Source: Macrostomum hystrix (Eukaryota; Animalia; Platyhelminthes). From it: a DNA stretch of 64,000 nucleotides. The stretch spans positions 2,232,001-2,296,000 of the forward strand of contig CATNEN010000002.1 of the NCBI GenBank assembly GCA_950097015.1, read 5' to 3'. The position numbers and the translations under genes are program-made. Numbering within the stretch: position 1 is the stretch's first letter; each line of letters starts with the position of its first letter. Of this stretch, positions 1 to 64,000 are shown one piece after another. The notes beneath the pieces were generated by a model. It made no database searches. It worked only from the letters and a program-made list of their open reading frames with translations, and was not told where the DNA came from.

Positions 1-11
1 GCAGCTATCGC

Positions 12-245
12 GCTGCTCATATGAAGGCTGCGTACGGCTGTTCAGTCCATGGACTGGGGGGACGCCACACCCACCCTCAATTACCCCAGCTGATGCTGGT
101 TCCCATTTAACAGCTTGGTGAACTGAAGAAATGCAGACCTACGTGTCTTACTAAAGGAAGAAAAAATTCAGTTGATTCCGGAATCGAACCTCCGACGTTC
201 GAGTCATGAGTTCTACACTCTAAGCACTTGCTTCAACCCAGCTTA
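12..245 (-). mobile_element. tRNA-derived SINE family A (CORE-SINE-like), copy 1
   Basis: The minus strand has a B box (GGTTCGATTCC), then a CORE-like body and the tail ccagtccatggactgaacagccgtacgcagcc. Recurs at ~13395-13620, ~18857-19070 and partially at ~28950-29085. Confidence 0.7.
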
Positions 246-942
246 ATTAGTGTCTCATTAGGAGCTTCATTGCAAAAATCGGCAGTGAGGCTCGTACATC
301 GTACGAAATTTTCTTCTTCGTAAATAACGGAATAGCTAATCGATGTTGTACCCACAATGGGTACATGGTATTGAATTGCAATATACATTTTTGTTCTATA
401 TAACCTGATACATTGTCAGAAAAACTTTCTGAAATACCACAAGTGATTTGTTATCGATAACTCTTGTGATTGTGAGAATAACAATCCATGCTGTATATTT
501 TACAGTATTTTTATCGAGTGGATTAGCGGATGCTAAGCAATGGTAATATTCGAGTTTTCAAGTTCTTTTTCTGTCAAGAAAAGAGTTAATACCCGTAATT
601 ATACCTGTTTGGAAATTTCCAGTCTGGTAAGAAAGCTTAAAGCGTGGAAAAACACTAGAAATGGTCTGCAAAAAAGAAGTGACTGCTGCGCAAGAAATAC
701 ATTTCTGAGCAATACGATGACAGCCAATGGCATCGCCAGTGTGGCGCCACTGCAGTATGAGATAGCCCAGACACTGGCGAGCAGACTCGCTTGTTGAGAC
801 CAGGACAATATGGGCATACTTCCGCGGTCACAAAAAGAGGCTATTTTTCAAACTCTAACTTAATTCTATTGTATTTGTTACTTTTTTGAAGGTGAATCAA
901 GACGGCTTTTTAGTTGGTCCTTCAAAGTATGCAGCTTTCTGA

Positions 943-1020
943 GCACGTTTTCTGGGGTTTTCGCCTCACGTTGCCGCTCCAGTCGCAGCTAGCCCACCCG
1001 GGACTTTCGAGTCTATAAAT
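943..1020 (+). promoter_or_regulatory. Promoter of precursor gene 1: GCACGTTTT motif and TATA box
   Basis: GCACGTTTT at 943-951 and TATAAAT at 1014-1020, ~90 bp before the ATG. The same motif pair precedes paralogues 2-5. Confidence 0.6.
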
Positions 1021-1110
1021 GGTGACAGTAAGAAGCAGCCCAAAATGTTCTCAAGCCGAGTTTAATAAAGCCCCCTCGAGTCGATCTTCTTCAAAGAAAC
1101 GAAAACGACA

Positions 1111-1332
1111 ATGAAGTGGCAGTTTGCTCTTGGCCTCCTGCTGTGCGTGGCCCTAGCTGTCTACGCCAGCCCAGCTGATCAGAACGACGAAGATGAAGAG
1201 GTCGCCGCCGCCCTCGCCGACATGGCCGAGCCGGCCCAGGCCGATGAGAACGAGGCGCCCGAAGCCAAGTTCCGGTTCCGAGTCCGCAGGCGTCGCCGCT
1301 TCTACCGGGGATACTACTTCTATGGCAAGTAA
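1111..1332 (+). CDS. Secreted Arg/Tyr-rich cationic peptide precursor, gene 1 (73 aa; AMP-like)
   Basis: Signal MKWQFALGLLLCVALAVYA, acidic pro-piece ending PEAK, then FRFRVRRRRRFYRGYYFY-GK. TATA upstream, AATAAA at ~1450, five paralogues in the window. Confidence 0.85.
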   Translation: MKWQFALGLLLCVALAVYASPADQNDEDEEVAAALADMAEPAQADENEAPEAKFRFRVRRRRRFYRGYYFYGK

Positions 1333-1852
1333 GCATCTCGGACAGCACTATGGACCGACACTGCGACACCTGATCGAACTAACCCAAACAGTGCACAGTA
1401 AACTTAAAAACACTCAGCTACTTCCATTTCTAGGAGTCATATGGCTACTAATAAAGTTCTGAATCAGTCAGATGGTTTACGACCTTTGTACTCGCAGATA
1501 ACATCCTACATTGCTGAGACATTGCATGTGAAACTTACCGATGTAATAAAAAATTGATAAGAAAAATAGCTGGCTTTTAGTCAATAAAATAATTACATAG
1601 TAAATCTGCACTTTCTAATTGATTTTAAGTTCTTTCAGAGTCATATTAAATCTTTGTGACTTGTCGAGCCTTAACTGTAGTAATCCATGATTTGACCTTC
1701 ACCAGCCTAAAAGACGTTGAAGGAGCATCCATGCTATGAAAGAGCATTCTGTTGCTTACGAACAAAAATTATACTCTTATGAAAAAGCATAGAAACTGTA
1801 ACATCCTTTCAAAAATGGAACAAACTGTTTTGTAGGAGAAAACAATAATCAA

Positions 1853-2150
1853 GACGGTCCCGCTGATGCGCTGTCAGGGGTGCTACAGGGCGACACACTT
1901 GCGCCGTTTCTATCCGAAACTAAACCCCAATCCGAATCCGAAACTTAACCCCAATCCGAATCCGAAACTTAACCCCTATCTGAATCCGAAACTTAACCCC
2001 AATCCGAATCCGAAACTTAACCCCTATCTGAATCCGAAACTTAGCCCCAATCGAACCGACGGCTTCCTACTGTGCAGGCGCATCGGTCGCCGCTAAAACG
2101 ACAAGGGCTAGACCTCGCCCTCCTGTCTTCATCAGTTGATGGCGTCCAGA
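1853..2150 (+). mobile_element. Deleted relic of a non-LTR retrotransposon RT (paralogue of 15452-16460)
   Basis: Encodes GVLQGDTLAPFL (RT motif). Flanks match 15454 and 15922-16090. Confidence 0.65.
1915..2052 (+). repeat. Hexamer-mosaic simple repeat (AATCCG/AAACTT/AACCCC)
   Basis: Tandem aatccgaaacttaaccccaatccg units replacing part of the RT relic. Confidence 0.85.
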
Positions 2151-2343
2151 TAACGTCTAACTTCAAACCTAAGTGGAGAACAGAACAGTGTCAATTTTTG
2201 TTTATGATTCCTGGCCTGACGCACTTTTATCTCATGTAACGTTGGTCCTTGGGACCACAGCACTTTTTGAAAGAGTGAACATCAAGAGATGCAAGGCAAT
2301 ACTTCAATTTAGCCACAATATAGGCAGCAAAGTATTATTCATA

Positions 2344-2928
2344 TGTAGTAGTTCTATATATTTTGCATTTTAGCTAGTAGTAATTTCATTTCTCGCGCTA
2401 TAATATTTTCTTGCGATATATATATTATATATAGGTACATATTATAAATATTTTTTTTATTTTAGTAAATTCGCGCTATTGAAACAAAGTTTATAAATGC
2501 TATATAAGCAGGGAGTTTCTGTGGTAATAATACAACCCGCCAGTGAGCCGAAAAGGCAATAACTGAGTTAAAGATCTGTTTGAACAAAAGCCAACGTGTT
2601 GTGTCACTTATTAAGGAGATACCTTCAAGTGTTAAGATAAGACAAGGATTGAGGCTGTGACCCTCTGATCCTGGAGAAACGCCCAGCAGAGACTGGAGAA
2701 TAAGAGATCAGTGCCTTAGAGGGATAAACCGCTCGTGCCAGTGCAGAAGCGCTACCTAGGAGAATCTCACAACGTAAGAGTTGTGGTGTTAAAACGGCCC
2801 TTTTCAGGGCCACCGAGTTAAAGACATACGGAGAACGTGAACAGTAGAGAAGGAGCTAAAAGAACAGAAGAGGCCAAAAGATACGCTACCAAGAAAGAGA
2901 GAAAAGTAGAGAGACAAGCCCTGTTACA
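2344..2928. mobile_element. Solo LTR (585 bp; 4-bp TSD suggests Ty3/Gypsy)
   Basis: Starts TGTA, ends TACA, flanked by CATA at 2340-2343 and 2929-2932. The paralogous site in unit B (~16795) is empty with a single CATA. Internal TATA-like tataaatgctatataa near 2492. Confidence 0.75.
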
Positions 2929-3761
2929 CATACAAAATACATTTGAGAAGCAGTCTTACTGCGCCTCCATTACAAGCTGCAAAGCTTCCATAATTTCCTA
3001 ACTATTTGGGACCCAGCATGCAGGGAAGTTGGAATCAATATAAAAATCAAGGTCAACAATATTGTGATAGCGAGCCACGCCCAGGCATGAATACAGCGTC
3101 CTATGGGGTCACCAGCGTCTGTACGAGACTGTGTCAAACTGGTCGGTGGCGTAGTGACACATCTAGATCCTTTTGTGTAAAATCATATTAAATAGTATTT
3201 TTTGCTTTAGAAAAAGCTTGATGGTTGATGACAAGCATTACTATAAAAAGAGAATATCACAGACAATCACTCTACGCATGCACAAAATTGAAAAAATTAA
3301 TGTCATGGCGTCTCAGAGTAGTTGAAGGGTGAGCGATTGGTCGAGCTTTGGGGGGGGGGGCAACGCCACAATGCCACAACCTTCAAGAAGATTAAGCTGT
3401 TTTTGTGAAGCAAATGCGGCAACACCCCCATTGTGCGGTAAGCAGTGAGTCAGTCTGATACTACAATCAACAAAAGTGAGAAAACGCAGATGCTGGGAAT
3501 CCCTACCAACAGATACAGAAAATGCTTTCTAGGTCGAATATTCATTCCAATTTGCTAAAATTGGTTTCGACACACGATTCGGTATTTGGCAGTGGGCACG
3601 TTTTCAGGGGTTCCGATCTCAATAGAACACCAAAAACGTGACGCTCAACCCCCAGTCTAGGCGTTTATAAATATGGGACAGCCAAGGCGCGTTCCCAGAA
3701 CTCCTTCACCCAGCAGAGCTTGCGCTAAATAGCAGTCTCTCTTAAACAAAACGCATCAGCA

Positions 3762-3878
3762 ATGAAGTGGCTGTTTGCCCTCGGTTTGCTACTGTGCGTA
3801 GCCTTGGCCGTCTACGCCAGCCCGGCCGATCAGAACGACGACGATGAAGAGGTGGCCGCTGATGCCCTGGCCGACATG
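3762..3878 (+). pseudogene. Precursor gene 2, truncated by LINE insertion (mature peptide lost)
   Basis: MKWLFALGLLLCVALAVYASPADQNDDDEEVAADALADM, near-identical to gene 4. Homology stops at 3878 and resumes at ~6377, corresponding to 18238. Confidence 0.85.
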
Positions 3879-6377
3879 TGTCGCCTGGCTGATGCTTGGC
3901 GATGGATCATGTCCACCTTCTGTGGTGCCAAGCGCAAGCGCAAGGGGCAGGCGCAAGCCTGGCAAAGAGACCGAGATCCAGGGCGGCGGAGGGAACTCCG
4001 GCCGGGACCTTCCAGGACCGTCCCAGAGAAGAATCCGCAACCGACAGAGTGGTCCTGGACTAACCACCCAGGACACCTCTCTAAACAACAAAATGGTGAC
4101 GCGTCACACGGCACGCGGCAGGCCCGGTCAGGGCAAAGGCACCGGCAAGAGAGACGGAGACGAGAGAAGAGTGCGAGGTAGGGTTAAATGGAAACTGAGA
4201 ACCATCGAGAAGAACCCAGGTCCAAGGACAGAGCACGAGAAGAAGGCGAGAGAGAGAAGGCGGCGGCAAAGAAGAACGAAAAGGAGAGAGAGAAAAAACC
4301 ACGAAAATAGAAAAACAACCCAAAAGGCCTGGAAAAATAAAAAAAATAGAAATTGCAACTTGGAACGTGCAACGAGCAAATATACGAGGTAGCAGATTCG
4401 GAGAGATAGTGAAAGCGGCAGCAGCAAAATGGGATGTCACACTAATAACGGAACTAAACGAAGCCAACAAAGGGATCCGAACCTTCCGAACCGGAAAGAC
4501 AGAAACAACACTAGTCCACTCGAACAGAGTAGGGATCTTGCTGGACGAAGACAGTTCGACCCTGTGGAAAATGACCGGCCGCAAGCTCCATATAACAGAA
4601 CGCACAATCACGGTTGAAGTAGGAAACTTCATGCTCATGGCCATCTGCCAACCAGTTAAAGGAAACGAGGACTACGAAAGTAAGATCCTACTCATCCGCG
4701 ACGAAATCGCCAGGATGCAAATGCATCGATTGGAAAAGATATGGCAAAAACTTTCAACAGCGCAGGCAAGTACGGCATTGGACGAACAAACCAACAAGGA
4801 AGAGACCTACTGACATGGCTGGAAGAGACAGGAACTGTATGGGCAAATTCTTTCTTCAATGAGAGACAAAAGGCACATGGAAGAACCCCCATAGCAAACG
4901 CTGGTATGAATTGGACGGCTTCATCATCAAGAAAGAACTAAGGCATGTAATGGTAGAAAGGATTTCTACGGATAACAGTGAGAACGGATCGGATCACAAA
5001 CCTAAAGTCATGACTCTAAGAACGAAAGTAGAAAAAAGACTTCGGAGAAGAATTTACCAACAACAGGACACGCAGAGAGAGAAGCAGAAAAAGACGAATA
5101 TCGCGTGGGACAGATTGAGAGACGAACACACCGCGAAGAACTACAGAGAAAAGCTCGAGGAGAAGATTTAAAAGAAAGAATAGATCCGAACTAAAGTGGC
5201 TGTAATATGAATGGATAATACGTGAGACAGCCCTGGAGGCCTGCGGAGAGAGAACAAAACAGACTAACCCGTGGATGCTAGGACATGAAAAAGAATTAAC
5301 AAAACTAAATCAAGACATTGCAAACATCTTAAAAGAGAGAAATGAAACCCAGAGCAAAAGGAATAGCAGACGAAGAGAGTAAGAGCTGCTGCAGATTAAA
5401 GAGAAACTAGTAGGAAAGAGACGAGAAAAGAAACAAAAGCTGACAGAATAGGAAGAACGATGGTGGAACGCGATCATAGCAGAATGCAGAGAACATCATG
5501 CTAAAGGGAACATGGGGACGATGTACGACTGCCTCAAGAAACTAGGACTGAGAGAAACTTTCAACAACAGTGAGAACGAAACATTGCTCTCAGCCGAAGA
5601 ATTAAAAAAACACCAAGAAGTGATTCAGAAGGACCGTTTCGAGAACGTCCCAGAAGACGTAATGAGGAACGTCAAGAGCTGCCCAAAGCCGACATTGACA
5701 CACGAAGAACTAGAAGAAGCCAACGAAGAACTCGGGAAAGAAATAGGGAAAAAAGAATTTGACGATGCGCTAAAACAAATGAGAGACGGAGCACCGGGAG
5801 AGGACGGAATACGCCTAATATACTTTAAGAAAGCAAATGAAGAAGTGAGGAACGCGTTGTTTGAAGAAGTGAGGAAACTCTTCTCAACACCAGCAACGGC
5901 TTGGAGGGAGAGCGATCGAATAGGCCAAATTGTAGCGCTTTTTAAAAAGGAGACAGGAAGAACTTAAACAACTATAGAGGAGTGTGCCTGCTACCGTTCC
6001 TGAGCCGAGTCCTGGCACGCTCAATCTCAAGCAGACTGAGGATCTGGTCTGAACGACTCAAGTTGCTAGATGAAAACCAAGCCGGTTTCAGGACGGGACG
6101 CTCCACCATGGACGCCACCCAGATCATGTGGAGACTACAAGAGAACGCCGACCAATACAACCAATCACCAGACAAAGTAGATGCCGAAATGACATCACTG
6201 ACGCTGCTTGACCTAAAAAAGGCGTACCCGCGGATAAACAAGCCGGCCCTCTGGGCCTTACTAACACACTACGAGATGCCACATCACATGATACGCAAAC
6301 TACAGGACATGCATGAACACACGGAGTACAAGGTCAAGGGGCGCAAAGAAGAAAGCTCGACCTTCTTACCAGAACGC
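3879..6377 (+). mobile_element. Degenerate RTE-like non-LTR retrotransposon, 3' truncated
   Basis: APE motifs IATWNVQRAN, GKYGIGRTNQQGRDLL and SDHKP. RT motifs APGEDGI, ENQAGFRTGRSTMD and LLDLKKAYPRI. Multiple frameshifts and stops; RT ends before YADD. Confidence 0.85.
3894..3980 (+). ncRNA. Candidate HDV-like ribozyme at the 5' end of the RTE-like element
   Basis: P1 GCTTGGCG/TGCCAAGC, P3 CCA/TGG with L3 CCTTCTG, P4 CAGGC-GCAA-GCCTG, J4/2 CCGA, P2 TGGATC/GATCCA. Atypical 4-nt gap between P2 and P3. Confidence 0.45.
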
Positions 6378-8947
6378 GGCTGCCTTGGTAAAAGTGCAAT
6401 CCTTGAAACCAAAGTAGAGTCAATAATAATGAGCACGTACTTATAGCTAAACCGTTCTTTGAAATACGTTTCCTTGAAATTGTAAACGCCGGTCATGAAA
6501 GGTATAATAATTCACAATAACTCATTGACTTGTATGACTGGTGCAAAGTTTATAGGTAAACCGGAGAATATGTTTTGATAATTCTGCTACTGTTTTTATC
6601 GAGCTACCGCTCGTATCTTTATATCATTCGTTTGTAATGAGCACAGACTCACACAACTGTCTGTTTTGAGCAGACTGGCAGACAGCAGACTTGCAAACCT
6701 TGCAAAACTACGAGCTGCTGACAATAGCTGTTGTTGGTTCTGACTTCGTCGCAAAAAACTCTTTCGGAATACAGCAGGAAAATACATTGCTGTTAATATA
6801 CAACCTAGCAACCTTAGTCAGTTTAGGAATTGTCTTTCGTGACTCATAAAAAACTAGTAAAGATTTGTTCTTGCTACGAGTTTTAGAAGTTTAGAAGCTT
6901 AGAAGTTTACGATTTAGAAGTACAAAATGTTTTCAAATTCATACACTAAAAATTATTCATAGCCTTAATTTTCGCGATATCCTACTTCCTGTTGGACCAT
7001 CTCGGACTCACGACCTGAAGGTCGGGGTGTCGATTCCTGACTCTGTAATTCCTGACGATTTAGTGCCTGCGTTACAAGTCCTAATAGCATAATCATGACC
7101 ATGATGATTGTGAAAATACAAAGAACAGTATAATTTGGCAAACTCTTTGAAAAACAACTTTTGTGGAAGCAACTTCTCCGTTTTTAAGAAAATTTCACAA
7201 TGACGTAAACTTAGTTATCTGTACTTTTGTCTTAGTTTCGATGTAAGCAATGTCCAGCTTTTACGTTGTTTTTTATGCAACAGTTGGCAAGAACAGTTTG
7301 TCAATAACTGCAGACGCTGATTCTTTCCATTGAATTAAACGATTATAGAACCAACCAACTAGAAATTAATAATTTAAGAAGAGCCCATAGTCTATGATAG
7401 AAGGCAAAGCCAGAAGCCGTTGTCTTGCATAAAATTTACAAACAATGATAGTTAAAATGCTAGACAATGGTAGATTGAATGGTATGTTGCATCGTTGAAT
7501 AATGGCCAGAAACACATACGCTACGCGAAATTAAAGCACATTGTTTTAATGCTTTGACTGAGACCCAGTCGCCATTGCTTAACACTTCTTGTTGTCATTG
7601 TTCAACACTTCTTGTGATTGCTTCACACTTTTTATTATGAAAATTTTTCACACTTTTTTGCTTGGGGTTTCGGCCATAAACGGTACAATTTTGGTAGAAT
7701 TTGTTGGGCTCTGAGCTACAGTTGCTAGGGTTGTAGCCATAGACTAAACTATATGAGCTACATAAAGTTATCCGCAAGATAAAGTTAGAAATTGTGAATT
7801 AAGGAAAACCGCAAGGAATAAGGAAAATCATTTCAATGACACCAATTCCACCCCTTATAAACTGGAAACATCTACCAGTCAATGCACTTAACGGAGTTAA
7901 GCTTGACGGACTACAATTTTTGTCTGAGATTAGTCAAAATGACCACGCATTCGCGTGAGTCGTATCGCAGATCTTCATGAAGTTGGACACAAGTATGAGT
8001 GGCATTATGTGCATTACCGGCCCAAAGAGCGAGCGAACCGTGCGATGTTACCTTTCACGAAAACGAGACCGTGCTGTGTTCGAAGCATCGACTGCGGTAA
8101 AGCACCGCTTAGAACGGCCAATTGTGGAAGCCCACCGGAGCTACGGCCACCGAAAAAGAGACAAGAGTTCTTATCAGAGAAACCTGTGAAATGACCCCGA
8201 GCCAAGAAGTTCACCTTTTAATGGGTAAGTTAGAACTTCGCAGGGAAAGCTATTTCTGAATCCACTGCTACTTTATTTTGCTTTTTCGATCTTGCAGTTC
8301 GAAGCACCCAAGCGTAAGTATCACGGCTATTCGAAAATTGCAGATTCGAGAACTGCACTTTCAACTTTACGAAGTGACTTCCTGCGAAACTTGGATGGAC
8401 TATGACTCTTACCTGGAGCATCACAAAACTTTGTCTTATTGGCGTGTTTTGTTTAAATTGTTATATCTCAATACATTCATAAATTTACACATTCTCTATG
8501 GATACAAAATACCATAGACTATGTAGAAAGTGTTAAGCAATCGACTTTTAAAATTGTCATTACGTCGAAGTGAAAGCTTAGAACAATGGTTGAGATTCAA
8601 GCTGGTTTGACACAAGTACTGAAGCGTCACAAAAATTCAGCAGATTTTGCCAAACACCAGTGCGAAAATACTGGCAATTGGGTCTTACGTTATCTGGTAA
8701 CTTGCGTTTTTTATCAAATAAAATATAATCTAATTTTAATCTAATCAAACACTGTGTGCGCATACACCATTTTACCCTCAATTTTGAACAACGAAAACTT
8801 CAATGGTGACAAACTCTGATTCAATTTTGGCACAGCGAACGACAAAAGCTACACTCTATGGTAAATTCTGTCGAATTTGAATCGGAGTTTGTGATTCGGA
8901 TTGGGACGGCCTGTCAGCTTATCCAGTGCATTTTGTCTGCTGTTATA

Positions 8948-9021
8948 CACGAGGCCAAACCCCAACAAAACGTGCACAAACCCCCAAAAAAGTCTCGGGG
9001 TGGGCTGCGACAGGAGCGGCT
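8948..9021 (-). repeat. Inverted copy of the gene 3 promoter repeat (left part; continues at 13165-13212)
   Basis: Reverse complement of ~14474-14580, split by the Ingi insertion. Confidence 0.85.
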
Positions 9022-9123
9022 GGTGGGGGAGCTTTCGCGACCCCGAGCGCGCCTGGCGCGCTTCCCAATGCTGCCGCCTTCACGTGGCGGGACCGTCCGG
9101 ACTCACCCCCGGCGAAGTGCAGC
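9022..9123 (+). ncRNA. HDV-like self-cleaving ribozyme candidate
   Basis: P2 GCTGCC/GTGCAGC, P3 GCC/GGC, L3 TTCACGT, P1 3' strand GGGACC, J1/4 GT, P4 CCGG/CCGG, J4/2 CGAA. G1 coincides with the first base after the TSD. Confidence 0.7.
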
Positions 9124-12100
9124 GCTCACCCTGGACATCGTCTGGGGACAGGACACCTCGGGTTTTTCCCAGCTGGACCAGCCTCACCGGCTCACCTGGC
9201 CCAGCTGCTCCTCCGAGCCGGCGACGTGGAGACCAACCCTGGGCCACCAACGTCGTACTCATGCGGTGGCTGCAGCACTAACGTCCACAGCTTTCGCATT
9301 TTACAACTTAACGCCGCCGGCCTCCGCGCCCGTAAGCTCGAACTCCTCCATTTCCTCGAGGCCAAGTCCATCGATGTCGCCTGTGTTCAGGAGACGAATT
9401 TGACGGCGACCGGGTCCCTCCCAAGACTGCCGGGCTGGCAATTTGCCGCCCGCAGGGACCGTCGAGCCAATCGCGCTGGCGAGCCGGCGGAGACGCCGCA
9501 CGGCGGAGTCTGCTTCCTGATCAAAGAAGGTATCGACTTCTCCGAGATCCAGATGCCACCCCCCAAGGCTGTCAACTCGGCCACGGAAGCCTCCGCGGTC
9601 ACTATTCACGACTCGCGTATCGGCCGCCCACTCTCGATCATTAACCTCTACATCCCACCGGTCCGTGCAGGAGACGGACGGGTCAGCGACTTCGAACCAG
9701 ACTGGCTCCCATCCGGCCCCGACACCGTTATCCTCGGCGACATTAACGCGCACCACGGGATGTGGGACGAGAGCTGCGAGACCGACGACGCCCTGGGGAC
9801 CGAGTTCGAAAACTGGGCCACGACGTTCGACTACGTCGCGCTTAACGATGGCTCCTTCACCAGAATCAGCCCCAGAGGCCTGACCAGCGCCCCGGACGTG
9901 ACCTTCGTCCCGGCCAACTGGCAAGACCGGATGACCTGGAAGACGGAGGCACACATCGGATCCGACCATCTCCCTATCGTTATCGAGATTCGAAACAGCT
10001 CCAAGAGGCCCCCTAAGCGGAAACGGGTGACCCGCTTCGCCTACCATAAGGCCGACTGGACCCTATTCCGCGAGCTCATTTCCGAAGAACTCAAGCATTG
10101 GCAGCATCGCCCACCACGCTCGGTCGCTGGTGCAACCGTTAAACTGAACCACGCCATCCGTTCAGCCGCTCGAGGAGCGATTCCGCAGGGCTCGCGCCGA
10201 GCCCCAGTAGCATGGTGGTGCCCTGAGGCCGAAGCTGCGTGCACCGCCAGACGTCAGGCCCTCGAAGCTCTCCGCACGGATCCTGACAACGACGAGCTCG
10301 CCGCGGCGTATCAAGCCGCGGGTGCTTTCGCCACCGCGTCCATCCGTAGGGCCAAGGAGGCACTCTGGCAAGAATTCATATCCGACAACTACAATAAACT
10401 GGACTCGGCCGCGATCTGGAGAATAATCCGAGTTCTCGACGGGCGGACACCGGCGGCCAGACCATCCGCAGCCATCAAGGACTCGGCCAACCGCTGCGCC
10501 ACCACGAACTCACAAAAGGCCAACCTTTTCTGTAGAGAGTACGCAACGGTCGCGCAACTTCCTAAAGACAAAGTGCGGGACCACACAGTCAAACTTGAGG
10601 CCAGAAGAGCCCTTGATGAGCCCTGTGCGTGCAACGGACAACGCCTGGGAATGTGTGCTGACTTCGACCTAGAGGCGCTCACCCGAGCCCTCCGCGCCAT
10701 CCCGAGCCGGTCCGCCCCAGGGCTAGACGGGATTTCCAACTTGATGCTGAAGAATCTGCCGCCAAAGGGGATCGAGCTCCTCCTCTTCACCATCAACCTT
10801 TCTTGGCGTAGCGGCCAGTGTTGCGCTGCCTGGAAAATCGGCGACATCAGGCCGATACACAAGCCTGGGAAAAGCCCGGACGCGACCTCCAGCTACCGCC
10901 CCATCTGCCTCCTTTCCTGCACGGCGAAAGTCGCGGAACGTCTGGTTAACGAACGCCTCACGCACTACCTGGAGTCCGAGAACCTCATCCACCCGGCCCA
11001 GGCCGGCTTCCGCCGCGGTCGCTCTACCGAAGAGCAGATTGCCGCGGCATCCCAGTACGTCTTCGACGGCTTCCAGAAGAAAAAACCGGCAAACCGTACA
11101 GCGATGCTGTTTGGGGACTTTTCGCATGCATACGAGCGCATGTGGCGACAGGCCCTCATCGCTAAGTTACGCCGTAAGAAAGTCCCGACCTGCACGCGCC
11201 GCTGGATTCACTCGTATATCTCCGATCGACGTGCCATTGTGACCTGGGACGGCAATCAGAGCCCCCAACGCCTCTTCCCTGAGGGCCTCCCCCAAGGCTC
11301 CGTCATCGCCCCGACTCTGTGGACGGTGTTCGTCGATGACCTGTTGGAGGATGCCCCAGAGGACATATTCTCTCTGGCGTACGCCGACGATACGACCTTT
11401 GGCGCACAAGGCACGAATTTGAAGATCTGTGAAGCAAGACTGCAAAGCGCGGCGAACTGGCTCGTCGAGTGGTGCACGACTTGGAAAGTCGACCTGAACA
11501 AATCCAAAACAGTCGTCACCTACTTCTCCCTCGACCCACGTGAGACAAACGGCAAGGCGAGACCAAATATCAGACTCGGAGACATGCCAGCCCCATTCGA
11601 GGAACACCCCAAGATGCTGGGCGTGTACCTCGATTCACAGCTCACGTTCCGCCACCATGCGGCGGTCCAAAAGCGCAACCTGCAGAAGCGGACAGGCGCC
11701 CTGAGGTGCCTTGCTGGTCGAGACTGGGGGCGCGACCCGAGATCTCTCAGACAGCTTTACCGCACCTACGCGGAAGCGGCGGTCCTACACGGCGCCTCCT
11801 CTTGGATGAGCTTTGCGTCCGACGCCTGCCGCCGGGAAGTTGAGACCCAGCACCTCGCCGCAGCGCGCGTTATCTCGGGGTGCTGCCGATCCACCCCGAC
11901 TGCCGCGCTCCTCAAAGAGGCCGGACTGGCTCCACTCAACACCTCGGCTACGGCCGCTGCGGCTACGCTGATGGAGAAAACCCGGCGAGCAAGACAACAG
12001 ACACCGCTCAGAACGCTGGCCGAACTCGACGTTCAACCGAGAATCCGCGCTCACGGCAACCACGGCGATTTCAGACGCAACTGGAGGACGGAGGCCAATG

Positions 12101-13161
12101 GCCTGATCGCCCGCGCAGGCCTCGCGGGATCCAAGCGCGAACCTGACAACGTGCCACCGCCTCCCCTATCGCCTAACGACAGGATCCACTTCGCAGCGGA
12201 ACTCGCCAAACCGACCAACCGGGAGGATCCCCCGCACGTCAGACGCCAAGCCGCACTGGAGACGCTGGACCGGCTTCCGGAACCCGCCTTGGAACTCTGG
12301 ACCGACGGCTCGGCCTCCGGAGGCACCAATAGAGGCGGATCCGGTGCGGCCCTGTTCATCCGCGGAGCCGCGCCAATCTACCTGACTGCTCCAGCGGGCG
12401 CGTTCAGCTCTTCTTTTAGGGCGGAGGAGTGTGCCCTCCGCATTGGTCTCCTAGCAGCCCTGGAGCGCGTCCCATGGCCCGGCACGGCAGAACTGCGTTG
12501 CGCCACTGATTCGCAGGCCCTCATCCGATCGCTCGAACAAGGCCCGCACTCTCACCTGTCCCCCTGCGGCCGGGACATCTGGCGCCTCCTCCTCAAAGTC
12601 CCTGCGGACCACCACGTGACTATCCAATGGGTCCCAGGACACTGTGACCTGAGGCGCAACGACCTGGCGGACAACCTCGCAAAAGACGCCGCCAGACTCC
12701 CACAAGACCAAGCGGAAATCGACCTAAACAGTGCCAAGTCCGCGATCCGCCGCACACTGGCCGCCGAGGCTCGCGCTGCCTACGAAGCGGACCCACACTG
12801 CCGGACGCACCGCGCTGCCTTCCGCGAAGACCGCAGGTCCGAGGCGACTCTCAGCAGACGCGAGTTGATCACGCTAGCGCAACTTCGCACGGGCCACTCG
12901 CCTCTGCTGGCCCAGTACCGCCACCGGATTGACCAAGAACAGCCCGCGTCCTGCGGGCACTGCGGACACCAGGAGGAGGACCTGAAGCATGTGATGCTGG
13001 AATGCCCAGCTCACGCCCAGACCCGCAACCGCGTCCTCGGCCCTAACCCGACGCTGGCCATCCTATCCGACGACGGCCCCCGTGTCCTGTCCTATCTCCA
13101 GGCGATAGGGTCGCTGACCCGACCCCCGGACCTGCCCGGCCAGGAACGTCTAACTAACTAA
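9022..13161 (+). CDS. Ingi-type polyprotein: 2A peptide, APE endonuclease, reverse transcriptase, RNase H, C-terminal Zn-binding motif
   Basis: VACVQET, VILGDINAHH, GSDHLPI; YRPICLL, GLPQGSVIAP, YADD; WTDGS, RAEECAL, TDSQA, WVPGH, NDLAD; CGHCGHQEEDLKHVMLEC. The ORF-track start (8926) lies outside the element. Confidence 0.9.
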   Translation, partial: GGGAFATPSAPGALPNAAAFTWRDRPDSPPAKCSAHPGHRLGTGHLGFFPAGPASPAHLAQLLLRAGDVETNPGPPTSYSCGGCSTNVHSFRILQLNAAGLRARKLELLHFLEAKSIDVACVQETNLTATGSLPRLPGWQFAARRDRRANRAGEPAETPHGGVCFLIKEGIDFSEIQMPPPKAVNSATEASAVTIHDSRIGRPLSIINLYIPPVRAGDGRVSDFEPDWLPSGPDTVILGDINAHHGMWDESCETDDALGTEFENWATTFDYVALNDGSFTRISPRGLTSAPDVTFVPANWQDRMTWKTEAHIGSDHLPIVIEIRNSSKRPPKRKRVTRFAYHKADWTLFRELISEELKHWQHRPPRSVAGATVKLNHAIRSAARGAIPQGSRRAPVAWWCPEAEAACTARRQALEALRTDPDNDELAAAYQAAGAFATASIRRAKEALWQEFISDNYNKLDSAAIWRIIRVLDGRTPAARPSAAIKDSANRCATTNSQKANLFCREYATVAQLPKDKVRDHTVKLEARRALDEPCACNGQRLGMCADFDLEALTRALRAIPSRSAPGLDGISNLMLKNLPPKGIELLLFTINLSWRSGQCCAAWKIGDIRPIHKPGKSPDATSSYRPICLLSCTAKVAERLVNERLTHYLESENLIHPAQAGFRRGRSTEEQIAAASQYVFDGFQKKKPANRTAMLFGDFSHAYERMWRQALIAKLRRKKVPTCTRRWIHSYISDRRAIVTWDGNQSPQRLFPEGLPQGSVIAPTLWTVFVDDLLEDAPEDIFSLAYADDTTFGAQGTNLKICEARLQSAANWLVEWCTTWKVDLNKSKTVVTYFSLDPRETNGKARPNIRLGDMPAPFEEHPKMLGVYLDSQLTFRHHAAVQKRNLQKRTGALRCLAGRDWGRDPRSLRQLYRTYAEAAVLHGASSWMSFASDACRREVETQHLAAARVISGCCRSTPTAALLKEAGLAPLNTSATAAAATLMEKTRRARQQTPLRTLAELDVQPRIRAHGNHGDFRRNWRTEANGLIARAGLAGSKREPDNVPPPPLSPNDRIHFAAELAKPTNREDPPHVRRQAALETLDRLPEPALELWTDGSASGGTNRGGSGAALFIRGAAPIYLTAPAGAFSSSFRAEECALRIGLLAALERVPWPGTAELRCATDSQALIRSLEQGPHSHLSPCGRDIWRLLLKVPADHHVTIQWVPGHCDLRRNDLADNLAKDAARLPQDQAEIDLNSAKSAIRRTLAAEARAAYEADPHCRTHRAAFREDRRSEATLSRRELITLAQLRTGHSPLLAQYRHRIDQEQPASCGHCGHQEEDLKHVMLECPAHAQTRNRVLGPNPTLAILSDDGPRVLSYLQAIGSLTRPPDLPGQERLTN
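9184..9246 (+). other. 2A (StopGo) ribosome-skipping peptide
   Basis: SPAHLAQLLLRAGDVETNPG|P matches D(V/I)ExNPGP with an upstream Leu-rich helix. Confidence 0.9.
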
Positions 13162-13394
13162 CTAACAGGAGCGGCTACGTGAGGCCAAACCCCCAAAAAC
13201 GTGCTCAGAAAACGGAATTAAATTGCAATACTTGAGTTCTTTTACACATGCAGCATTCAGTCCGCACACTTCAGACAACTTGATTACTTAATTCGAGATA
13301 TATACCAGCTAAGTATAGCTATTAATTTTAAAGACCCTAATAGGGCTAAATATACAGCCGACGGCACAGCCCTAGTAGTGATCACGTGTCACAT

Positions 13395-13620
13395 CTGAAA
13401 GCTGCGTATGGCTGTTCAGTCCGTGGACTGGGGGGACGCCACACCCACCCTCAATTACCCCAGCTAATACTGCAGGTACCCATTTAAGAGCTGGGTGAAC
13501 TGACGCAATGCAGAGTTAAGTGTCTTACTAAAGGTAAAGAAAATATTTAAGTTGAGTCGGAAATCCCGACCTTAGAGTCGTGAGTCCTACACTCTAAGCA
13601 CTTGGCTTCAGCCCCCACTT
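13395..13620 (-). mobile_element. SINE family A, copy 2
   Basis: Near-identical to 12-245. Confidence 0.7.
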
Positions 13621-14473
13621 GATTAAATATCATTCAAAGCCATCATTGGTTGCTAAGTTTTGTTGATATCCAGTAAAATCGTAGCAAACAGCAGTGACAT
13701 GGCGGATTTTTCTTATTCATCAATGACGGAATAACTTATTGATGTTGTGCCCACCACTGGGTACATTGTATTAAATTGCAAAACACTTTTTTCTTCTATG
13801 CATCCTGAGACGTGTCAGAAAAACTTACTGAAATACCACAAATGATTTGATAAATTGCTTGTAGAGCTGACATCGTCAGTACTAAATGTTGATAACCAAA
13901 GTGAGCGATCGTTATGCAATTAAAAAAAATAAAAAATGAAAACAGAACTTTTGAACTTCTAAGATGAAATGAATTAAAAATTCTGTCTCAGTTAAGGCCG
14001 AACGAGACAAGGTCACGAAAGTACATGGCGTTTGCTTCGAGTTTTTTAGACTCTCATTAACAATGCCAGCTCAAAATACTTGGACGAATTCCATGAGAAA
14101 ATTTTCCTGCCTAATTACCGGTTCAGACGAAAAGTATGGTAGCATTATCTTCATGGCACTCGTAATTTACTTCTCAAAACAAAGCGATATTGTCATTTTT
14201 ATACATTTTTAATTTTAATTCGAGAAATAATGTGAGCTATCTACAACTCGTATGTAAATATAACTATCAATGCAGTATATTTTACAGTTTTTATCGAGTG
14301 GATTAGCGGATGCTAAGCAAGGGTAAGATTAAAGTTGTCAAGTAGTTTTCTGTCAAGAAGAGAGTTATTAATTATACCTGCTTGTAAATTTCTAGCCTGG
14401 TCAGAAAGCTTATAGCGTGGAAACACAGTTGAATGGTCTGTATAAAAATAAGAGGCTGCTTTGCAAGCCACTG

Positions 14474-14616
14474 CTTTTCTGAGCACGTTTTTGGGGTTTG
14501 GCCTCACGTAGCCGCTCCTGTCGCAGCCCACCACGAGACTTTTGGGGGTTTGAGCACGTTTTGTTGGGGTTTGGCCTCATGTAGCCGCTCCTGTCGCAGC
14601 CCACCCCGAGACTTTC
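14474..14616 (+). promoter_or_regulatory. Gene 3 promoter with a 71-bp tandem duplication; TATA altered to CAATAAAT
   Basis: GCACGTTTT at 14483 and 14554. Gene 1 has a single copy of this unit. Confidence 0.7.
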
Positions 14617-14717
14617 GACGTCAATAAATAGTGACAGCCAGAAGCTTCTCAATTTTCTCAAGCCGAGTTTAATAAAGCATCCTCGAGTGGATCTTCTTCA
14701 AAGCAACGAAAGCGACA

Positions 14718-14915
14718 ATGAAGTGGCAGTTTGCCCTAGGCCTCCTGCTGTGCATGGCCCTAGCTGTCTACGCCAGCCCAGCCGATCAGAACGACGACCA
14801 AGAAGAGGTCGCCGCCGCCCTCGCCGACATTGCCGAGCCGGCCCAGGCCGATGAGGACGAGGCGTCCGAAGCCAAGTTCCGGTACCGAGGTCCGAGTAAC
14901 TCGGAAAGGCACTAA
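14718..14915 (+). pseudogene. Precursor gene 3, mature-peptide region deleted
   Basis: Pre-pro region near-identical to gene 1. After EAKFRYR the Arg/Tyr-rich coding segment is missing and the frame runs into 3' flanking sequence (GPSNSERH). Confidence 0.75.
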
Positions 14916-15451
14916 AGGCACTCGGAAACACTTTACAGTAAACTTAAAAACACTCAGCTGATTTCATTTCTAGGAGCCCTATGGCTACTAATATAGTTCT
15001 GAATAAAGTTCTAATAAAGGCCTGCCACCTTTCTACTCGCAGATTACATTCTACATTGCTGAGATATTGCATGTGAGACCTACCGATGTAAGAATATTAA
15101 ATAAAACGTTATAAAAACTGAAGTGGCGCTTTGTTAATGAAACCGTTACGTAGTAAATCTGAGCGTTCTAATTGATTTTTTTCTTTCCGAATCATATTCA
15201 ATCTTCGTGAATCTTAGACCTCAACAGTAGCAATCAATGGCTTGACCTTCACCAGCCCCTAAAGAAGTTGAAGGAGCATTCTGTTGCTTAAGAACTAAAA
15301 TTTTATGATATAGCTTAGCAATTGTAACATCATTGCAAAAAGGGAACAAACTGTTTTGCATGAGAATACAAAAACCAAAATAGTTTGCGATTTCTACGTA
15401 GCGTGCAAACTGTATAGCGTAGTTATGCTTCCATCAAAGCCGCTGCAGAAA

Positions 15452-16460
15452 TGACGGTCCCGCTGATGCGCCAGTGCTCAGTTTCGTCTCGCACATTGTG
15501 CTGATCCCGAAGAAGGCCGGGACGACAGTGAAAGAAGACTACCGATTGATGTTCTCCCGTATGCCTGTACTTTCTGACATTCTGATGTCATTTACTGCTA
15601 AGAGATTTAACCAAATGCTTCTCGATCGTTTGCAGTCAGTGCTGGACCCGTATCTGAGGTGCAAAAATAACGGGTTCTGGCCACAGCTCCTCGTGACAGT
15701 GTCGCAGATCCTTGCTCTCCGTCGTGTGATCTAGGAGGCGCGCGTCCACCAGTCAACACTAATTATTATCTTCATTGTATTTCGACCTGTGCTGAGAGCT
15801 TGGTCGCGCAAACATTCGTTCTTCGTGCCCACCGGGTGCCGCAGCATTCAGCTTTTAGACGGCATCATTTCGTTGTACCACGACACGCGTGCTGCTCTGG
15901 TGACGGCAGACTGCCTGTCCGGGGCGCTACAGGGCGACACACTTGCGCCGTTTCTATCCATGCTGCTCTGGAACTGGGTGCACCGGATTGCTTTCCGCTC
16001 GACTGACGAGGGCTTCCTACTGTGCAGGCGCATCCGTCGCCGCTAAAACGAGAAGGGCTAGACCTTGCCCTCCTGTCTTCCTCAGCTTGTGGCGTCCAGC
16101 ACCGGATTGACGGCTTCGTCAGGCGGCAAGCGTCGGCCTAGTCGACAAGACGTGGAAGACCGAGGTGCTGACCGTGCCGTTGACATTCCAGCGGTCCTGA
16201 CATGCTGCTGCGGAGACGGGCAGAGCTCACTCGCTGCCAGAAGTTCATCTACGCAGAGGACTCACCTGGGCGGCCTACCGGTCCATCAGTCCAAAGCGCT
16301 GCCCGACCGCCAGAGGGCTCGGCTGTATGGTCGAGACCATCGTGCTGTACAACGTAGAGTCAAGGACACTAACGGCAGAGCCGCAACTGGATTCGGTGTA
16401 CTCGGGGCTGCTCCGCGCGGCCTTCCCAGCTAACGAGAACCTCCGAAACGAGGCCGTGAT
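15452..16460 (+). mobile_element. Decayed non-LTR retrotransposon RT fragment (RTE-related)
   Basis: IVLIPKK...DYR, NNGF...SQILALRRVI, GALQGDTLAPFL; contains stops and frameshifts. Confidence 0.75.
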
Positions 16461-17684
16461 GCGTGAACCGTTCCTTTAAAGCGTAAAACTGTGTTTGAAA
16501 TCGTGTACCAGCAAAAATACAAATCCTGAGTTGTGACGAGCAATCAGGCTAGGAAATCAAAGCAATTGATTCGTTTGTTTAGACAAATAAGACCTGACAA
16601 TTGCTCATAGATAACTCCCAAGTTCAAACCTAAGTGGAGAACAGTGTCAGTTGTTGTTAATGACTTTGAGGTCTGGGCGCTTTTATCTTATGCAACGTGG
16701 GTCCTTGGGACCACAGCCCTCTGTGAAAGAGTGAACACCAGGAGCTGTAAGGCAATACTTCAATTTAGCCACAATATAGGCAGCAAAGTATTATTCATAC
16801 AACATCCATTTGAGAAGCAGTCTTACTGCGCTTCCATAACAAGCTGCCAAGATTCCATAATTTCCTAACTATTAGGGACCCAGCATGCAGCGAAATTGGA
16901 ATCAGTATAAAAATAAATGTCAACAATATTGCGATAACGAGCTACGCGCATGAGAAACATTTATAAATAACCTCACGTAGGCCCAGGTATGAGTACAGGG
17001 CCCTATGGGGTCACCAGCGTCTGTGCGAGACTGTCTCAAGCTTGGTCAATGGCGTAGTGACTAGGCCATTGTGTAAAATCATATTAAATAGTCCTTTTTG
17101 CATGAGAAAAAGCTTGATAGTTAATGAAAAACATTACCGTGATAGAGATGATCACAGACATTAACTCCACGCATGCACAAAATTGAAAAAATTCATGTAA
17201 TGGTGTCTCTGAGAAATTAAAGGGTGAGCGATTGGTCGAGCTTTGGGGGGGGCGCCACAATGCCACAACCTTCAATAAGGGTTATTAAGTTGTTTTTGTG
17301 AAGCAAATGCGGCAACACTGGCAATGGCCAACACGCCATTGCGCGGTAAGCAATGAGTCACGGGCACACAGTCTTTGCTACTACAATCAACAAGAGTGAG
17401 AAAATGCAGATGCTGGGAATACCTTCCAACAGAGACAGAAAATGCTTTCTAGGTCGAATATTCATTTCCATTTTGCTAAAATAAGAAACTATTTGGTATT
17501 TGGTATTTTGTAGTGAGCACGTTTTCAGGGGTTCCGATCTCAATAGAACACCAAAAACGTGACGCTCAACCCCCAGTCTGGGCATTTATAAATATGGGAC
17601 AGCCAAGGCGCGTTCCCAGAACTCCTTCAACCACTGGAGCTTACGCTAACTAGCAGAGCCTCTCTTAAACAAAACGCATCAGCA

Positions 17685-17960
17685 ATGAAGTGGCAGTTTG
17701 CCCTCGGTTTGCTACTGTGCGTAGCCTTGGCCGTCTACGCCAGCCCGGCCGATCAGAACGACGACGATGAAGAGGTGGCCGCCGACGCCCTGGCCGACAT
17801 GGCCGAGCCGGCACAGGCCGATGAGGAGGACGCCAGCCCGGAGGCCAAGTTCTTGATTCGGTTCCGCAGGCGCCATCGCGTCTTCCGCCGCCGATTCGTT
17901 CGCCGCTACTACCGCCGCCGCTTCCACCCCTACTACCCTTTTCCCTATGGCAAGAAGTGA
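17685..17960 (+). CDS. Secreted Arg/Tyr-rich cationic peptide precursor, gene 4 (91 aa)
   Basis: Signal + acidic pro-piece ending PEAK + FLIRFRRRHRVFRRRFVRRYYRRRFHPYYPFPY-GKK. GCACGTTTT at 17517, TATA at 17587, AATAAA at ~18047. Confidence 0.85.
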   Translation: MKWQFALGLLLCVALAVYASPADQNDDDEEVAADALADMAEPAQADEEDASPEAKFLIRFRRRHRVFRRRFVRRYYRRRFHPYYPFPYGKK

Positions 17961-18856
17961 GACGTGCCATTGACGACTCGTTGCCTCAACCGGAGTAGCT
18001 GACAGGACCGGCCTTGCATCGATACGCTTCTGTGATTAGCAATCAACAATAAACAAATGACATATTTATTACTATTTTTTCAGAAGAAAAGATCTTGTTT
18101 GATGGATTACATCCTGTTTTGCCAGACCATGACGATGTATTTTACAAAATAAACAAATTCAGTCTTCGCTGACTGTAAAAGTGTTCATATTGCAGTCTGA
18201 TGAGTTTAGCTTTCAATTTCTGGTGACACTGGGTTCTGCGGCTGCCTTGGTAAAAGTACAATGCTTGAAACCAAAGTAGAGTCAATAATAATGAGCACAT
18301 TCTTATAGCTAAACCGTTTTTTGAAATACGTTTCCTTGAAATTGTAAACGCCGGTCATGAAAGGTATAATGATTCATATTTTTACTTGTATGACGTGCAA
18401 AGTTTCAAGGTAAACAGGAAAAATTGTTTTGATAAATCTGAACTACTGTTTTTATCGAGCTACTATCTTTATATCATTCGTTTGTAATAAACACAGACTC
18501 ACACAACTGTCTGTTTTGAGCAGACTAGCAGACAGCAGACTTGCAAAACTACGAGCTGGCTGACATTAGCTGTTGTTTGTTCTGACTTCGTCGCAAAAAA
18601 ACTCTTTCGGAATGCACCAGGAAAACACATTGCTGTTAATATACAACCTAGCAACCTTGGGCAGTTTGAGAATTGTTTTTCGTGACTCACATTAAAAAGC
18701 TAGTGAAGATTTGTTCTTGCTACAAGTATTTAGAAGTACGAAATGTTTTCAAATTCATACACTAAAAGAATTCATGGCCTTAATTTTCACATCAAAGAAC
18801 AAGCGCCGCATACTTCTCGATGCCTAAATTTGGGGTTATGGATTTTACTCGTTAAG

Positions 18857-19070
18857 TGGCTGTAACCTAGTGGTTTGACCGTCTCGGACTCACGGCCTGA
18901 AGGTCGGGGTGTCGATTCCCCACTCAACTGAAATAAATTGTGTACCTTAGCGAGACATTTGGGCGCTGCATTACTTTAGCTCATCCAGCTGCTAATAGGG
19001 TAGCAGCATCAGCTGGGGTTTGGTATCCTTCTAGTCCATGGACTGAACAGCTGTACGCAGCCTTCAGATA
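18857..19070 (+). mobile_element. SINE family A, copy 3
   Basis: tRNA-like head (A and B boxes) and the same tail as copy 1. Confidence 0.65.
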
Positions 19071-19774
19071 CTGTGCTAGGCCTTTAGATAATTTCTAAGA
19101 ATATTTTTGGACCTGAAAGAATTGCTGGAAAAGAAGCTTGTCAGAAGTTTTAACCGGATGGAAGTTGGTGACCTCTCAGTAATCGAACCAACTTTCATTC
19201 CAATCTCCAAAGCAAACCGCGCATGTTGGTTTTGTAAATACGAATAAGAACAGATCTGCAATTCTAGAATACATTTCTGGCGTTAACAAGAAATACGGGG
19301 TCTCTCAATGCAAAGAATGCAGTTCATTTTCACTCACAGCATGGCATCGCCCTCAAGCTATGGGGGGTTTCAATTTAATAAAAACGCAATTATATTTCGG
19401 TGAGAAAAAAGTCTCTTTATTTGCAGCCCTTGAAGACAACACACACAGCTCAGCTGAGAAAGCATTGTCCACCCCTCACCCTCAATTAAAGCATTTCACA
19501 GGAGCAGCACAGCAGCAGCTCATTGGTATCCGTGGAAATTTACCTAGTCAGTGGCATTTTCCTACAATACCCCTGCGCATCAGCTCATCAGGCCACTGCG
19601 GCACGTTTTCTGGGCTTCTGGATCGCAACTTGACGCCCGAAAAAACGTGCCCACACGCGAGTGTTTGGATTCTATAAATTAACGCCCCCCCGCAGCCCAG
19701 TCAGATTCCCCCCAAGAAACCTTCATCGCTGACCTATCGGCCCCTCCTTCTGCAAACCGAAGCAAGCCCCAGCA

Positions 19775-19996
19775 ATGAAGTGGCAATTCGCAGTCGCTCT
19801 CCTTCTGTGCGTGGCCGTGGCCGTTTATGCCAGCCCAGCCGATCAGGATCACGACGATGACGCCGAAGAGGTGGCCGCCGCCCTCGCCGACATGACCGAG
19901 CCCGAGCAGGCCGACGAGGAGAACGCCGCCCCGGAGGCCAAGTGGCGCGTGCGTCGGCGCTTCATCCGCCGCTACTACCGCCGTCTAGGCAAATAG
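19775..19996 (+). CDS. Secreted Arg/Tyr-rich cationic peptide precursor, gene 5 (73 aa)
   Basis: Signal + acidic pro-piece ending PEAK + WRVRRRFIRRYYRRL-GK. GCACGTTTT at 19601, inverted AAAACGTGC at 19642, TATA at 19673. Confidence 0.85.
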   Translation: MKWQFAVALLLCVAVAVYASPADQDHDDDAEEVAAALADMTEPEQADEENAAPEAKWRVRRRFIRRYYRRLGK

Positions 19997-20526
19997 GCCC
20001 GTGTTGAATGAAGTGCATGAAGCCTCCGATACCTAGGATGGAAAAACTTTGACAATGGGCTTTCTGATAGAATGCTACGGCTCGTATCTGTATCTTCTAT
20101 TTGCAAAACTCAATTTTTTATGTCCATTGACTGCTGATAAAATCTTAAGATCTGTTTTCTTAAGACCAGAACTGAAGAGTGAAAATAAAAAAATTGAGCC
20201 AAAAAGTTTTCTTTTTCTGAGGGAAATTGTCTTAGCATTCCATATTTCGGTGTCGTTTTCATTTCATTTCTCTAACGTGCCTGATACTATGATGCTAGAC
20301 GTAAACAGTACAAAGAACATACAATTTTTCCCTGGGGAAGACCACGGGGATATTTCAAATCCCCGCTGCCCACTTCACGGTAGCTCCCAAACTGAATGAC
20401 CGATTGTCGTGAAAGTCCACCATCTGGATCAGATTTTCCGCACTGTACGATGCTGATGTTTTGTGGTTCTGGTGCAAAACTTTAGCGATGTTGCATGAAA
20501 AGTTTCGTCATTGGAATTGAAAAGCA

Positions 20527-21150
20527 GATTCCGTCTACACTCCATGCTGTGATTCCATCTACACTCCATGCTGTGATTCCATCTACACTCCATGCTGTGA
20601 TTCCATCTACACTCCATGCTTCGATTCCATCTACACTCCATGCTGCGATTCCATCTACACTCCATGCTGCGATTCCATCTACACTCCATGCTGTGATTCC
20701 ATCTACACTCCATGCTGTGATTCCATCTACACTCCATGCTGTGATTCCATCTACACTCCATGCTGTGATTCCATCTACACTCCATGCTGTGATTCCATCT
20801 ACACTCCATGCTGCGATTCCATCTACACTCCATGCTGCGATTCCATCTACACTCCATGCTGCGATTCCATCTACACTCCATGCTGTGATTCCATCTACAC
20901 TCCATGCTGTGATTCCATCTACACTCCATGCTGCGATTCCATCTACACTCCATGCTGCGATTCCATCTACACTCCATGCTGCGATTCCATCTACACTCCA
21001 TGCTGCGATTCCATCTACACTCCATGCTGCGATTCCATCTACACTCCATGCTGTGATTCCATCTACACTCCATGCTGTGATTCCATCTACACTCCATGCT
21101 GCGATTCCATCTACACTCCATGCTGCGATTCCATCTACACTACTGGCTGT
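20527..21150. repeat. 24-bp tandem minisatellite (ttccatctacactccatgctg[t/c]ga), ~26 units
   Basis: Direct reading of the sequence. Confidence 0.95.
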
Positions 21151-21687
21151 GATTCAATATATTTTAATTCTGTGATTCAATCTACATTTTTTGCTACTCA
21201 GAAACTCACAGTTCTCAAGCTGCCAGCTCTCAATACATAGTCATCAAGCTAGGAGTCGCAATGGCCCATAATTTTAATTGAATTTGAATTGAATCGCATT
21301 TTAACTTTTCCACTTAACGGAGAATTGTCTATGGCTTAAATTCAAGAAACATTACAGTCTGAATGTCATTGTGATGCACTTTTAAACCATAGAAATTTCG
21401 AACAATGTTATTTGTTGCCAATCTGGAGATAATTAAAAGATATATTTTTCTAAGTTGTCTTAAGTAACTTCTAGAAAAAGGTAGTTAAGTATATCTATTC
21501 AGAACTAAAAATCTAACTTTATTGATGCAAGTACTTGTAAATGTCGTTGAAATAACTGCTGTTTGAAGCAGATAGAAAATTAGCATTTAATTGAGATTAA
21601 CCAAGTTACGTCCGGAATTCAATAAAATCAATGTCAACCGCTGCCCTCAAAGTATTTCTTCCGTGTTCAAGCTGTCCCTGAAGCTAT

Positions 21688-21969
21688 CTAGTAGCTTCTG
21701 CGGCGGTAATAGCGCCTGTAGAAGCGGCGGTAGTGGCGCGAATATCGTCGGTAATAACGGCGGTAGTGACGCCTCAGGAAGCGCCGTCTGTAATAGCGGT
21801 ACTTCTCCTCCAAGTCCTGCCCGTCATCGGCGGCCGCCTCCGCCACGGCAGGCTCGGGCAGTTCTGCCAGGTCGGAATCAGTTTCGTCCTCCTGCAGGTC
21901 GGCCGGGTTGGCGTACACGACGGCGAGGCCGACGCACAGGGCGAGAGCCAGCACAATTTGCCACTTCAT
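21688..21969 (-). CDS. Secreted Arg/Tyr-rich cationic peptide precursor, gene 6 (93 aa; divergent, convergent orientation)
   Basis: Signal MKWQIVLALALCVGLAVVYA + acidic pro-piece ending LEEK + YRYYRRRFLRRHYRRYYRRYSRHYRRFYRRYYRRRSY. Minus-strand TATAAAT at 22046-22052. Confidence 0.85.
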   Translation of the reverse strand: MKWQIVLALALCVGLAVVYANPADLQEDETDSDLAELPEPAVAEAAADDGQDLEEKYRYYRRRFLRRHYRRYYRRYSRHYRRFYRRYYRRRSY

Positions 21970-22633
21970 GCTTGCGGTGAGTTAACAAACTGGTGTCCAC
22001 TGACCGGTAATGCTCGGTTGGATGTTTTTCACCTGTTGGGCTTCGATTTATATTCTGGTGCAGCCTTGGCTCCTTTAATAGACGAGCGAGACGCGGCTGA
22101 GACTTTGTATTTGGTCGGAGCCCGTTTCACCCGAAACGGGGCCACGTGAATCAGAAACTCTCATTGACTAAGCGAGGAGCGGGTTTCTGGGTAGTTCATT
22201 GTTAATCGGAAGGCCAGCCTGTGAAGGACCCACAGCAGCTATTTGAATGCGTTTTATTTTCATTGCGTTTCGAATTTTGAATTGAGCCAGGGTCTGTATG
22301 AAGGTCTGTGTTTTTTAGCTGGGTAGCAAAAAATGTCGAGACGCATTTCATTATTAGCAATGTGGTAAACCTGACAGAAAGTGCCCTGCGACCCGACAGA
22401 CGCGACAGAAAAATATTATTGCTGTGAGTGAGAGCTCACGTGTTCTCTTCTATTCAATTGAACTGGGCAGAGCACGTGATGCTCAAACTGTGTGGAGGTG
22501 CAGAAAATAAACAAAAACCTTCAATTAAATTCTGTCAACTTTGATAAACATTTCTGGCAAACTGCTAGCCTTTGTGGTATACAACTTTGGTGAAGCCAGC
22601 CTATAATGATATAATTTGTATTCCTTGTGCCCT

Positions 22634-24226
22634 TGAGGGCCAACCTTGAGTCTGTGAGTCTTGAGGGCCAACCTTGAGTCTGTGAGTCTTGAGGGCCAAC
22701 CTTGAGTCTGTGAGTCTTGAGGGCCAACCTTGAGTCTGTGAGTCTTGAGGGCCAACTTTGAGTCTGTGAGTCTTGAGGGCCAACTCTTGAGTCTGTGAGT
22801 CTTGAGGGCCAACCTCTTGAGTCTGTGAGTCTCGAGGGCCAACCTTGAGTCTGTGAGTCTTGAGGGCCAACCTCTTGAGGGCCAACTCTTGAGTCTGTGA
22901 GTCTTGAGGGCCAACCTTGAGTCTGTGAGTCTTGAGGGCCAACCTTGAGTCTGTGAGTCTTGAGGGCCAACCTTGAGTCTGTGAGTCTTGAGGGCCAACC
23001 TTGAGTCTGTGAGTCTTGAGGGCCAACCTTGAGTCTGTGAGTCTTGAGGGCCAACTTTGAGTCTGTGAGTCTTGAGGGCCAAATCTTGAGTCTGTGAGTC
23101 TTGAGGGCCAACCTTGAGTCTGTGAGTCTCGAGGGCCAACCTTGAGTCTGTGAGTCTCGAGGGCCAACCTTGAGTCTGTGAGTCTTGAGGGCCAACCCTG
23201 AGTCTGTGAGTCTTGAGGGCCAACCTTGAGTCTGTGAGTCTTGAGGGCCAACTCTTGAGTCTGTGAGTCTTGAGGGCCAACCCTGAGTCTGTGAGTCTCG
23301 AGGGCCAACCTTGAGTCTGTGAGTCTTGAGGGCCAACCTTGAGTCTGTGAGTCTTGAGGGCCAACCTTGAGTCTGTGAGTCTTGAGGGCCAACCTCTTGA
23401 GTCTGTGAGTCTTGACGGCCAACCTTGAGTCTGTGAGTCTTGAGGGCCAACTCTTGAGTCTGTGAGTCTTGAGGGCCAACCTTGAGTCTGTGAGTCTTGA
23501 GGGCCAACTCTTGAGTCTGTGAGTCTTGAGGGCCAACCTTGAGTCTGTGAGTCTTGAGGGCCAACTCTTGAGTCTGTGAGTCTTGAGGGCCAACCTTGAG
23601 TCTGTGAGTCTTGAGGGCCAACTCTTGAGTCTGTGAGTCTTGAGGGCCAACCTCTTGAGTCTGTGAGTCTTGACGGCCAACCTCTTGAGGGCCAACTCTT
23701 GAGTCTGTGAGTCTTGAGGGCCAACCTCTTGAGTCTGTGAGTCTTGACGGCCAACCTCTTGAGGGCCAACTCTTGAGTCTGTGAGTCTTGAGGGCCAACT
23801 CTTGAGTCTGTGAGTCTTGACGGCCAACCTCTTGAGGGCCAACCTTGAGTCTGTGAGTCTTGAGGGCCAACCTCTTGAGGGCCAACCTTGAGTCTGTGAG
23901 TCTTGAGGGCCAACCCTGAGTCTGTGAGTCTTGAGGGCCAACCTTGAGTCTGTGAGTCTTGAGGGCCAACCTTGAGTCTGTGAGTCTTGAGGGCCAACTC
24001 TTGAGTCTGTGAGTCTTGAGGGCCAACCCTGAGTCTGTGAGTCTTGAGGGCCAACCTTGAGTCTGTGAGTCTTGAGGGCCAACCTTGAGTCTGTGAGTCT
24101 TGACGGCCAACCTTGAGTCTGTGAGTCTTGACGGCCAACTCTTGAGTCTGTGAGTCTTGACGGCCAACCTTGAGTCTGTGAGTCTTGAGGGCCAACCTTG
24201 AGTCTGTGAGTCTCGAGGGCCAACCT
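22634..24226. repeat. ~28-bp tandem array (gagggccaaccttgagtctgtgagtctt) with 29/30-bp and half-unit variants
   Basis: Direct reading; the array runs into a SINE-B 3' half. Confidence 0.95.
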
Positions 24227-24436
24227 CCAGGGCACAGTGAGAGTGTACACTGCCTGACGATGAGAAAGTCAGGGCAGATGTACACACCTGTGTGAGCATG
24301 TGCCTGCGTACAGTATTTGTGTGCGTGTGTGCTCAGGAGTCACCGGAATGGGCAGAATTGCCTCCTCGTTGGCTGCGGGTCTAGTGTCACCAAATGAAGG
24401 GCCACTGCCCGCAGCCCTCCTGCAATTATTATTATT
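24216..24436 (+). mobile_element. SINE family B, 3' half
   Basis: Matches ~24925-25138 and ends in an (ATT)n tail. Confidence 0.75.
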
Positions 24437-24782
24437 ATAAGGCTACTAGAAAAAGCTGGCAAACGCATATGTTACGAGTGACAAATCGGTGGGATGTTCA
24501 AGAACTCACATTGTCCTTCCTAGAACTTCACGACAAGCCCCCAAGCCTTCTCTTTGGGCCCAAAAGAATGTGGCCTCACCGCAAAATCGATCTCAGGTAT
24601 TCTATAATCTCCTAGAATTTTTTCGAACTTCCTTTCAATTCAGTTTCTTGAAGCTTACAAGCGTTTTTCACCTTTCCTAGACTTATGCCCAATACAGATA
24701 ATACTAAAAACCATTATTAAAAATGTATATTTTATTACTCGTAGTTAAACTACAAAATATATAATTTACTTTTTAGTCTCAT

Positions 24783-25138
24783 GGGGGTCGGTGGCAGAGC
24801 GGTTATCGCGTTTCACTCTCGCACCAAGGTCCCTAAGTTCGATTCCACGGCGACGCCACATTAATTTGAGGCGCAGCCGCGGAGAGAAGGCTTGGGGGCT
24901 TGTCGTGCAATTTACGCATTTGAGGGCCAACCTCCTAAGCACAGTGAGAGTGTACACTGCCTGACAATGAGAAAGTCGTACACTCGTACACACCTGTGTG
25001 AGCGTGTGCCTGCGTACAGTATCTGTGTGCGTGTGTGCTCAGGAGCGAAATGGGCAGAATTGCCTCCTCGCTGGCTGCGGGTCTAGTGTCACTAAGTGAT
25101 GTGCCACTGCCCGCAGCCCTCTTGCAATAATTATATTT
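24783..25138 (+). mobile_element. tRNA-derived SINE family B, full-length copy
   Basis: A box TGGCAGAGCGG (24792), B box GTTCGATTC (~24837), AT-rich tail; six further copies in the window. Confidence 0.8.
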
Positions 25139-25807
25139 ATTAATATTATTGTAGTCTCATTAGACAGAGATAACATTTGTTGGACAAGAAAAACACCTGT
25201 TAGGCAGGAATTCATCTGTCTGTCCACATGCTGAGGACTGTGCAATCAGCCATTTGCAAAACACTGTCACTGCAATCTGCAATTTTCTGAAAATCTGTCA
25301 CTGCCATCCACAATTTTCTGAAAAACAGTCAGTGCCATCTGCTATTTTTTTTAATTCAGGCCAGTGACGTTTGTGATTCTCGAATTTTCAAATTTTCGAA
25401 ATCTGTTTATCTTTTGGGATCAAGTCTCATTTCGAGACGGATTTGACCTTGAAAGCTCCCTTTCAAGTGACCTTAAATGTTCTTCGAAAATCCCCAGGAT
25501 AAAGCGGACCTCTGTGGTTCCCCGAAATTGCGCTTGGATTAGCTGTGATGTTGATTTCTTTCTAGTTCAATAAATTTGAACTTTAAAGAAGTCTTTAAAG
25601 AAGTCTTTGTCTTAGAAGACAAGAAACGCCTGGTGTAAAAATATTTTTCAAGCAATTTGTTCATTACGAAAGCAGCATAATCTGTCCCGATTTTGTCCCG
25701 ATCCCGATCTTATCACTCAATTCGTCTCCCAGAGGCGAAGCCAGGATTCGCGCTTTGGTGGCCGCGGCCAAGCGATAATTTGGGAATTTTGGATTTGGCA
25801 ATTCCAC

Positions 25808-26250
25808 CGAGGATTCGGGAACGCCACTGGGGATCTGGGAGTGCCACCGGGATTTGGAGTGCCTCCGGGGATTTGGGAGTGCCACTGAGGATTTGGGAGT
25901 GCCTCCAAGGATTTGGGAGTGCCACCTGGGATTTAGGAGTGCCAATGAGGATTTGGGAGTGCCTCCGGGGATTTGGGAGTGCCAATGAGGATTTGGGAGT
26001 GCCTCCGGGGATTTGGGAGTGCCTCCGGGGATTTGGAAGTGCTCCGGGGATTTGGGAGTGCCAATGAGGATTTGAGAGTACCACTGGGGATTTGGGAGTG
26101 CCACTGGGGATCTGGGAGTGCCACTGGGGATTTCGGAGTGCCATCGGGGATTTGGGAGTGCCAATGAGGATTTGGGAGCGCCACTGGGGATTTAGGAGTG
26201 CCACTGGGGATTTGGGAGTGCCTCCAGGGATTTGGGAGTGCCACCTGGGA
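25808..26250. repeat. 20-bp G-rich minisatellite (gggatttgggagtgccactg)
   Basis: Direct reading of the sequence. Confidence 0.95.
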
Positions 26251-26751
26251 TTCACTTTCGATTCGGTGATATCAACAGCGTTGCCTCAGTCAAGAACACG
26301 CACAAAGCGTTTAAGCTTTATAGTGCTCAATTATACTCATGATAGCAAATTAATGTTATCCCATTTGGCACGGCGCGGCTCGCTATGCAACTTGGCTGCC
26401 CTCAGGTCTAGGAAGTAAAAAATAGACGCAGACGAGATTTATGGCCAATTCTAACTAATTGCACTTTTATCAGCATGATAAACAGATATTACCTGTCTAA
26501 CAGACGAACACCTGTCTAACAGACGAACACCTGTCAAACTAACTAAGAAGCTAAGAAGCAATGTTTGTTTCTTGCTAAAGGATTTACATTGTTCTGGATT
26601 ATCGTTTGCTACTTTATAACCGGGTTTTTAATGAAGTTTTATTATTAAAAAAAATTATTAGGAATGGCTCGAATTCTCAAATATTATTAGCCTGACCACC
26701 GTGTTAGTTCTCTGGCTCAAAGCCAATCGTAAAATTGCAACTTATTCAATA

Positions 26752-26990
26752 ATGGGGAGCGTTCTAACGCGTTTGCCTCTCGTACCAAGGTTTTGAGCTC
26801 GATTCCGCGGCGAGGCCACATTCATTTGGGACGCAGCCGCGGAGAGAAGGCTTGGGGGCTTGTCGTACAGTGAGAGTGTACACTGCCTGACAACGTGTGA
26901 CTAACGTATCCATTTGAGCAAGTGTGCTCAGGGGTCAGCAGAATGGGCAGAATTGCCTAACTTTGCCTGCGGGTCAACAGTCGCCAAATC
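26752..26990 (+). mobile_element. SINE family B, internally deleted copy
   Basis: Similar to 24783-25138. Confidence 0.7.
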
Positions 26991-27093
26991 ATGTGACACT
27001 AAACTGAGTTCCAGAGCTTCATTTGTCGATCACAGCCGTGCACAATCCTTGGAGAAAATTAACTAACGCATGCTTTCTCAGGAGCTATAGCTG

Positions 27094-28098
27094 TCATCGT
27101 CCGGGTTGTGCTCGGCCGTTCTGCCCGGTGTCGTCGGACAGAGGACGCACCGCGGACGCGCCAGAACTGCAGCAGGCGCAAAGCGCGAGCCGGGCGATGC
27201 GCGAGTAGCTGTGTCGGAACTGCGGGTTCAGCAGGCCATAGATGATGGGATTCAAGGAGGAGTTAAACACGGCAAGCCAGGTGATGATCTTGTGCGGAAT
27301 CCGGGCAACAGGGAACACAAAACGGTCGATGTAGACGTGAATGCTGTAGGGACCCCAGCACAGGTTAAACACTATGAAGGCTGTCAGTACCGGAGCTAAG
27401 GCCTTCCACTCCTTGCTGGCAGTTGTTGAAGTGTCCCTTAGGGAAGGCTCAGCCTCCTTGCGGATTTTAAACAGCTTGGCGAAGAGGCGGACGTAGCAAC
27501 AGGCGGCGATCAGTGACGGCACAGCGACGCCGAGCAGCGTCAGCAGGAAGCTCAGCGCGAAGAAGGACTCGTTGTCGTAGTAAAAGCAGATGTAAGCCTC
27601 CGGGATGTAGCCGAAGCCTTTCTGCCACCAGAAGATGGCGCTGACAGCGAACCAAATCAGCCAGCATGCTGCGCAGTAGACGATGACCCTGACATCCGTG
27701 AAGTGCCTCTGGTAGACCGATCGATGCAGGACGCACAAGTACCGAGCGATGGCGATCAGAGTGAAGCTGAAGTTGGAGACGCCAGCGGCAGAGAAGAGTG
27801 CGTACGCGTTCACGTGACAGATGACAGTGTGAAACACGTTGGTGTCGCCGATACGATTAGCCAAGATCGTTGGCACAGCGTATGCGCAGACGAGCAGGTC
27901 CGCCATGCCGATGTTCACCACGACGATGTTCGTGGCCGACTTCAGCTGCTTGAAGTGAGTCACGGATAGGATGGTGAGCAAGTTACCGCAGACTCCAACG
28001 CAGATGACGAGAGCTAGAACGATGACGTCCAGGGAAACGGGAGTGAGGTCACTCTCCAGGTAATCCTCCTGAGGAGTGCTTGCACTGTCGTTTCTCAT
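27094..28098 (-). CDS. Intronless class A (rhodopsin-like) GPCR, 334 aa, orphan / melatonin-receptor-like
   Basis: Seven hydrophobic segments; GN in TM1, MADLLV in TM2, ARY at the DRY position, CWGPY in TM6, NSSLNPIIY in TM7. Confidence 0.9.
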   Translation of the reverse strand: MRNDSASTPQEDYLESDLTPVSLDVIVLALVICVGVCGNLLTILSVTHFKQLKSATNIVVVNIGMADLLVCAYAVPTILANRIGDTNVFHTVICHVNAYALFSAAGVSNFSFTLIAIARYLCVLHRSVYQRHFTDVRVIVYCAACWLIWFAVSAIFWWQKGFGYIPEAYICFYYDNESFFALSFLLTLLGVAVPSLIAACCYVRLFAKLFKIRKEAEPSLRDTSTTASKEWKALAPVLTAFIVFNLCWGPYSIHVYIDRFVFPVARIPHKIITWLAVFNSSLNPIIYGLLNPQFRHSYSRIARLALCACCSSGASAVRPLSDDTGQNGRAQPGR

Positions 28099-29424
28099 CG
28101 CTTATTTTGGAAGCTTAGATGAGTCAACTTGCCAACACATGGCTGCTATATAGAGGCAGCATGGCCAATGAGGATGCCCGAATGCCCAACCTGAAACAGT
28201 TGCCATGGTTCTTCCTCCTAATTCTAGGTTAGGCGACTTGGTGCTTGTTGTAACTTTCTTTTCATCTTTGGAGTGCCAGCAATCATCAGAGAGATCATAT
28301 TTCACTAGGAGTGAGTATTGGCAGTCTTAATTAAAAGCATAAAATATTGCAGCGCACCAATGACGAATTCATCCAGGTGAACACTGATATCCCGCTAGGT
28401 GCGGTTGCTTGTGGAAGTTAATTACAGATTTACAGAATGGGACGAAGAGAACGGTAATTGGATATGGCTATGACTGGGTAAGGGGCGGAACAAGAGAATA
28501 AATGGTTCAGCAATCAAGACTTTTTAGCAATCAAGACCTGCAATGAGAGACAAAAAAGCCAGAGCTTGCTTCTAAAACTTTTTGTCGTTAATGCGCAGGC
28601 ACACCCGGGACTCTCATCCACTGTTCGATAATATTCATTTTTTTCCTGATCAAAAACTGACATCCTTGATGGATAATACTTTGGCTTTAGAGCTGGTCCA
28701 GAAATATGACAGTCTAGATGGAGAGGCGCACACTGAACTGGTTACAGTGTCTCATGCACTCACTCTGAGAACGCTGGAAGCATCAGTTCATGCGAACTGG
28801 AAGTGCAACTTCTTAGTCTATCATTGGGCTACTGCATGGGAAGGCATGTAAGCACGAGAGAGTAGGTAAAATAGTTGCTAGGCAGAAGTGCTCAGGTAAC
28901 TTTCCGCATGCAAATATAATTTGTAAAGTTTTCTGTTAGGAAGTTACGACTCGCCTTTATAAGGTCGGGGGTTCGATTCCCGACTCCACTAAAACAATTG
29001 GTGTCCCAAAGCAAGACAGAAAACTCTGAATTGCTTCAGTTCACCCAGGAGCTGTTAAATGGGCACCAGCATCAACTGGGAACAGTTTGAATTTTTATTC
29101 ATGCTGAGTTCTCGGAAGTCACTCAGTAAGCATCCAGAAGTTATTCAGTTGATATCAACGTTCTGTGTTTAATTATCACTGACTTTCGAGCAGGCGGTTC
29201 ACTCGGTTCTGCTGTTCCGAAATCGAGTTTTTCAGCCATTCTTGCTACAATTTTCAGCTAATATTTTTTTCTTTCTTGCTACAAAGCTCTGGCTAATGAG
29301 GACTGAGTTAGATAGCGGAAAAAGCGGAACAGGATTTCAAGAACTTCAAAAAAACTGATTGCTTGTGCTCAACAGAGGTCCCTGGTTTCTATGTATATTT
29401 CGGCTAAATTTCAGAAGAACGGGC

Positions 29425-29632
29425 CAGATTTTTACATAAAAATGTTGATAACTTTTTATTGGACGCAGATCCAACGCTGTTCTTTTAATATATCTTGCAA
29501 AACATGTTGCTTCAACGAATTTTGAAGCTTTCTAAAATTCGATGATGCAACATGGTTTGCAAGATATATTAAAAGAACAGCGTTGGATCTGTTTCCAAGA
29601 CAAATTGATCAAATTTTCTGTGTGAAAAACTG
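29425..29632. repeat. Long inverted repeat / foldback (MITE-like)
   Basis: 43-bp arms at 29468-29510 and 29547-29589 with one mismatch, an inner 8-bp stem, and degenerate outer arms. Confidence 0.85.
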
Positions 29633-31214
29633 AAAAAGTTCCTATCTCAATGGTGCATTTTACGTAAAAATTCTGCTTAAATAAATTTTCCAAGAAACGC
29701 CGTGCCACGTCCTTCTTCTTCTAGTGGTCCTTGATTTTACATTAAAACATTTTAACAAAAAAGCATGACAAAAAAAATTTAAAAATCCTAATTCATATTG
29801 ATTTGACCAATTTATGCTTTCATCCAAACTCATGATCTTGTACTTAGAGTGGTGAAATAACAAAAACAACAATTAAGCTGACAGTTAATCTCGCTTTATA
29901 GTTGCTTTTTTAAGAAACTTTTAGAACACAAAACAGAATGAAATCCACTCTATTTCTAGCGTGCTTTTTTTAAACTGAATTTCTTATTGAAACGCGCATT
30001 GTGTGATTATATATTTAAAGACTGTAATACATATGTACATTACATAAATAGTTATTCATAAAAGAACGAATAAAGCAGAAGTAACAGCAAGCTAAGAGAC
30101 AGATGAAGGAGCAACTGGTTAGTGACAGAAATCAGCTTACTCTACATTATCGTCCTATTAATCTTTGTCTTTTAAGACTCAACTTGGATGACAACCAAAA
30201 CACGCCACATGCTACTGCTGTTATAAAACTAACTCAGTAGCTGCATAAGCGCACGATTTCATGTAAATTTATTTTCAGATAGAAACGGCAAATAGTAAAT
30301 TGAACACAATTAACAAACACGTTGTGCAGTAGATATGACGGCTGCTAAATTGAAAACCAGTTAACAGTACATGACTGCAATTCTAAAGGTACAACAAAGA
30401 TGACCGATTCAGTAAAACAAAAATAAAACTGCTTTCAAAATAAACAGATCGACAAGTTTCATTATTGATCTTCAGGTGCATCGACAGCAAAAACTAATAT
30501 CTTAGGTCCCCCCTGCGCGAAACGATTTAATCAACAAATACAAAAAATCCCATTGAGTTCGACATTCCAAAATAAAAATCCCAATGTCAGATAGAGATCT
30601 AAAAATATTATTAAAACTTAAATCCCAATAAAGTCAATTCTAATTTAGAATGTCAGTCACGAACAACAAGACGACAACTGTTTTTTTAAGCGAAATAACA
30701 ATATACTGAATAAACTTACTAGAACTAACTAATAAATGATGAGTTGTATGAGACAGGTGGTTGGCTAGTGCTGCGAGTGACAGAACTGGTTAACAAACAA
30801 AGAAAACCAATTGTAACATATTGGTGGCCCTCAAAATTAAGCGAAAACAATAAAACAAGAGACCAAAAAAATTTAATTTCATTTGTCCTTGTAACTAACC
30901 AACTCGTGCTACAAAGTCGATAAGAATTACCGGATTGCAATAACGACAGTATAAAGTAACAAAAATATGCATTTTTACACTTTTTGCTGTACAAAATAAA
31001 GAATAGAAAAAACTGCACTTGCTACTGATCCAGATTCTGGAAAAATACGCGACGCTTCTAAACTAGGTCGTCTACTAACCCCAAAAAAGAAAACAGAAAC
31101 TGAGCTATATTATTTGTTGAAAAGTAACATTGTTTTCTTTGATTAATTGGTTTTTTACCGAAACACTGGCTTCTGTTTTCGAAATCTATTTTTCATTCGA
31201 TAAATTAATTTTAT

Positions 31215-31415
31215 TTGATAAATTCGTAAGTCGTTTTTTATCGATAAATATAATAAATATTTATCGATTATAATAACATACAACATATAATTATCGAACA
31301 TATAATAAATCGATTTTTAATCGATAAATCGATTTTTAATCGATAAATCGATTTTTTATCGATAAATCGGTTTTTAATCGATAAATCGATAAATCAGTTT
31401 TTTATCGATAAATAA
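31215..31415. repeat. Cluster of palindromic ATCGAT-containing ~20-bp repeats
   Basis: Repeated aatcgataaatcgattttt; several perfect TATCGATA. Confidence 0.8.
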
Positions 31416-31572
31416 ATCAATTTAATCAATTCGAATGATATAAATTAAAATCGGTTCCATTTAACAACAGAGATTTAAGAACGTTGGTCGTAAAAATGAA
31501 TACCTAATCAACGAAGTTATTATCAAATATCCCAATTGATAAATTTGTCTAACCATCGATCAATCCGAGACC

Positions 31573-32832
31573 TCAGCCGCGATAAACAGCAGCAGCAGCA
31601 GCTGTCGAAGTCGTCAGGTCGGTGTAATCTTCCACGCCGTCGTCTTGAAAGTCCAGGACCTCATCGTAATAGACTTCGTCGAAAACGCCCGGCCGTGCGC
31701 CAAGACCGCTGCCGCCGCCGCAGCCGTTGACAACAGCCCGGGCGCAGCAGGACAAGAAGACAATGCGCTTCAGCTTCTTGTTGAAGAACATATAATTGAA
31801 TGACCACAGCACACCTGAGCAGTAGGGGTCGGACAGGTTGTCCGGGTTGTAGCTGTAGATGTCGCACTCCGGCAGGGCGATCTCGTCGTCCAGCGCGTGC
31901 CAGAAGGCGGCCCGGAAGCCGCCGTAGGTTGGCACGCAGCGGCCGAGGCGGTCGTCGACATCGGCCTGCACCCTGTCTAGCAGGGACTCGCGAGAGAACT
32001 CCTCGCTGGCGCAGCTGGTGAAATCGTAGTCAAAGAAGCTGGAGTTCAGTGTGGAAATCAGGTAGAACAGTGTCTTGTGCGAGATGCCGGCTGCTGGGGC
32101 GCCGCAGCCCGACGTCTCGCCTTCCTCCTCCGATTGTGAAGAGTGCCAAGAAGTCTGCTGCTGCAGTGTTGGGATTAGGCAGGATATAAAGGCTAGCTAC
32201 TTTCATTTATATCCGATATAAATGAAAGGACGGTGTTTGAATGACAGGTAGGGAGAGGGCAGTGGTTGAATGACAGGTAGGGAGAGGGCAGTGGTTGAAT
32301 GACAGGTAGGGAGAGGGCAGTGGTTGAATGACAGGTAGCGAGAGGACGGTGTTTGAATGACAGGTGGGGAGAGGACGGTGGTTGAATGACAGGTGGGGAG
32401 AGGACGGTGGTTGAATCACAGGTGAGAAAATTACGAGCTAATTGACAGTTCCAGAAAGGACAGAGACGGATTGACAGGTCGAGAAAGGATGGAGTTTGAT
32501 GGACAGGTAGGGAGAGAACGGTGTTTGATTGACAGGTGGAAAGGACAGTTGTTACGAATAGACTAGTGATGAGGGAGCAAAATCCACCGAATCACCTGAA
32601 AGTAGTTGCCGCCCTGTTCTGACTGTGGCGGTGACAGCAGCTGGAGCTGAGGCAGTCGACCATTCGGACTGGCACTCATTCGTTCAGCTGTGAACTTTTT
32701 AAACTGCCTTTTATCAGTTGAGATCATTTTGCATGAGTAGTTCTCTAATCTAAAGTCCAACTCATAGTCGCAAGCAGCCTGTCTGATAGCTCCCAAGAAT
32801 GGATCAAACTTTGGAGTGTCCAGCAGCTTCAT
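31573..32832 (-). CDS. MAF1: Repressor of RNA polymerase III transcription MAF1; 2 exons (32832-32596, 32160-31573), ~274 aa
   Basis: MKLLD...RLENYSCKM, LSPPQ, KTLFYLISTLNSSFFDYDF, CDIYSYNP, LWSFNYMFFNKKLKRIVF; GT-AG phase-0 intron. Confidence 0.93.
32225..32545. repeat. 29-bp tandem repeat in the MAF1 intron
   Basis: gaatgacaggtagggagagggcagtggtt units. Confidence 0.85.
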
Positions 32833-35800
32833 TTTTAACAAAAATATTAGCTAAAATTAAAAATTTGTATTTATTTTATTTTGTATATTTAGGTATTGAA
32901 TTATATTTGTTGTTAGATGCCCAGGATTGCAAATCAGTATGAAGGTAGTGAATTAATTTGCCGATGCAGAAATAACGATTTAATGTGTTTATAGGGCTTT
33001 TAATTGCTTAATATTGCTGCCATGCTGGTGATGAATGGCTGAGCCACACTGGCTGAAATGTATTAATGATGAATACTATTAGTCATTTTAGGCTATCTGC
33101 TAATAGTTTGCCAATTCTACAGTAGGTTCTTTTATTTTATTTTCCTAATTTATTAGCTCTAATTATATACAAAAGATACTATCTCTGATAATTCTCAGTC
33201 CTATACTAACTATAACTCAAATAATTTGAATAATTCTGTAATTTATATTACACTATTTATATTTCTGTAAACTATGAACATTATTCATTCACTATTAAGA
33301 CAAATTATATATATCCTCACACAACACTGATTCTATACATAAATTAGAAATTATATGAACATACATGAACAAATATATATTAAATTACTTGTTGGGGACA
33401 ATCAATAATCAATAAATGATTGTGAAACAAAGAAACATTTTTTTGAATACATATTGCATTCTTGTGATAGTTTTCTATGAACTTATTTCTTTCCCAAGAT
33501 TTTTTTCTATATTAAGCAAAGTACCACTATATGGTATATTAAATTTGTAGGGCCTATTCTCAGCTTATAGCTAGCTATATAAATTTAATGCTTTTGCCAT
33601 GGCTTATGAGGGGTTAGTTACAATAGACTATTGACAAAACATAGCCATGTACCCAAAGGCCAACCCAAAATCAGTGAAATATAGGTAGGGGTGGTAGGGC
33701 CTATGGCAAAGCTACACAAGCTCAGCCACCATTTGTATACAGTAAACTTGAGATAGGCCTTTATTTTTGTTTTTTAATTTGATCAAAGTGTTTCTAAGCC
33801 TATTTTTTAAGCTAAGTATTGTCAGACTGGCTTATAAATGGTTACTCATTTAAGTATAAGACAATTTAAATTTCAGAGAAGTATAAACTGATGATTTAAA
33901 TTTTGTTTGAAAGTCAGCTTTTGGGCTATCAATAAAGAGACCTAGGCTAGGGGTGGGATAATTTTCTTTCTCAATAAATTTCCAGATCCTGATCCTGACT
34001 CTTAGAAAGTTGGGAATTGGGATGGGCTCATCTCATGTCCTAATATATAAATAGCTTGGCAAAAAGCAAGAAACAGCTTGAAAAATTCAATGTAGGCTGA
34101 ACCAAGGAAGAACTAAGGACAAGGTTTTAACTGATGTTAAAACTTTAAAGTAATCCATCTACAAGAGTATCCAACTGCATCCAACTCCAACTCTACCCAT
34201 CTACTTAGATTAGACATAGGCTCCTCCTATCCCAAATCCCACCTGGAAATAAATGAAGATCCAAATCCAGACTAATCCTGAAAATCTTGATCCTGCCCAA
34301 CCCCTAACCTAGGCCTAGGCCTACTCATTGAAGCTATTAAGCAATGTGAGCATGATATTGCCTACACTACTTGACATTGAAATAATATGATAAATCAGGT
34401 CTATATAACCACTGAAACAGACTGCAATTAACTAAATTGGACCACGATGGACTACAATCGGACAGACTACAATGAGACAGTAATTTTTTAACTGCAAGGC
34501 AAAGTGAATTTGTTAGCCGCCCAACAACAAAAAATCAAGGCTAGGTCCCTCTACATGTATGATGTATGAGCTTGTAACTGTGACTGTGTATGATATATTA
34601 GTGCTCTCTGCTCTCAGAATTCAGCCCAATAGGCTGACCTGAATTGAATACTTGCCAGGAATGCTGGCTCCTGGCTTTAAGTCAAAAGTCAATGGACACA
34701 AATTTCGTGCTAGCTAAAAGCTTCCAGCCTTTTATTATTTTACTACTAATCCAACCAAAATTATAATAGTAATAGCTGAACCACATAATTATATTTGATT
34801 AATTTATAAATATATTTATCAATAGTAGAATTGTGAGCTTCTGCTAGGCGGCCCTAGGCTAGGCCCCTATTTTGCAGGCGTGTTCCGTTCATTTACTAAT
34901 AATTTCTATAATAGTCAGAGTAGAGTACTATGCGCATCTGTTTGCTCAGATATAAAAACGCATAAATCCATGCCACGACTCCTAGTGATGTATGTTAGCT
35001 AATACTGTCACTGTCACTGTGACGGTGACTGTTACTGAAACGTTCACGTAATTGTCATATTGTAGGTTGGAAAAAACGAAAAGAACTTAAAGTACTTTAC
35101 AGGAACTAAATCAATTGTTGAGTTAAATAATTCTAAAAAGCTAAAAAATCAATAAAGATAGAAACAAATTTTAAAATTCTTTTCGACTTAAAAAACAAAT
35201 ATTTCAGGTTAAATGTTTTTCTCACCTAAATTGTAGCGGTAAACTTCGTGTAATGTTATTTATTTTGTTAAAATAAGAAAAATGCTAACATATGATCTAT
35301 TCTTCCGGGATTAAAAAAATAGTCTGTGGGGCTTGCTTTTTACTATTTTTCTCTTGAATCACGAGGCAAAGTGAGTTGGGGAAGAGAGTGGCGATATAAT
35401 CTGCTTGAACTGACTAACTAAGATTTAACTAAATGGCGAGAAATTTCATGTTGATTTTCCGGTGGAATCAATCGCAGCTACGATCAAATCATCCTAATAA
35501 ATATGCAGGAAATATCCCAAAACAGCTGGTGCTAAATTCGGTAGGTTGGCAACGAATTTCCTATTGAGCTAGTAATAATAGTATGATGTAAATGAAAAAT
35601 AGTGTGCTTTGCGAATGATGTGCACGCGCATGTAATAATGATATCTCGTCATTGCAAAATACAATATAGAGAGAACACTGTAATCACATGACGAGCTCTA
35701 GTGCGTCAGCGACCGTTTTGGAATTTAGTGGGCTTCCGTTTTTCAGATGTCGATCAGAGAAGAGTTCCTATAATACACATCCTATTTTGCCGTTGCGTTT

Positions 35801-36954
35801 TCCTCTAGCAAATGTACGCTATAATATGGGCCCTTGTAGTTGAAGAGACCGGACTGATCGAAGCCTCGCAACTTGCGGCCTAAACGCTGGAAAACATGCC
35901 GCCGTATGCTGTTTGGAAGCAACTACGTTAATAATATTTCTGCGAATGTCGGGGACTAATTGATTATTTGAAAGCATGTGAAACACATTAATTCTAATCA
36001 TGTTAAATCTGAACCAGATCTATAGATAATGTGTACAAGTGGAATGTGGTTAGAATGTGTGTAAGTGGTGTGGGTACAGACTTTCCAACAGTCCATGGAC
36101 TGGTCATACAGTCGTGTATGCGCGTTTTAATGAATTACTTTTTAGGTTAAAAGTATAACAATTGTTGCATTATTACTACTAATAGTCAGTAATAAAATCC
36201 TATGTAGTTGATTTTTAACCTTTCATGTTAAAAAAGCACCGCGTAAATGCAAGCTCTCCATGAAGCGTTAGGCAATTCACTGCTGTAACTGTACAACCGA
36301 AGCAATGCGGTGCTGTGTGACCTTGAACAGCTGCATGAGTTGATTTACAATTTTTTGTGCAGCAAAAGAGAATCAAGTTCAAGTTCTCTACTGCTGTTAA
36401 AACTGCTCGTATCTTACCCCGATCTGTAATATTTTATTCCCCTTATCGGCAACTATAATTTGCAAGCATAACAAATATTAGCCAGTTGAGAGAACACGCG
36501 CTGCGAGCACTAGATACTTAAACTCCAGGTACTGTAGGACTATTCATGTATTTAGCATCACACACAATGCTCGGGCAGTTTGTAAGGGGCATATAAGCGA
36601 ATTGCTTATTTAAAACGTCCTCACGCCCGAAATGGGGAAGAGGGAAAGAGAAATTGGCGCCCGTCTGTCATTTGCTGGCCGGCCCGTGCGACTCCCAACC
36701 CCCTCCAATATCCTGCTGCTACTAGTTTAGTCCTGCACATTCATTCTATAGGGGAGCTATAGGCATACTGAGGCTTGTGTACAGCCAGTTTAGTGAGACA
36801 TTGTGACTTACCTTCGATCCAACCCTGCACTCTGTGTACTGCAGAGCTCACTCCGTATGATTTATTCCCTTGAACAAGCCCAGCTGTATATTTGAGCAGA
36901 TTAAAGCAGCAAATATTACGACTATATTAGTTACGTTGGGGATATTAACAAAAA

Positions 36955-37566
36955 ATGGGATTCAAATGCTGCGTTCCGCGCTGCTTCACTAATTTGCCGC
37001 GCTACGAGAAAGATCCCAACGTGTCAGTTCACAAATTTCCCAGAGCCTCAAACGCGGAGCTGCTCAACCAGTGGATCAAGGCAATACCCAGGGACTGGAC
37101 GGCCACGGACCTGGCAAAGCTGCGAGCTCAGCGCAAGCACAACTTTCGGGTATGCTCGCTGCATTTCGACGAAAAATTCTTCGTGACAGAGTCCCAGGAC
37201 TCGAATAAGTATCGCAAGCGACCGCCGGAGACAATCGGCGATGTTGACGACCAGGCAGTCGTCGCAATGGCCTTGAAGAATCGACGCCTGTCTCGCGAGG
37301 CTGTGCCCAGCATCTTCCCGAATGTTAGCTTCAAGCTGAATCCCAATCGACCCATCCACCGGCGCGAGATGAAAAAGAAGAAAAACAAACACAAGAAGAG
37401 GCTTCGGCCCGTTGAACATGGCGAAGGCGTCGATGTCTTGATGGTTGCAGAACCGGAGCAGCAGCTGGAACAGGCTGGTCATCACGTGACTTCGTCAAGG
37501 CCACTGATCACACTGCTTCCCTTTCATCTCCGCGATCAGCAACATCACGGATCAATGGACTCGTGA
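36955..37566 (+). CDS. THAP-domain protein, 203 aa
   Basis: C2CH THAP signature: CCVPRC...FP...W...RVCSLHF...AVPSIF, followed by a basic KKKKNKHKKR stretch. Confidence 0.85.
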   Translation: MGFKCCVPRCFTNLPRYEKDPNVSVHKFPRASNAELLNQWIKAIPRDWTATDLAKLRAQRKHNFRVCSLHFDEKFFVTESQDSNKYRKRPPETIGDVDDQAVVAMALKNRRLSREAVPSIFPNVSFKLNPNRPIHRREMKKKKNKHKKRLRPVEHGEGVDVLMVAEPEQQLEQAGHHVTSSRPLITLLPFHLRDQQHHGSMDS

Positions 37567-39513
37567 GCTTGTGAAATCATGCGCTTTCTTGAGTGATTCT
37601 GTGACTGTCCTATTGACGTATTGTGATACTACTTTCCAAACTAATCGAACAGTTATTCACCTGGCTATCAATAAAATGCTACCTCATTTGAGCAGAGTTG
37701 CTAGGGGCAGAGCAGTTCTTGCCTCTCACCCAACAACCATTATCAAGTGGACTGTATACCATATGCCTCACTGAGAATTCCCAAATTGATCTTAGAATTG
37801 TTATAGCCCAGCATTGTGCCTCGATCTCCTGATCAATAGATGTTCTGGGTAGGTTTTGGAGAATGCTTTTTAGGTCAGAACACATGTTAAGGGCGTCTTT
37901 GTTGTATTTAAGTTGTCTTTGTTGTTGAAAGCTTAGTTACAAAGGAAGGACGAATTTAATTGGCAAAAACTACTAGTGCGCATGACGATACCATGCAATA
38001 AATAAAAGCAATTTGCTTTGCAGATGAAAGTAAGAGATTAGGGTAAGATGTTGGGAGAATAGACATGGGTAGAAAAGAGAGATTTGTAGATTAGGAAAAA
38101 TAGAGCTGAGAGAAGGGAGAGAAATGAACTCTCAGAGCATTCGCTAAAATCTATCAGGGCACTGTTGGTTTTTGGCTCTGTACAATGTACACAACTTTGG
38201 CCAGAAAATGAACTGCACACACCGTGGGGTTATTGAGCGATATATTAGCGGGTTGTGAGCTGTACACTCAGTTTTCCTTGGCCCTGAGTTCACGAGGAAG
38301 GCAGAGAGCAGGCTGGAGCGAAGGGGGGAGTGAGTCATTTCGTTGGGGAGTTGAGACAGCTGAGTTGCTTCTGTTCCTCCCAGCCCAGCGAAGCCTTGGC
38401 TTGGCTGTACACTGCTGTTGATTGAAGCACTCTGGTTGTTGTTGGGAAGAGAAGGGACTAGGGCTTAGGAAAATAGGAAGCGAGTGACACAAAGCCGGCA
38501 ATAGACGGGATTAACGTTTCTGCGTTCACTTTGTCGTCCTCCCAGCTCTTTCACGTACGCGCCGGTGTGCATGCGGAGAGACAGAGAGGAGGCCGAGAAA
38601 TAGGGATTTAAGCGAGAAATATCTCTTCCCCTAGAAAGAAATCCTGTCTGTCTGTCCCAACCGTCCCTTTAATCCCTTCCCCTCCCTCCCTTGCTGATAT
38701 TTGGGCTCGTGCAGTTTGGCCAGGGGAATGCCGAAGTTAAAACAGCCAGCTGGCAGCCCCTTATCTGTGCCGTAGCTTATAACCGCTCAAAGGTGTTCGA
38801 CTTTATTTCCCGACTATTGCATGAAAGCAATCATTGCTTGGTTATTTATACTTCAAGTAAGTCTGCATTATTTATTGATCATTTCGGCTTTTATTTGACT
38901 GCTATTAGTTCTTTTTCGGTTGGACTTACTGAGGGGTGGAAACAAGCACAGAGCCGTTGAAAAGTGCAGGTAGAGATTAAAAATAGGTGAAAATGGGAGT
39001 ATGAGAAACTGTTAGGAAATAAGGGCCGATTTAAGACCTCTTCCTCGCAATACCCCCACTATTTAGTGGAGGCTGACTCACCTGACACGAACCCACGAAT
39101 TAAGGTGTGTGAGGGTTGGGCAATAATTTGGGAGTTTTCTGCACATCCCTATGTCTCTCTGATCCCATCCAACTGCTGACAGTATAGGCAGAGAGCTTCT
39201 GCTGCAGTCGCTGCCACCGCTCTGACTCATTGCTTGTAGGCCTCCGCTCTTTGTTCCCACGCGCGCGCGTGGCGTCTCGCCCACCCCTCCAAATTTCAAG
39301 CCCCGTCTATGCCGCTAGAAATGCCCACAATTCCCAGATCCCATTTGTTGATTGAGCCACAGCCCCACAGACCGCTGCCAGCTGTGCCTCTGTCCCGTTT
39401 CTTCCCAATAAGTGTGTGGGATCAGAGGATTGAACAGGCGAGTCTTTGTTCACACCGGCAGGGCTCAGCGTTCAGAAATTCTCGCAGGCACCGCCGAGTC
39501 CAACGAGGAGACG

Positions 39514-41142
<1,629 letters not shown>

Positions 41143-41237
41143 TTGCGGCGACACTTGGGCCTTGGAGACGTGCAGGACTTAAAGAGGCCAATGTAGATTG
41201 TATGCTGTTTTTTTCTTAGGATAAAGACTTCCATCTC

Positions 41238-41445
41238 GAGGATCTGAGCAGTTTGGGAAGTTCTACATCCTGAGGATCTGAGCAGTTTGGGAAGGCTTCC
41301 AGCCTGAGGATCTGAGCAGTTTGGGAAGGCCAACATCCTGAGGATCTGAGCAGTTTGGGAAGGCCTACATCCGGAGGATCTGAGCAGTTTGGGAAGGCTT
41401 CCAGCCTGAGGATCTGAGCAGTTTGGGAAGGCCTCTAGCCTGAGT
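41238..41445. repeat. 34-bp tandem repeat, 6 units
   Basis: gaggatctgagcagtttgggaaggcttccagcct units. Confidence 0.9.
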
Positions 41446-42033
41446 GAGGATTGAGATTTTTTCATGCAGTTTGTTCTTCATTATGTATTCTAGTCTTTGT
41501 AAATGATTTATTGCATTGTTGATTTTTGCAGCCTCGGCTAAAGCTATATTTAGTAGCGGCTGACAAAGTGTCAAACATTTTCCGGTTACGACATCAGCTC
41601 TTGCTTCTTAATTTCGTGTTATCTCTTTCGTAAATGTAACAACCTTGCTAATTCATTTGCTTACAGGAATTGAATGTGATTTATTTAATTTTTTGAATGT
41701 ATGTAAAGTTAGTGTGCGCATAGCTATTTTGTCAATTACATTTTCCAGCATGAAACATGACAGTGGAAATAAATTTGTTCGTTAGAAAGTTAACAAAATG
41801 AATATTGATAGCCATTATTTTCAGACCGTGATTTTAGACTTCGAAGCTTCAAAGTCACACATTCTGAACAGGTTGGGAGTTTGAATCTCAGCCCAAAGGA
41901 CCACAGACTCAGTCTGAACAGCTTTAAACAGCCTATGGAAGTGCCGCACAATGACTGATCCTGCCGCATCCTGTCCCACTGTGCTAGGCGAAATGATGTA
42001 ATTATTTTATATTGTCTATTCTCTAGAAACCTA

Positions 42034-43176
42034 AAATTTCGGATTCGGTTGTGTAACTCTGTTGGCTTCTGAAAAGCCGAAATTTCGGATTCGGTTGTGT
42101 AACTATGTTGGCTTCTGAAAAGCCGAAATTTCGGATTCGGTTGTGTAACTCTGTTGGCTTCTGAAAAGCCGAAATTTCGGATTTGGTGTGTAACTCTGTC
42201 AGCTTCTGAAAAGCCGAAATTTCGGATTCGGTTGTGTAACTCTGTTGGCTTCTGAAAAGCCGAAATTTCGGATTCGGTTGTGTAACTCTGTTGGCTTCTG
42301 AAAACCCGAAATTTCGGATTCGGTTGTGTAAATCTGTTGGCTTCTGAAAAGCCGAAATTTCGGATTCGGTTGTGTAACTCTGTTGGCTTCTGAAAAGCCG
42401 AAATTTCGGATTCGGTTGTGTAACTCTGTTGGCTTCTGAAAAGCCGAAATTTCGGATTCGGTTGTGTAACTCTGTTGGCTTCTGAAAAGCCGAAATTTCG
42501 GATTCTGTTGTGTAAATCTGTTGGCTTCTGAAAAGCCGACATTTCGGATTCGGTTGTGTAACTCTGTTGGCTTCTGAAAAGCCGAAATTTCGGATTCGGT
42601 TGTGTAACTATGTTGGCTTCTGAAAACCCGAAATTTCCGATTCTGTTGTGTAACTCTGTCAGCTTCTGAAAACACGAAATTTCCGATTCTGTTGTGTAAC
42701 TCTGTTGGCTTCTGAAAACACGAAATTTCGGATTCTGTTGTGTAACTCTGTCAGCTTCTGAAAACACGAAATTTCCGATTCGGTTGTGTAACTCTGTCAG
42801 CTTCTGAAAACACGAAATTTCCGATTCTGTTGTGTAACTCTGTTGGCTTCTGAAAACACGAAATTTCCGATTCTGTTGTGTAACTCTGTTGGCTTCTGAA
42901 AACACGAAATTTCGGATTCTGTTGTGTAACTCTGTTGGCTTCTGAAAACACGAAATTTCGGATTCGGTTGTGTAACTCTGTTGGCTTCTGAAAAGCCGAA
43001 ATTTCGGATTCGGTTGTGTAACTATGTTGGCTTCTGAAAAGCCGAAATTTCGGATTCGGTTGTGTAACTCTGTTGGCTTCTGAAAAGCCGACATTTCGGA
43101 TTCGGTTGTGTAACTCTGTTGGCTTCTGAAAAGCCGAAATTTCGGATTCGGTTGTGTAACTATGTTGGCTTCTGAA
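42034..43176. repeat. 46-bp tandem satellite, ~25 units, with two sub-array variants
   Basis: aaatttcggattcggttgtgtaactctgttggcttctgaaaagccg units. Confidence 0.95.
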
Positions 43177-43961
43177 TGTTTTTTCCGAATTAGAATATAC
43201 TAAGAGGCTAAAAGGACTTTGAATCCAATATTTATAGAAGACCGAACAGAATTCGTACATATTGCGGAATATACAATAACTTTACTAGCAACAAAGATTT
43301 GTTATTAAGTGAACAAACTTTAATGCAGAACAACAAATGCCTACTCATGCCTAGCTACAAAGAGAAAATTTACATGTTGAGCGGCATGGGTAGGAAAAAC
43401 AGTATAAATAATATACCAATGTAGGTGCCAACACAACATCATAATTACACAGCAATGTACAGTATTGAAGATAGCCCAGCCTATGTACAATTTAAAGATA
43501 ATGATAAGAAATAATTGTAGAAACTGATTTTACAGATAAAAAGTTGACAAGGCATTTGACAGCACAAATTTACAGTGGCTTAGGTAAATTATTATCATTT
43601 GTCGCATTACAGTTTGCAAAACAATAAGCAACTCAGCAGAAAAATAAACTGGCCAATAGAAAAAAGTGAAACTATTCATAACAGTGGCATAAAGGGCCGC
43701 AGCTGCCTACTGGTCAGTAGAGCAATGAGTAGAGTAGAGTTTGTTTTTAAAACGAAACAAAAGTTTTGTTCAAATTTCTCAGTAAATTGTCGATTCTGCT
43801 TTCCGGAAGAAACTACAGTAGGCAAACAGCAGAAATTGTTTAAAATTTATTTTTTAATTTTAGGATCAAAATTTAACAGAATAATAGAGGCATAGAGCTT
43901 TACTAAATTTATACCCGTTATATTTTTTTCAAGAAAACATTTAAATCCGTAGTCCGTAGCG

Positions 43962-46900
43962 TCATGCAGTTGCATCGGCCCCTTCAACGGCTTCTAGAGA
44001 CGCTGGAATAGCAACAGCAGCGGCAGCAGCAGCTTCAGAAACAATCTGATTAAGAGCTTCAGCAGCAGCAGCAGCAGCAGAGTCCATCTCACTTTCACCA
44101 GTTACCACGGTCGTGTCAGAGGTCAGTTCGCCAGTCTCCTGCTTGACCTCGGCTGGCTGCAAGTCGATGGTGTGATAGCGATTGTACGGATGGTACGGTA
44201 CCAGCTCTGAGTTGGAGTTGACCTGAGCACAGCTGGTGCTCAAACCCGGCCTGTTTGTGTCCGGCAGGTGGCCGAGCAGCCAGGCCTGGCAGGCCGACTC
44301 CGAGTCTGGCGAGAGGCGGTTGGCCGGCCGTTGCAGCCAGTGAGCCAGGCGGCTTCGCTTGGCCATTGTGACAGGCCGGTGGGTGGCCTTGGCCCTGGCT
44401 AGCTGGCCTGCCCGGTAGAAGACGCTCTCGCAGCCGGTGGCGTACATCAGCAGGCAGGAGCCCTCGCTGACGCCGCGAATCTCCATCTGGTCCCAGCACG
44501 TGACACCGCGGAACAGCTCGTCTGGGCGGGCCTGCGGATTGAAAGATGAGAGAATTCGATTGGAACCAGATGTACTAAGCAAGGACCCGGAAACCTCGTG
44601 GAATGGGAGATTGAAATTGCAACTGCCAAAGGCTGTGTACAGCCGCTCAGTCCATAGACACTCTCATCTCTACATGCTCAACTCTGGATGTTAATAATAA
44701 TAATAATTGCAGGAGGGTTGCGGGCAATGGCACGTCATTTCGGTGACACTAGACCCGCAGCCAGGGAGGAGGCAGTTCCGCCCATTTCGCTGACTCCTGA
44801 GCACACACGCACACAGATACTGTACGCAGGCACACGCTCACACAGGTGTGTACATCTGCCCTGACTTCCTCATTGTCAGGCAGTGTACACTCTCACTGTG
44901 CCTTGGAAGTTGGCCCTCAAGAACGTAAATTGCACGACATGCTCCCCAAGCCTTCTCTCTGCGGCTGCGCCCCAAATAAATGTGGCCTTGCCGTGGAATC
45001 GAGCTCAGGGACCTTGGTGCGAGAGGCAAACACATTAACCACCGACCCCCTGTGGATGGCATCTAAAACCTGAATTATCTCAAGTGTTCACCTGGAAGCC
45101 AAAGGTGGCCCTGAGCAGACTCAGCGTGTCTCGCTGCCACTGGGCGCCTAGACAAGCCGAACTGGTCTTCTTGGCGTCCGGGGCATCCACAGACGCCGCC
45201 GGAGGTTCGACAGCTTCGACGGAATCAGCCGATGCGTCATCGTCGTCGCTACGTCGCATTGTGGCTAGGCGAATCCACTGCAGAGCGTTGCGCACCAGGA
45301 ACACCTGCCGAATGTCCGCGGACTGCGGTGGCTGCTGCGGCCGCTCCGACCCGCCTCTGGAAAAAAGGAAGGTGACAGCATAAAATCAAAATGATGGTCA
45401 TGGACCACCAGTCTGAATCTCATGGACCACCAGTCTGAATCTCATGGACCACCAGTCTGAATCTCAAGGACCACCTGTCTGAATCTCATGGACCACCTGT
45501 CTGAACCTTGAGGACCACCTGACTGAATCTTAAGGATCACCTATCCGAACTTCAAGTACCACCTGTCTGAACTTCAAGGACCACCTGTCTGAACTTCAAG
45601 TACCACCTGTCTGAACTTCAAGTACCACCTGTCTGAACTTCAAGTACCACCTGTCTGAACTTCAAGTACCACCTGTCTGAACTTCAAGGACCACCTGTCT
45701 GAACTTCAAGTACCACCTGTCTGAACTTCAAGGACCACCTGTCTGAACTTCAAGGACCACCTATCTGAACTTCAAGGACCACCTGTCTGAACTTCAAGGA
45801 CCACCTGACTGAATCTTAAGGACCACCTGTCTGAACCTCAAGGAGACTTTCTGATACTTAGAACTTGAAGAAAATCAGACCAGTACAAACAGACGGAGAT
45901 TTAGAATCAGGATTCCGCACCTGTACTGCAGCAGGTACTCGGACCAGCTCTTTGCTCCGTCGCGGTTTCGGCTGCTGCCGGCTGCGCCAAGGGGGACAGC
46001 GGGAACCGCGGACTCCGGCTTGGGCCGCTCAACAGATGCCGCAGTTGCCACTTCGACTTTAGCAGGAATCAAATCGACTTGATCGGCCAACTTCGGCGAT
46101 GGCGACAAAGGCTGGGAAGGCGTCCACTGAGAAGGCGGTGGCGGCGGCGGTGGGGGTAGAGGAGGCGGCGGCTGAGACTGCTGCGGAGGAGGCCTTTCCA
46201 CCAGTTGCACGGTCAGCAAGCGGGTTTCAGGATCGATGGAAACAAGAAACAGGTTGTCCGACACCTGACGCTCCGCCGCGCGCCTGAGAATTCAATTATT
46301 CCGAGACATTATTGGGCAATTGAGCAGGATATCCATGGTGGAAACAAGTTTATCAGTGTGGGGAATTGTGTGGGGAATGATGTGGAGAATGGTGTGTGGA
46401 ATGGTGTGGGAAATAGTGTGGAGAATGGTGTGGAGAATGGTGTGTGGAATGGTGTGGGGAATGGTGTGGGAAATTGTGTGTGGAATGGTGTGGGGAATGG
46501 TGTGTCGAATGGTGTGGGGAATGGTGTGGGAAATTGTGTGTGGAATGGTGTGGGGAATGGTGTGGGGAATTGTGTGTGGAATGGTGTGGGGAATGGTGTG
46601 TGGAATGGTGTGGGGAATGGTGTGGGGAATGGTGTGGGAAATTGTGTGTGGAATGGTGTGGGGAATGGTGTGGGGAATGGTGTGTGGAATGGTGTGGGGA
46701 ATGGTGTGGGAAATTGTGTGTGGAATGGTGTGGGGAATGGTGTGGGGAATGGTGTGTGGAATGGTGTGGGGAATGGTGTGTGGAATGGTGTGGGGAATGG
46801 TGTGGGGAATTGAGTGGGGAATGGTGTGGGGAATTGTGTGGGGAATGGTGTGGGGAATTGTGTGGGGAATGGTGTGGGGAATAGTGTGTGGAATGGTGTG

Positions 46901-49900
46901 GGGAATGGTGTGGGGAATTCAGTAGGGGTTTGTGTAAAGAATGGTGTGAGGAATTGTGTTGGGAAATGTGTGGGGAATGGTGTGGTGAATGGTGTAGGAA
47001 ATGCTGTAGGGAATGCTGTAGGGAATGCTGCAGGGAATGCTGTAGGGAACGGTAAGGTATCAGAGCCAAGTGACAAAGGTGGCTGCTCACTTATAATCTT
47101 CCTGGGCGCTGGCGGATGCCGCCGAGCCTCCGGCGGCCCTGAAGGCATTCCACAGACGCAGCAGCCGCTTGGCGGTCTCGTCAGTGGCGATGATGTGCAG
47201 TTGGCGCACAGCCAGAGCTACCAGCTTGTCCAGGGTGAAAAGCTCGTAGTGTTGAACGCCAAGGAGCTCGCGAACCTGACGGTCGGATTGAGGTTCGAAG
47301 GATTAAGACATCCACAAAAATCAATTAGAGCCAAATTTGTAAACGCATTCTGGAGATTTCAGCCCAGACCAAGAGGTCGGGAGTTCGAACCTCCCCGGAG
47401 TAGAGACTGAACAGCCGTACGCAGACTTTGCGAGTGGATGCGGCTGAGGCATTGGCCTATCTGAGCTAGCTGGAATTTCTATTTCTCTTCGCATTGCGCT
47501 CACCTGGTCCTCAAAAGCGGCTGAGTCCACAGCGCCATCCATCAGGGACACCAGCAGGTCCATGAAGTGCGAATACATCCGGTCCGGCCGTACAGTCGGC
47601 GGCTGGCGCAGGCGCAGAGCCACCGCAGTGCTCTCAGAGCCGGTGCCGTCGAAATCGCCAGCAGCCGCTGCGGCCTCATCGCAGGCGGTTTTGGCAGCGG
47701 CCAGCCGCTTACACAGAAGGTGATACAGCCGCAGCAGGGCATAGATGCTGGTATTGCCTAGCAGCAGAGATGACGCAGTTGCTGCAGCAGCAGCGGTGGC
47801 GTTGGCGACGGAGGCGCCGTCTTTGACTTCGTCTTCGCCGTCGCTGCCTTCATCGTCGCTCAACGGCAGCCGTGTCTCCAGCAGGAGGTCCCGAAGCCAT
47901 CGACGCAGCAGGCGTTTAACAGCGGACTTCTCCTCCTTAGCGTAGCCCTGCCGTTTCACGTGGTGGATAAGAAGGCCGACAGCGTCTCGACGCACGTCAT
48001 CGTCGGAGGGCATCTGGAGCCGGAGTGGAGCCGCTGCGGAGCCCCGAACGGACAACTCGTTGACGAGGGCTCTAGTGCGCAGCTGTTTCTGATCAGCCTG
48101 CTTGAAGTTGGCACTTTGGTGGTCCAGGCTCTTCAGATAGCACCGATCGGTCTGTTCGCGCCAGACTCTGTTGAAAGACTTCTGAGCATCGCGCCATTCC
48201 TCTTGTTTGGCGCGCAGGCGGCGAAGTGCCAGGGGCGCAGCTACCGCCGGACTGTCCTGCAGGCCCTGAATCATGGCCTGGGCGCGTTCGCCATAGATTC
48301 TGCAAGTTGGGAGACCGGATACAGATTTTATTTAGTCCCATTTATTACATGTGTCAAAGCAAAACCTCAGAGGCATGCAATTTGATAACCTGGGTTTCAT
48401 TTGGTGTATTAATTGCGACCGGATCTAACTTTAACCAGCTGGGAATAGCCAATTATCAAACACTGAACATGCTGAACATAAGTGAGCACAGCTTAATCAG
48501 TAAAGTTGGTGAAAAATTGGCGGCCCATTTTACAAGAGCCATAGAGATAAGGCGGAGGCAGTTTTTTAGCTTCCTATTATTAGAGAATGAGCAGGACTGC
48601 AGTTGGCAAGGCACATCCAAAAAGCGAACGCCAAATGCGGGGGGGACAAAGGAATTCAGCTGAGAAATGCTGCGGTGGGCCGGCATGGCCACTGCAACGG
48701 CTCGCTTATCCCCATGAGCCGCGACTTTCGATTAAAGGGGCTGCTGCTGCGACACAGTTTGAAGCTGGCACCAGTACGCAATCGAGATGCGGATGTAGAA
48801 AAGTGGGACTAGAGTGGAGTGACAAAATGCAAACTGCAATTTACCCGGCGCATAGAGACCGGAGAGCTAGGGGAGCGAAACAGGCAGGCCAAGCACGATT
48901 AGCTGGCCATCGATACCGCAGAACTCGCGCCTTGAGGCTCAGCAATGCCATGCCCCTAAACTGGTGGATTAAGCTGTGGCTATGGATGGGAGGGGAAGGA
49001 ACACAGGCGGTCACTGAGCCCCAAGCTGTGAGATATGAAAGGCATGGATCGGAGGAAGCAGGCGGCAGAAGCAATCTGGGATCTGGCGCTCATAATGTAT
49101 GCAGGGCGCTGCTAGGAGGCGACTGAGATGGCCGCGGCCAAACGCGCCGGATGAATTAAGGCCAGGGTGCAGAGTGACAGCCAGGCGGGGGGCGTAGGAG
49201 GCCAGATGTTGCTAGCCGAGCCTCAAGTGCCTACGCCTGGTGCTTTCAGAGCTACCAAGGAGAAGGGGGCGAGCGGCGATAGCGGGGCACAGCGGCAAGG
49301 ATTCAGACGCAGCGTATCAGCTTGGGGGTTGGTAGGCGGTAGTCGGGGACTGAGCCGCGAGGAAAATGAGTGCTCTACGGCTGCGTCCTGTTGTAGCCCA
49401 TGCCTATCTGCACGATGCTGACCAATCTGACCAATTGGAATTTGGCCGCTCCTTGGCAGGCAGCCATGCAACAGGGCAGAACTCAGCAATAGCAGGGGAT
49501 GACACAATGTGCCGTATAAACCGGACTGCAGCTAAAATATATGGTCTCATTCTTTAAGTTTATAATTGTGCTTTGATCTTAGCTCTTGGTGAGTAGTTTA
49601 TTTCTTACAGAAATAAAATATGCGAATATATTAAAAATTAATATATCTATCAATTAGTTGCTACGAGCATGGAAGAGGATCAACACTTCCGGCCCTTCAC
49701 CAAGCATTCTGTAGAGCGCATAGTCCGCAGGCAGGAGGAAGGCACTTTCTTGGGCCAGGCGTTGAGTGCGCACGCATCCGCGTTCGGAGCTGCGCACACG
49801 CACGCAAATGTGGCGACGCCGCTAGCCGGACGGGTGTGCAAGTACGGCCTGAATGAGATCGGAGAAGCCGAAGAGGCTAAGCACAGTCCGACTAAGCCGA

Positions 49901-52900
49901 CAACTACAACTTCGGAAGAGCGAAAACCGAACCCAAAGCTAGCGGCTGGAATGAAGCTGCCACCGGCACTGAGCGATAAATTTCACGCGAAAAGACTTGG
50001 TGGCGTTCTTCTGGAAGACATCGACGATTACTATGGCGATAAATTCACTTTCGTAGTGATATCGCGCGACAAAACTATCTTTAGATTTTCAGCCACAAAC
50101 GCGCTGTTTGTATTGTCGCCATTTAATCCAGTACGAAGGGCCGCGATTCGTGTTTTGACACACCCCGCGTTCTCCATGATGGTTCTGCTAGCTATTATCT
50201 GCAACTGCGTCTTCATGGCACGTAATAGCAGCTCGGAGGCTGTTGAGTACACCTTTACAGCTATTTACACGGCTGAAGCCACTATCAAAGCGATCTCACG
50301 CGGGCTCATACTCACGGACTTCACCTATCTGCGAGACGCTTGGAACTGGTTAGACTTCATAGTGATCGGACTTGCTTACATCATGTTCTTTGTGCCCACA
50401 CTGGGAAATCTCAGTGCGCTGCGGTCTCTTCGTGTGTTGCGCGCGCTTAAGACGGTGACCACTGTACCAGGCTTAAAGACCATCGTTGGAGCGCTTATGG
50501 AAGCCGTCAAGAGGCTCAGAGATGTCGGAATTTTGACAATCTTTGTCCTTAGCATCTTTGCTCTGGTCGGCTTGCAGGTTTACAAGGGAACACTCCTTCA
50601 AAAGTGTGTCAAACGGTTTAACTTCACTAGTTACCTCGACTACGAGTACGTAGGAAACAGCACAGATCTTACGAAGTCTCAATTAGATGACTTGGAGCAT
50701 CTACTCGAAAAAGTCTATTATAACAATATGAGCAACTGGCTGGGCTACCCAAACGAATTGAGAGTTTGCTCTTTAAATCCAGACATGGGCCAGCAGTGCC
50801 CAGAAGGTTACAAATGTTTTCGAACGGATAAAGTGAATCCCAACTTTGGCTATACAAACTTTGACAACTTCGGCTGGTCAATGCTTTGCGCTTTCCGCTT
50901 AATGACACAGGACGCCTGGGAGAGTCTCTACCAGTTAATCCTTCGAACTAATGGCACACCCCACGTCGTGTTTTTTGTACTAGTCATAATGATGGGATCT
51001 TTCTTCCTAATTAATGTCATCCTTGCCATAGTGGCAATGGCTTACGATGAGGTGAGAAAGCAAGACAAGCTTGACGAGGAGGAGGAAGAGGCAGCGAGAA
51101 AGCAGGAGGATGAGAGGCGAGAGCTGGAAGAACATGTGAAGGAAGTTTCGGTGGAGAAAAGCGTTTCGGATGAAGTCAGCTGTTTAAGTATTACAGACAT
51201 TTACAAAGCGGCAGGGATACCCTTGGAGAGTGCAAAAAAGAGCTTAGACAAGTTGAGCGTACGCTCCGATAAGATCGAAGGTGGTCCAGTGCGAACCCCA
51301 ATAAGCTCCTACATTTCTAAGCACCTATTGAAACAAAAGTCTAAAAGTGTGAGCCTACCCGGATCGCCATGCATAAAGCACAAAGACCGATTCCACTGGA
51401 AGCCCAGCGAATGTACGCAGGTAAACGTGCTCGAGACGATAAGTTTCCCATACGCAGATGATTCAGCCGCTCATACACCTGCTTCGGAAGTCAGCTCGAG
51501 GGAGCCAAAGGATGGACCAAACAGCAAGTTCAAGTACTTCGCACTGTTTTCCGCTTTTGCTAACAGGCAGCCAACAAAGACGGATCTACTAGGAAAGATT
51601 GCAAACAGCAAGTCGCCACTGGAATCTCGCAAATATAAGGACATACTCATGTGTACCAGAAACGGGTCGGACAAGCCGATCCCAGAGATCTTGCTCCAAG
51701 AGGAGACGAAACAGCCCGGAGTTATCGATCACAAGGAGCTGCTTGGCATCAGAAAGACTCAAAGTCAGCGTACGCTGCGTGAAACGACATCGCAGTCACA
51801 AGTAGGAGGCGAAATTGAAATGCATGATGTAATTGTGCTTAAAACCCTGATTGAGGATGCGACAAAGCCAGAGAAAGATGAAGTGGAATGTAGGCCAAAA
51901 GAGAAGAAGTTTGAGCACTACAAGCACTTGTTCTTAGAGAAAGCCTGCTACAGCTGGGAGTGCTGCTACTGTTGGAAGGTGTTTGAAAAGTATGTCGGCT
52001 TCTTCATACTTGACCCATTTGTGGAGCTCTTCATAACGCTGTGCATTCTAGTCAACACTGGCTGCATGGCCCTAGATGTTCCGTCTAACACTCCGACTTT
52101 TAAAGAAGTTTTGAGCAATGCTAATCTATTCTTTACAGCTACTTTTGGTGTAGAGGCAGTGTGCAAGCTGATCGCAATGAAACCGCAAGTTTACTTCAAA
52201 GATGGCTGGAATATATTCGACTTCACGATTGTAGTTTTGAGCTTTGTCGAATTACCACTGTCTAACGTTCAAGGCCTTTCCATACTTCGCGCCTTTCGAC
52301 TTCTCAGAGTATTTAAACTCGCTAAGTCATGGCAGACGATGAACCTTCTATTTGCTATCATTGCAAGAACAATGGGTGCCCTTGGAAACTTAGTGTTCGT
52401 ACTCGGGATTATTATATTTATCTTCGCAGTGGTGGGAATGCAGCTGTTTGGCGAGAACTATGCTCTGTATAAGAACGAAACATTGTACCCGGAGTTCAAA
52501 GGCGACTATCCCAGGTGGAATTTCAAAGACTTTACGCACAGCTTTATGATTGTTTTCCGCGTGCTATGTGGCGAATGGATCGAGAGCATGTGGGGCTGTA
52601 TGAACGTAAACGGCTACATCTGCGTACCATTCTTTTTGCTGACCAACATTCTGGCTAGCCTGGTGGTGCTCAGCTTATTCCTGGCGCTGCTGCTGAGCAG
52701 CTTCGGTGCTGAAAGCTTGCAACGTCGCGAAGAAGAAGAAGAGGTGAACAAATTGCAAGAGGCTATAGACAGAATTAATAGGTTCATAGTTTGGTCCAGA
52801 ATTAATATTAAGAGACTATTCTGGCACTTAGTGGACAGAGCCTGCACTCGCAACTACAACGACAACGATCTATTCGAAAGTGATGACGCTGACGACAGCA

Positions 52901-55900
52901 GCGAAGACAAAGCGAAGCCATGCGGAGGGAAGGGCAGGCCAGGCATCCAGTTGGACAGCAGATTTCCACTAAAGCAACACGGAGCTTATATCATGGAGAA
53001 CGTGACTATTGCCGCCAGCCAAATGGTGTTTAAGGACATAAACGAGGCCAACATTCTCGCGGATACTAGCAGCGGCACACATCAAAACAAAGTCTTCCCC
53101 GCGGGCCACATGACCATTGCGATCGAAGACAAGTTGTCACCGAAATTCGATGAAGAGCCTGAGATCAACGAAGTGGACATTCAGTACTGGGATGCGCCGG
53201 AGGACTGCCTGCCAAAGCGGCTCATGGATTTCTGCCCTAGGGCTGTGCAGCTGTGCGACAATACCAATCTGGGAAAGATCTGGTGGGGATTTCGCTGCCG
53301 CGCATATAAGCTGGTTGAGCACAAGTACTTTGAAATGTTTATTATCCTGATGATAGCGTTGAGCAGCGTCACCCTAACACTGGAGGATGTAAATCTACCA
53401 AAGCGACCGAAACTGAAGCTAGTCCTAGAATACATGGACAAGTGTTTCACAATTATATTCACTTTCGAAATGATCGTCAAATGGTTCGCTTTTGGTTTGA
53501 AAAAGTATTTTAAGGACGCCTGGTGCTGGCTGGATTTTGTTATAGTTAACGTGGCATTATTTAGTCTAGTCCTTAACTTTTTAGGCGGCGCATCAGGTCA
53601 AAACATGGGCGCATTCAAGGCAATGCGAACGCTAAGAGCACTAAGGCCGCTTCGAGCAGTAAGTCGCTGGGAAGGCATGAAGGTTGTGGTCAACGCGTTG
53701 ATTCAGGCGATACCATCCATCTTTAATGTACTGCTTGTGTGCCTCGTGTTCTGGTTGATATTTAGCATTATGGGAGTGCAGCTGTTTGGAGGACAATTCT
53801 ACAAGTGCATCGACAGCAACAATGAGAGAGTTTCAGCAGATATAATAGCAAACAAAGAGGAGTGCGAGCAGATGGCCGCCGCGTTTAGGAACGTGACCTG
53901 GGAAAATTCGAGGATCAACTTTGACAATTTCCTAAACGGATATCTGGCACTGTTTCAAATCGCTACGTACAAGGGTTGGATTTCGATAATTGCTGACGCC
54001 GTGGACATAACAGGTATGAGGAAAAAAGTTTTGTATACAATGTGCGGTATTACAAAATTTATCGAAATTTACACCAAAATAATAATTGCAGGTGTAAACA
54101 ATCAACCAAGGAGGGATGCCAGTACGTCAATGTACCTATTCTTTGTCCTATTTATAATATTTGGCTCATTCTTCACACTGAAGCTGTTTATCGGTGTGAT
54201 AATCGACAACTTCAACGTGCAGAAGAAGCGAGCAGGCGGTTCCGTGGAGCTATTCATGACTGAGGACCAGAAACGCTACTACAAGGCCATGAAGAAAATG
54301 AGCAGCGCAGCGCCGCAAAAGCCCATCCCGAAGCCGAAGTTGAGAATCTCGCAGTTTTTCTTTAAGGTGATCAATGACCAAAAGTTTGACATAGCAATCA
54401 TGGTGTTCATTATGCTCAATACTATAGTTATGTGTATTGAGCATCACAATCAGTCGGAAACATTCAATGATGTAGTCGAGCAGATCAATCGCTTCTTCAT
54501 CGTGATCTTCACTGGAGAGTGCGTGATGAAACTGCTGGCACAACGCTGGTACTACTTTAAGTTCGCTTGGAATATGTTCGACTTTGTCATCGTAGTACTA
54601 AGCATTCTCACGTGGGCCATCGAAGATATCATGGTGCGTCTGCCGATACCGCCAACAATGATTCGCGTGGTGCGAGTGTTCCGGGTTGGCCGAGTTCTTC
54701 GCCTAGTGAAATCGGCTCGCGGAATTCGAACCCTACTGTTCTCACTGTTCGTATCTCTGCCGGCACTGTTCAACATTGGCCTGCTACTGTTCATGATCAT
54801 GTTTATCTATAGCATTGTCGGCATATCGTTCTTCAGTCACGTGCGATACCGCAGCGGCATCGACGAGATCTTCAACTTCGAGACCTTCCCAGCAGGCATG
54901 GTGGTGCTGTTCCAGCTGAGCACGTCAGCAGGCTGGGACGGCGTGCTGGACGGCCTCATCAATGAAGAGGAGCCCTTCTGCAGTCCGAATAAAAAGCCAC
55001 ACAGCGACTGCGGCAACTACGCAGTAGCGGTGGTGTTTCTCATCTCTTACCTGGTCATCAGCTTCCTAGTCATTATCAACATGTACATCGCCGTGATTCT
55101 AGAAAATTTCAGCCAAGCCACGGAGGACGTCCAGCAAGGGCTGACGCAAGAGGACTTCGATCTATTCTACGAGAAATGGGAGGCCTACGATCCGAAAGCG
55201 AAAGGTTTCATTCCTGTTGAGCAGGTGTACGCATTCCTGGACGAATTAGATCCGCCTTTGCAGCTGCCGCAGCCGAACAAGATCAAACTGGCCACACTGA
55301 GTGTGCCAATCTGCAAGGGGGACACAATCTTCTGCGTCGACCTGTTGGACGCTTTGACGCGCAATTTTCTAGGCACGGCGGCAGACGAAGAGGAGCTGGC
55401 CGCCTTGAAGCCCAAAGGTGGCGGCAAGCTCAAGGATGAGCGCATCATCATCAGCAACACCATGGAGCGGCAGAGGCAGCGATATGCAGCTTGCATCATC
55501 ACCAAGTACGTTCGCGCCTACGCTTCCAGGTGCAAAGCCAAGAGACTGGAAGCTGGCGGCGACAACGTCATCAAGGTGACTGGAGGACATGACGACTGAC
55601 AAAAATACAACGAGCGACTGGCTTAGAAACTATTAGTTTTGACTAATTTGTAACTTTGAAACTATGAGTCTACTAAAGTAAAGAATTGATTTACCCCGAG
55701 AATAGTGAGGCGAGGGTCCAATAGTTTCCTTCAGTATTACCCGTTCGATTCACACTTACTAAATGTAACCTTCAGTAACTCTAATGCTTAACGCTGATGA
55801 AAAGTTATTTTTACACTCACGCGTATATCATTTATACCGCAATAAAAATATCAATATTGACTTTTTTGCAGCTTTTGACTGTATAAAGACGGATTTAATC

Positions 55901-58330
55901 CTAATTTAATCCTAAACTTGAGCTATTTACACGCCTGTATGTAAATGATTGTAACCACTTGTTAAAGCTATATCAATCCCAATCGCTAATCGCATATCCG
56001 CAATCAGCAGCTAGCAAATAATTGTTATCAAATGCTTCGTTAGCATGGAGTTCTATGATGTTATGCCTATTGATGTTATCCCTATCGCAAAGGAATGCCT
56101 GCTATTGCCAACAAATAATTGAGCAAGCTTCTGATCTATACTCCAATGCTAACAATTAAGTAAAATGAACTCTAATGCTTTGCAAAGAAACCACTTTTAA
56201 TCAGACCAATCGGTTGACTTGGATATATACTTTTGTCAGCTATTTATATAACTATCTATGCAGACTGAAAAATTAATTGCAGAATTAGAAAACCAACTCA
56301 ACCACCATGCTTATCAGGAAACAGCACAAGGTCCGGAAGTAAAATATGCTCGTAGTTTTTTTTCATAAAAATAGTGCGAGAAACGCGAAGTTACATTTTT
56401 AGTACAGTCATTAAACTATAGTATTGTAATTATCTTGACTTGTACTAAAAATATAAGACGAGAAAAATGATTTTTTTGTTATAATTGCTAGAGCGAACCA
56501 ATTTTTGTGTTCGCTCTGATGCAATTATTGCCGTCGGCTTGGCTTGTAGGCGGTTGGAATTTTAAATTCAACGCCAGATCTCATTGCCCTTATAACCATT
56601 TTTTTCTCTGACAGACATCATTCAGTCAGAAATCATTCATTCTTCTAGAAAGAATGTAATGCATTCGAATATGCGTTTGAGAGGCAAAGCAGAATGGCAG
56701 ATTAATGGAATGAGTCAGAATGAGATATTGGAATTATTGTCACTCTGTAATAGAACAAAATTCCCCGCAAATGAAAAGAAAAAGATTTATTTCATGCGAT
56801 TATTATTATGAGCTTTCCGCCCGTAAACTCGACCTCTTGCTTAGGAGTATTTTACAGTAGAAGAGAAAGAGTGTTTACAACAAGCGCAGACTTCTCACCT
56901 CTGAATGGCCTTCCTGAGTAGTACACCAGAGCTGCAGCCAAGATCATCTCCGAGCCTATAGCTGGCCTGCTCCTCTTGAGTTGGCAGCCGGTGGAGCCGT
57001 TTCAGCAAAGCCTCCAGAGCCCTGATAGCCGAGCAGTTCACCTCCAGCACCATGTCCAACTCGTATCGTTCGTCCTCCACTCGATAGCAGGCCTCTTCAA
57101 ATTGGTTCTTGCGCGCGCTGACATTGTGAGTGTCCTCGCTGGACCAGCTGGGGAAGCTCACTAGACTGTCGTTAAGCACCTGTTGAGGATAATTGTGGCG
57201 TAGGGAAATATTCGGGGGTGAGCGGTTTAACGCGTTTGGCAATTGCCCCAAGCTCGAGCTCGATTCCACGGCGAGGCCACATTCATTTGGGGCGCAGCCG
57301 CGGAGAGAAGGCTTGGGGGCTTGTCGTGGTGCAATTTACGCAATTGAGGGCCAACCTCCATGCAATTCACAGTGAGAGTGAACACTGATGATAAGAAAGC
57401 GTGTGAGCGTGTGCCTGTGTACAGTATCTGTGTGCGTGTGTGCTCAGGAGTCAGCGAAATGGGCAGAATTGCTTCCTAGCAGGCTGAGGGTCTAGTGTCA
57501 CTAAATGATGTGCCACTGTCGGCAGCCATTCTGCAAGGATTACTATTCTGATATTCAAACGAAATTCAGCTAAAGCTACTTAAAGTAGTTAAACTCGAAA
57601 AGCATTCAATGTTATAGTACGACTAATCGCAATAGAAAAGAAATCAAGCAGTAATCCAACTGAGCTAGGCCAGGTGGTACAGCCCAGCTAGTTTGTGTCG
57701 ATTTTTACAGCTGATTAAAGTAAAACAAATATTGTTTTCCTATGGCTGGGATTCGAACTCCAGACCTCTTACCGGCACACATACATAATCCCAAACCTTA
57801 CCTCCTGGTACAGGGGCAGCTTCTCTCGACCGCTGCACCTGGGCGAAGCGTGGCTGGGCGGCAGCATGCGGTACGAGCTGCCGCAGCGAGTTAGCGTATT
57901 GAAGTCGATGTCCATGTGATGCCTGCCCGGCTCGCGATCCACTTCGGCGGCCGCCGCCGCGACTGTGGAGGAACCGGCAGACGATGACAATGCTCCAGCA
58001 TCGTCAACAACTGCGACAGCGGGGGCGGAGCTAGTCCCTCCGACGGCTGTTGTTGAACCCGAAGAAGGAGTCAAGAATGACAGGCCGACAGAGTTGGCCT
58101 CGGAGTTCAATGCCTCCTTCAAGTCCCAGTACACCTGTGGCTGGGAGCGCAGGGGACCCACCGCACGGGCCAGCAGCTCGGCCTTGTCAATGCGGCCATT
58201 GTTGAACAGATTCACGCAGCGCAAGAAGCCGCCGAACACGTCGGCATCGGGCATCGCCGATTGCAGACCCTCGAATAGTGTCGGCCGGGACTTCAGCGAG
58301 TCCTGGCTGGCGCCGATTGAGCGTCGAACG

Positions 58331-58362
<32 letters not shown>

Positions 58363-61300
58363 AACAATGCGGGCCTTCTTTGCCGATGTGGGCGCAGATG
58401 CTGTCGTTGACAATGGAGGATCAACGGTGTAAGCGGGTTCAGTGGCCGCGGCTGGTGTCAGAGAAGTCGGCCTGGCCCGCTTCAAACCACCACCGCCTCC
58501 TCCGCTGCCAGCCGAAGCGGACGATGAGGACGACGTGGAGGCCGCAGCGGCGGAGGCGGCAGCAGCCGCAGCTACAACGGCGCCAACTTGATGCGAGCCA
58601 ACGCTGCCGCCGCTTTGTGGCGAGTTGCTTGCGGCGTTGCCTGGTAGAATCAGTTTGGGATTGCGCATATGTGGACTTAACTTAATTGTGATTGAAAACA
58701 ATCATTAATAATTACTCGACTAGCTAAAGCACTATAAAGTACGAGAGGCGAACAACTTAGAATTAGAATTTCACCATTTAGGGATAAATTAACAAAGAGA
58801 GGGTACAATCGAACATGGGGGGATAATGAGGATGGGGAATAATTAAACATGACGATCTGACACTGAGGCGGAAACGTTTCCTGAAATTTGATATTTAGGG
58901 GATAATATTACGTGGGATCAGATACGGAGGGGATAAAATAAACAGGGATCTGATATTGAGAGGATAATACAATCCAAGTATCGAATATTAGGGGAAAATA
59001 AAACGTGGGATCTGTTATTAAGGGGATAATATAAATAATCTGGGATTTGATATTGAGGGGATAATTAAACATGCCGATCTAGTATATCGAGTATAAAATA
59101 ACAAAAATTATCTTACTTTGATGGGATAATCATATCACAAACCAGCTAGACAATAGACTCACCGTGATCCCTGAGCTGCTGACTGACTGGGGTCATAGCG
59201 GACTGCGGCAGGAATTGTGAGAACTCCTCCAGCAGGTCAGGCTGGCCAGCAAACAGGCGCTCTACCTCGCCCAGCACCTGCTCCTCATTGTTATGAGACT
59301 CTCCGGCCCGCTGCTCCTTCTGGTATTTGTGTAGAATGTCCAGGAACTGTTTGTAAACTGGCGACCTGCCAGCGAATCTGGACTTGATTTTATTCACGTA
59401 GGAGATGGCGTGGTTGAACTCTTCGTATTGGTCGCCTGGCCCAGCGCTGCCGCCGCTGCTCGAGACGGAGGCTGAAGACTGCGGAGCAATGCTGGGTCCC
59501 GGGTGATGCGAGTGAGCGGGACCAGTGGGCCCCACCAGAGTGACTGGCGGCCTGTTTGGTTGCAGCAGCGAGATGGTCTGCTTGTCCGAGCTAGCCTTCA
59601 TCTTGTAGCCGCTAGGCAGGAAGGTGTTGAAGCCAAGGATAAGGTCATAGTGGCCTTGAAAAAAGTTCTTCACGCGATTGATCACTTCCTGGAAAGTCAG
59701 GTGTGTTGATTGGCGGGGTTAGTAAATAGACATTGCACCTAGCCAAGCTATTGTGCTGCGTAAACATTTCTGCTGAAGGATAACAATTCATTGCCCTCGG
59801 AAAGGGAGGTGAGTGGTTCAATGCGTTTGGCGATTGCGCCAGGGTCCCTGAGCTCGAATCCACGGCTAGGCCACTTTTATTTGGGGCGCAGCCGCGAAGA
59901 GATAGCTTGGGGGGCTTGTCGTGCAATTTATGCCCTTGAGGGCCAACCTCCAGGGCACAGTGAGTGTACACTGCCTGCATGTACACACCTGTGTGAGCGT
60001 GTGCCTGCGTACGGTATTTATGTGTGTGTGCTCGGGAGTCAGCGAAATGGGCAGAATTGCCTCCTCGCAGGCTGCGGGTCTAGTGTCACTAAATGATGTG
60101 CCATTGCCCGCAGCCCTCCTGCAATTATTGTTCCCCTCGGTCTCGTTTACGAAAAAAAACCTAAGCTCACCTGAGTATCAATCGAAGCAGCTTTGAAATC
60201 ACGCATAGTATCCAAAAAGCTGTTGTATACAGCCGGGTGATCGCTGAATCGCAGCTTCACCTGATCTAGGTAGGACAGGGCGTCTTCAACTTTTAAACTT
60301 TGCGAGGCCGCTGCTGTGGCCTCAGCGGCGGCGGCGGCTGCTGCTGCTGCTGACGAGTTTCCACCGAGCTGCATTAGAGAAATAGAAATAAAACAAATAC
60401 AAGGGATAAGAAAATGCTTATAAAAATATCTCAAGACACAAACTACACTACTGACAGTAGAAATACTATAAAATCGAGGCTATTATAAAAAAGATCAATA
60501 CAAACCTGGACCTGCGAAGACGCTGCAGTTACAATAGTTCCAACTGTGGCTGCGGCAACAGAGCTCGATGAGTTTATTGGAGCCGGAGCCAGAAGTGGCT
60601 TCTGCTGCTGAACCGGCGGCGGAGGAGGCGGCGGAGGTGGAGGTGGAGGAGCCGGCTGCGCCTGAGGCGGCTGGGTGAGGGTGGGGGCGAGAAGGCTAGC
60701 CGGCTGATGCAGGAACACATGATGCTGCTGCTGCTGCTGCTGTTGGTGATGATGATGAGCAGCAGGGTGATGCTCAACTGGCTGGCCAAATGGGGCCAAC
60801 TGGACAATGGCAGAGCCAGGCGGTTGGTGATGATGGTGATGATGAGAGCCAACAACGGCTGCAGCAGCGGCGGCAACATTTGAAGGATGCTGCAGCTGCG
60901 ATGTGGACGAAGCAGCTGGAATAGCCAGCGTTGGAGCCTGAGGAAGCGGCGCAGACGTTGGCTGCTGCTGCTGGGCCTGAGAAATGGCCGCGGCCTGTTG
61001 GAAAGCGCTAGCCGGATAGACGGCGAATGACCCGGCAGATGGTCGGGTACCCACGGCTGCGGCGGCAGCTAGCGCGGCTGCGTGCAGCATGGAGGTGGCT
61101 GCCTGGGGTGCCGCAGGCGTGATGGCATGCGGCTGATGCTGCTGGCTGCTGGCATGGTGATGATGCACACCAGGAGCTATAGCGGTGGCAACAACACTAG
61201 TGGCAATGAGTGACGATGCAGGTGTCGGCGTGGGTGTTGCAACGCCAGCTTGAGAAACCTGCGCCAGAAGGGCAGCTGGAGCAGCAATAGGAGCCGAACC

Positions 61301-61441
61301 TGGCCCCACAGATGCTGGTGAAGCAGCCAGCTGCTGCTGCTGAGGTGGAGACTGGGCTGGGTGGTGGGGCAGATTGACGCTGATAATGTTGGCTGCGTGA
61401 CCAACAGTGACTGGGTGTCCCGGTGGCAACCGATCAGACAT
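43962..61441 (-). CDS. SIN3: Sin3 transcriptional co-repressor, 10 coding exons (~1652 aa): 61441-60506, 60368-60171, 59688-59163, 58640-57802, 57179-56899, 48299-47504, 47275-47091, 46283-45921, 45356-45092, 44531-43962
   Basis: PAH1 [17 protein letters not shown]2 [28 protein letters not shown]...[16 protein letters not shown]...EDERYELD, Sin3-C motifs. All introns are GT-AG and phases chain correctly. The first donor could alternatively end the exon at 60512. Confidence 0.92.
44700..45050 (-). mobile_element. SINE family B copy in the last Sin3 intron
   Basis: Reverse complement of the family B consensus. Confidence 0.75.
45410..45842. repeat. 22-bp tandem repeat in a Sin3 intron
   Basis: accacctgtctgaacttcaag[t/g] units. 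Confidence 0.92.
46355..47050. repeat. 12-bp G-rich minisatellite (ggaatggtgtgg) in a Sin3 intron
   Basis: Direct reading of the sequence. Confidence 0.95.
49669..55599 (+). CDS. Nav1: Voltage-gated sodium channel alpha subunit, DEKA (Nav1/para-type); 2 exons (49669-54013, 54092-55599), ~1950 aa spliced
   Basis: Four domains with Arg-rich S4 segments; filter QDAWE / GEWIE / YKGWIS / SAGWD; LFM inactivation motif; IQ-like C-terminus. Confidence 0.95.
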   Translation: MEEDQHFRPFTKHSVERIVRRQEEGTFLGQALSAHASAFGAAHTHANVATPLAGRVCKYGLNEIGEAEEAKHSPTKPTTTTSEERKPNPKLAAGMKLPPALSDKFHAKRLGGVLLEDIDDYYGDKFTFVVISRDKTIFRFSATNALFVLSPFNPVRRAAIRVLTHPAFSMMVLLAIICNCVFMARNSSSEAVEYTFTAIYTAEATIKAISRGLILTDFTYLRDAWNWLDFIVIGLAYIMFFVPTLGNLSALRSLRVLRALKTVTTVPGLKTIVGALMEAVKRLRDVGILTIFVLSIFALVGLQVYKGTLLQKCVKRFNFTSYLDYEYVGNSTDLTKSQLDDLEHLLEKVYYNNMSNWLGYPNELRVCSLNPDMGQQCPEGYKCFRTDKVNPNFGYTNFDNFGWSMLCAFRLMTQDAWESLYQLILRTNGTPHVVFFVLVIMMGSFFLINVILAIVAMAYDEVRKQDKLDEEEEEAARKQEDERRELEEHVKEVSVEKSVSDEVSCLSITDIYKAAGIPLESAKKSLDKLSVRSDKIEGGPVRTPISSYISKHLLKQKSKSVSLPGSPCIKHKDRFHWKPSECTQVNVLETISFPYADDSAAHTPASEVSSREPKDGPNSKFKYFALFSAFANRQPTKTDLLGKIANSKSPLESRKYKDILMCTRNGSDKPIPEILLQEETKQPGVIDHKELLGIRKTQSQRTLRETTSQSQVGGEIEMHDVIVLKTLIEDATKPEKDEVECRPKEKKFEHYKHLFLEKACYSWECCYCWKVFEKYVGFFILDPFVELFITLCILVNTGCMALDVPSNTPTFKEVLSNANLFFTATFGVEAVCKLIAMKPQVYFKDGWNIFDFTIVVLSFVELPLSNVQGLSILRAFRLLRVFKLAKSWQTMNLLFAIIARTMGALGNLVFVLGIIIFIFAVVGMQLFGENYALYKNETLYPEFKGDYPRWNFKDFTHSFMIVFRVLCGEWIESMWGCMNVNGYICVPFFLLTNILASLVVLSLFLALLLSSFGAESLQRREEEEEVNKLQEAIDRINRFIVWSRINIKRLFWHLVDRACTRNYNDNDLFESDDADDSSEDKAKPCGGKGRPGIQLDSRFPLKQHGAYIMENVTIAASQMVFKDINEANILADTSSGTHQNKVFPAGHMTIAIEDKLSPKFDEEPEINEVDIQYWDAPEDCLPKRLMDFCPRAVQLCDNTNLGKIWWGFRCRAYKLVEHKYFEMFIILMIALSSVTLTLEDVNLPKRPKLKLVLEYMDKCFTIIFTFEMIVKWFAFGLKKYFKDAWCWLDFVIVNVALFSLVLNFLGGASGQNMGAFKAMRTLRALRPLRAVSRWEGMKVVVNALIQAIPSIFNVLLVCLVFWLIFSIMGVQLFGGQFYKCIDSNNERVSADIIANKEECEQMAAAFRNVTWENSRINFDNFLNGYLALFQIATYKGWISIIADAVDITGMRKKVLYTMCGITKFIEIYTKIIIAGVNNQPRRDASTSMYLFFVLFIIFGSFFTLKLFIGVIIDNFNVQKKRAGGSVELFMTEDQKRYYKAMKKMSSAAPQKPIPKPKLRISQFFFKVINDQKFDIAIMVFIMLNTIVMCIEHHNQSETFNDVVEQINRFFIVIFTGECVMKLLAQRWYYFKFAWNMFDFVIVVLSILTWAIEDIMVRLPIPPTMIRVVRVFRVGRVLRLVKSARGIRTLLFSLFVSLPALFNIGLLLFMIMFIYSIVGISFFSHVRYRSGIDEIFNFETFPAGMVVLFQLSTSAGWDGVLDGLINEEEPFCSPNKKPHSDCGNYAVAVVFLISYLVISFLVIINMYIAVILENFSQATEDVQQGLTQEDFDLFYEKWEAYDPKAKGFIPVEQVYAFLDELDPPLQLPQPNKIKLATLSVPICKGDTIFCVDLLDALTRNFLGTAADEEELAALKPKGGGKLKDERIIISNTMERQRQRYAACIITKYVRAYASRCKAKRLEAGGDNVIKVTGGHDD
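54014..54091 (+). other. 78-nt in-frame, stop-free GT-AG intron in the Nav gene
   Basis: gtatgag...aataattgcag, AT-rich. Removing it restores AVDITG|VNNQP and deletes a 26-aa insert that does not align to Nav family sequence as recalled. Confidence 0.85.
57215..57545 (+). mobile_element. SINE family B copy (Sin3 intron)
   Basis: Similar to 24783-25138. Confidence 0.75.
58815..59130. repeat. Degenerate ~32-bp tandem repeat (gggataat...gatctg...tattga)
   Basis: Recurring GGGATAAT cores at roughly regular spacing. Confidence 0.55.
59805..60130 (+). mobile_element. SINE family B copy (Sin3 intron)
   Basis: Similar to 24783-25138. Confidence 0.75.
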
Positions 61442-61644
61442 TAGGCTTACTTTTTAAGAATCTGTTTTATCTGTATAATTAGTTGTGCAGCAGCTGTGCT
61501 GGCTTAGAAACTGAAAGTTTGTTAAATTTTTAATATTATATTTTAAAATATGAAATTCTTGAAAATGAAAAATATTCATTAGTTAAATCACTGGGCTGGG
61601 ATGCTAGCTAAATTAAATAGCTTTATCAGCTTTTATCAGGGCTG

Positions 61645-61790
61645 AGTGGCAGAGCAGTCAAGGTACTTATTTGCCTTTTATACCAAGGTTCCAGAGATTC
61701 ATTTTAATCAAGAGCACATTCATTTTGGGTGCAGTCAAGAAGAGAAAGCTTGGGGGCTTATTGTGCTATTAATGCACCTAAGGGCCTAAT
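61645..61790 (+). mobile_element. Degenerate SINE family B 5' fragment
   Basis: tggcagagcagtcaagg head and gagagaaagcttgggggctt body. Confidence 0.5.
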
Positions 61791-64000
61791 CACTTGCAAA
61801 GTCCCTTATGAGGGCTAAGGGTGAGCATAACTGCATCTTGCTAGTGCAGCAGGTCACTAGATACCAGACTTGCTATCTAGTTTCAAAGAGCATTGTTGTA
61901 GTCATGCAAAGTCTGTTGTTCTTAATGTACATTCTATGCTAAAGTACATTATAACAGTTCTTATGGGTTTTATACAATTAGAGCTATTGTATTGTATAAT
62001 TTATGACAATCTGATATCAATAATACAAGCAACACATTTGATCACTTTTCAAGTGCACATTTGTACAGCATACATGCCAGGATGCAAACCAACCCTTGAA
62101 GTATACACTGATGCATGCCACGCACTCAATGTACATCTGCCCAAAGCAACTGGGCAGAAAATTTTGTTTTTGGGCAAAAAACAATCAATCAAGACTAAAT
62201 TAGTTTAGTTTGCAGTCATTTAAAACAAATAAATTGCTAGGATTGGCAAGAATTTACCTAGATCAATTTTAAATTTTAACTACATAGTGAAAACTTTTAA
62301 CTACCATTAATTATAACAGGATTGCAATAGTGTTCCCACATTACATTAATTTTTATTCCTAATTATAAAAAGTTTTTTGAAATGCTTATAGATTATCCTT
62401 AGTCTTGGAGATGTAGTGTATGCTGGAATTCTTCTGGTGTACACCATGGCTTAGGGGAATTTGTTGTATAGTTTCTGATGTACAAAAACTCTGAAAAATA
62501 TAATGGCGTACAAGTGTCTACAAGTAACAACTGGACAAGTGCAACTTTAATTAGCATACAGTATTATAAAATCCAAACAAATTGTAACTTGTAAGATAGT
62601 GTAAGACATTTTAATTTTTTTATATTCTCTGCTTGCAAATATATATTTGTTTGTTTTGTAATAAAAATTGAATTAATAAAAATGCCAGCAAAAAATGTAA
62701 TAATTATTACTTAGTTTGTGGAAGTGAATTGTTTATTTTGTTTTACCTTTATCATGCATTTCTTTTTATTAATAATTTAAATTGCTTCAATTGAAACATA
62801 TTTCTTTATGTATTGTACATTTATTTTTTTGTTTGTCTTGTCATTTGCAAATTAAAAATGTGAGCTGGTTCAAAATTTAGACAATTCAAACTGTGAGCTG
62901 CCCCTTTGTTGGACTGCCAAATCCAAACCTCGAGGCCAAGTGAGACTGACGTCCAATGGCAGGTCACAGCGGATGAACTGCAATTGACTTTGTTTGGGGA
63001 TTTACTTTGTAAGATTTGGTATTCGTATGTCTGCACAGTCTGCTGCCCTTAATTAACTGTAAGATCTACTGCCATGCCAAAGCATCCATGGAGTGAAGGA
63101 GGTGGAGAGAGCGATAAAATGCAAGTCTTATAGGACAGTCTACAGAGGGACACAGACAGAAAGGAGAAGGGATATAAAATATGGACTATTTTGACAAGAG
63201 AAAGAGACATAAGTAAAAGCAGGCAAAGCATTGCAAGTGTAGGGAGAACAAATTTGTGTCATAGCAACAACAGTACAAGAAAGTTAATGAAGAATTTCTG
63301 GCATAAAATTATGTTGTGCTAAAAAACATTGGCGTATAACGGTATACATTACATTTTACTTTTCTTTCTGCCTCCGGCATACACATAGCATGATTGAGAC
63401 TATAGTAGATTGTCTTATAGATTATGTTTTTTGAAATACTTAAGTAAATAGGAATATAAATAACTAAAAAACAAATTTGGTCTATCTCAAGCAACACTAT
63501 ACAGCTATAAACAAAAAGAGCTAAGAGTTAGACCAAAATAAGTTCAACCAAACTGAACCAATCAAAATCAACATAGAAAATATCATAAATTATTACTATC
63601 TATCACATTAAGCCAGTTTTTTAGCAATTCAAATGTTGATTTAAAGTTATAACTTGTCATATTTAAACATAAAGACATGAATGTGATATTATCATATTTC
63701 AAATTATTTATGTACAAAGCTGTAAAACTTGACTTGACTTAATCCATAAATTTAACAAATAAAATAAAACTAAATTGTCATACAAAATACAAAATAATAT
63801 TTAAACTAATTTTTAATAGGTCCTGTGGCCATATCTGGCAAAAGTGGCCTATAGCTTTGTTAAGACCTTCTGGCTTATTTAATATTATGGGCATAGGGTA
63901 TAGCCTAATAGCCATAAGGCAAAGATCAGATGTAAAAAACTTAGTAAACTGTTTTGAAGGCACATTTTCTGTCATAAATCATAACTATCAAAATATCGGA

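Follow-up and report, generated by a model that had tools for sequence, protein, structure and literature searches.

Bac5/Bac7 and PR-39 are linear antimicrobial peptides (AMPs) of the Pro/Arg-rich, Arg/Trp-rich kind, and the FMRFamide-like peptides and NPF represent the flatworm neuropeptide precursors. In Hydra, arminins and other taxon-restricted AMP families are genus-restricted, form tandem clusters of paralogues from recent duplications and have a bipartite charge, with an anionic N-part followed by a cationic C-part. A conserved signal in front of a hypervariable mature region has been reported for toxins, for myticalins and for other AMP families. The myticalins of Mytilus, whose activity was confirmed in vitro, combine such a signal with a Cys-free, Arg-rich (partly Pro/Arg/Tyr) hypervariable mature region, an anionic region that balances its charge, frequent Gly-directed amidation and a multigenic organisation that includes pseudogenes (Leoni et al. 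2017, PMC5577615). According to Irvine et al. 2023, big defensins, CS-alpha-beta peptides and myticalins are absent from flatworms, whose own set of AMPs has yet to be described.

Here we describe six paralogous ORFs (c1 to c6) at positions 1111-21969 of a 64,000-nucleotide stretch of Macrostomum hystrix DNA (the window). The precursor plan common to the copies starts with a signal peptide, continues with an acidic pro-piece and a conserved Lys, and closes with a tail of Arg and aromatic residues that is free of Cys. Order and charge distribution are those of the Hydra families, as are the restriction to one genus and the tandem arrangement; there is no sequence relationship, however, many Hydra families have Cys patterns, and arminins are peptides of documented expression and activity. 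With the myticalins it shares the sequence and gene features named above, amidation being predicted, but their order (signal, cationic region, Lys-Arg, anionic C-extension; PMC5577615) is reversed, their genes have three exons, no sequence similarity exists, and the junction in the window family is a single Lys. High Arg content, lack of Cys and of a fixed amphipathic fold and a pro-region that would be removed on release are reminiscent of Bac5/Bac7 and PR-39, whose precursors are unrelated; the window tails are rich in Tyr/Phe instead of Pro. Flatworm neuropeptide precursors likewise have a signal peptide, basic cleavage sites and a Gly amidation signal, but in the window family a conserved C-terminal motif is missing and the mature part is the variable part.

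Architecture of the gene cluster

Four copies (c1, c4, c5 and c6) are intact, while c2 and c3 are broken. The features of the intact genes are as follows:

943..1455, + strand: c1 gene unit, ending with AATAAA 1450-1455
943-956 and 1014-1020, + strand: c1 promoter, ACGT box and TATA box
1111-1332, + strand: c1 ORF, with signal 1111-1167 and acidic pro-piece 1168-1269 (conserved Lys last)
1270-1329, + strand: c1 Arg/aromatic tail, Gly-Lys end; stop 1330-1332
17517..18053, + strand: c4 gene unit, ORF 17685-17960, AATAAA 18048-18053
17517-17530, about 17557 and about 17587, + strand: c4 promoter, two ACGT boxes and TATA box
17685-17741 and 17742-17849, + strand: c4 signal and pro-piece
17850-17957, + strand: c4 tail, Gly-Lys-Lys end; stop 17958-17960
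19601..20189, + strand: c5 gene unit, ORF 19775-19996, AATAAA 20184-20189
19601-19614, about 19645 and about 19673, + strand: c5 promoter, two ACGT boxes and TATA box
19775-19831 and 19832-19942, + strand: c5 signal and pro-piece
19943-19993, + strand: c5 tail, Gly-Lys end; stop 19994-19996
21518..22150, - strand: c6 gene unit, most divergent copy, ORF 21688-21969
about 22148, about 22080 and about 22052, - strand: c6 promoter, CACGTG box and two TATA-like boxes
21969-21910 and 21909-21802, - strand: c6 signal and pro-piece
21801-21691, - strand: c6 tail, 37 aa, period about 4 of (RRYY) type, without terminal Gly
21690-21688, - strand: c6 stop, followed by ATTAAA/AATAAA 97 and 165 nt downstream

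A separate TATA promoter precedes each copy (TATA box 83-111 nt before the ATG), the coding sequence is uninterrupted, and a separate poly(A) signal follows it (AATAAA/ATTAAA 88-188 nt after the stop). A first-pass annotation had called the genes intronless; this holds for the coding sequence, and the spacing of TATA box and poly(A) signal fits a predicted unspliced mRNA of about 400-550 nt. The same annotation had located all six ORFs correctly, their likeness being far beyond chance, and had recognised which four are intact; the sequences, lengths and Arg counts that it gave for the four tails agree exactly with the translations, as do the absence of Cys and the Gly-Lys or Gly-Lys-Lys ends of three of them. 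Its pattern for the pro-piece end, (P/L)E(A/E)K, has to be widened to (P/S/L)E(A/E)K to include the SEAK of c3. The X-Ala/X-Pro dipeptides that it saw in the pro-piece are not borne out: of the 17 in-phase dipeptides of c1 no more than 5 conform, and already the second one interrupts the series. The pro-piece is not built of such dipeptides, and the sequence gives no support to promelittin-type processing by a dipeptidyl peptidase.

Between copies, the DNA of the pre-pro region (signal plus pro-piece) is 83-97% identical and that of the flanks 70-94%. Neither tblastn nor a pre-pro HMM revealed a further copy in the remaining 42 kb of the window. Net charges of the pro-pieces range from -11 to -13. 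The tails are of low complexity and CGC/TAC-rich at the DNA level, with 36-49% Arg; Arg plus Tyr/Phe/Trp account for 60-87% of the residues. A Pfam search of the precursors gave no match, including no cathelin domain, and an AlphaFold model was uninformative (pLDDT 59, pTM 0.21).

Broken copies and duplicated blocks

The broken copies, the two duplicated blocks and the retroelement sequences within or between them are located as follows:

18..6890, + strand: duplicated block A (c1 + c2), 76-90% nt identity to block B (blastn)
3596..3878, + strand: c2, one break, promoter boxes and first 39 codons (3762-3878) kept
3879..6375, + strand: degenerate non-LTR retroelement remnant in c2, Pfam RVT_1 match
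8926..13161, + strand: uninterrupted non-LTR retrotransposon ORF, 1411 aa, with endonuclease, RT and RNase H
13392..18737, + strand: duplicated block B (c3 + c4), found by blastn against block A
14552..15007, + strand: c3 copy, ORF 14718-14915, pre-pro region intact (14718-14876)

The retained part of c2 is 97% identical to c4. The match stops after codon 39, where the RT-bearing remnant takes over from the rest of the gene and the ORF continues in foreign DNA; the remnant, whose reading frame lies in at least four pieces (at least three interruptions), stands where c4 has about 436 nt. The 1411-aa retrotransposon ORF is a mere neighbour, located between the two blocks and outside the peptide genes. 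Copy c3 is probably decaying: its pre-pro region has 93.7% nt identity to c1 (dN/dS = 0.66), its TATA box is altered, and a single internal deletion took the original stop together with the larger part of the tail, which now counts 12 aa and has a net charge of +2. Since the block duplication each pair has lost one member; block A is without a working c2, block B without a working c3. With two of six copies broken, this reciprocal loss indicates birth-and-death evolution.

Relatives in Macrostomum lignano

Among 1.8-5.8 billion proteins, the only relatives were about 15 groups of M. lignano "hypothetical proteins" and one Logan contig (P0011, SRR31628392), whose repeats contain Arg, Val, Leu and Pro; with c4 alone as query, a search of 5.8 billion sequences gave M. 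lignano matches with E-values of 3.8e-22 and 4e-15, and no cnidarian protein was returned by an exhaustive HMM search. As judged from these searches, the genes belong to an uncharacterised multigene family confined to Macrostomum. The closest M. lignano proteins are BOX15_Mlig025063/008283/022283/027113/019489/006956; sister subfamilies are Mlig024774/026085, 026130, 023933, 010792, 015087, 015779, 020420 and 017210.

In four M. lignano proteins, 19 residues of the signal are the same as in c1/c4. Homologues also share the acidic pro-piece, the junction Lys, the Cys-free Arg/aromatic tail with terminal Gly and the uninterrupted coding sequence; the pre-pro region and the promoter of ACGT box and TATA box are common to all relatives. 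Family loci in Macrostomum are many and often paired or in tandem, 2.6-9 kb apart. On the other hand, no deposited protein is identical to any window protein, dS to the window copies is 0.66-1.2, the tails are other peptides, and KK or KKK stands at the junction of several M. lignano members instead of the single Lys of the window copies. Since the M. lignano gene models come from an RNA-seq-guided transcriptome, these homologues are transcribed.

The family, which the first annotation did not recognise, is already partly in the literature in the form of computational AMP-like entries. In S5 File of Irvine et al. 2023, several M. lignano members are listed among the flatworm AMP-like peptides, under groups 71, 116 and 142 or outside any group. 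They were cut at internal Arg runs, kept as separate single-genome groups and dropped unprioritised without synthesis, and no family was named; of 20 peptides synthesised from other groups, eight were active. In the same study SignalP 4.1 was positive for the homologues, and 73-100% of 11 predictors classed them as AMP-like; such programs score nearly any short cationic peptide highly.

Conservation and selection

Identity falls along the precursor from 0.87 in the signal to 0.54 in the pro-piece and 0.38 in the tail, where shuffled tails give 0.33; tail-to-tail likeness is no greater than that of composition-matched shuffles. Among c1, c2, c4 and c5, dN/dS of the pre-pro region is 0.04-0.16 at dS 0.56-0.94, and the region is under strong purifying selection. 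The suspected contrast between a conserved pre-pro region and a hypervariable tail is therefore real, and the proposed layout as a whole, with its Gly-basic ends and tandem paralogues, emerges strengthened. All intact members have preserved the reading frame of the tail as well as its composition. In an alignment of 17 members, at least 90% carry the junction Lys, and the ACGT-box/TATA module, conserved in every member examined, is nearly specific to the family within the window.

A Gly, Gly-Lys or Gly-Lys-Lys end occurs in 14 of 18 distinct tails, whereas inside the tails 1.4% of the residues are Gly (p about 1.6e-13). Judging from this pattern, the ends are probably amidation signals and the peptides amidated. 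The predicted amidated residues are Tyr, Leu, His, Arg, Ile or Phe, with no common C-terminal motif. Charges of pro-piece and tail co-vary (Spearman -0.55, p 0.034, n=15, with kinship among members ignored).

Possible functions

We tentatively favour, with a probability of about 45%, a lineage-specific family of host-defence (antimicrobial or microbiome-shaping) peptides that would be the counterpart of the arminins in Hydra and the myticalins in mussels. This proposal draws on analogy and on the third-party AMP predictors run on the M. lignano homologues. If it is true, the family looks like the flatworms' missing antimicrobial peptides.

According to this proposal, each gene would be transcribed from its own TATA promoter with shared ACGT/E-box-like elements into a short unspliced mRNA. 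The N-terminal 19-20 residues would direct entry into the ER and be cut off after ..V-Y-A, as suggested by the -3/-1 rule and by the SignalP-positive homologues with identical signal. The acidic pro-piece, which probably carries a sorting or recognition motif, may mask the cationic tail in transit and storage, a step supported by charge co-variation and purifying selection. An endoprotease would then cut after the nearly invariant Lys, and, as the enriched Gly ends suggest, a carboxypeptidase would trim the terminal Lys before Gly-directed alpha-amidation. The predicted product has 15-37 residues, with plenty of Arg and Tyr/Phe/Trp and no Cys, and a net charge of +8 to +18. By analogy, it might be released at the body surface or in the gut and bind polyanionic microbial envelopes or enter cells. 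Tandem duplication, tail diversification and gene loss would provide a changing repertoire.

Some observations fit host defence less well. The charge density of the tails is well above that of typical AMPs, and periodicity is uneven: a period near 4 is seen in the tails of c6, c5 and the long M. lignano member, none in c1 and c4, and short M. lignano tails alternate, so that the family has no uniform amphipathic periodicity. Internal Arg runs are proprotein-convertase sites, and ProP predicted cuts inside those of M. lignano homologues (Irvine et al. 2023); the full-length tail may thus not be the final product. The amidation signals, like the KK sites in sister subfamilies, would be no less typical of neuropeptides, and a high content of Arg and Tyr also characterises adhesive or coacervating proteins.

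This raises the question if the tails could be signalling peptides (neuropeptide, hormone or pheromone-like) that, once in the regulated secretory pathway, are cut at Lys (KK/KKK in the sisters) and maybe at internal Arg runs into short amidated aromatic receptor peptides. The Gly ends, the KK/KKK junctions, the ProP cuts, one M. lignano tail that would end in Arg-Phe-amide and a rhodopsin-type GPCR ORF 5 kb from the cluster, possibly there by coincidence, point in this direction. We consider it unlikely, as neuropeptide families keep the mature peptide while the spacer drifts, the reverse of the situation here; moreover, the tails share no C-terminal motif, Arg-run cuts would turn c5 and the long M. 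lignano member into implausible products, and each precursor holds one peptide without repeated copies. It is likewise improbable that acidic pro-peptide and Arg/Tyr tail, once cleaved apart, form a charge-neutral condensed phase in granules, from which the tail would bind to mucus, glycocalyx, eggshell or substrate on release, possibly after Tyr hydroxylation (DOPA-type). The chemistry that drives coacervation is that of Arg/Tyr "stickers", and the small foot proteins of mussels are rich in these two residues. The composition of the window tails, the co-varying charges and the longest M. lignano tail, whose (RRYY)-type period-4 repeats carry a charge of +42 over 77 residues, beyond normal AMP design, agree with such a polyanion-binding structural or adhesive role, as does the fact that adhesion and release in M. 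lignano are governed by charge interactions. Yet structural proteins do not usually have amidation signals or tails as short as 8-17 residues, a defined material role is hard to reconcile with so variable a sequence and length, and the Gly/Asn-rich context of DOPA proteins is missing; the identified M. lignano adhesive proteins are very large (the KR-regions of Mlig-ap1 alone exceed 3,600 residues), and the releasing-gland vesicles are protein-poor.

Reproductive secretions (seminal-fluid or female-tract peptides) that evolve fast under sexual selection or conflict could also be small, secreted, genus-restricted and rapidly diversifying, and M. lignano has many prostate-limited secreted transcripts without homologues. 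This origin is quite unlikely: no sequence feature is specific to reproduction, a strongly conserved pre-pro region with an amidated polycationic tail better fits defence or signalling, and, as a weak point, 27 kb of supplementary text from the prostate screen contain no family sequence. Very unlikely are deterrent or toxin-like peptides that have predators, prey or competitors as their targets instead of microbes. Membrane activity is general among polycationic peptides and toxin families evolve in the same pattern, but the tails have neither Cys nor a fold, and Macrostomum is not known to have a venom apparatus. There is next to no chance that the ORFs are non-functional products of repeated DNA, as the two broken copies and the low-complexity tails might suggest. 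Low dN/dS of the pre-pro region at near-saturated dS, conserved promoters and poly(A) signals, the maintained tails and the transcript-derived M. lignano gene models all speak against it, and the selection and promoter data effectively refute it.

Gene copies and their anatomy

Translation placed all six paralogous peptide genes (c1 to c6) exactly where the first-pass annotation had put them, and the tail sequences, lengths and Arg counts reported there were confirmed by translation and composition analysis. By tail we mean the Arg/aromatic C-terminal part behind the junction Lys, whereas signal peptide and acidic pro-piece together are called the pre-pro region.

1111-1332, + strand: c1, ORF
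start at 3762, + strand: c2, ORF, truncated by a retroelement
14718-14915, + strand: c3, ORF, truncated by an internal deletion
17685-17960, + strand: c4, ORF
19775-19996, + strand: c5, ORF
21688-21969, - strand: c6, ORF

No further copy was detected in the 64-kb window, either by tblastn with all six sequences or by a pre-pro HMM scan of every ATG-started ORF of at least 30 aa. In a protein alignment of the copies, the N-terminus is almost invariant and the middle part acidic, and the Arg/aromatic tails cannot be aligned. The deduced signal peptide comprises 19-20 residues, ends in V-Y-A and satisfies the -3/-1 rule. Pro-pieces in the window have 34-37 residues and a net charge of -11 to -13; tails without their Gly-Lys ends have 15-37 residues, a net charge of +8 to +18, and consist of 36-49% Arg and 24-40% Tyr/Phe/Trp.

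A TATA-type box is present 83-111 nt upstream of the ATG in each window copy (in c1 TATAAAT, 1014-1020), and AATAAA or ATTAAA follows 88-188 nt past the stop of each copy. The genes had been described as intronless, which holds for the CDS, uninterrupted in the copies. TATA spacing, poly(A) signals and uninterrupted CDS are compatible with unspliced mRNAs of approximately 400-550 nt. The GC3 of the copies (0.75-0.84) equals or exceeds that of neighbouring genes (0.59-0.76).

Relatives in Macrostomum lignano

When c4 was used as phmmer query against 5.8 billion sequences, only two matches were obtained, both hypothetical proteins of M. lignano (E=3.8e-22 and 4e-15). A profile search of all 1.84 billion cluster representatives gave ten matches, eight of which were M. 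lignano proteins; one further match (P0011) comes from Logan run SRR31628392, and its tail is an Arg-Val-Leu-Pro repeat. The 4433-aa database protein P0006, which has alternating acidic and Arg/Val segments and lacks a signal, was discarded as a purely compositional match. Searches and published supplement entries together yielded about 15 M. lignano gene-ID groups.

Judged by sequence, we assign the cluster to an unnamed Macrostomum prepropeptide family, termed here the "MKWQ" family, since all four of its defining features were found. The signal, starting with Met-Lys-Trp-Gln and containing a Leu-rich core as well as a Cys, is present in all six window copies; in c1 and c4 it is identical over 19 residues to that of the database proteins P0001-P0004. 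The acidic pro-piece (34-44 residues in the family) with its conserved terminal Lys is seen in all five copies extending as far as the junction. An essentially Cys-free cationic tail with a Gly, Gly-Lys or Gly-Lys-Lys end occurs in c1, c4 and c5, whereas that of c6 lacks the Gly. Finally, a compact gene with uninterrupted CDS, preceded by an ACGT box and a TATA box approximately 85-125 nt before the ATG, is common to all window copies and to those at eight M. lignano loci (L001-L008). Tails of the sister subfamilies include short alternating Arg/hydrophobic and Arg/Trp sequences as well as a 77-residue (RRYY)-type repeat with a charge of +42.

Family members occupy many loci and are frequently paired: L001 has two genes 9 kb apart, L006 two tandem genes 2.6 kb apart, and L007 and L008 two genes in head-to-head orientation. 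As the GenBank models of M. lignano were built from a genome-guided RNA-seq transcriptome, those homologues are transcribed. Several "partial" models contain 5'-UTR translation, the length of which agrees with the TATA position. One of the L006 genes is unannotated (7191-7385, + strand, contig NIVC01002033); it is situated 2.6 kb upstream of its annotated neighbour, and the two tails differ at a few positions. Small genes of this family are evidently under-annotated in M. lignano. At L001 (10001-10318), the deposited protein P0001 has 96 aa, while the contiguous ORF encodes 105 aa, identical to P0004; the 27-nt in-frame difference lies inside the Arg/Tyr repeat and is better explained by an indel of a repeat unit, or by an artefact of the gene model, than by an intron.

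Other searches added no members. A signal-pattern scan of JGI metagenomes gave 73 pattern matches and no relative, and in a word-indexed search with the 17-sequence alignment the candidates were swamped by low-complexity words. When the window was compared by blastn with 100 kb of M. lignano loci, alignments (78-91% identity) were restricted to the gene family and to short repeats. The proteins of the window itself are absent from the protein collection, exact look-ups of c4 and of the nearby GPCR having given no entry. The M. lignano gene IDs were absent from the full-text literature searched, no family sequence was found in the text of the M. lignano prostate-screen supplement, and a literature search on rhabdite protein chemistry gave no usable information.

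Processing signals

Of 17 aligned members, at least 90% have the junction Lys, which stands alone, without an upstream basic residue. The residue behind it, the first of the tail, is F, W, Y, I or L in 16 of 18 tails. At the other end, 14 of 18 distinct tails terminate with Gly, Gly-Lys or Gly-Lys-Lys, with Gly making up only 1.4% of tail interiors (binomial p ~1.6e-13 at a conservative 7% expectation, paralogues being treated as independent). Ends of the Gly-Lys type are the canonical substrate of carboxypeptidase trimming and peptidylglycine alpha-amidation. Within the tails, cuts in the Arg runs were predicted by ProP in the pipeline of Irvine et al. 2023.

The charge of the pro-piece follows that of the tail (Spearman -0.55, p 0.034, n=15, relatedness ignored): tails of +2 to +4 are paired with pro-pieces of -3 to -6, and tails of +8 to +19 with those of -10 to -15, the +42 member being an outlier. 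This relationship supports a masking role of the pro-piece. A further proposal, that X-Ala/X-Pro dipeptides in the pro-piece are removed by a dipeptidyl peptidase as in promelittin, had to be rejected on sequence, as only 5 of 17 in-phase dipeptides of c1 fit and the phase is lost at the second dipeptide.

Promoter module

At no more than one mismatch, the window contains six occurrences of a 14-nt element (as at 943-956), with 0.02 expected; five of them are located 163-235 nt upstream of c1-c5:

943-956; 3596-3609; 14483-14496; 17517-17530; 19601-19614: 14-nt ACGT element, pattern match upstream of c1-c5

Alignment of the window and M. lignano upstream regions revealed a common module of a CACGT(G/T) box and a (C/T)ATAAAT box, to which most members add AAACGTG as a further box 18-30 nt before the TATA. 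In every examined copy, whether from the window or from L001-L008, a TATA-like box is preceded by at least one ACGT box, and within the window the module is nearly confined to the family. The shared module is independent evidence that the genes are functional and co-regulated.

Cluster history and selection

Self-comparison of the window showed that a block with c1 and c2 (18-6890) duplicates one with c3 and c4 (13392-18737) at 76-90% nt identity, with dS values of 0.089 (c1/c3) and 0.081 (c2/c4). After the duplication each block disabled a different member (c2 and c3, respectively), such that one intact gene per type is left. c2 retains its promoter and the first 39 codons, the remainder being replaced by a degenerate non-LTR remnant. 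In c3 the pre-pro region is intact, a single deletion took most of the tail and the stop, and the TATA box is altered; dN/dS against c1 is 0.66. Between the duplicated blocks sits a long retrotransposon ORF, which carries a "2A-like" motif (Asn-Pro-Gly-Pro) close to the N-terminus. The singletons c5 and c6 are older, convergent onto a 24-bp satellite.

3879-6375, + strand: RT-bearing degenerate retroelement remnant, reading frame in at least 4 pieces, replacing the 3' part of c2
8926-13161, + strand: non-LTR retrotransposon ORF, 1411 aa, uninterrupted, with Pfam endonuclease, reverse transcriptase and RNase H

Among c1, c2, c4 and c5, the pre-pro region has a dN/dS of 0.04-0.16 at a dS of 0.56-0.94, and of 0.13-0.35 against the M. 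lignano copies; in all pairs, conservation of its DNA exceeds that of both flanks. Mean pairwise identity falls from 0.87 in the signal to 0.54 in the pro-piece and 0.38 in the tail, as compared with 0.33 for composition-matched shuffled tails. Thus, the tail conserves reading frame and composition rather than sequence. A conserved signal combined with a hypervariable mature part has also been described for myticalins and toxin families (Leoni et al. 2017, PMC5577615).

Comparison with known peptide systems

The first-pass annotation had likened the layout to that of the Hydra arminins. The likeness holds for the domain order, for the bipartite structure of an anionic N-part and a cationic C-part, and for the tandem, genus-restricted clusters; it does not extend to homology, as there is no Pfam family for any copy, no match at E<0.1 in a PDB profile search, and no cnidarian protein among the HMM matches in 1.84 billion representatives. 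Molluscan proteins were likewise absent from these matches. Myticalins share with the window genes a conserved signal, a hypervariable, Arg-rich, Cys-free amidated peptide, an anionic partner and the occurrence of pseudogenes, a resemblance that is functional only. Their order is signal, cationic mature peptide, Lys-Arg and anionic C-extension (PMC5577615), whereas in the window genes it is reversed (signal, anionic part, single Lys, cationic part), and they have three exons, in contrast to the uninterrupted CDS of the window genes. Also, no myticalin homologue was found in flatworms by Irvine et al. 2023. Given the lack of homology, the order reversed relative to myticalins and the different exon structure, the family is a member of neither system.

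Likely function

According to our analysis, the genes most probably encode precursors of secreted, proteolytically released and mostly amidated polycationic peptides (probability about 0.85). This reading rests on the signal, the masking pro-piece, the cleavage residue, the amidation signal, the hypervariable cationic product, the birth-and-death evolution in tandem and the restriction to one genus. That such ORFs are non-functional can practically be dismissed, the common promoter module arguing for functional genes.

Which class these peptides belong to is a more tentative matter. Gene-encoded host-defence peptides fit all features together best, an assignment by analogy to which we would give somewhat less than even odds. 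In the study of Irvine et al. 2023, where the family appears among others as fAMP-LP groups 71, 116 and 142, M. lignano members were SignalP 4.1-positive and scored as AMP-like by 73-100% of 11 predictors; they were then dropped as "same genome" groups, and none was synthesised. The same authors found flatworms to be without big defensins, CS-alpha-beta peptides and myticalins, their AMP repertoire being undescribed. Against host defence we counted the extreme charge density of the tails and the convertase sensitivity of their Arg runs. Amphipathic periodicity is significant only in the tails of c6 (90 degrees, p<0.01) and c5 (p=0.02), those of c1 and c4 being no different from shuffles in this respect; amphipathicity is no general property of the family tails. 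An AlphaFold2 model of c4 from an 8-sequence alignment (pLDDT 59, pTM 0.21), too low to interpret, was counted against as well. Signalling peptides are an unlikely alternative to host defence: peptides of the FLP/NPF type have a conserved C-terminal motif, whereas the predicted amidated ends differ here in nearly every member. We consider polyanion-binding, adhesive or coacervate-forming peptides equally unlikely, even though the tails of the family (16% Tyr, 42% Arg) do show the Tyr-rich basic sequence of DOPA-type adhesives. Reproductive secretions appear less probable again, and for deterrents the chance is slimmer still.

A variant of the coacervate idea, for which we see little probability, ranking between reproductive secretions and deterrents, would have the pro-peptide (-11 to -15) stored with the Arg/Tyr tail (+8 to +42) after Lys cleavage as a charge-neutral complex coacervate, both halves being active once released. 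The cationic half would then condense on or adhere to polyanionic mucus, glycocalyx or substrate, and the conserved anionic half would itself be a secreted product, e.g. an adhesion-releasing factor; a "small negatively charged molecule" has been postulated as releasing factor in the temporary adhesion of M. lignano (Wunderer et al. 2019). Selection on the pro-piece as a product would explain why it is the conserved part.

Novelty and significance

The kind of peptide system is known, and individual M. lignano members are already public and computationally flagged; the family is without a name, a described function or recognised unity in the literature searched. Three points appear to be new. 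The scattered supplement groups of Irvine et al. 2023 form one superfamily, joined by the pre-pro region; pro-piece charge follows tail charge family-wide; and one ACGT-box and TATA promoter module is common to all members, suggesting a single regulatory programme, readable in existing chromatin data. Classical lophotrochozoan AMP families are reported by Irvine et al. 2023 to be lacking in flatworms; its large size, its transcription in M. lignano, its restriction to the genus according to current databases and its AMP-type precursor architecture make the present family a concrete candidate for their missing effectors. M. lignano is a laboratory flatworm with transgenesis, genome assemblies and a single-nucleus RNA/ATAC atlas (PMC11398382). 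If the peptides are not antimicrobial, a secreted family of amidated poly(Arg-Tyr) peptides of up to +42 would still be unusual and need explaining.

Neighbourhood of the cluster

The window contains six sizeable tandem-repeat arrays, which yield long spurious ORFs on both strands: 20527-21155 (24 bp), between the convergent c5 and c6, 22632-24226 (28 bp), just past c6, 25791-26252 (20 bp), 42034-43176 (46 bp), 45398-45844 (22 bp) and 46356-47053 (12 bp). At a distance of 5 kb from the cluster there is an intronless ORF for a rhodopsin-family GPCR (27094-28098, - strand; 7tm_1, E=1e-35), for which no relatives were found in the protein collection at E<=1e-20. A functional link between this receptor and the peptides has no supporting evidence, and we treat the proximity as coincidence. 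Further downstream, a four-repeat voltage-gated cation channel of 1976 aa (49669-55599, + strand; four Ion_trans domains and Na_trans_assoc) is encoded by one uninterrupted ORF, unusual for such a gene. Near it we found Sin3-like pieces (47321-48274 and 59146-59685), a Maf1 fragment (31573-31971), a THAP gene (36955-37566) and a C2H2 zinc-finger gene (39412-39930).

Follow-up and report, generated by a model that had tools for sequence, protein, structure and literature searches.

A flatworm sodium channel paralogue in the window (the whole 64,000-nucleotide stretch of the Macrostomum hystrix genome analyzed here) carries alanine in place of the domain I (DI) aromatic residue that contacts tetrodotoxin (TTX). 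We are moderately confident in the reading that this conserved Nav1 paralogue is predicted to be TTX-insensitive, as one side of an isoform split whose cause is likelier non-adaptive. Within that reading, a divergence between TTX-sensitive and TTX-resistant paralogues would be a more economical account than adaptation to a toxin.

The channel gene and its host locus

Analysis of the window placed the channel gene and its surroundings as follows.

49669..55599, + strand: Nav1-type voltage-gated sodium channel gene, an unbroken open reading frame (ORF list) of 1976 codons plus stop
54014..54091, + strand: predicted intron of 78 nt, GT...AG, in frame and stop-free, with boundaries legible in the sequence
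54250..54258, + strand: Leu-Phe-Met in the DIII-DIV linker, where the inactivation gate lies, equivalent to IFM/MFM (sequence reading)
47321..48274, - strand: exon of Sin3, the host gene on the strand opposite to the channel, with the Sin3a_C domain (domain match)
56895..57269, - strand: exon of the host gene Sin3 with the Sin3_corepress domain (domain match)
59146..59685, - strand: Sin3 exon with PAH repeats (domain match)

Pfam search of the frame at 49669-55599 (+) revealed four Ion_trans domains (E 1.4e-237), in addition to weaker matches to Na_trans_assoc, which falls under the curated cut-off, and GPHH. The top solved-structure matches are Nav1.2, Nav1.7 and Nav1.4, with a full-length alignment of ~1490 bits. 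As in Nav1 channels, four homologous six-segment domains lie in a single chain (Pfam and structure alignment), and the DIII-DIV linker bears a hydrophobic inactivation triad, LFM, a variant of IFM/MFM. The nearest protein is a sodium channel of M. lignano (89% identical), and identity to the M. lignano orthologue amounts to 89-92%. Judged from these features, this is a Macrostomum gene for a Nav1 sodium channel that is both intact and conserved.

The predicted intron accounts for exactly the 26 residues that are missing from the M. lignano orthologue P0001, and the reading frames of both other M. hystrix Nav1 paralogues are broken at the same place. Removal of this in-frame intron would probably yield a mature channel of 1950 aa; the searches were run with exon 1 by itself or with the uninterrupted frame, in which the intron is translated as well. 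The gene is bracketed by the Sin3 exons at 47321-48274 and 56895-57269, and sits inside an intron of the opposite-strand Sin3 gene. Its coding region is nearly intronless; since all three Nav1 paralogues share this layout and the intron position, the layout is old. A pseudogene or an assembly artefact was also considered, and was rejected because the frame is open and because M. lignano, too, has the Ala.

The pore of the window copy

The residues that line the selectivity filter and the outer ring were located by translation and alignment.

50911..50913, + strand: DI filter Asp415 (translation of 50896-50937, structure alignment)
50914..50916, + strand: Ala416 (codon GCC), at the DI aromatic contact position for TTX and saxitoxin (STX), corresponding to rat Nav1.4 Y401 (translation and HMMER alignment)
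50920..50922, + strand: conserved DI outer-ring Glu418 (translation)
52573..52584, + strand: DII filter Glu969 (52573-52575) to outer-ring Glu972 (52582-52584), EWIE, canonical (translation)
53971..53973, + strand: DIII filter Lys1435 (translation)
53980..53985, + strand: Ile1438 (53980-53982) and Ser1439 (53983-53985), corresponding to rat Nav1.4 M1240 and D1241, with the outer-ring charge missing (translation, alignment)
54928..54939, + strand: DIV filter Ala (54928-54930) to outer-ring Asp (54937-54939), AGWD, canonical (translation)

The translated selectivity filter reads DEKA from DI to DIV. HMMER alignment to human Nav1.2 sets the DI pore stretch of the window channel against FRLMTQDFWENLYQL, and Ala416 is therefore assigned to the aromatic toxin-contact position. 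The residue following the DI filter Asp is thus non-aromatic, as in TTX/STX-resistant isoforms. An earlier note on this DNA had described a Nav1 channel with a DEKA filter and the DI aromatic replaced by Ala, reading TQDAWE (Ala416) in DI and YKGWIS (Ile1438/Ser1439) in DIII; translation and alignment bear out each of these readings at the positions listed above.

The DI position is Tyr or Phe in 116 of the 120 best full-length relatives, the four non-aromatic exceptions being two entries of the M. lignano orthologue and two isoforms of Haliotis rubra. Similarly, it is aromatic in 95 of the 102 DI fragments that carry the motif. On this distribution, Ala416 is rare and not a chance-level state; the states of the Macrostomum paralogues, given below, mark it as derived and paralogue-specific. 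One Nav paralogue of Hirudo verbana has Cys at the same position, also a paralogue-specific aromatic loss without a toxin tie here. The DIII +2 position is highly variable among the invertebrates in the best relatives (D, E, Q, V, G, P, L, I), so by comparison Ser at this site is unremarkable, and Ile in place of the DIII Met is conservative. Insect channels among the best relatives possess Ile-Gln at the M1240/D1241 pair, and insect sodium channels are blocked by nanomolar TTX. The flatworm yield of the DI-fragment search consisted of one monogenean fragment with the motif, which has Tyr at the aromatic position, and a cestode fragment without the motif; no short transcript fragments came from other Macrostomum species. 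A search seeded with the Bdelloura channel retrieved no further full-length flatworm Nav1, and the flatworm sampling is a thin one of Macrostomum, Bdelloura and one monogenean fragment.

Three paralogues and their history

The M. hystrix genome has three Nav1 paralogues, namely C2 (the window copy), C7 and C39, with Ala, Cys and Tyr at the DI position, respectively; their M. lignano orthologues have Ala, Tyr and Tyr. None of the three paralogues has the DIII outer-ring Asp in either species (S/P, G/G and A/L), and the residue of the window copy is labile, being S in M. hystrix versus P in M. lignano. C39 of M. hystrix has a Thr-Ala pair in DIII, with Thr at the M1240 position. In both species C39 keeps Tyr, with an otherwise canonical DI site and canonical DII and DIV sites.

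A Nav1 tree of 18 rows was built, in which each of the three M. hystrix paralogues was represented by its exon-1 open frame. In this tree, which has no Nav2 or Cav outgroup, the window channel groups with the M. lignano and Bdelloura Nav1 inside the lophotrochozoan Nav1. Every orthologue pair is supported at 100/100, C2+C7 at 99/99 and the Macrostomum clade at 100/100, with Bdelloura (Phe) outside. On this topology, two macrostomid-specific duplications gave rise to the three paralogues. Parsimony on the 18-row tree counts three aromatic losses, two of them in Macrostomum. The change from Tyr or Phe to Ala falls on the stem of the window paralogue, before its split from M. lignano, whereas the Tyr to Cys loss in C7 maps as an independent and recent event in the M. 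hystrix branch. The earlier note had also raised the possibility that the residues are ancestral across the phylum; for DI this is not the case, as Phe occurs in Bdelloura, and Tyr both in the monogenean fragment and in two of the three M. lignano paralogues. The orthologue branches are shortest for the window copy (0.044 and 0.034 versus 0.054-0.068 in the others), which suggests that it is under purifying selection.

In the tree, the Macrostomum paralogues have as their sister another flatworm Nav1, P0067, which is BdNa1 of the triclad Bdelloura candida (Jeziorski et al. 1997). Unlike the window copy, BdNa1 keeps the DI Phe and the DIII-ring Asp; in DIV, its filter residue is Gly (DEKG) and its ring residue His. 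For most invertebrates, only one Nav1 gene is described (PMC6259924).

Predicted toxin response

The aromatic DI residue normally stacks on TTX and STX. Elsewhere the toxin site (DEKA, the outer-ring Glu and Glu, and the DIV Asp) is canonical; only the DIII ring residue is uncharged, a state found family-wide. In tested vertebrate channels, Y401A is tabulated as conferring >600-fold TTX resistance (PMC8476164, Table 3) and Y401C/N/S as conferring 2,500-7,000-fold, and each tested replacement of the DI aromatic by a non-aromatic residue lowers the affinity hundreds to thousands fold (PMC8476164). The Tyr to Ala change at this site is likewise interpreted as resistance for nemerteans and for the newt retina (PMC12732450). 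The published Y401A data agree with the earlier claim that a non-aromatic DI residue confers TTX resistance, and it is on their account that we regard the window copy as probably toxin-insensitive. From vertebrate-channel mutagenesis we infer that it would conduct sodium normally, and that its affinity for TTX and STX would be lower by a factor of hundreds than that of the paralogue with Tyr.

The case for DIII is weaker. Replacement of MD by TI in human Nav1.7 indeed lowers the STX affinity, as the earlier note had stated, by ~250-fold (PMC7481244), and Thr at the M1240 position is linked to ~10-15-fold resistance (PMC8476164). Ile for Met at that position is treated as neutral (PMC12732450), and the absent acid is common to the three paralogues in both species, so that the claim of a second, independent change of resistance type in this copy fails. 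The proposed toxin-resistant channel is supported in its DI half, but not for DIII as a second hit; toxin adaptation, weighed below, is unsupported.

Origin of the alanine

We propose that Ala is more likely due to divergence between the paralogues, or to a relaxation of constraint once the gene had duplicated, than to selection by guanidinium toxins. The earlier note had favored adaptation, and we consider it rather unlikely that Ala and the uncharged DIII ring reflect guanidinium toxins that the animal carries, eats or meets in the sediment. In favor of adaptation, two nucleotide changes separate a Tyr or Phe codon from Ala, and Ala is conserved in two species. Moreover, M. hystrix lost the aromatic a second time in C7 and has the resistance-linked Thr in C39, so that every copy bears some resistance-type residue, a pattern that toxin selection could also explain; the same DI change is regarded as adaptive in nemerteans, newts and pufferfish (PMC12732450, PMC8476164). 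A related version, in which guanidinium toxins from bacteria, cyanobacteria or dinoflagellates, met by these meiofaunal worms in brackish sediment, drove the repeated aromatic loss across three near-intronless paralogues, is unlikely. Against adaptation, our full-text literature searches found TTX among flatworms only in polyclads and the land planarian Bipalium (PMC9412668) and no TTX report for Macrostomum, although an unreported toxin may be present; the worms are cultured on diatoms. Toxin-driven change should reach all exposed paralogues, and resistance is indeed spread across paralogues in toxin-bearing pufferfish and newts (PMC8476164), whereas C39 retains Tyr in both species, where its DII and DIV sites are canonical. 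Retention of such a copy would not be expected under selection by toxins. In addition, the DIII state is family-wide and labile.

It is quite unlikely that the channel stays toxin-sensitive despite Ala, with other contacts compensating in an invertebrate pore. The effects of P-loop substitutions depend on the channel background, identical changes giving unequal resistance (PMC12732450), and in DI, DII and DIV every other acidic residue of the filter and the outer ring is preserved; yet all tested non-aromatic replacements are costly to affinity, and the window channel also lacks the DIII negative charge. Very improbable is a decaying, processed, retrocopy-like duplicate in which Ala would be a neutral defect. 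The nearly intronless coding region inside an opposite-strand Sin3 intron would fit such an origin, but the frame is open over 1976 codons, it encodes all four domains along with the DEKA filter and the gate triad, and the layout is an old one common to the three paralogues. The identity to the M. lignano orthologue and the shortest branches of the family likewise oppose decay.

Comparison with known systems and significance

Under the preferred reading of paralogue divergence, Macrostomum would hold a split of TTX-sensitive-type and TTX-resistant-type isoforms, convergent with that of vertebrates. The vertebrate TTX-resistant paralogue Nav1.5 has Cys, and Nav1.8 and Nav1.9 have Ser, at the DI position; the animals with this split are not known to carry the toxin. 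Both systems consist of DEKA Nav1 channels in which one duplicate lacks the DI aromatic and sister paralogues have it, but the Macrostomum duplications are independent (macrostomid-specific) and the residue is Ala rather than Cys or Ser. The exact Tyr to Ala change occurs at the same position in newt Nav1.1/1.3/1.6, pufferfish Nav1.1La/1.6b and six nemertean species (PMC8476164, PMC12732450); unlike these cases, where toxin is present and resistance extends over the paralogues, Macrostomum is not known to carry toxin and one of its paralogues keeps Tyr.

This flatworm lineage thus has three Nav1 paralogues, among which the main TTX determinant varies: Ala in one, Cys or Tyr in the second and Tyr in the third. 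As a predicted independent replay of the vertebrate sensitive/resistant isoform split, Macrostomum lets one ask directly if toxin pressure is required for such splits. Laboratory cultures of the worms exist, and transgenesis is established for M. lignano (PMC5730564). If the toxin-driven reading were true, this culturable and transgenic-ready genus would model how target-site resistance evolves stepwise throughout a young gene family. In physiological work on planarians and Macrostomum, TTX may leave some sodium currents unsilenced.

The human and primate Nav1.7 TI motif resembles the window copy in the loss of the DIII outer-ring Asp (PMC7481244), but the pair in the window copy is Ile-Ser, of a kind common to all Macrostomum paralogues. 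The primate motif is another resistance-type residue pair without a toxin tie here (PMC7481244).

Gene organization and paralogues

The window carries a Nav1-type channel gene, antisense to Sin3 exons that flank it on both sides, and is therefore the site of a channel nested within a Sin3 intron.

Features of the channel gene and its surroundings
47321-48274, minus strand, Sin3 exon, Sin3a_C
49669-55599, plus strand, Nav1-type channel open frame, single long frame of 1976 codons
50914-50916, plus strand, Ala416 (codon GCC), next after the DI Asp
53980-53985, plus strand, Ile1438 and Ser1439, next two after the DIII Lys-Gly-Trp
54014-54091, plus strand, putative intron, 78 nt, GT...AG ends, AT-rich, in frame and stop-free
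56895-57269, minus strand, Sin3 exon, Sin3_corepress
57769-58701, minus strand, Sin3 exon
59146-59685, minus strand, Sin3 exon, PAH repeats

Searches with the uninterrupted frame or exon 1 alone revealed four Ion_trans domains (Pfam, E 1.4e-237), in addition to weaker matches to Na_trans_assoc (under the curated cut-off) and GPHH. The top solved structures are human Nav1.2, Nav1.7 and Nav1.4 (~1490 bits), with calcium channels far behind, and the closest proteins are Macrostomum lignano sodium channels (89% identity). Direct translation of the DI to DIV pores gives a DEKA selectivity filter, and confirmed exactly the pore coordinates and residue numbering of the earlier note. In the HMMER alignment, Ala416 is paired with the Phe of human Nav1.2 FRLMTQDFWENLYQL.

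Searching this genome in six frames revealed two further Nav1 genes, ~70% identical to the window copy (on contig C2), on contigs C7 and C39. The 26 residues encoded by 54014-54091 are exactly those absent from the M. lignano orthologue, and the frames of the C7 and C39 paralogues break at this position; we therefore take the stretch to be the sole intron of the coding region, giving a mature protein of ~1950 residues. As the DI to DIII residues discussed here all lie upstream, their numbering is unaffected. All three paralogues share a near-intronless coding region with one common intron position after the DIII pore, occupied by 78 nt in the window copy, roughly 50-60 nt in C7 and ~1.6 kb in C39; the C39 frame is broken at least once more towards the C-terminus. 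The other four-domain channel loci of this genome, which are more distant, match in exon-sized pieces of ~100-200 residues. Directly upstream of the Sin3 C-terminal exon sits a ~900-bp imperfect tandem repeat (46205-47148), open in several frames with GNGVGN, PFPT and HHSP-type repeats.

Origin and rarity of the pore residues

Pore and inactivation-gate residues of the three M. hystrix Nav1 paralogues
Copy: DI; DIII; DIV; gate
C2 (window): TQDAWE; KGWIS; AGWDG; LFM
C7: TQDCWE; KGWLG; AGWDS; IFL
C39: TQDYWE; KGWTA; AGWDG; MFM

The M. lignano orthologues read A/IP (C2-type), Y/LG (C7-type) and Y/TL (C39-type) at DI/DIII. In a maximum-likelihood tree (18 sequences, 1520 columns), support is 100/100 for each M. 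hystrix/M. lignano orthologue pair, 99/99 for C2 with C7 and 100/100 for the three-paralogue clade, whose sister (100/100) is Bdelloura, a horseshoe crab commensal with DI Phe and DIII Thr-Asp. Both duplications are therefore macrostomid-specific and older than the split of the two species. The ancestral DI Tyr is retained by C39, the change to Ala occurred a single time, on the stem of C2, and the Cys of C7 is a recent M. hystrix change; its codon, TGT, is one step from a Tyr codon. Terminal branches are shortest for the window copy and its orthologue (0.044 and 0.034), indicating that this copy is under purifying selection. In both species, the C7 paralogue (L013; P0003 in M. lignano) has IFL as its gate triad in place of IFM or MFM.

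Tyr or Phe occupies the DI position in 116 of the best 120 full-length relatives, the other four being M. lignano orthologue entries and Haliotis rubra isoforms, two of each. It is also aromatic in 95 of 102 DI fragments, the non-aromatic ones being mostly vertebrate Nav1.5/1.8-type, plus one Hirudo paralogue with Cys. At DIII, most invertebrates have Ile as the first residue after Lys-Gly-Trp, where a change from Met to Ile, Val or Leu is treated as neutral (PMC12732450); the second, in the outer ring, varies among invertebrates (D, E, Q, V, G, P, L or I, with Gln in insects), and none of the six Macrostomum sequences has an acidic residue there. Thus, the DI Ala is rare, derived and paralogue-specific, whereas the uncharged DIII state is labile and common to the whole family, and the two independent resistance-type changes claimed previously for the window copy reduce to the one at DI.

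The DI position is Ala in H. rubra Nav1 (P0011/P0029) and Tyr in H. cracherodii (P0054), a possible toxin-resistance polymorphism among abalones. The DIV outer-ring Asp is replaced by His in Bdelloura (P0067, GGWHS) and Hapalochlaena lunulata (P0008, AGWHS).

Predicted toxin sensitivity and its origin

Replacement of the DI aromatic residue is the classic determinant of TTX resistance. In rat Nav1.4 numbering (Y401, corresponding to Ala416), resistance is >600-fold for Y401A, ~2,500-fold for Y401C/N and ~7,000-fold for Y401S (table in PMC8476164), and Tyr-to-Ala has been interpreted as a resistance change in newt retina and in six nemertean species, with effects varying with channel background (PMC12732450). 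For STX, neutral substitution of the DIII ring charge modestly lowers binding (Terlau et al., summarised in PMC5660226), and MD-to-TI in human Nav1.7 lowers affinity ~250-fold (PMC7481244). From these published effects and the remaining toxin contacts, which are intact, the window copy is predicted to be a normal sodium channel of micromolar rather than nanomolar TTX/STX sensitivity.

The earlier note proposed that guanidinium toxins drove the change. This would fit two independent aromatic losses within one small clade, as well as the Thr of C39, the Tyr copy, at the M1240 position (Ile1438 in the window copy; ~10-15-fold, PMC8476164, PMC5660226), which leaves some resistance-type residue in every copy. 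However, in both Macrostomum species C39 still carries Tyr, along with canonical DII and DIV sites, whereas in toxin-bearing pufferfish and newts resistance is spread across paralogues (PMC8476164). Moreover, reports of TTX in flatworms concern polyclads and Bipalium (PMC9412668), and a literature text search found no report of it in Macrostomum; the proposed adaptation is thus not supported, although it keeps a low probability. Divergence after duplication is the simpler reading. Vertebrate Nav1.5/1.8/1.9 and the leech (Hirudo) paralogue likewise lost the aromatic residue, and neither loss is linked here to a toxin.

Both the mechanism of aromatic-loss resistance and this style of inference are standard, and a literature search found no paper on Macrostomum sodium channels that discusses their pore residues. 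Some added interest lies in a lineage-specific, near-intronless three-gene Nav1 family with a predicted split into sensitive and resistant types.

A divergent fourth DEKA channel with four domains, ~28-36% identical to the window protein, lies on contig C3 (G000:C3:6945398-6949528; L015:5398-9528). Its pores read LCQDWWD (DI, with Trp after the Asp), CGEWIEN (DII), FKGWID (DIII) and SAGFND (DIV), and no IFM-like triad was found in its DIII-DIV linker. Nav2 is said to be absent from flatworms (PMC6259924). The reported presence of one M. lignano sodium-channel transcript in gonads and probably also in stem cells (PMC3447372) hints at non-neuronal roles for some copy.
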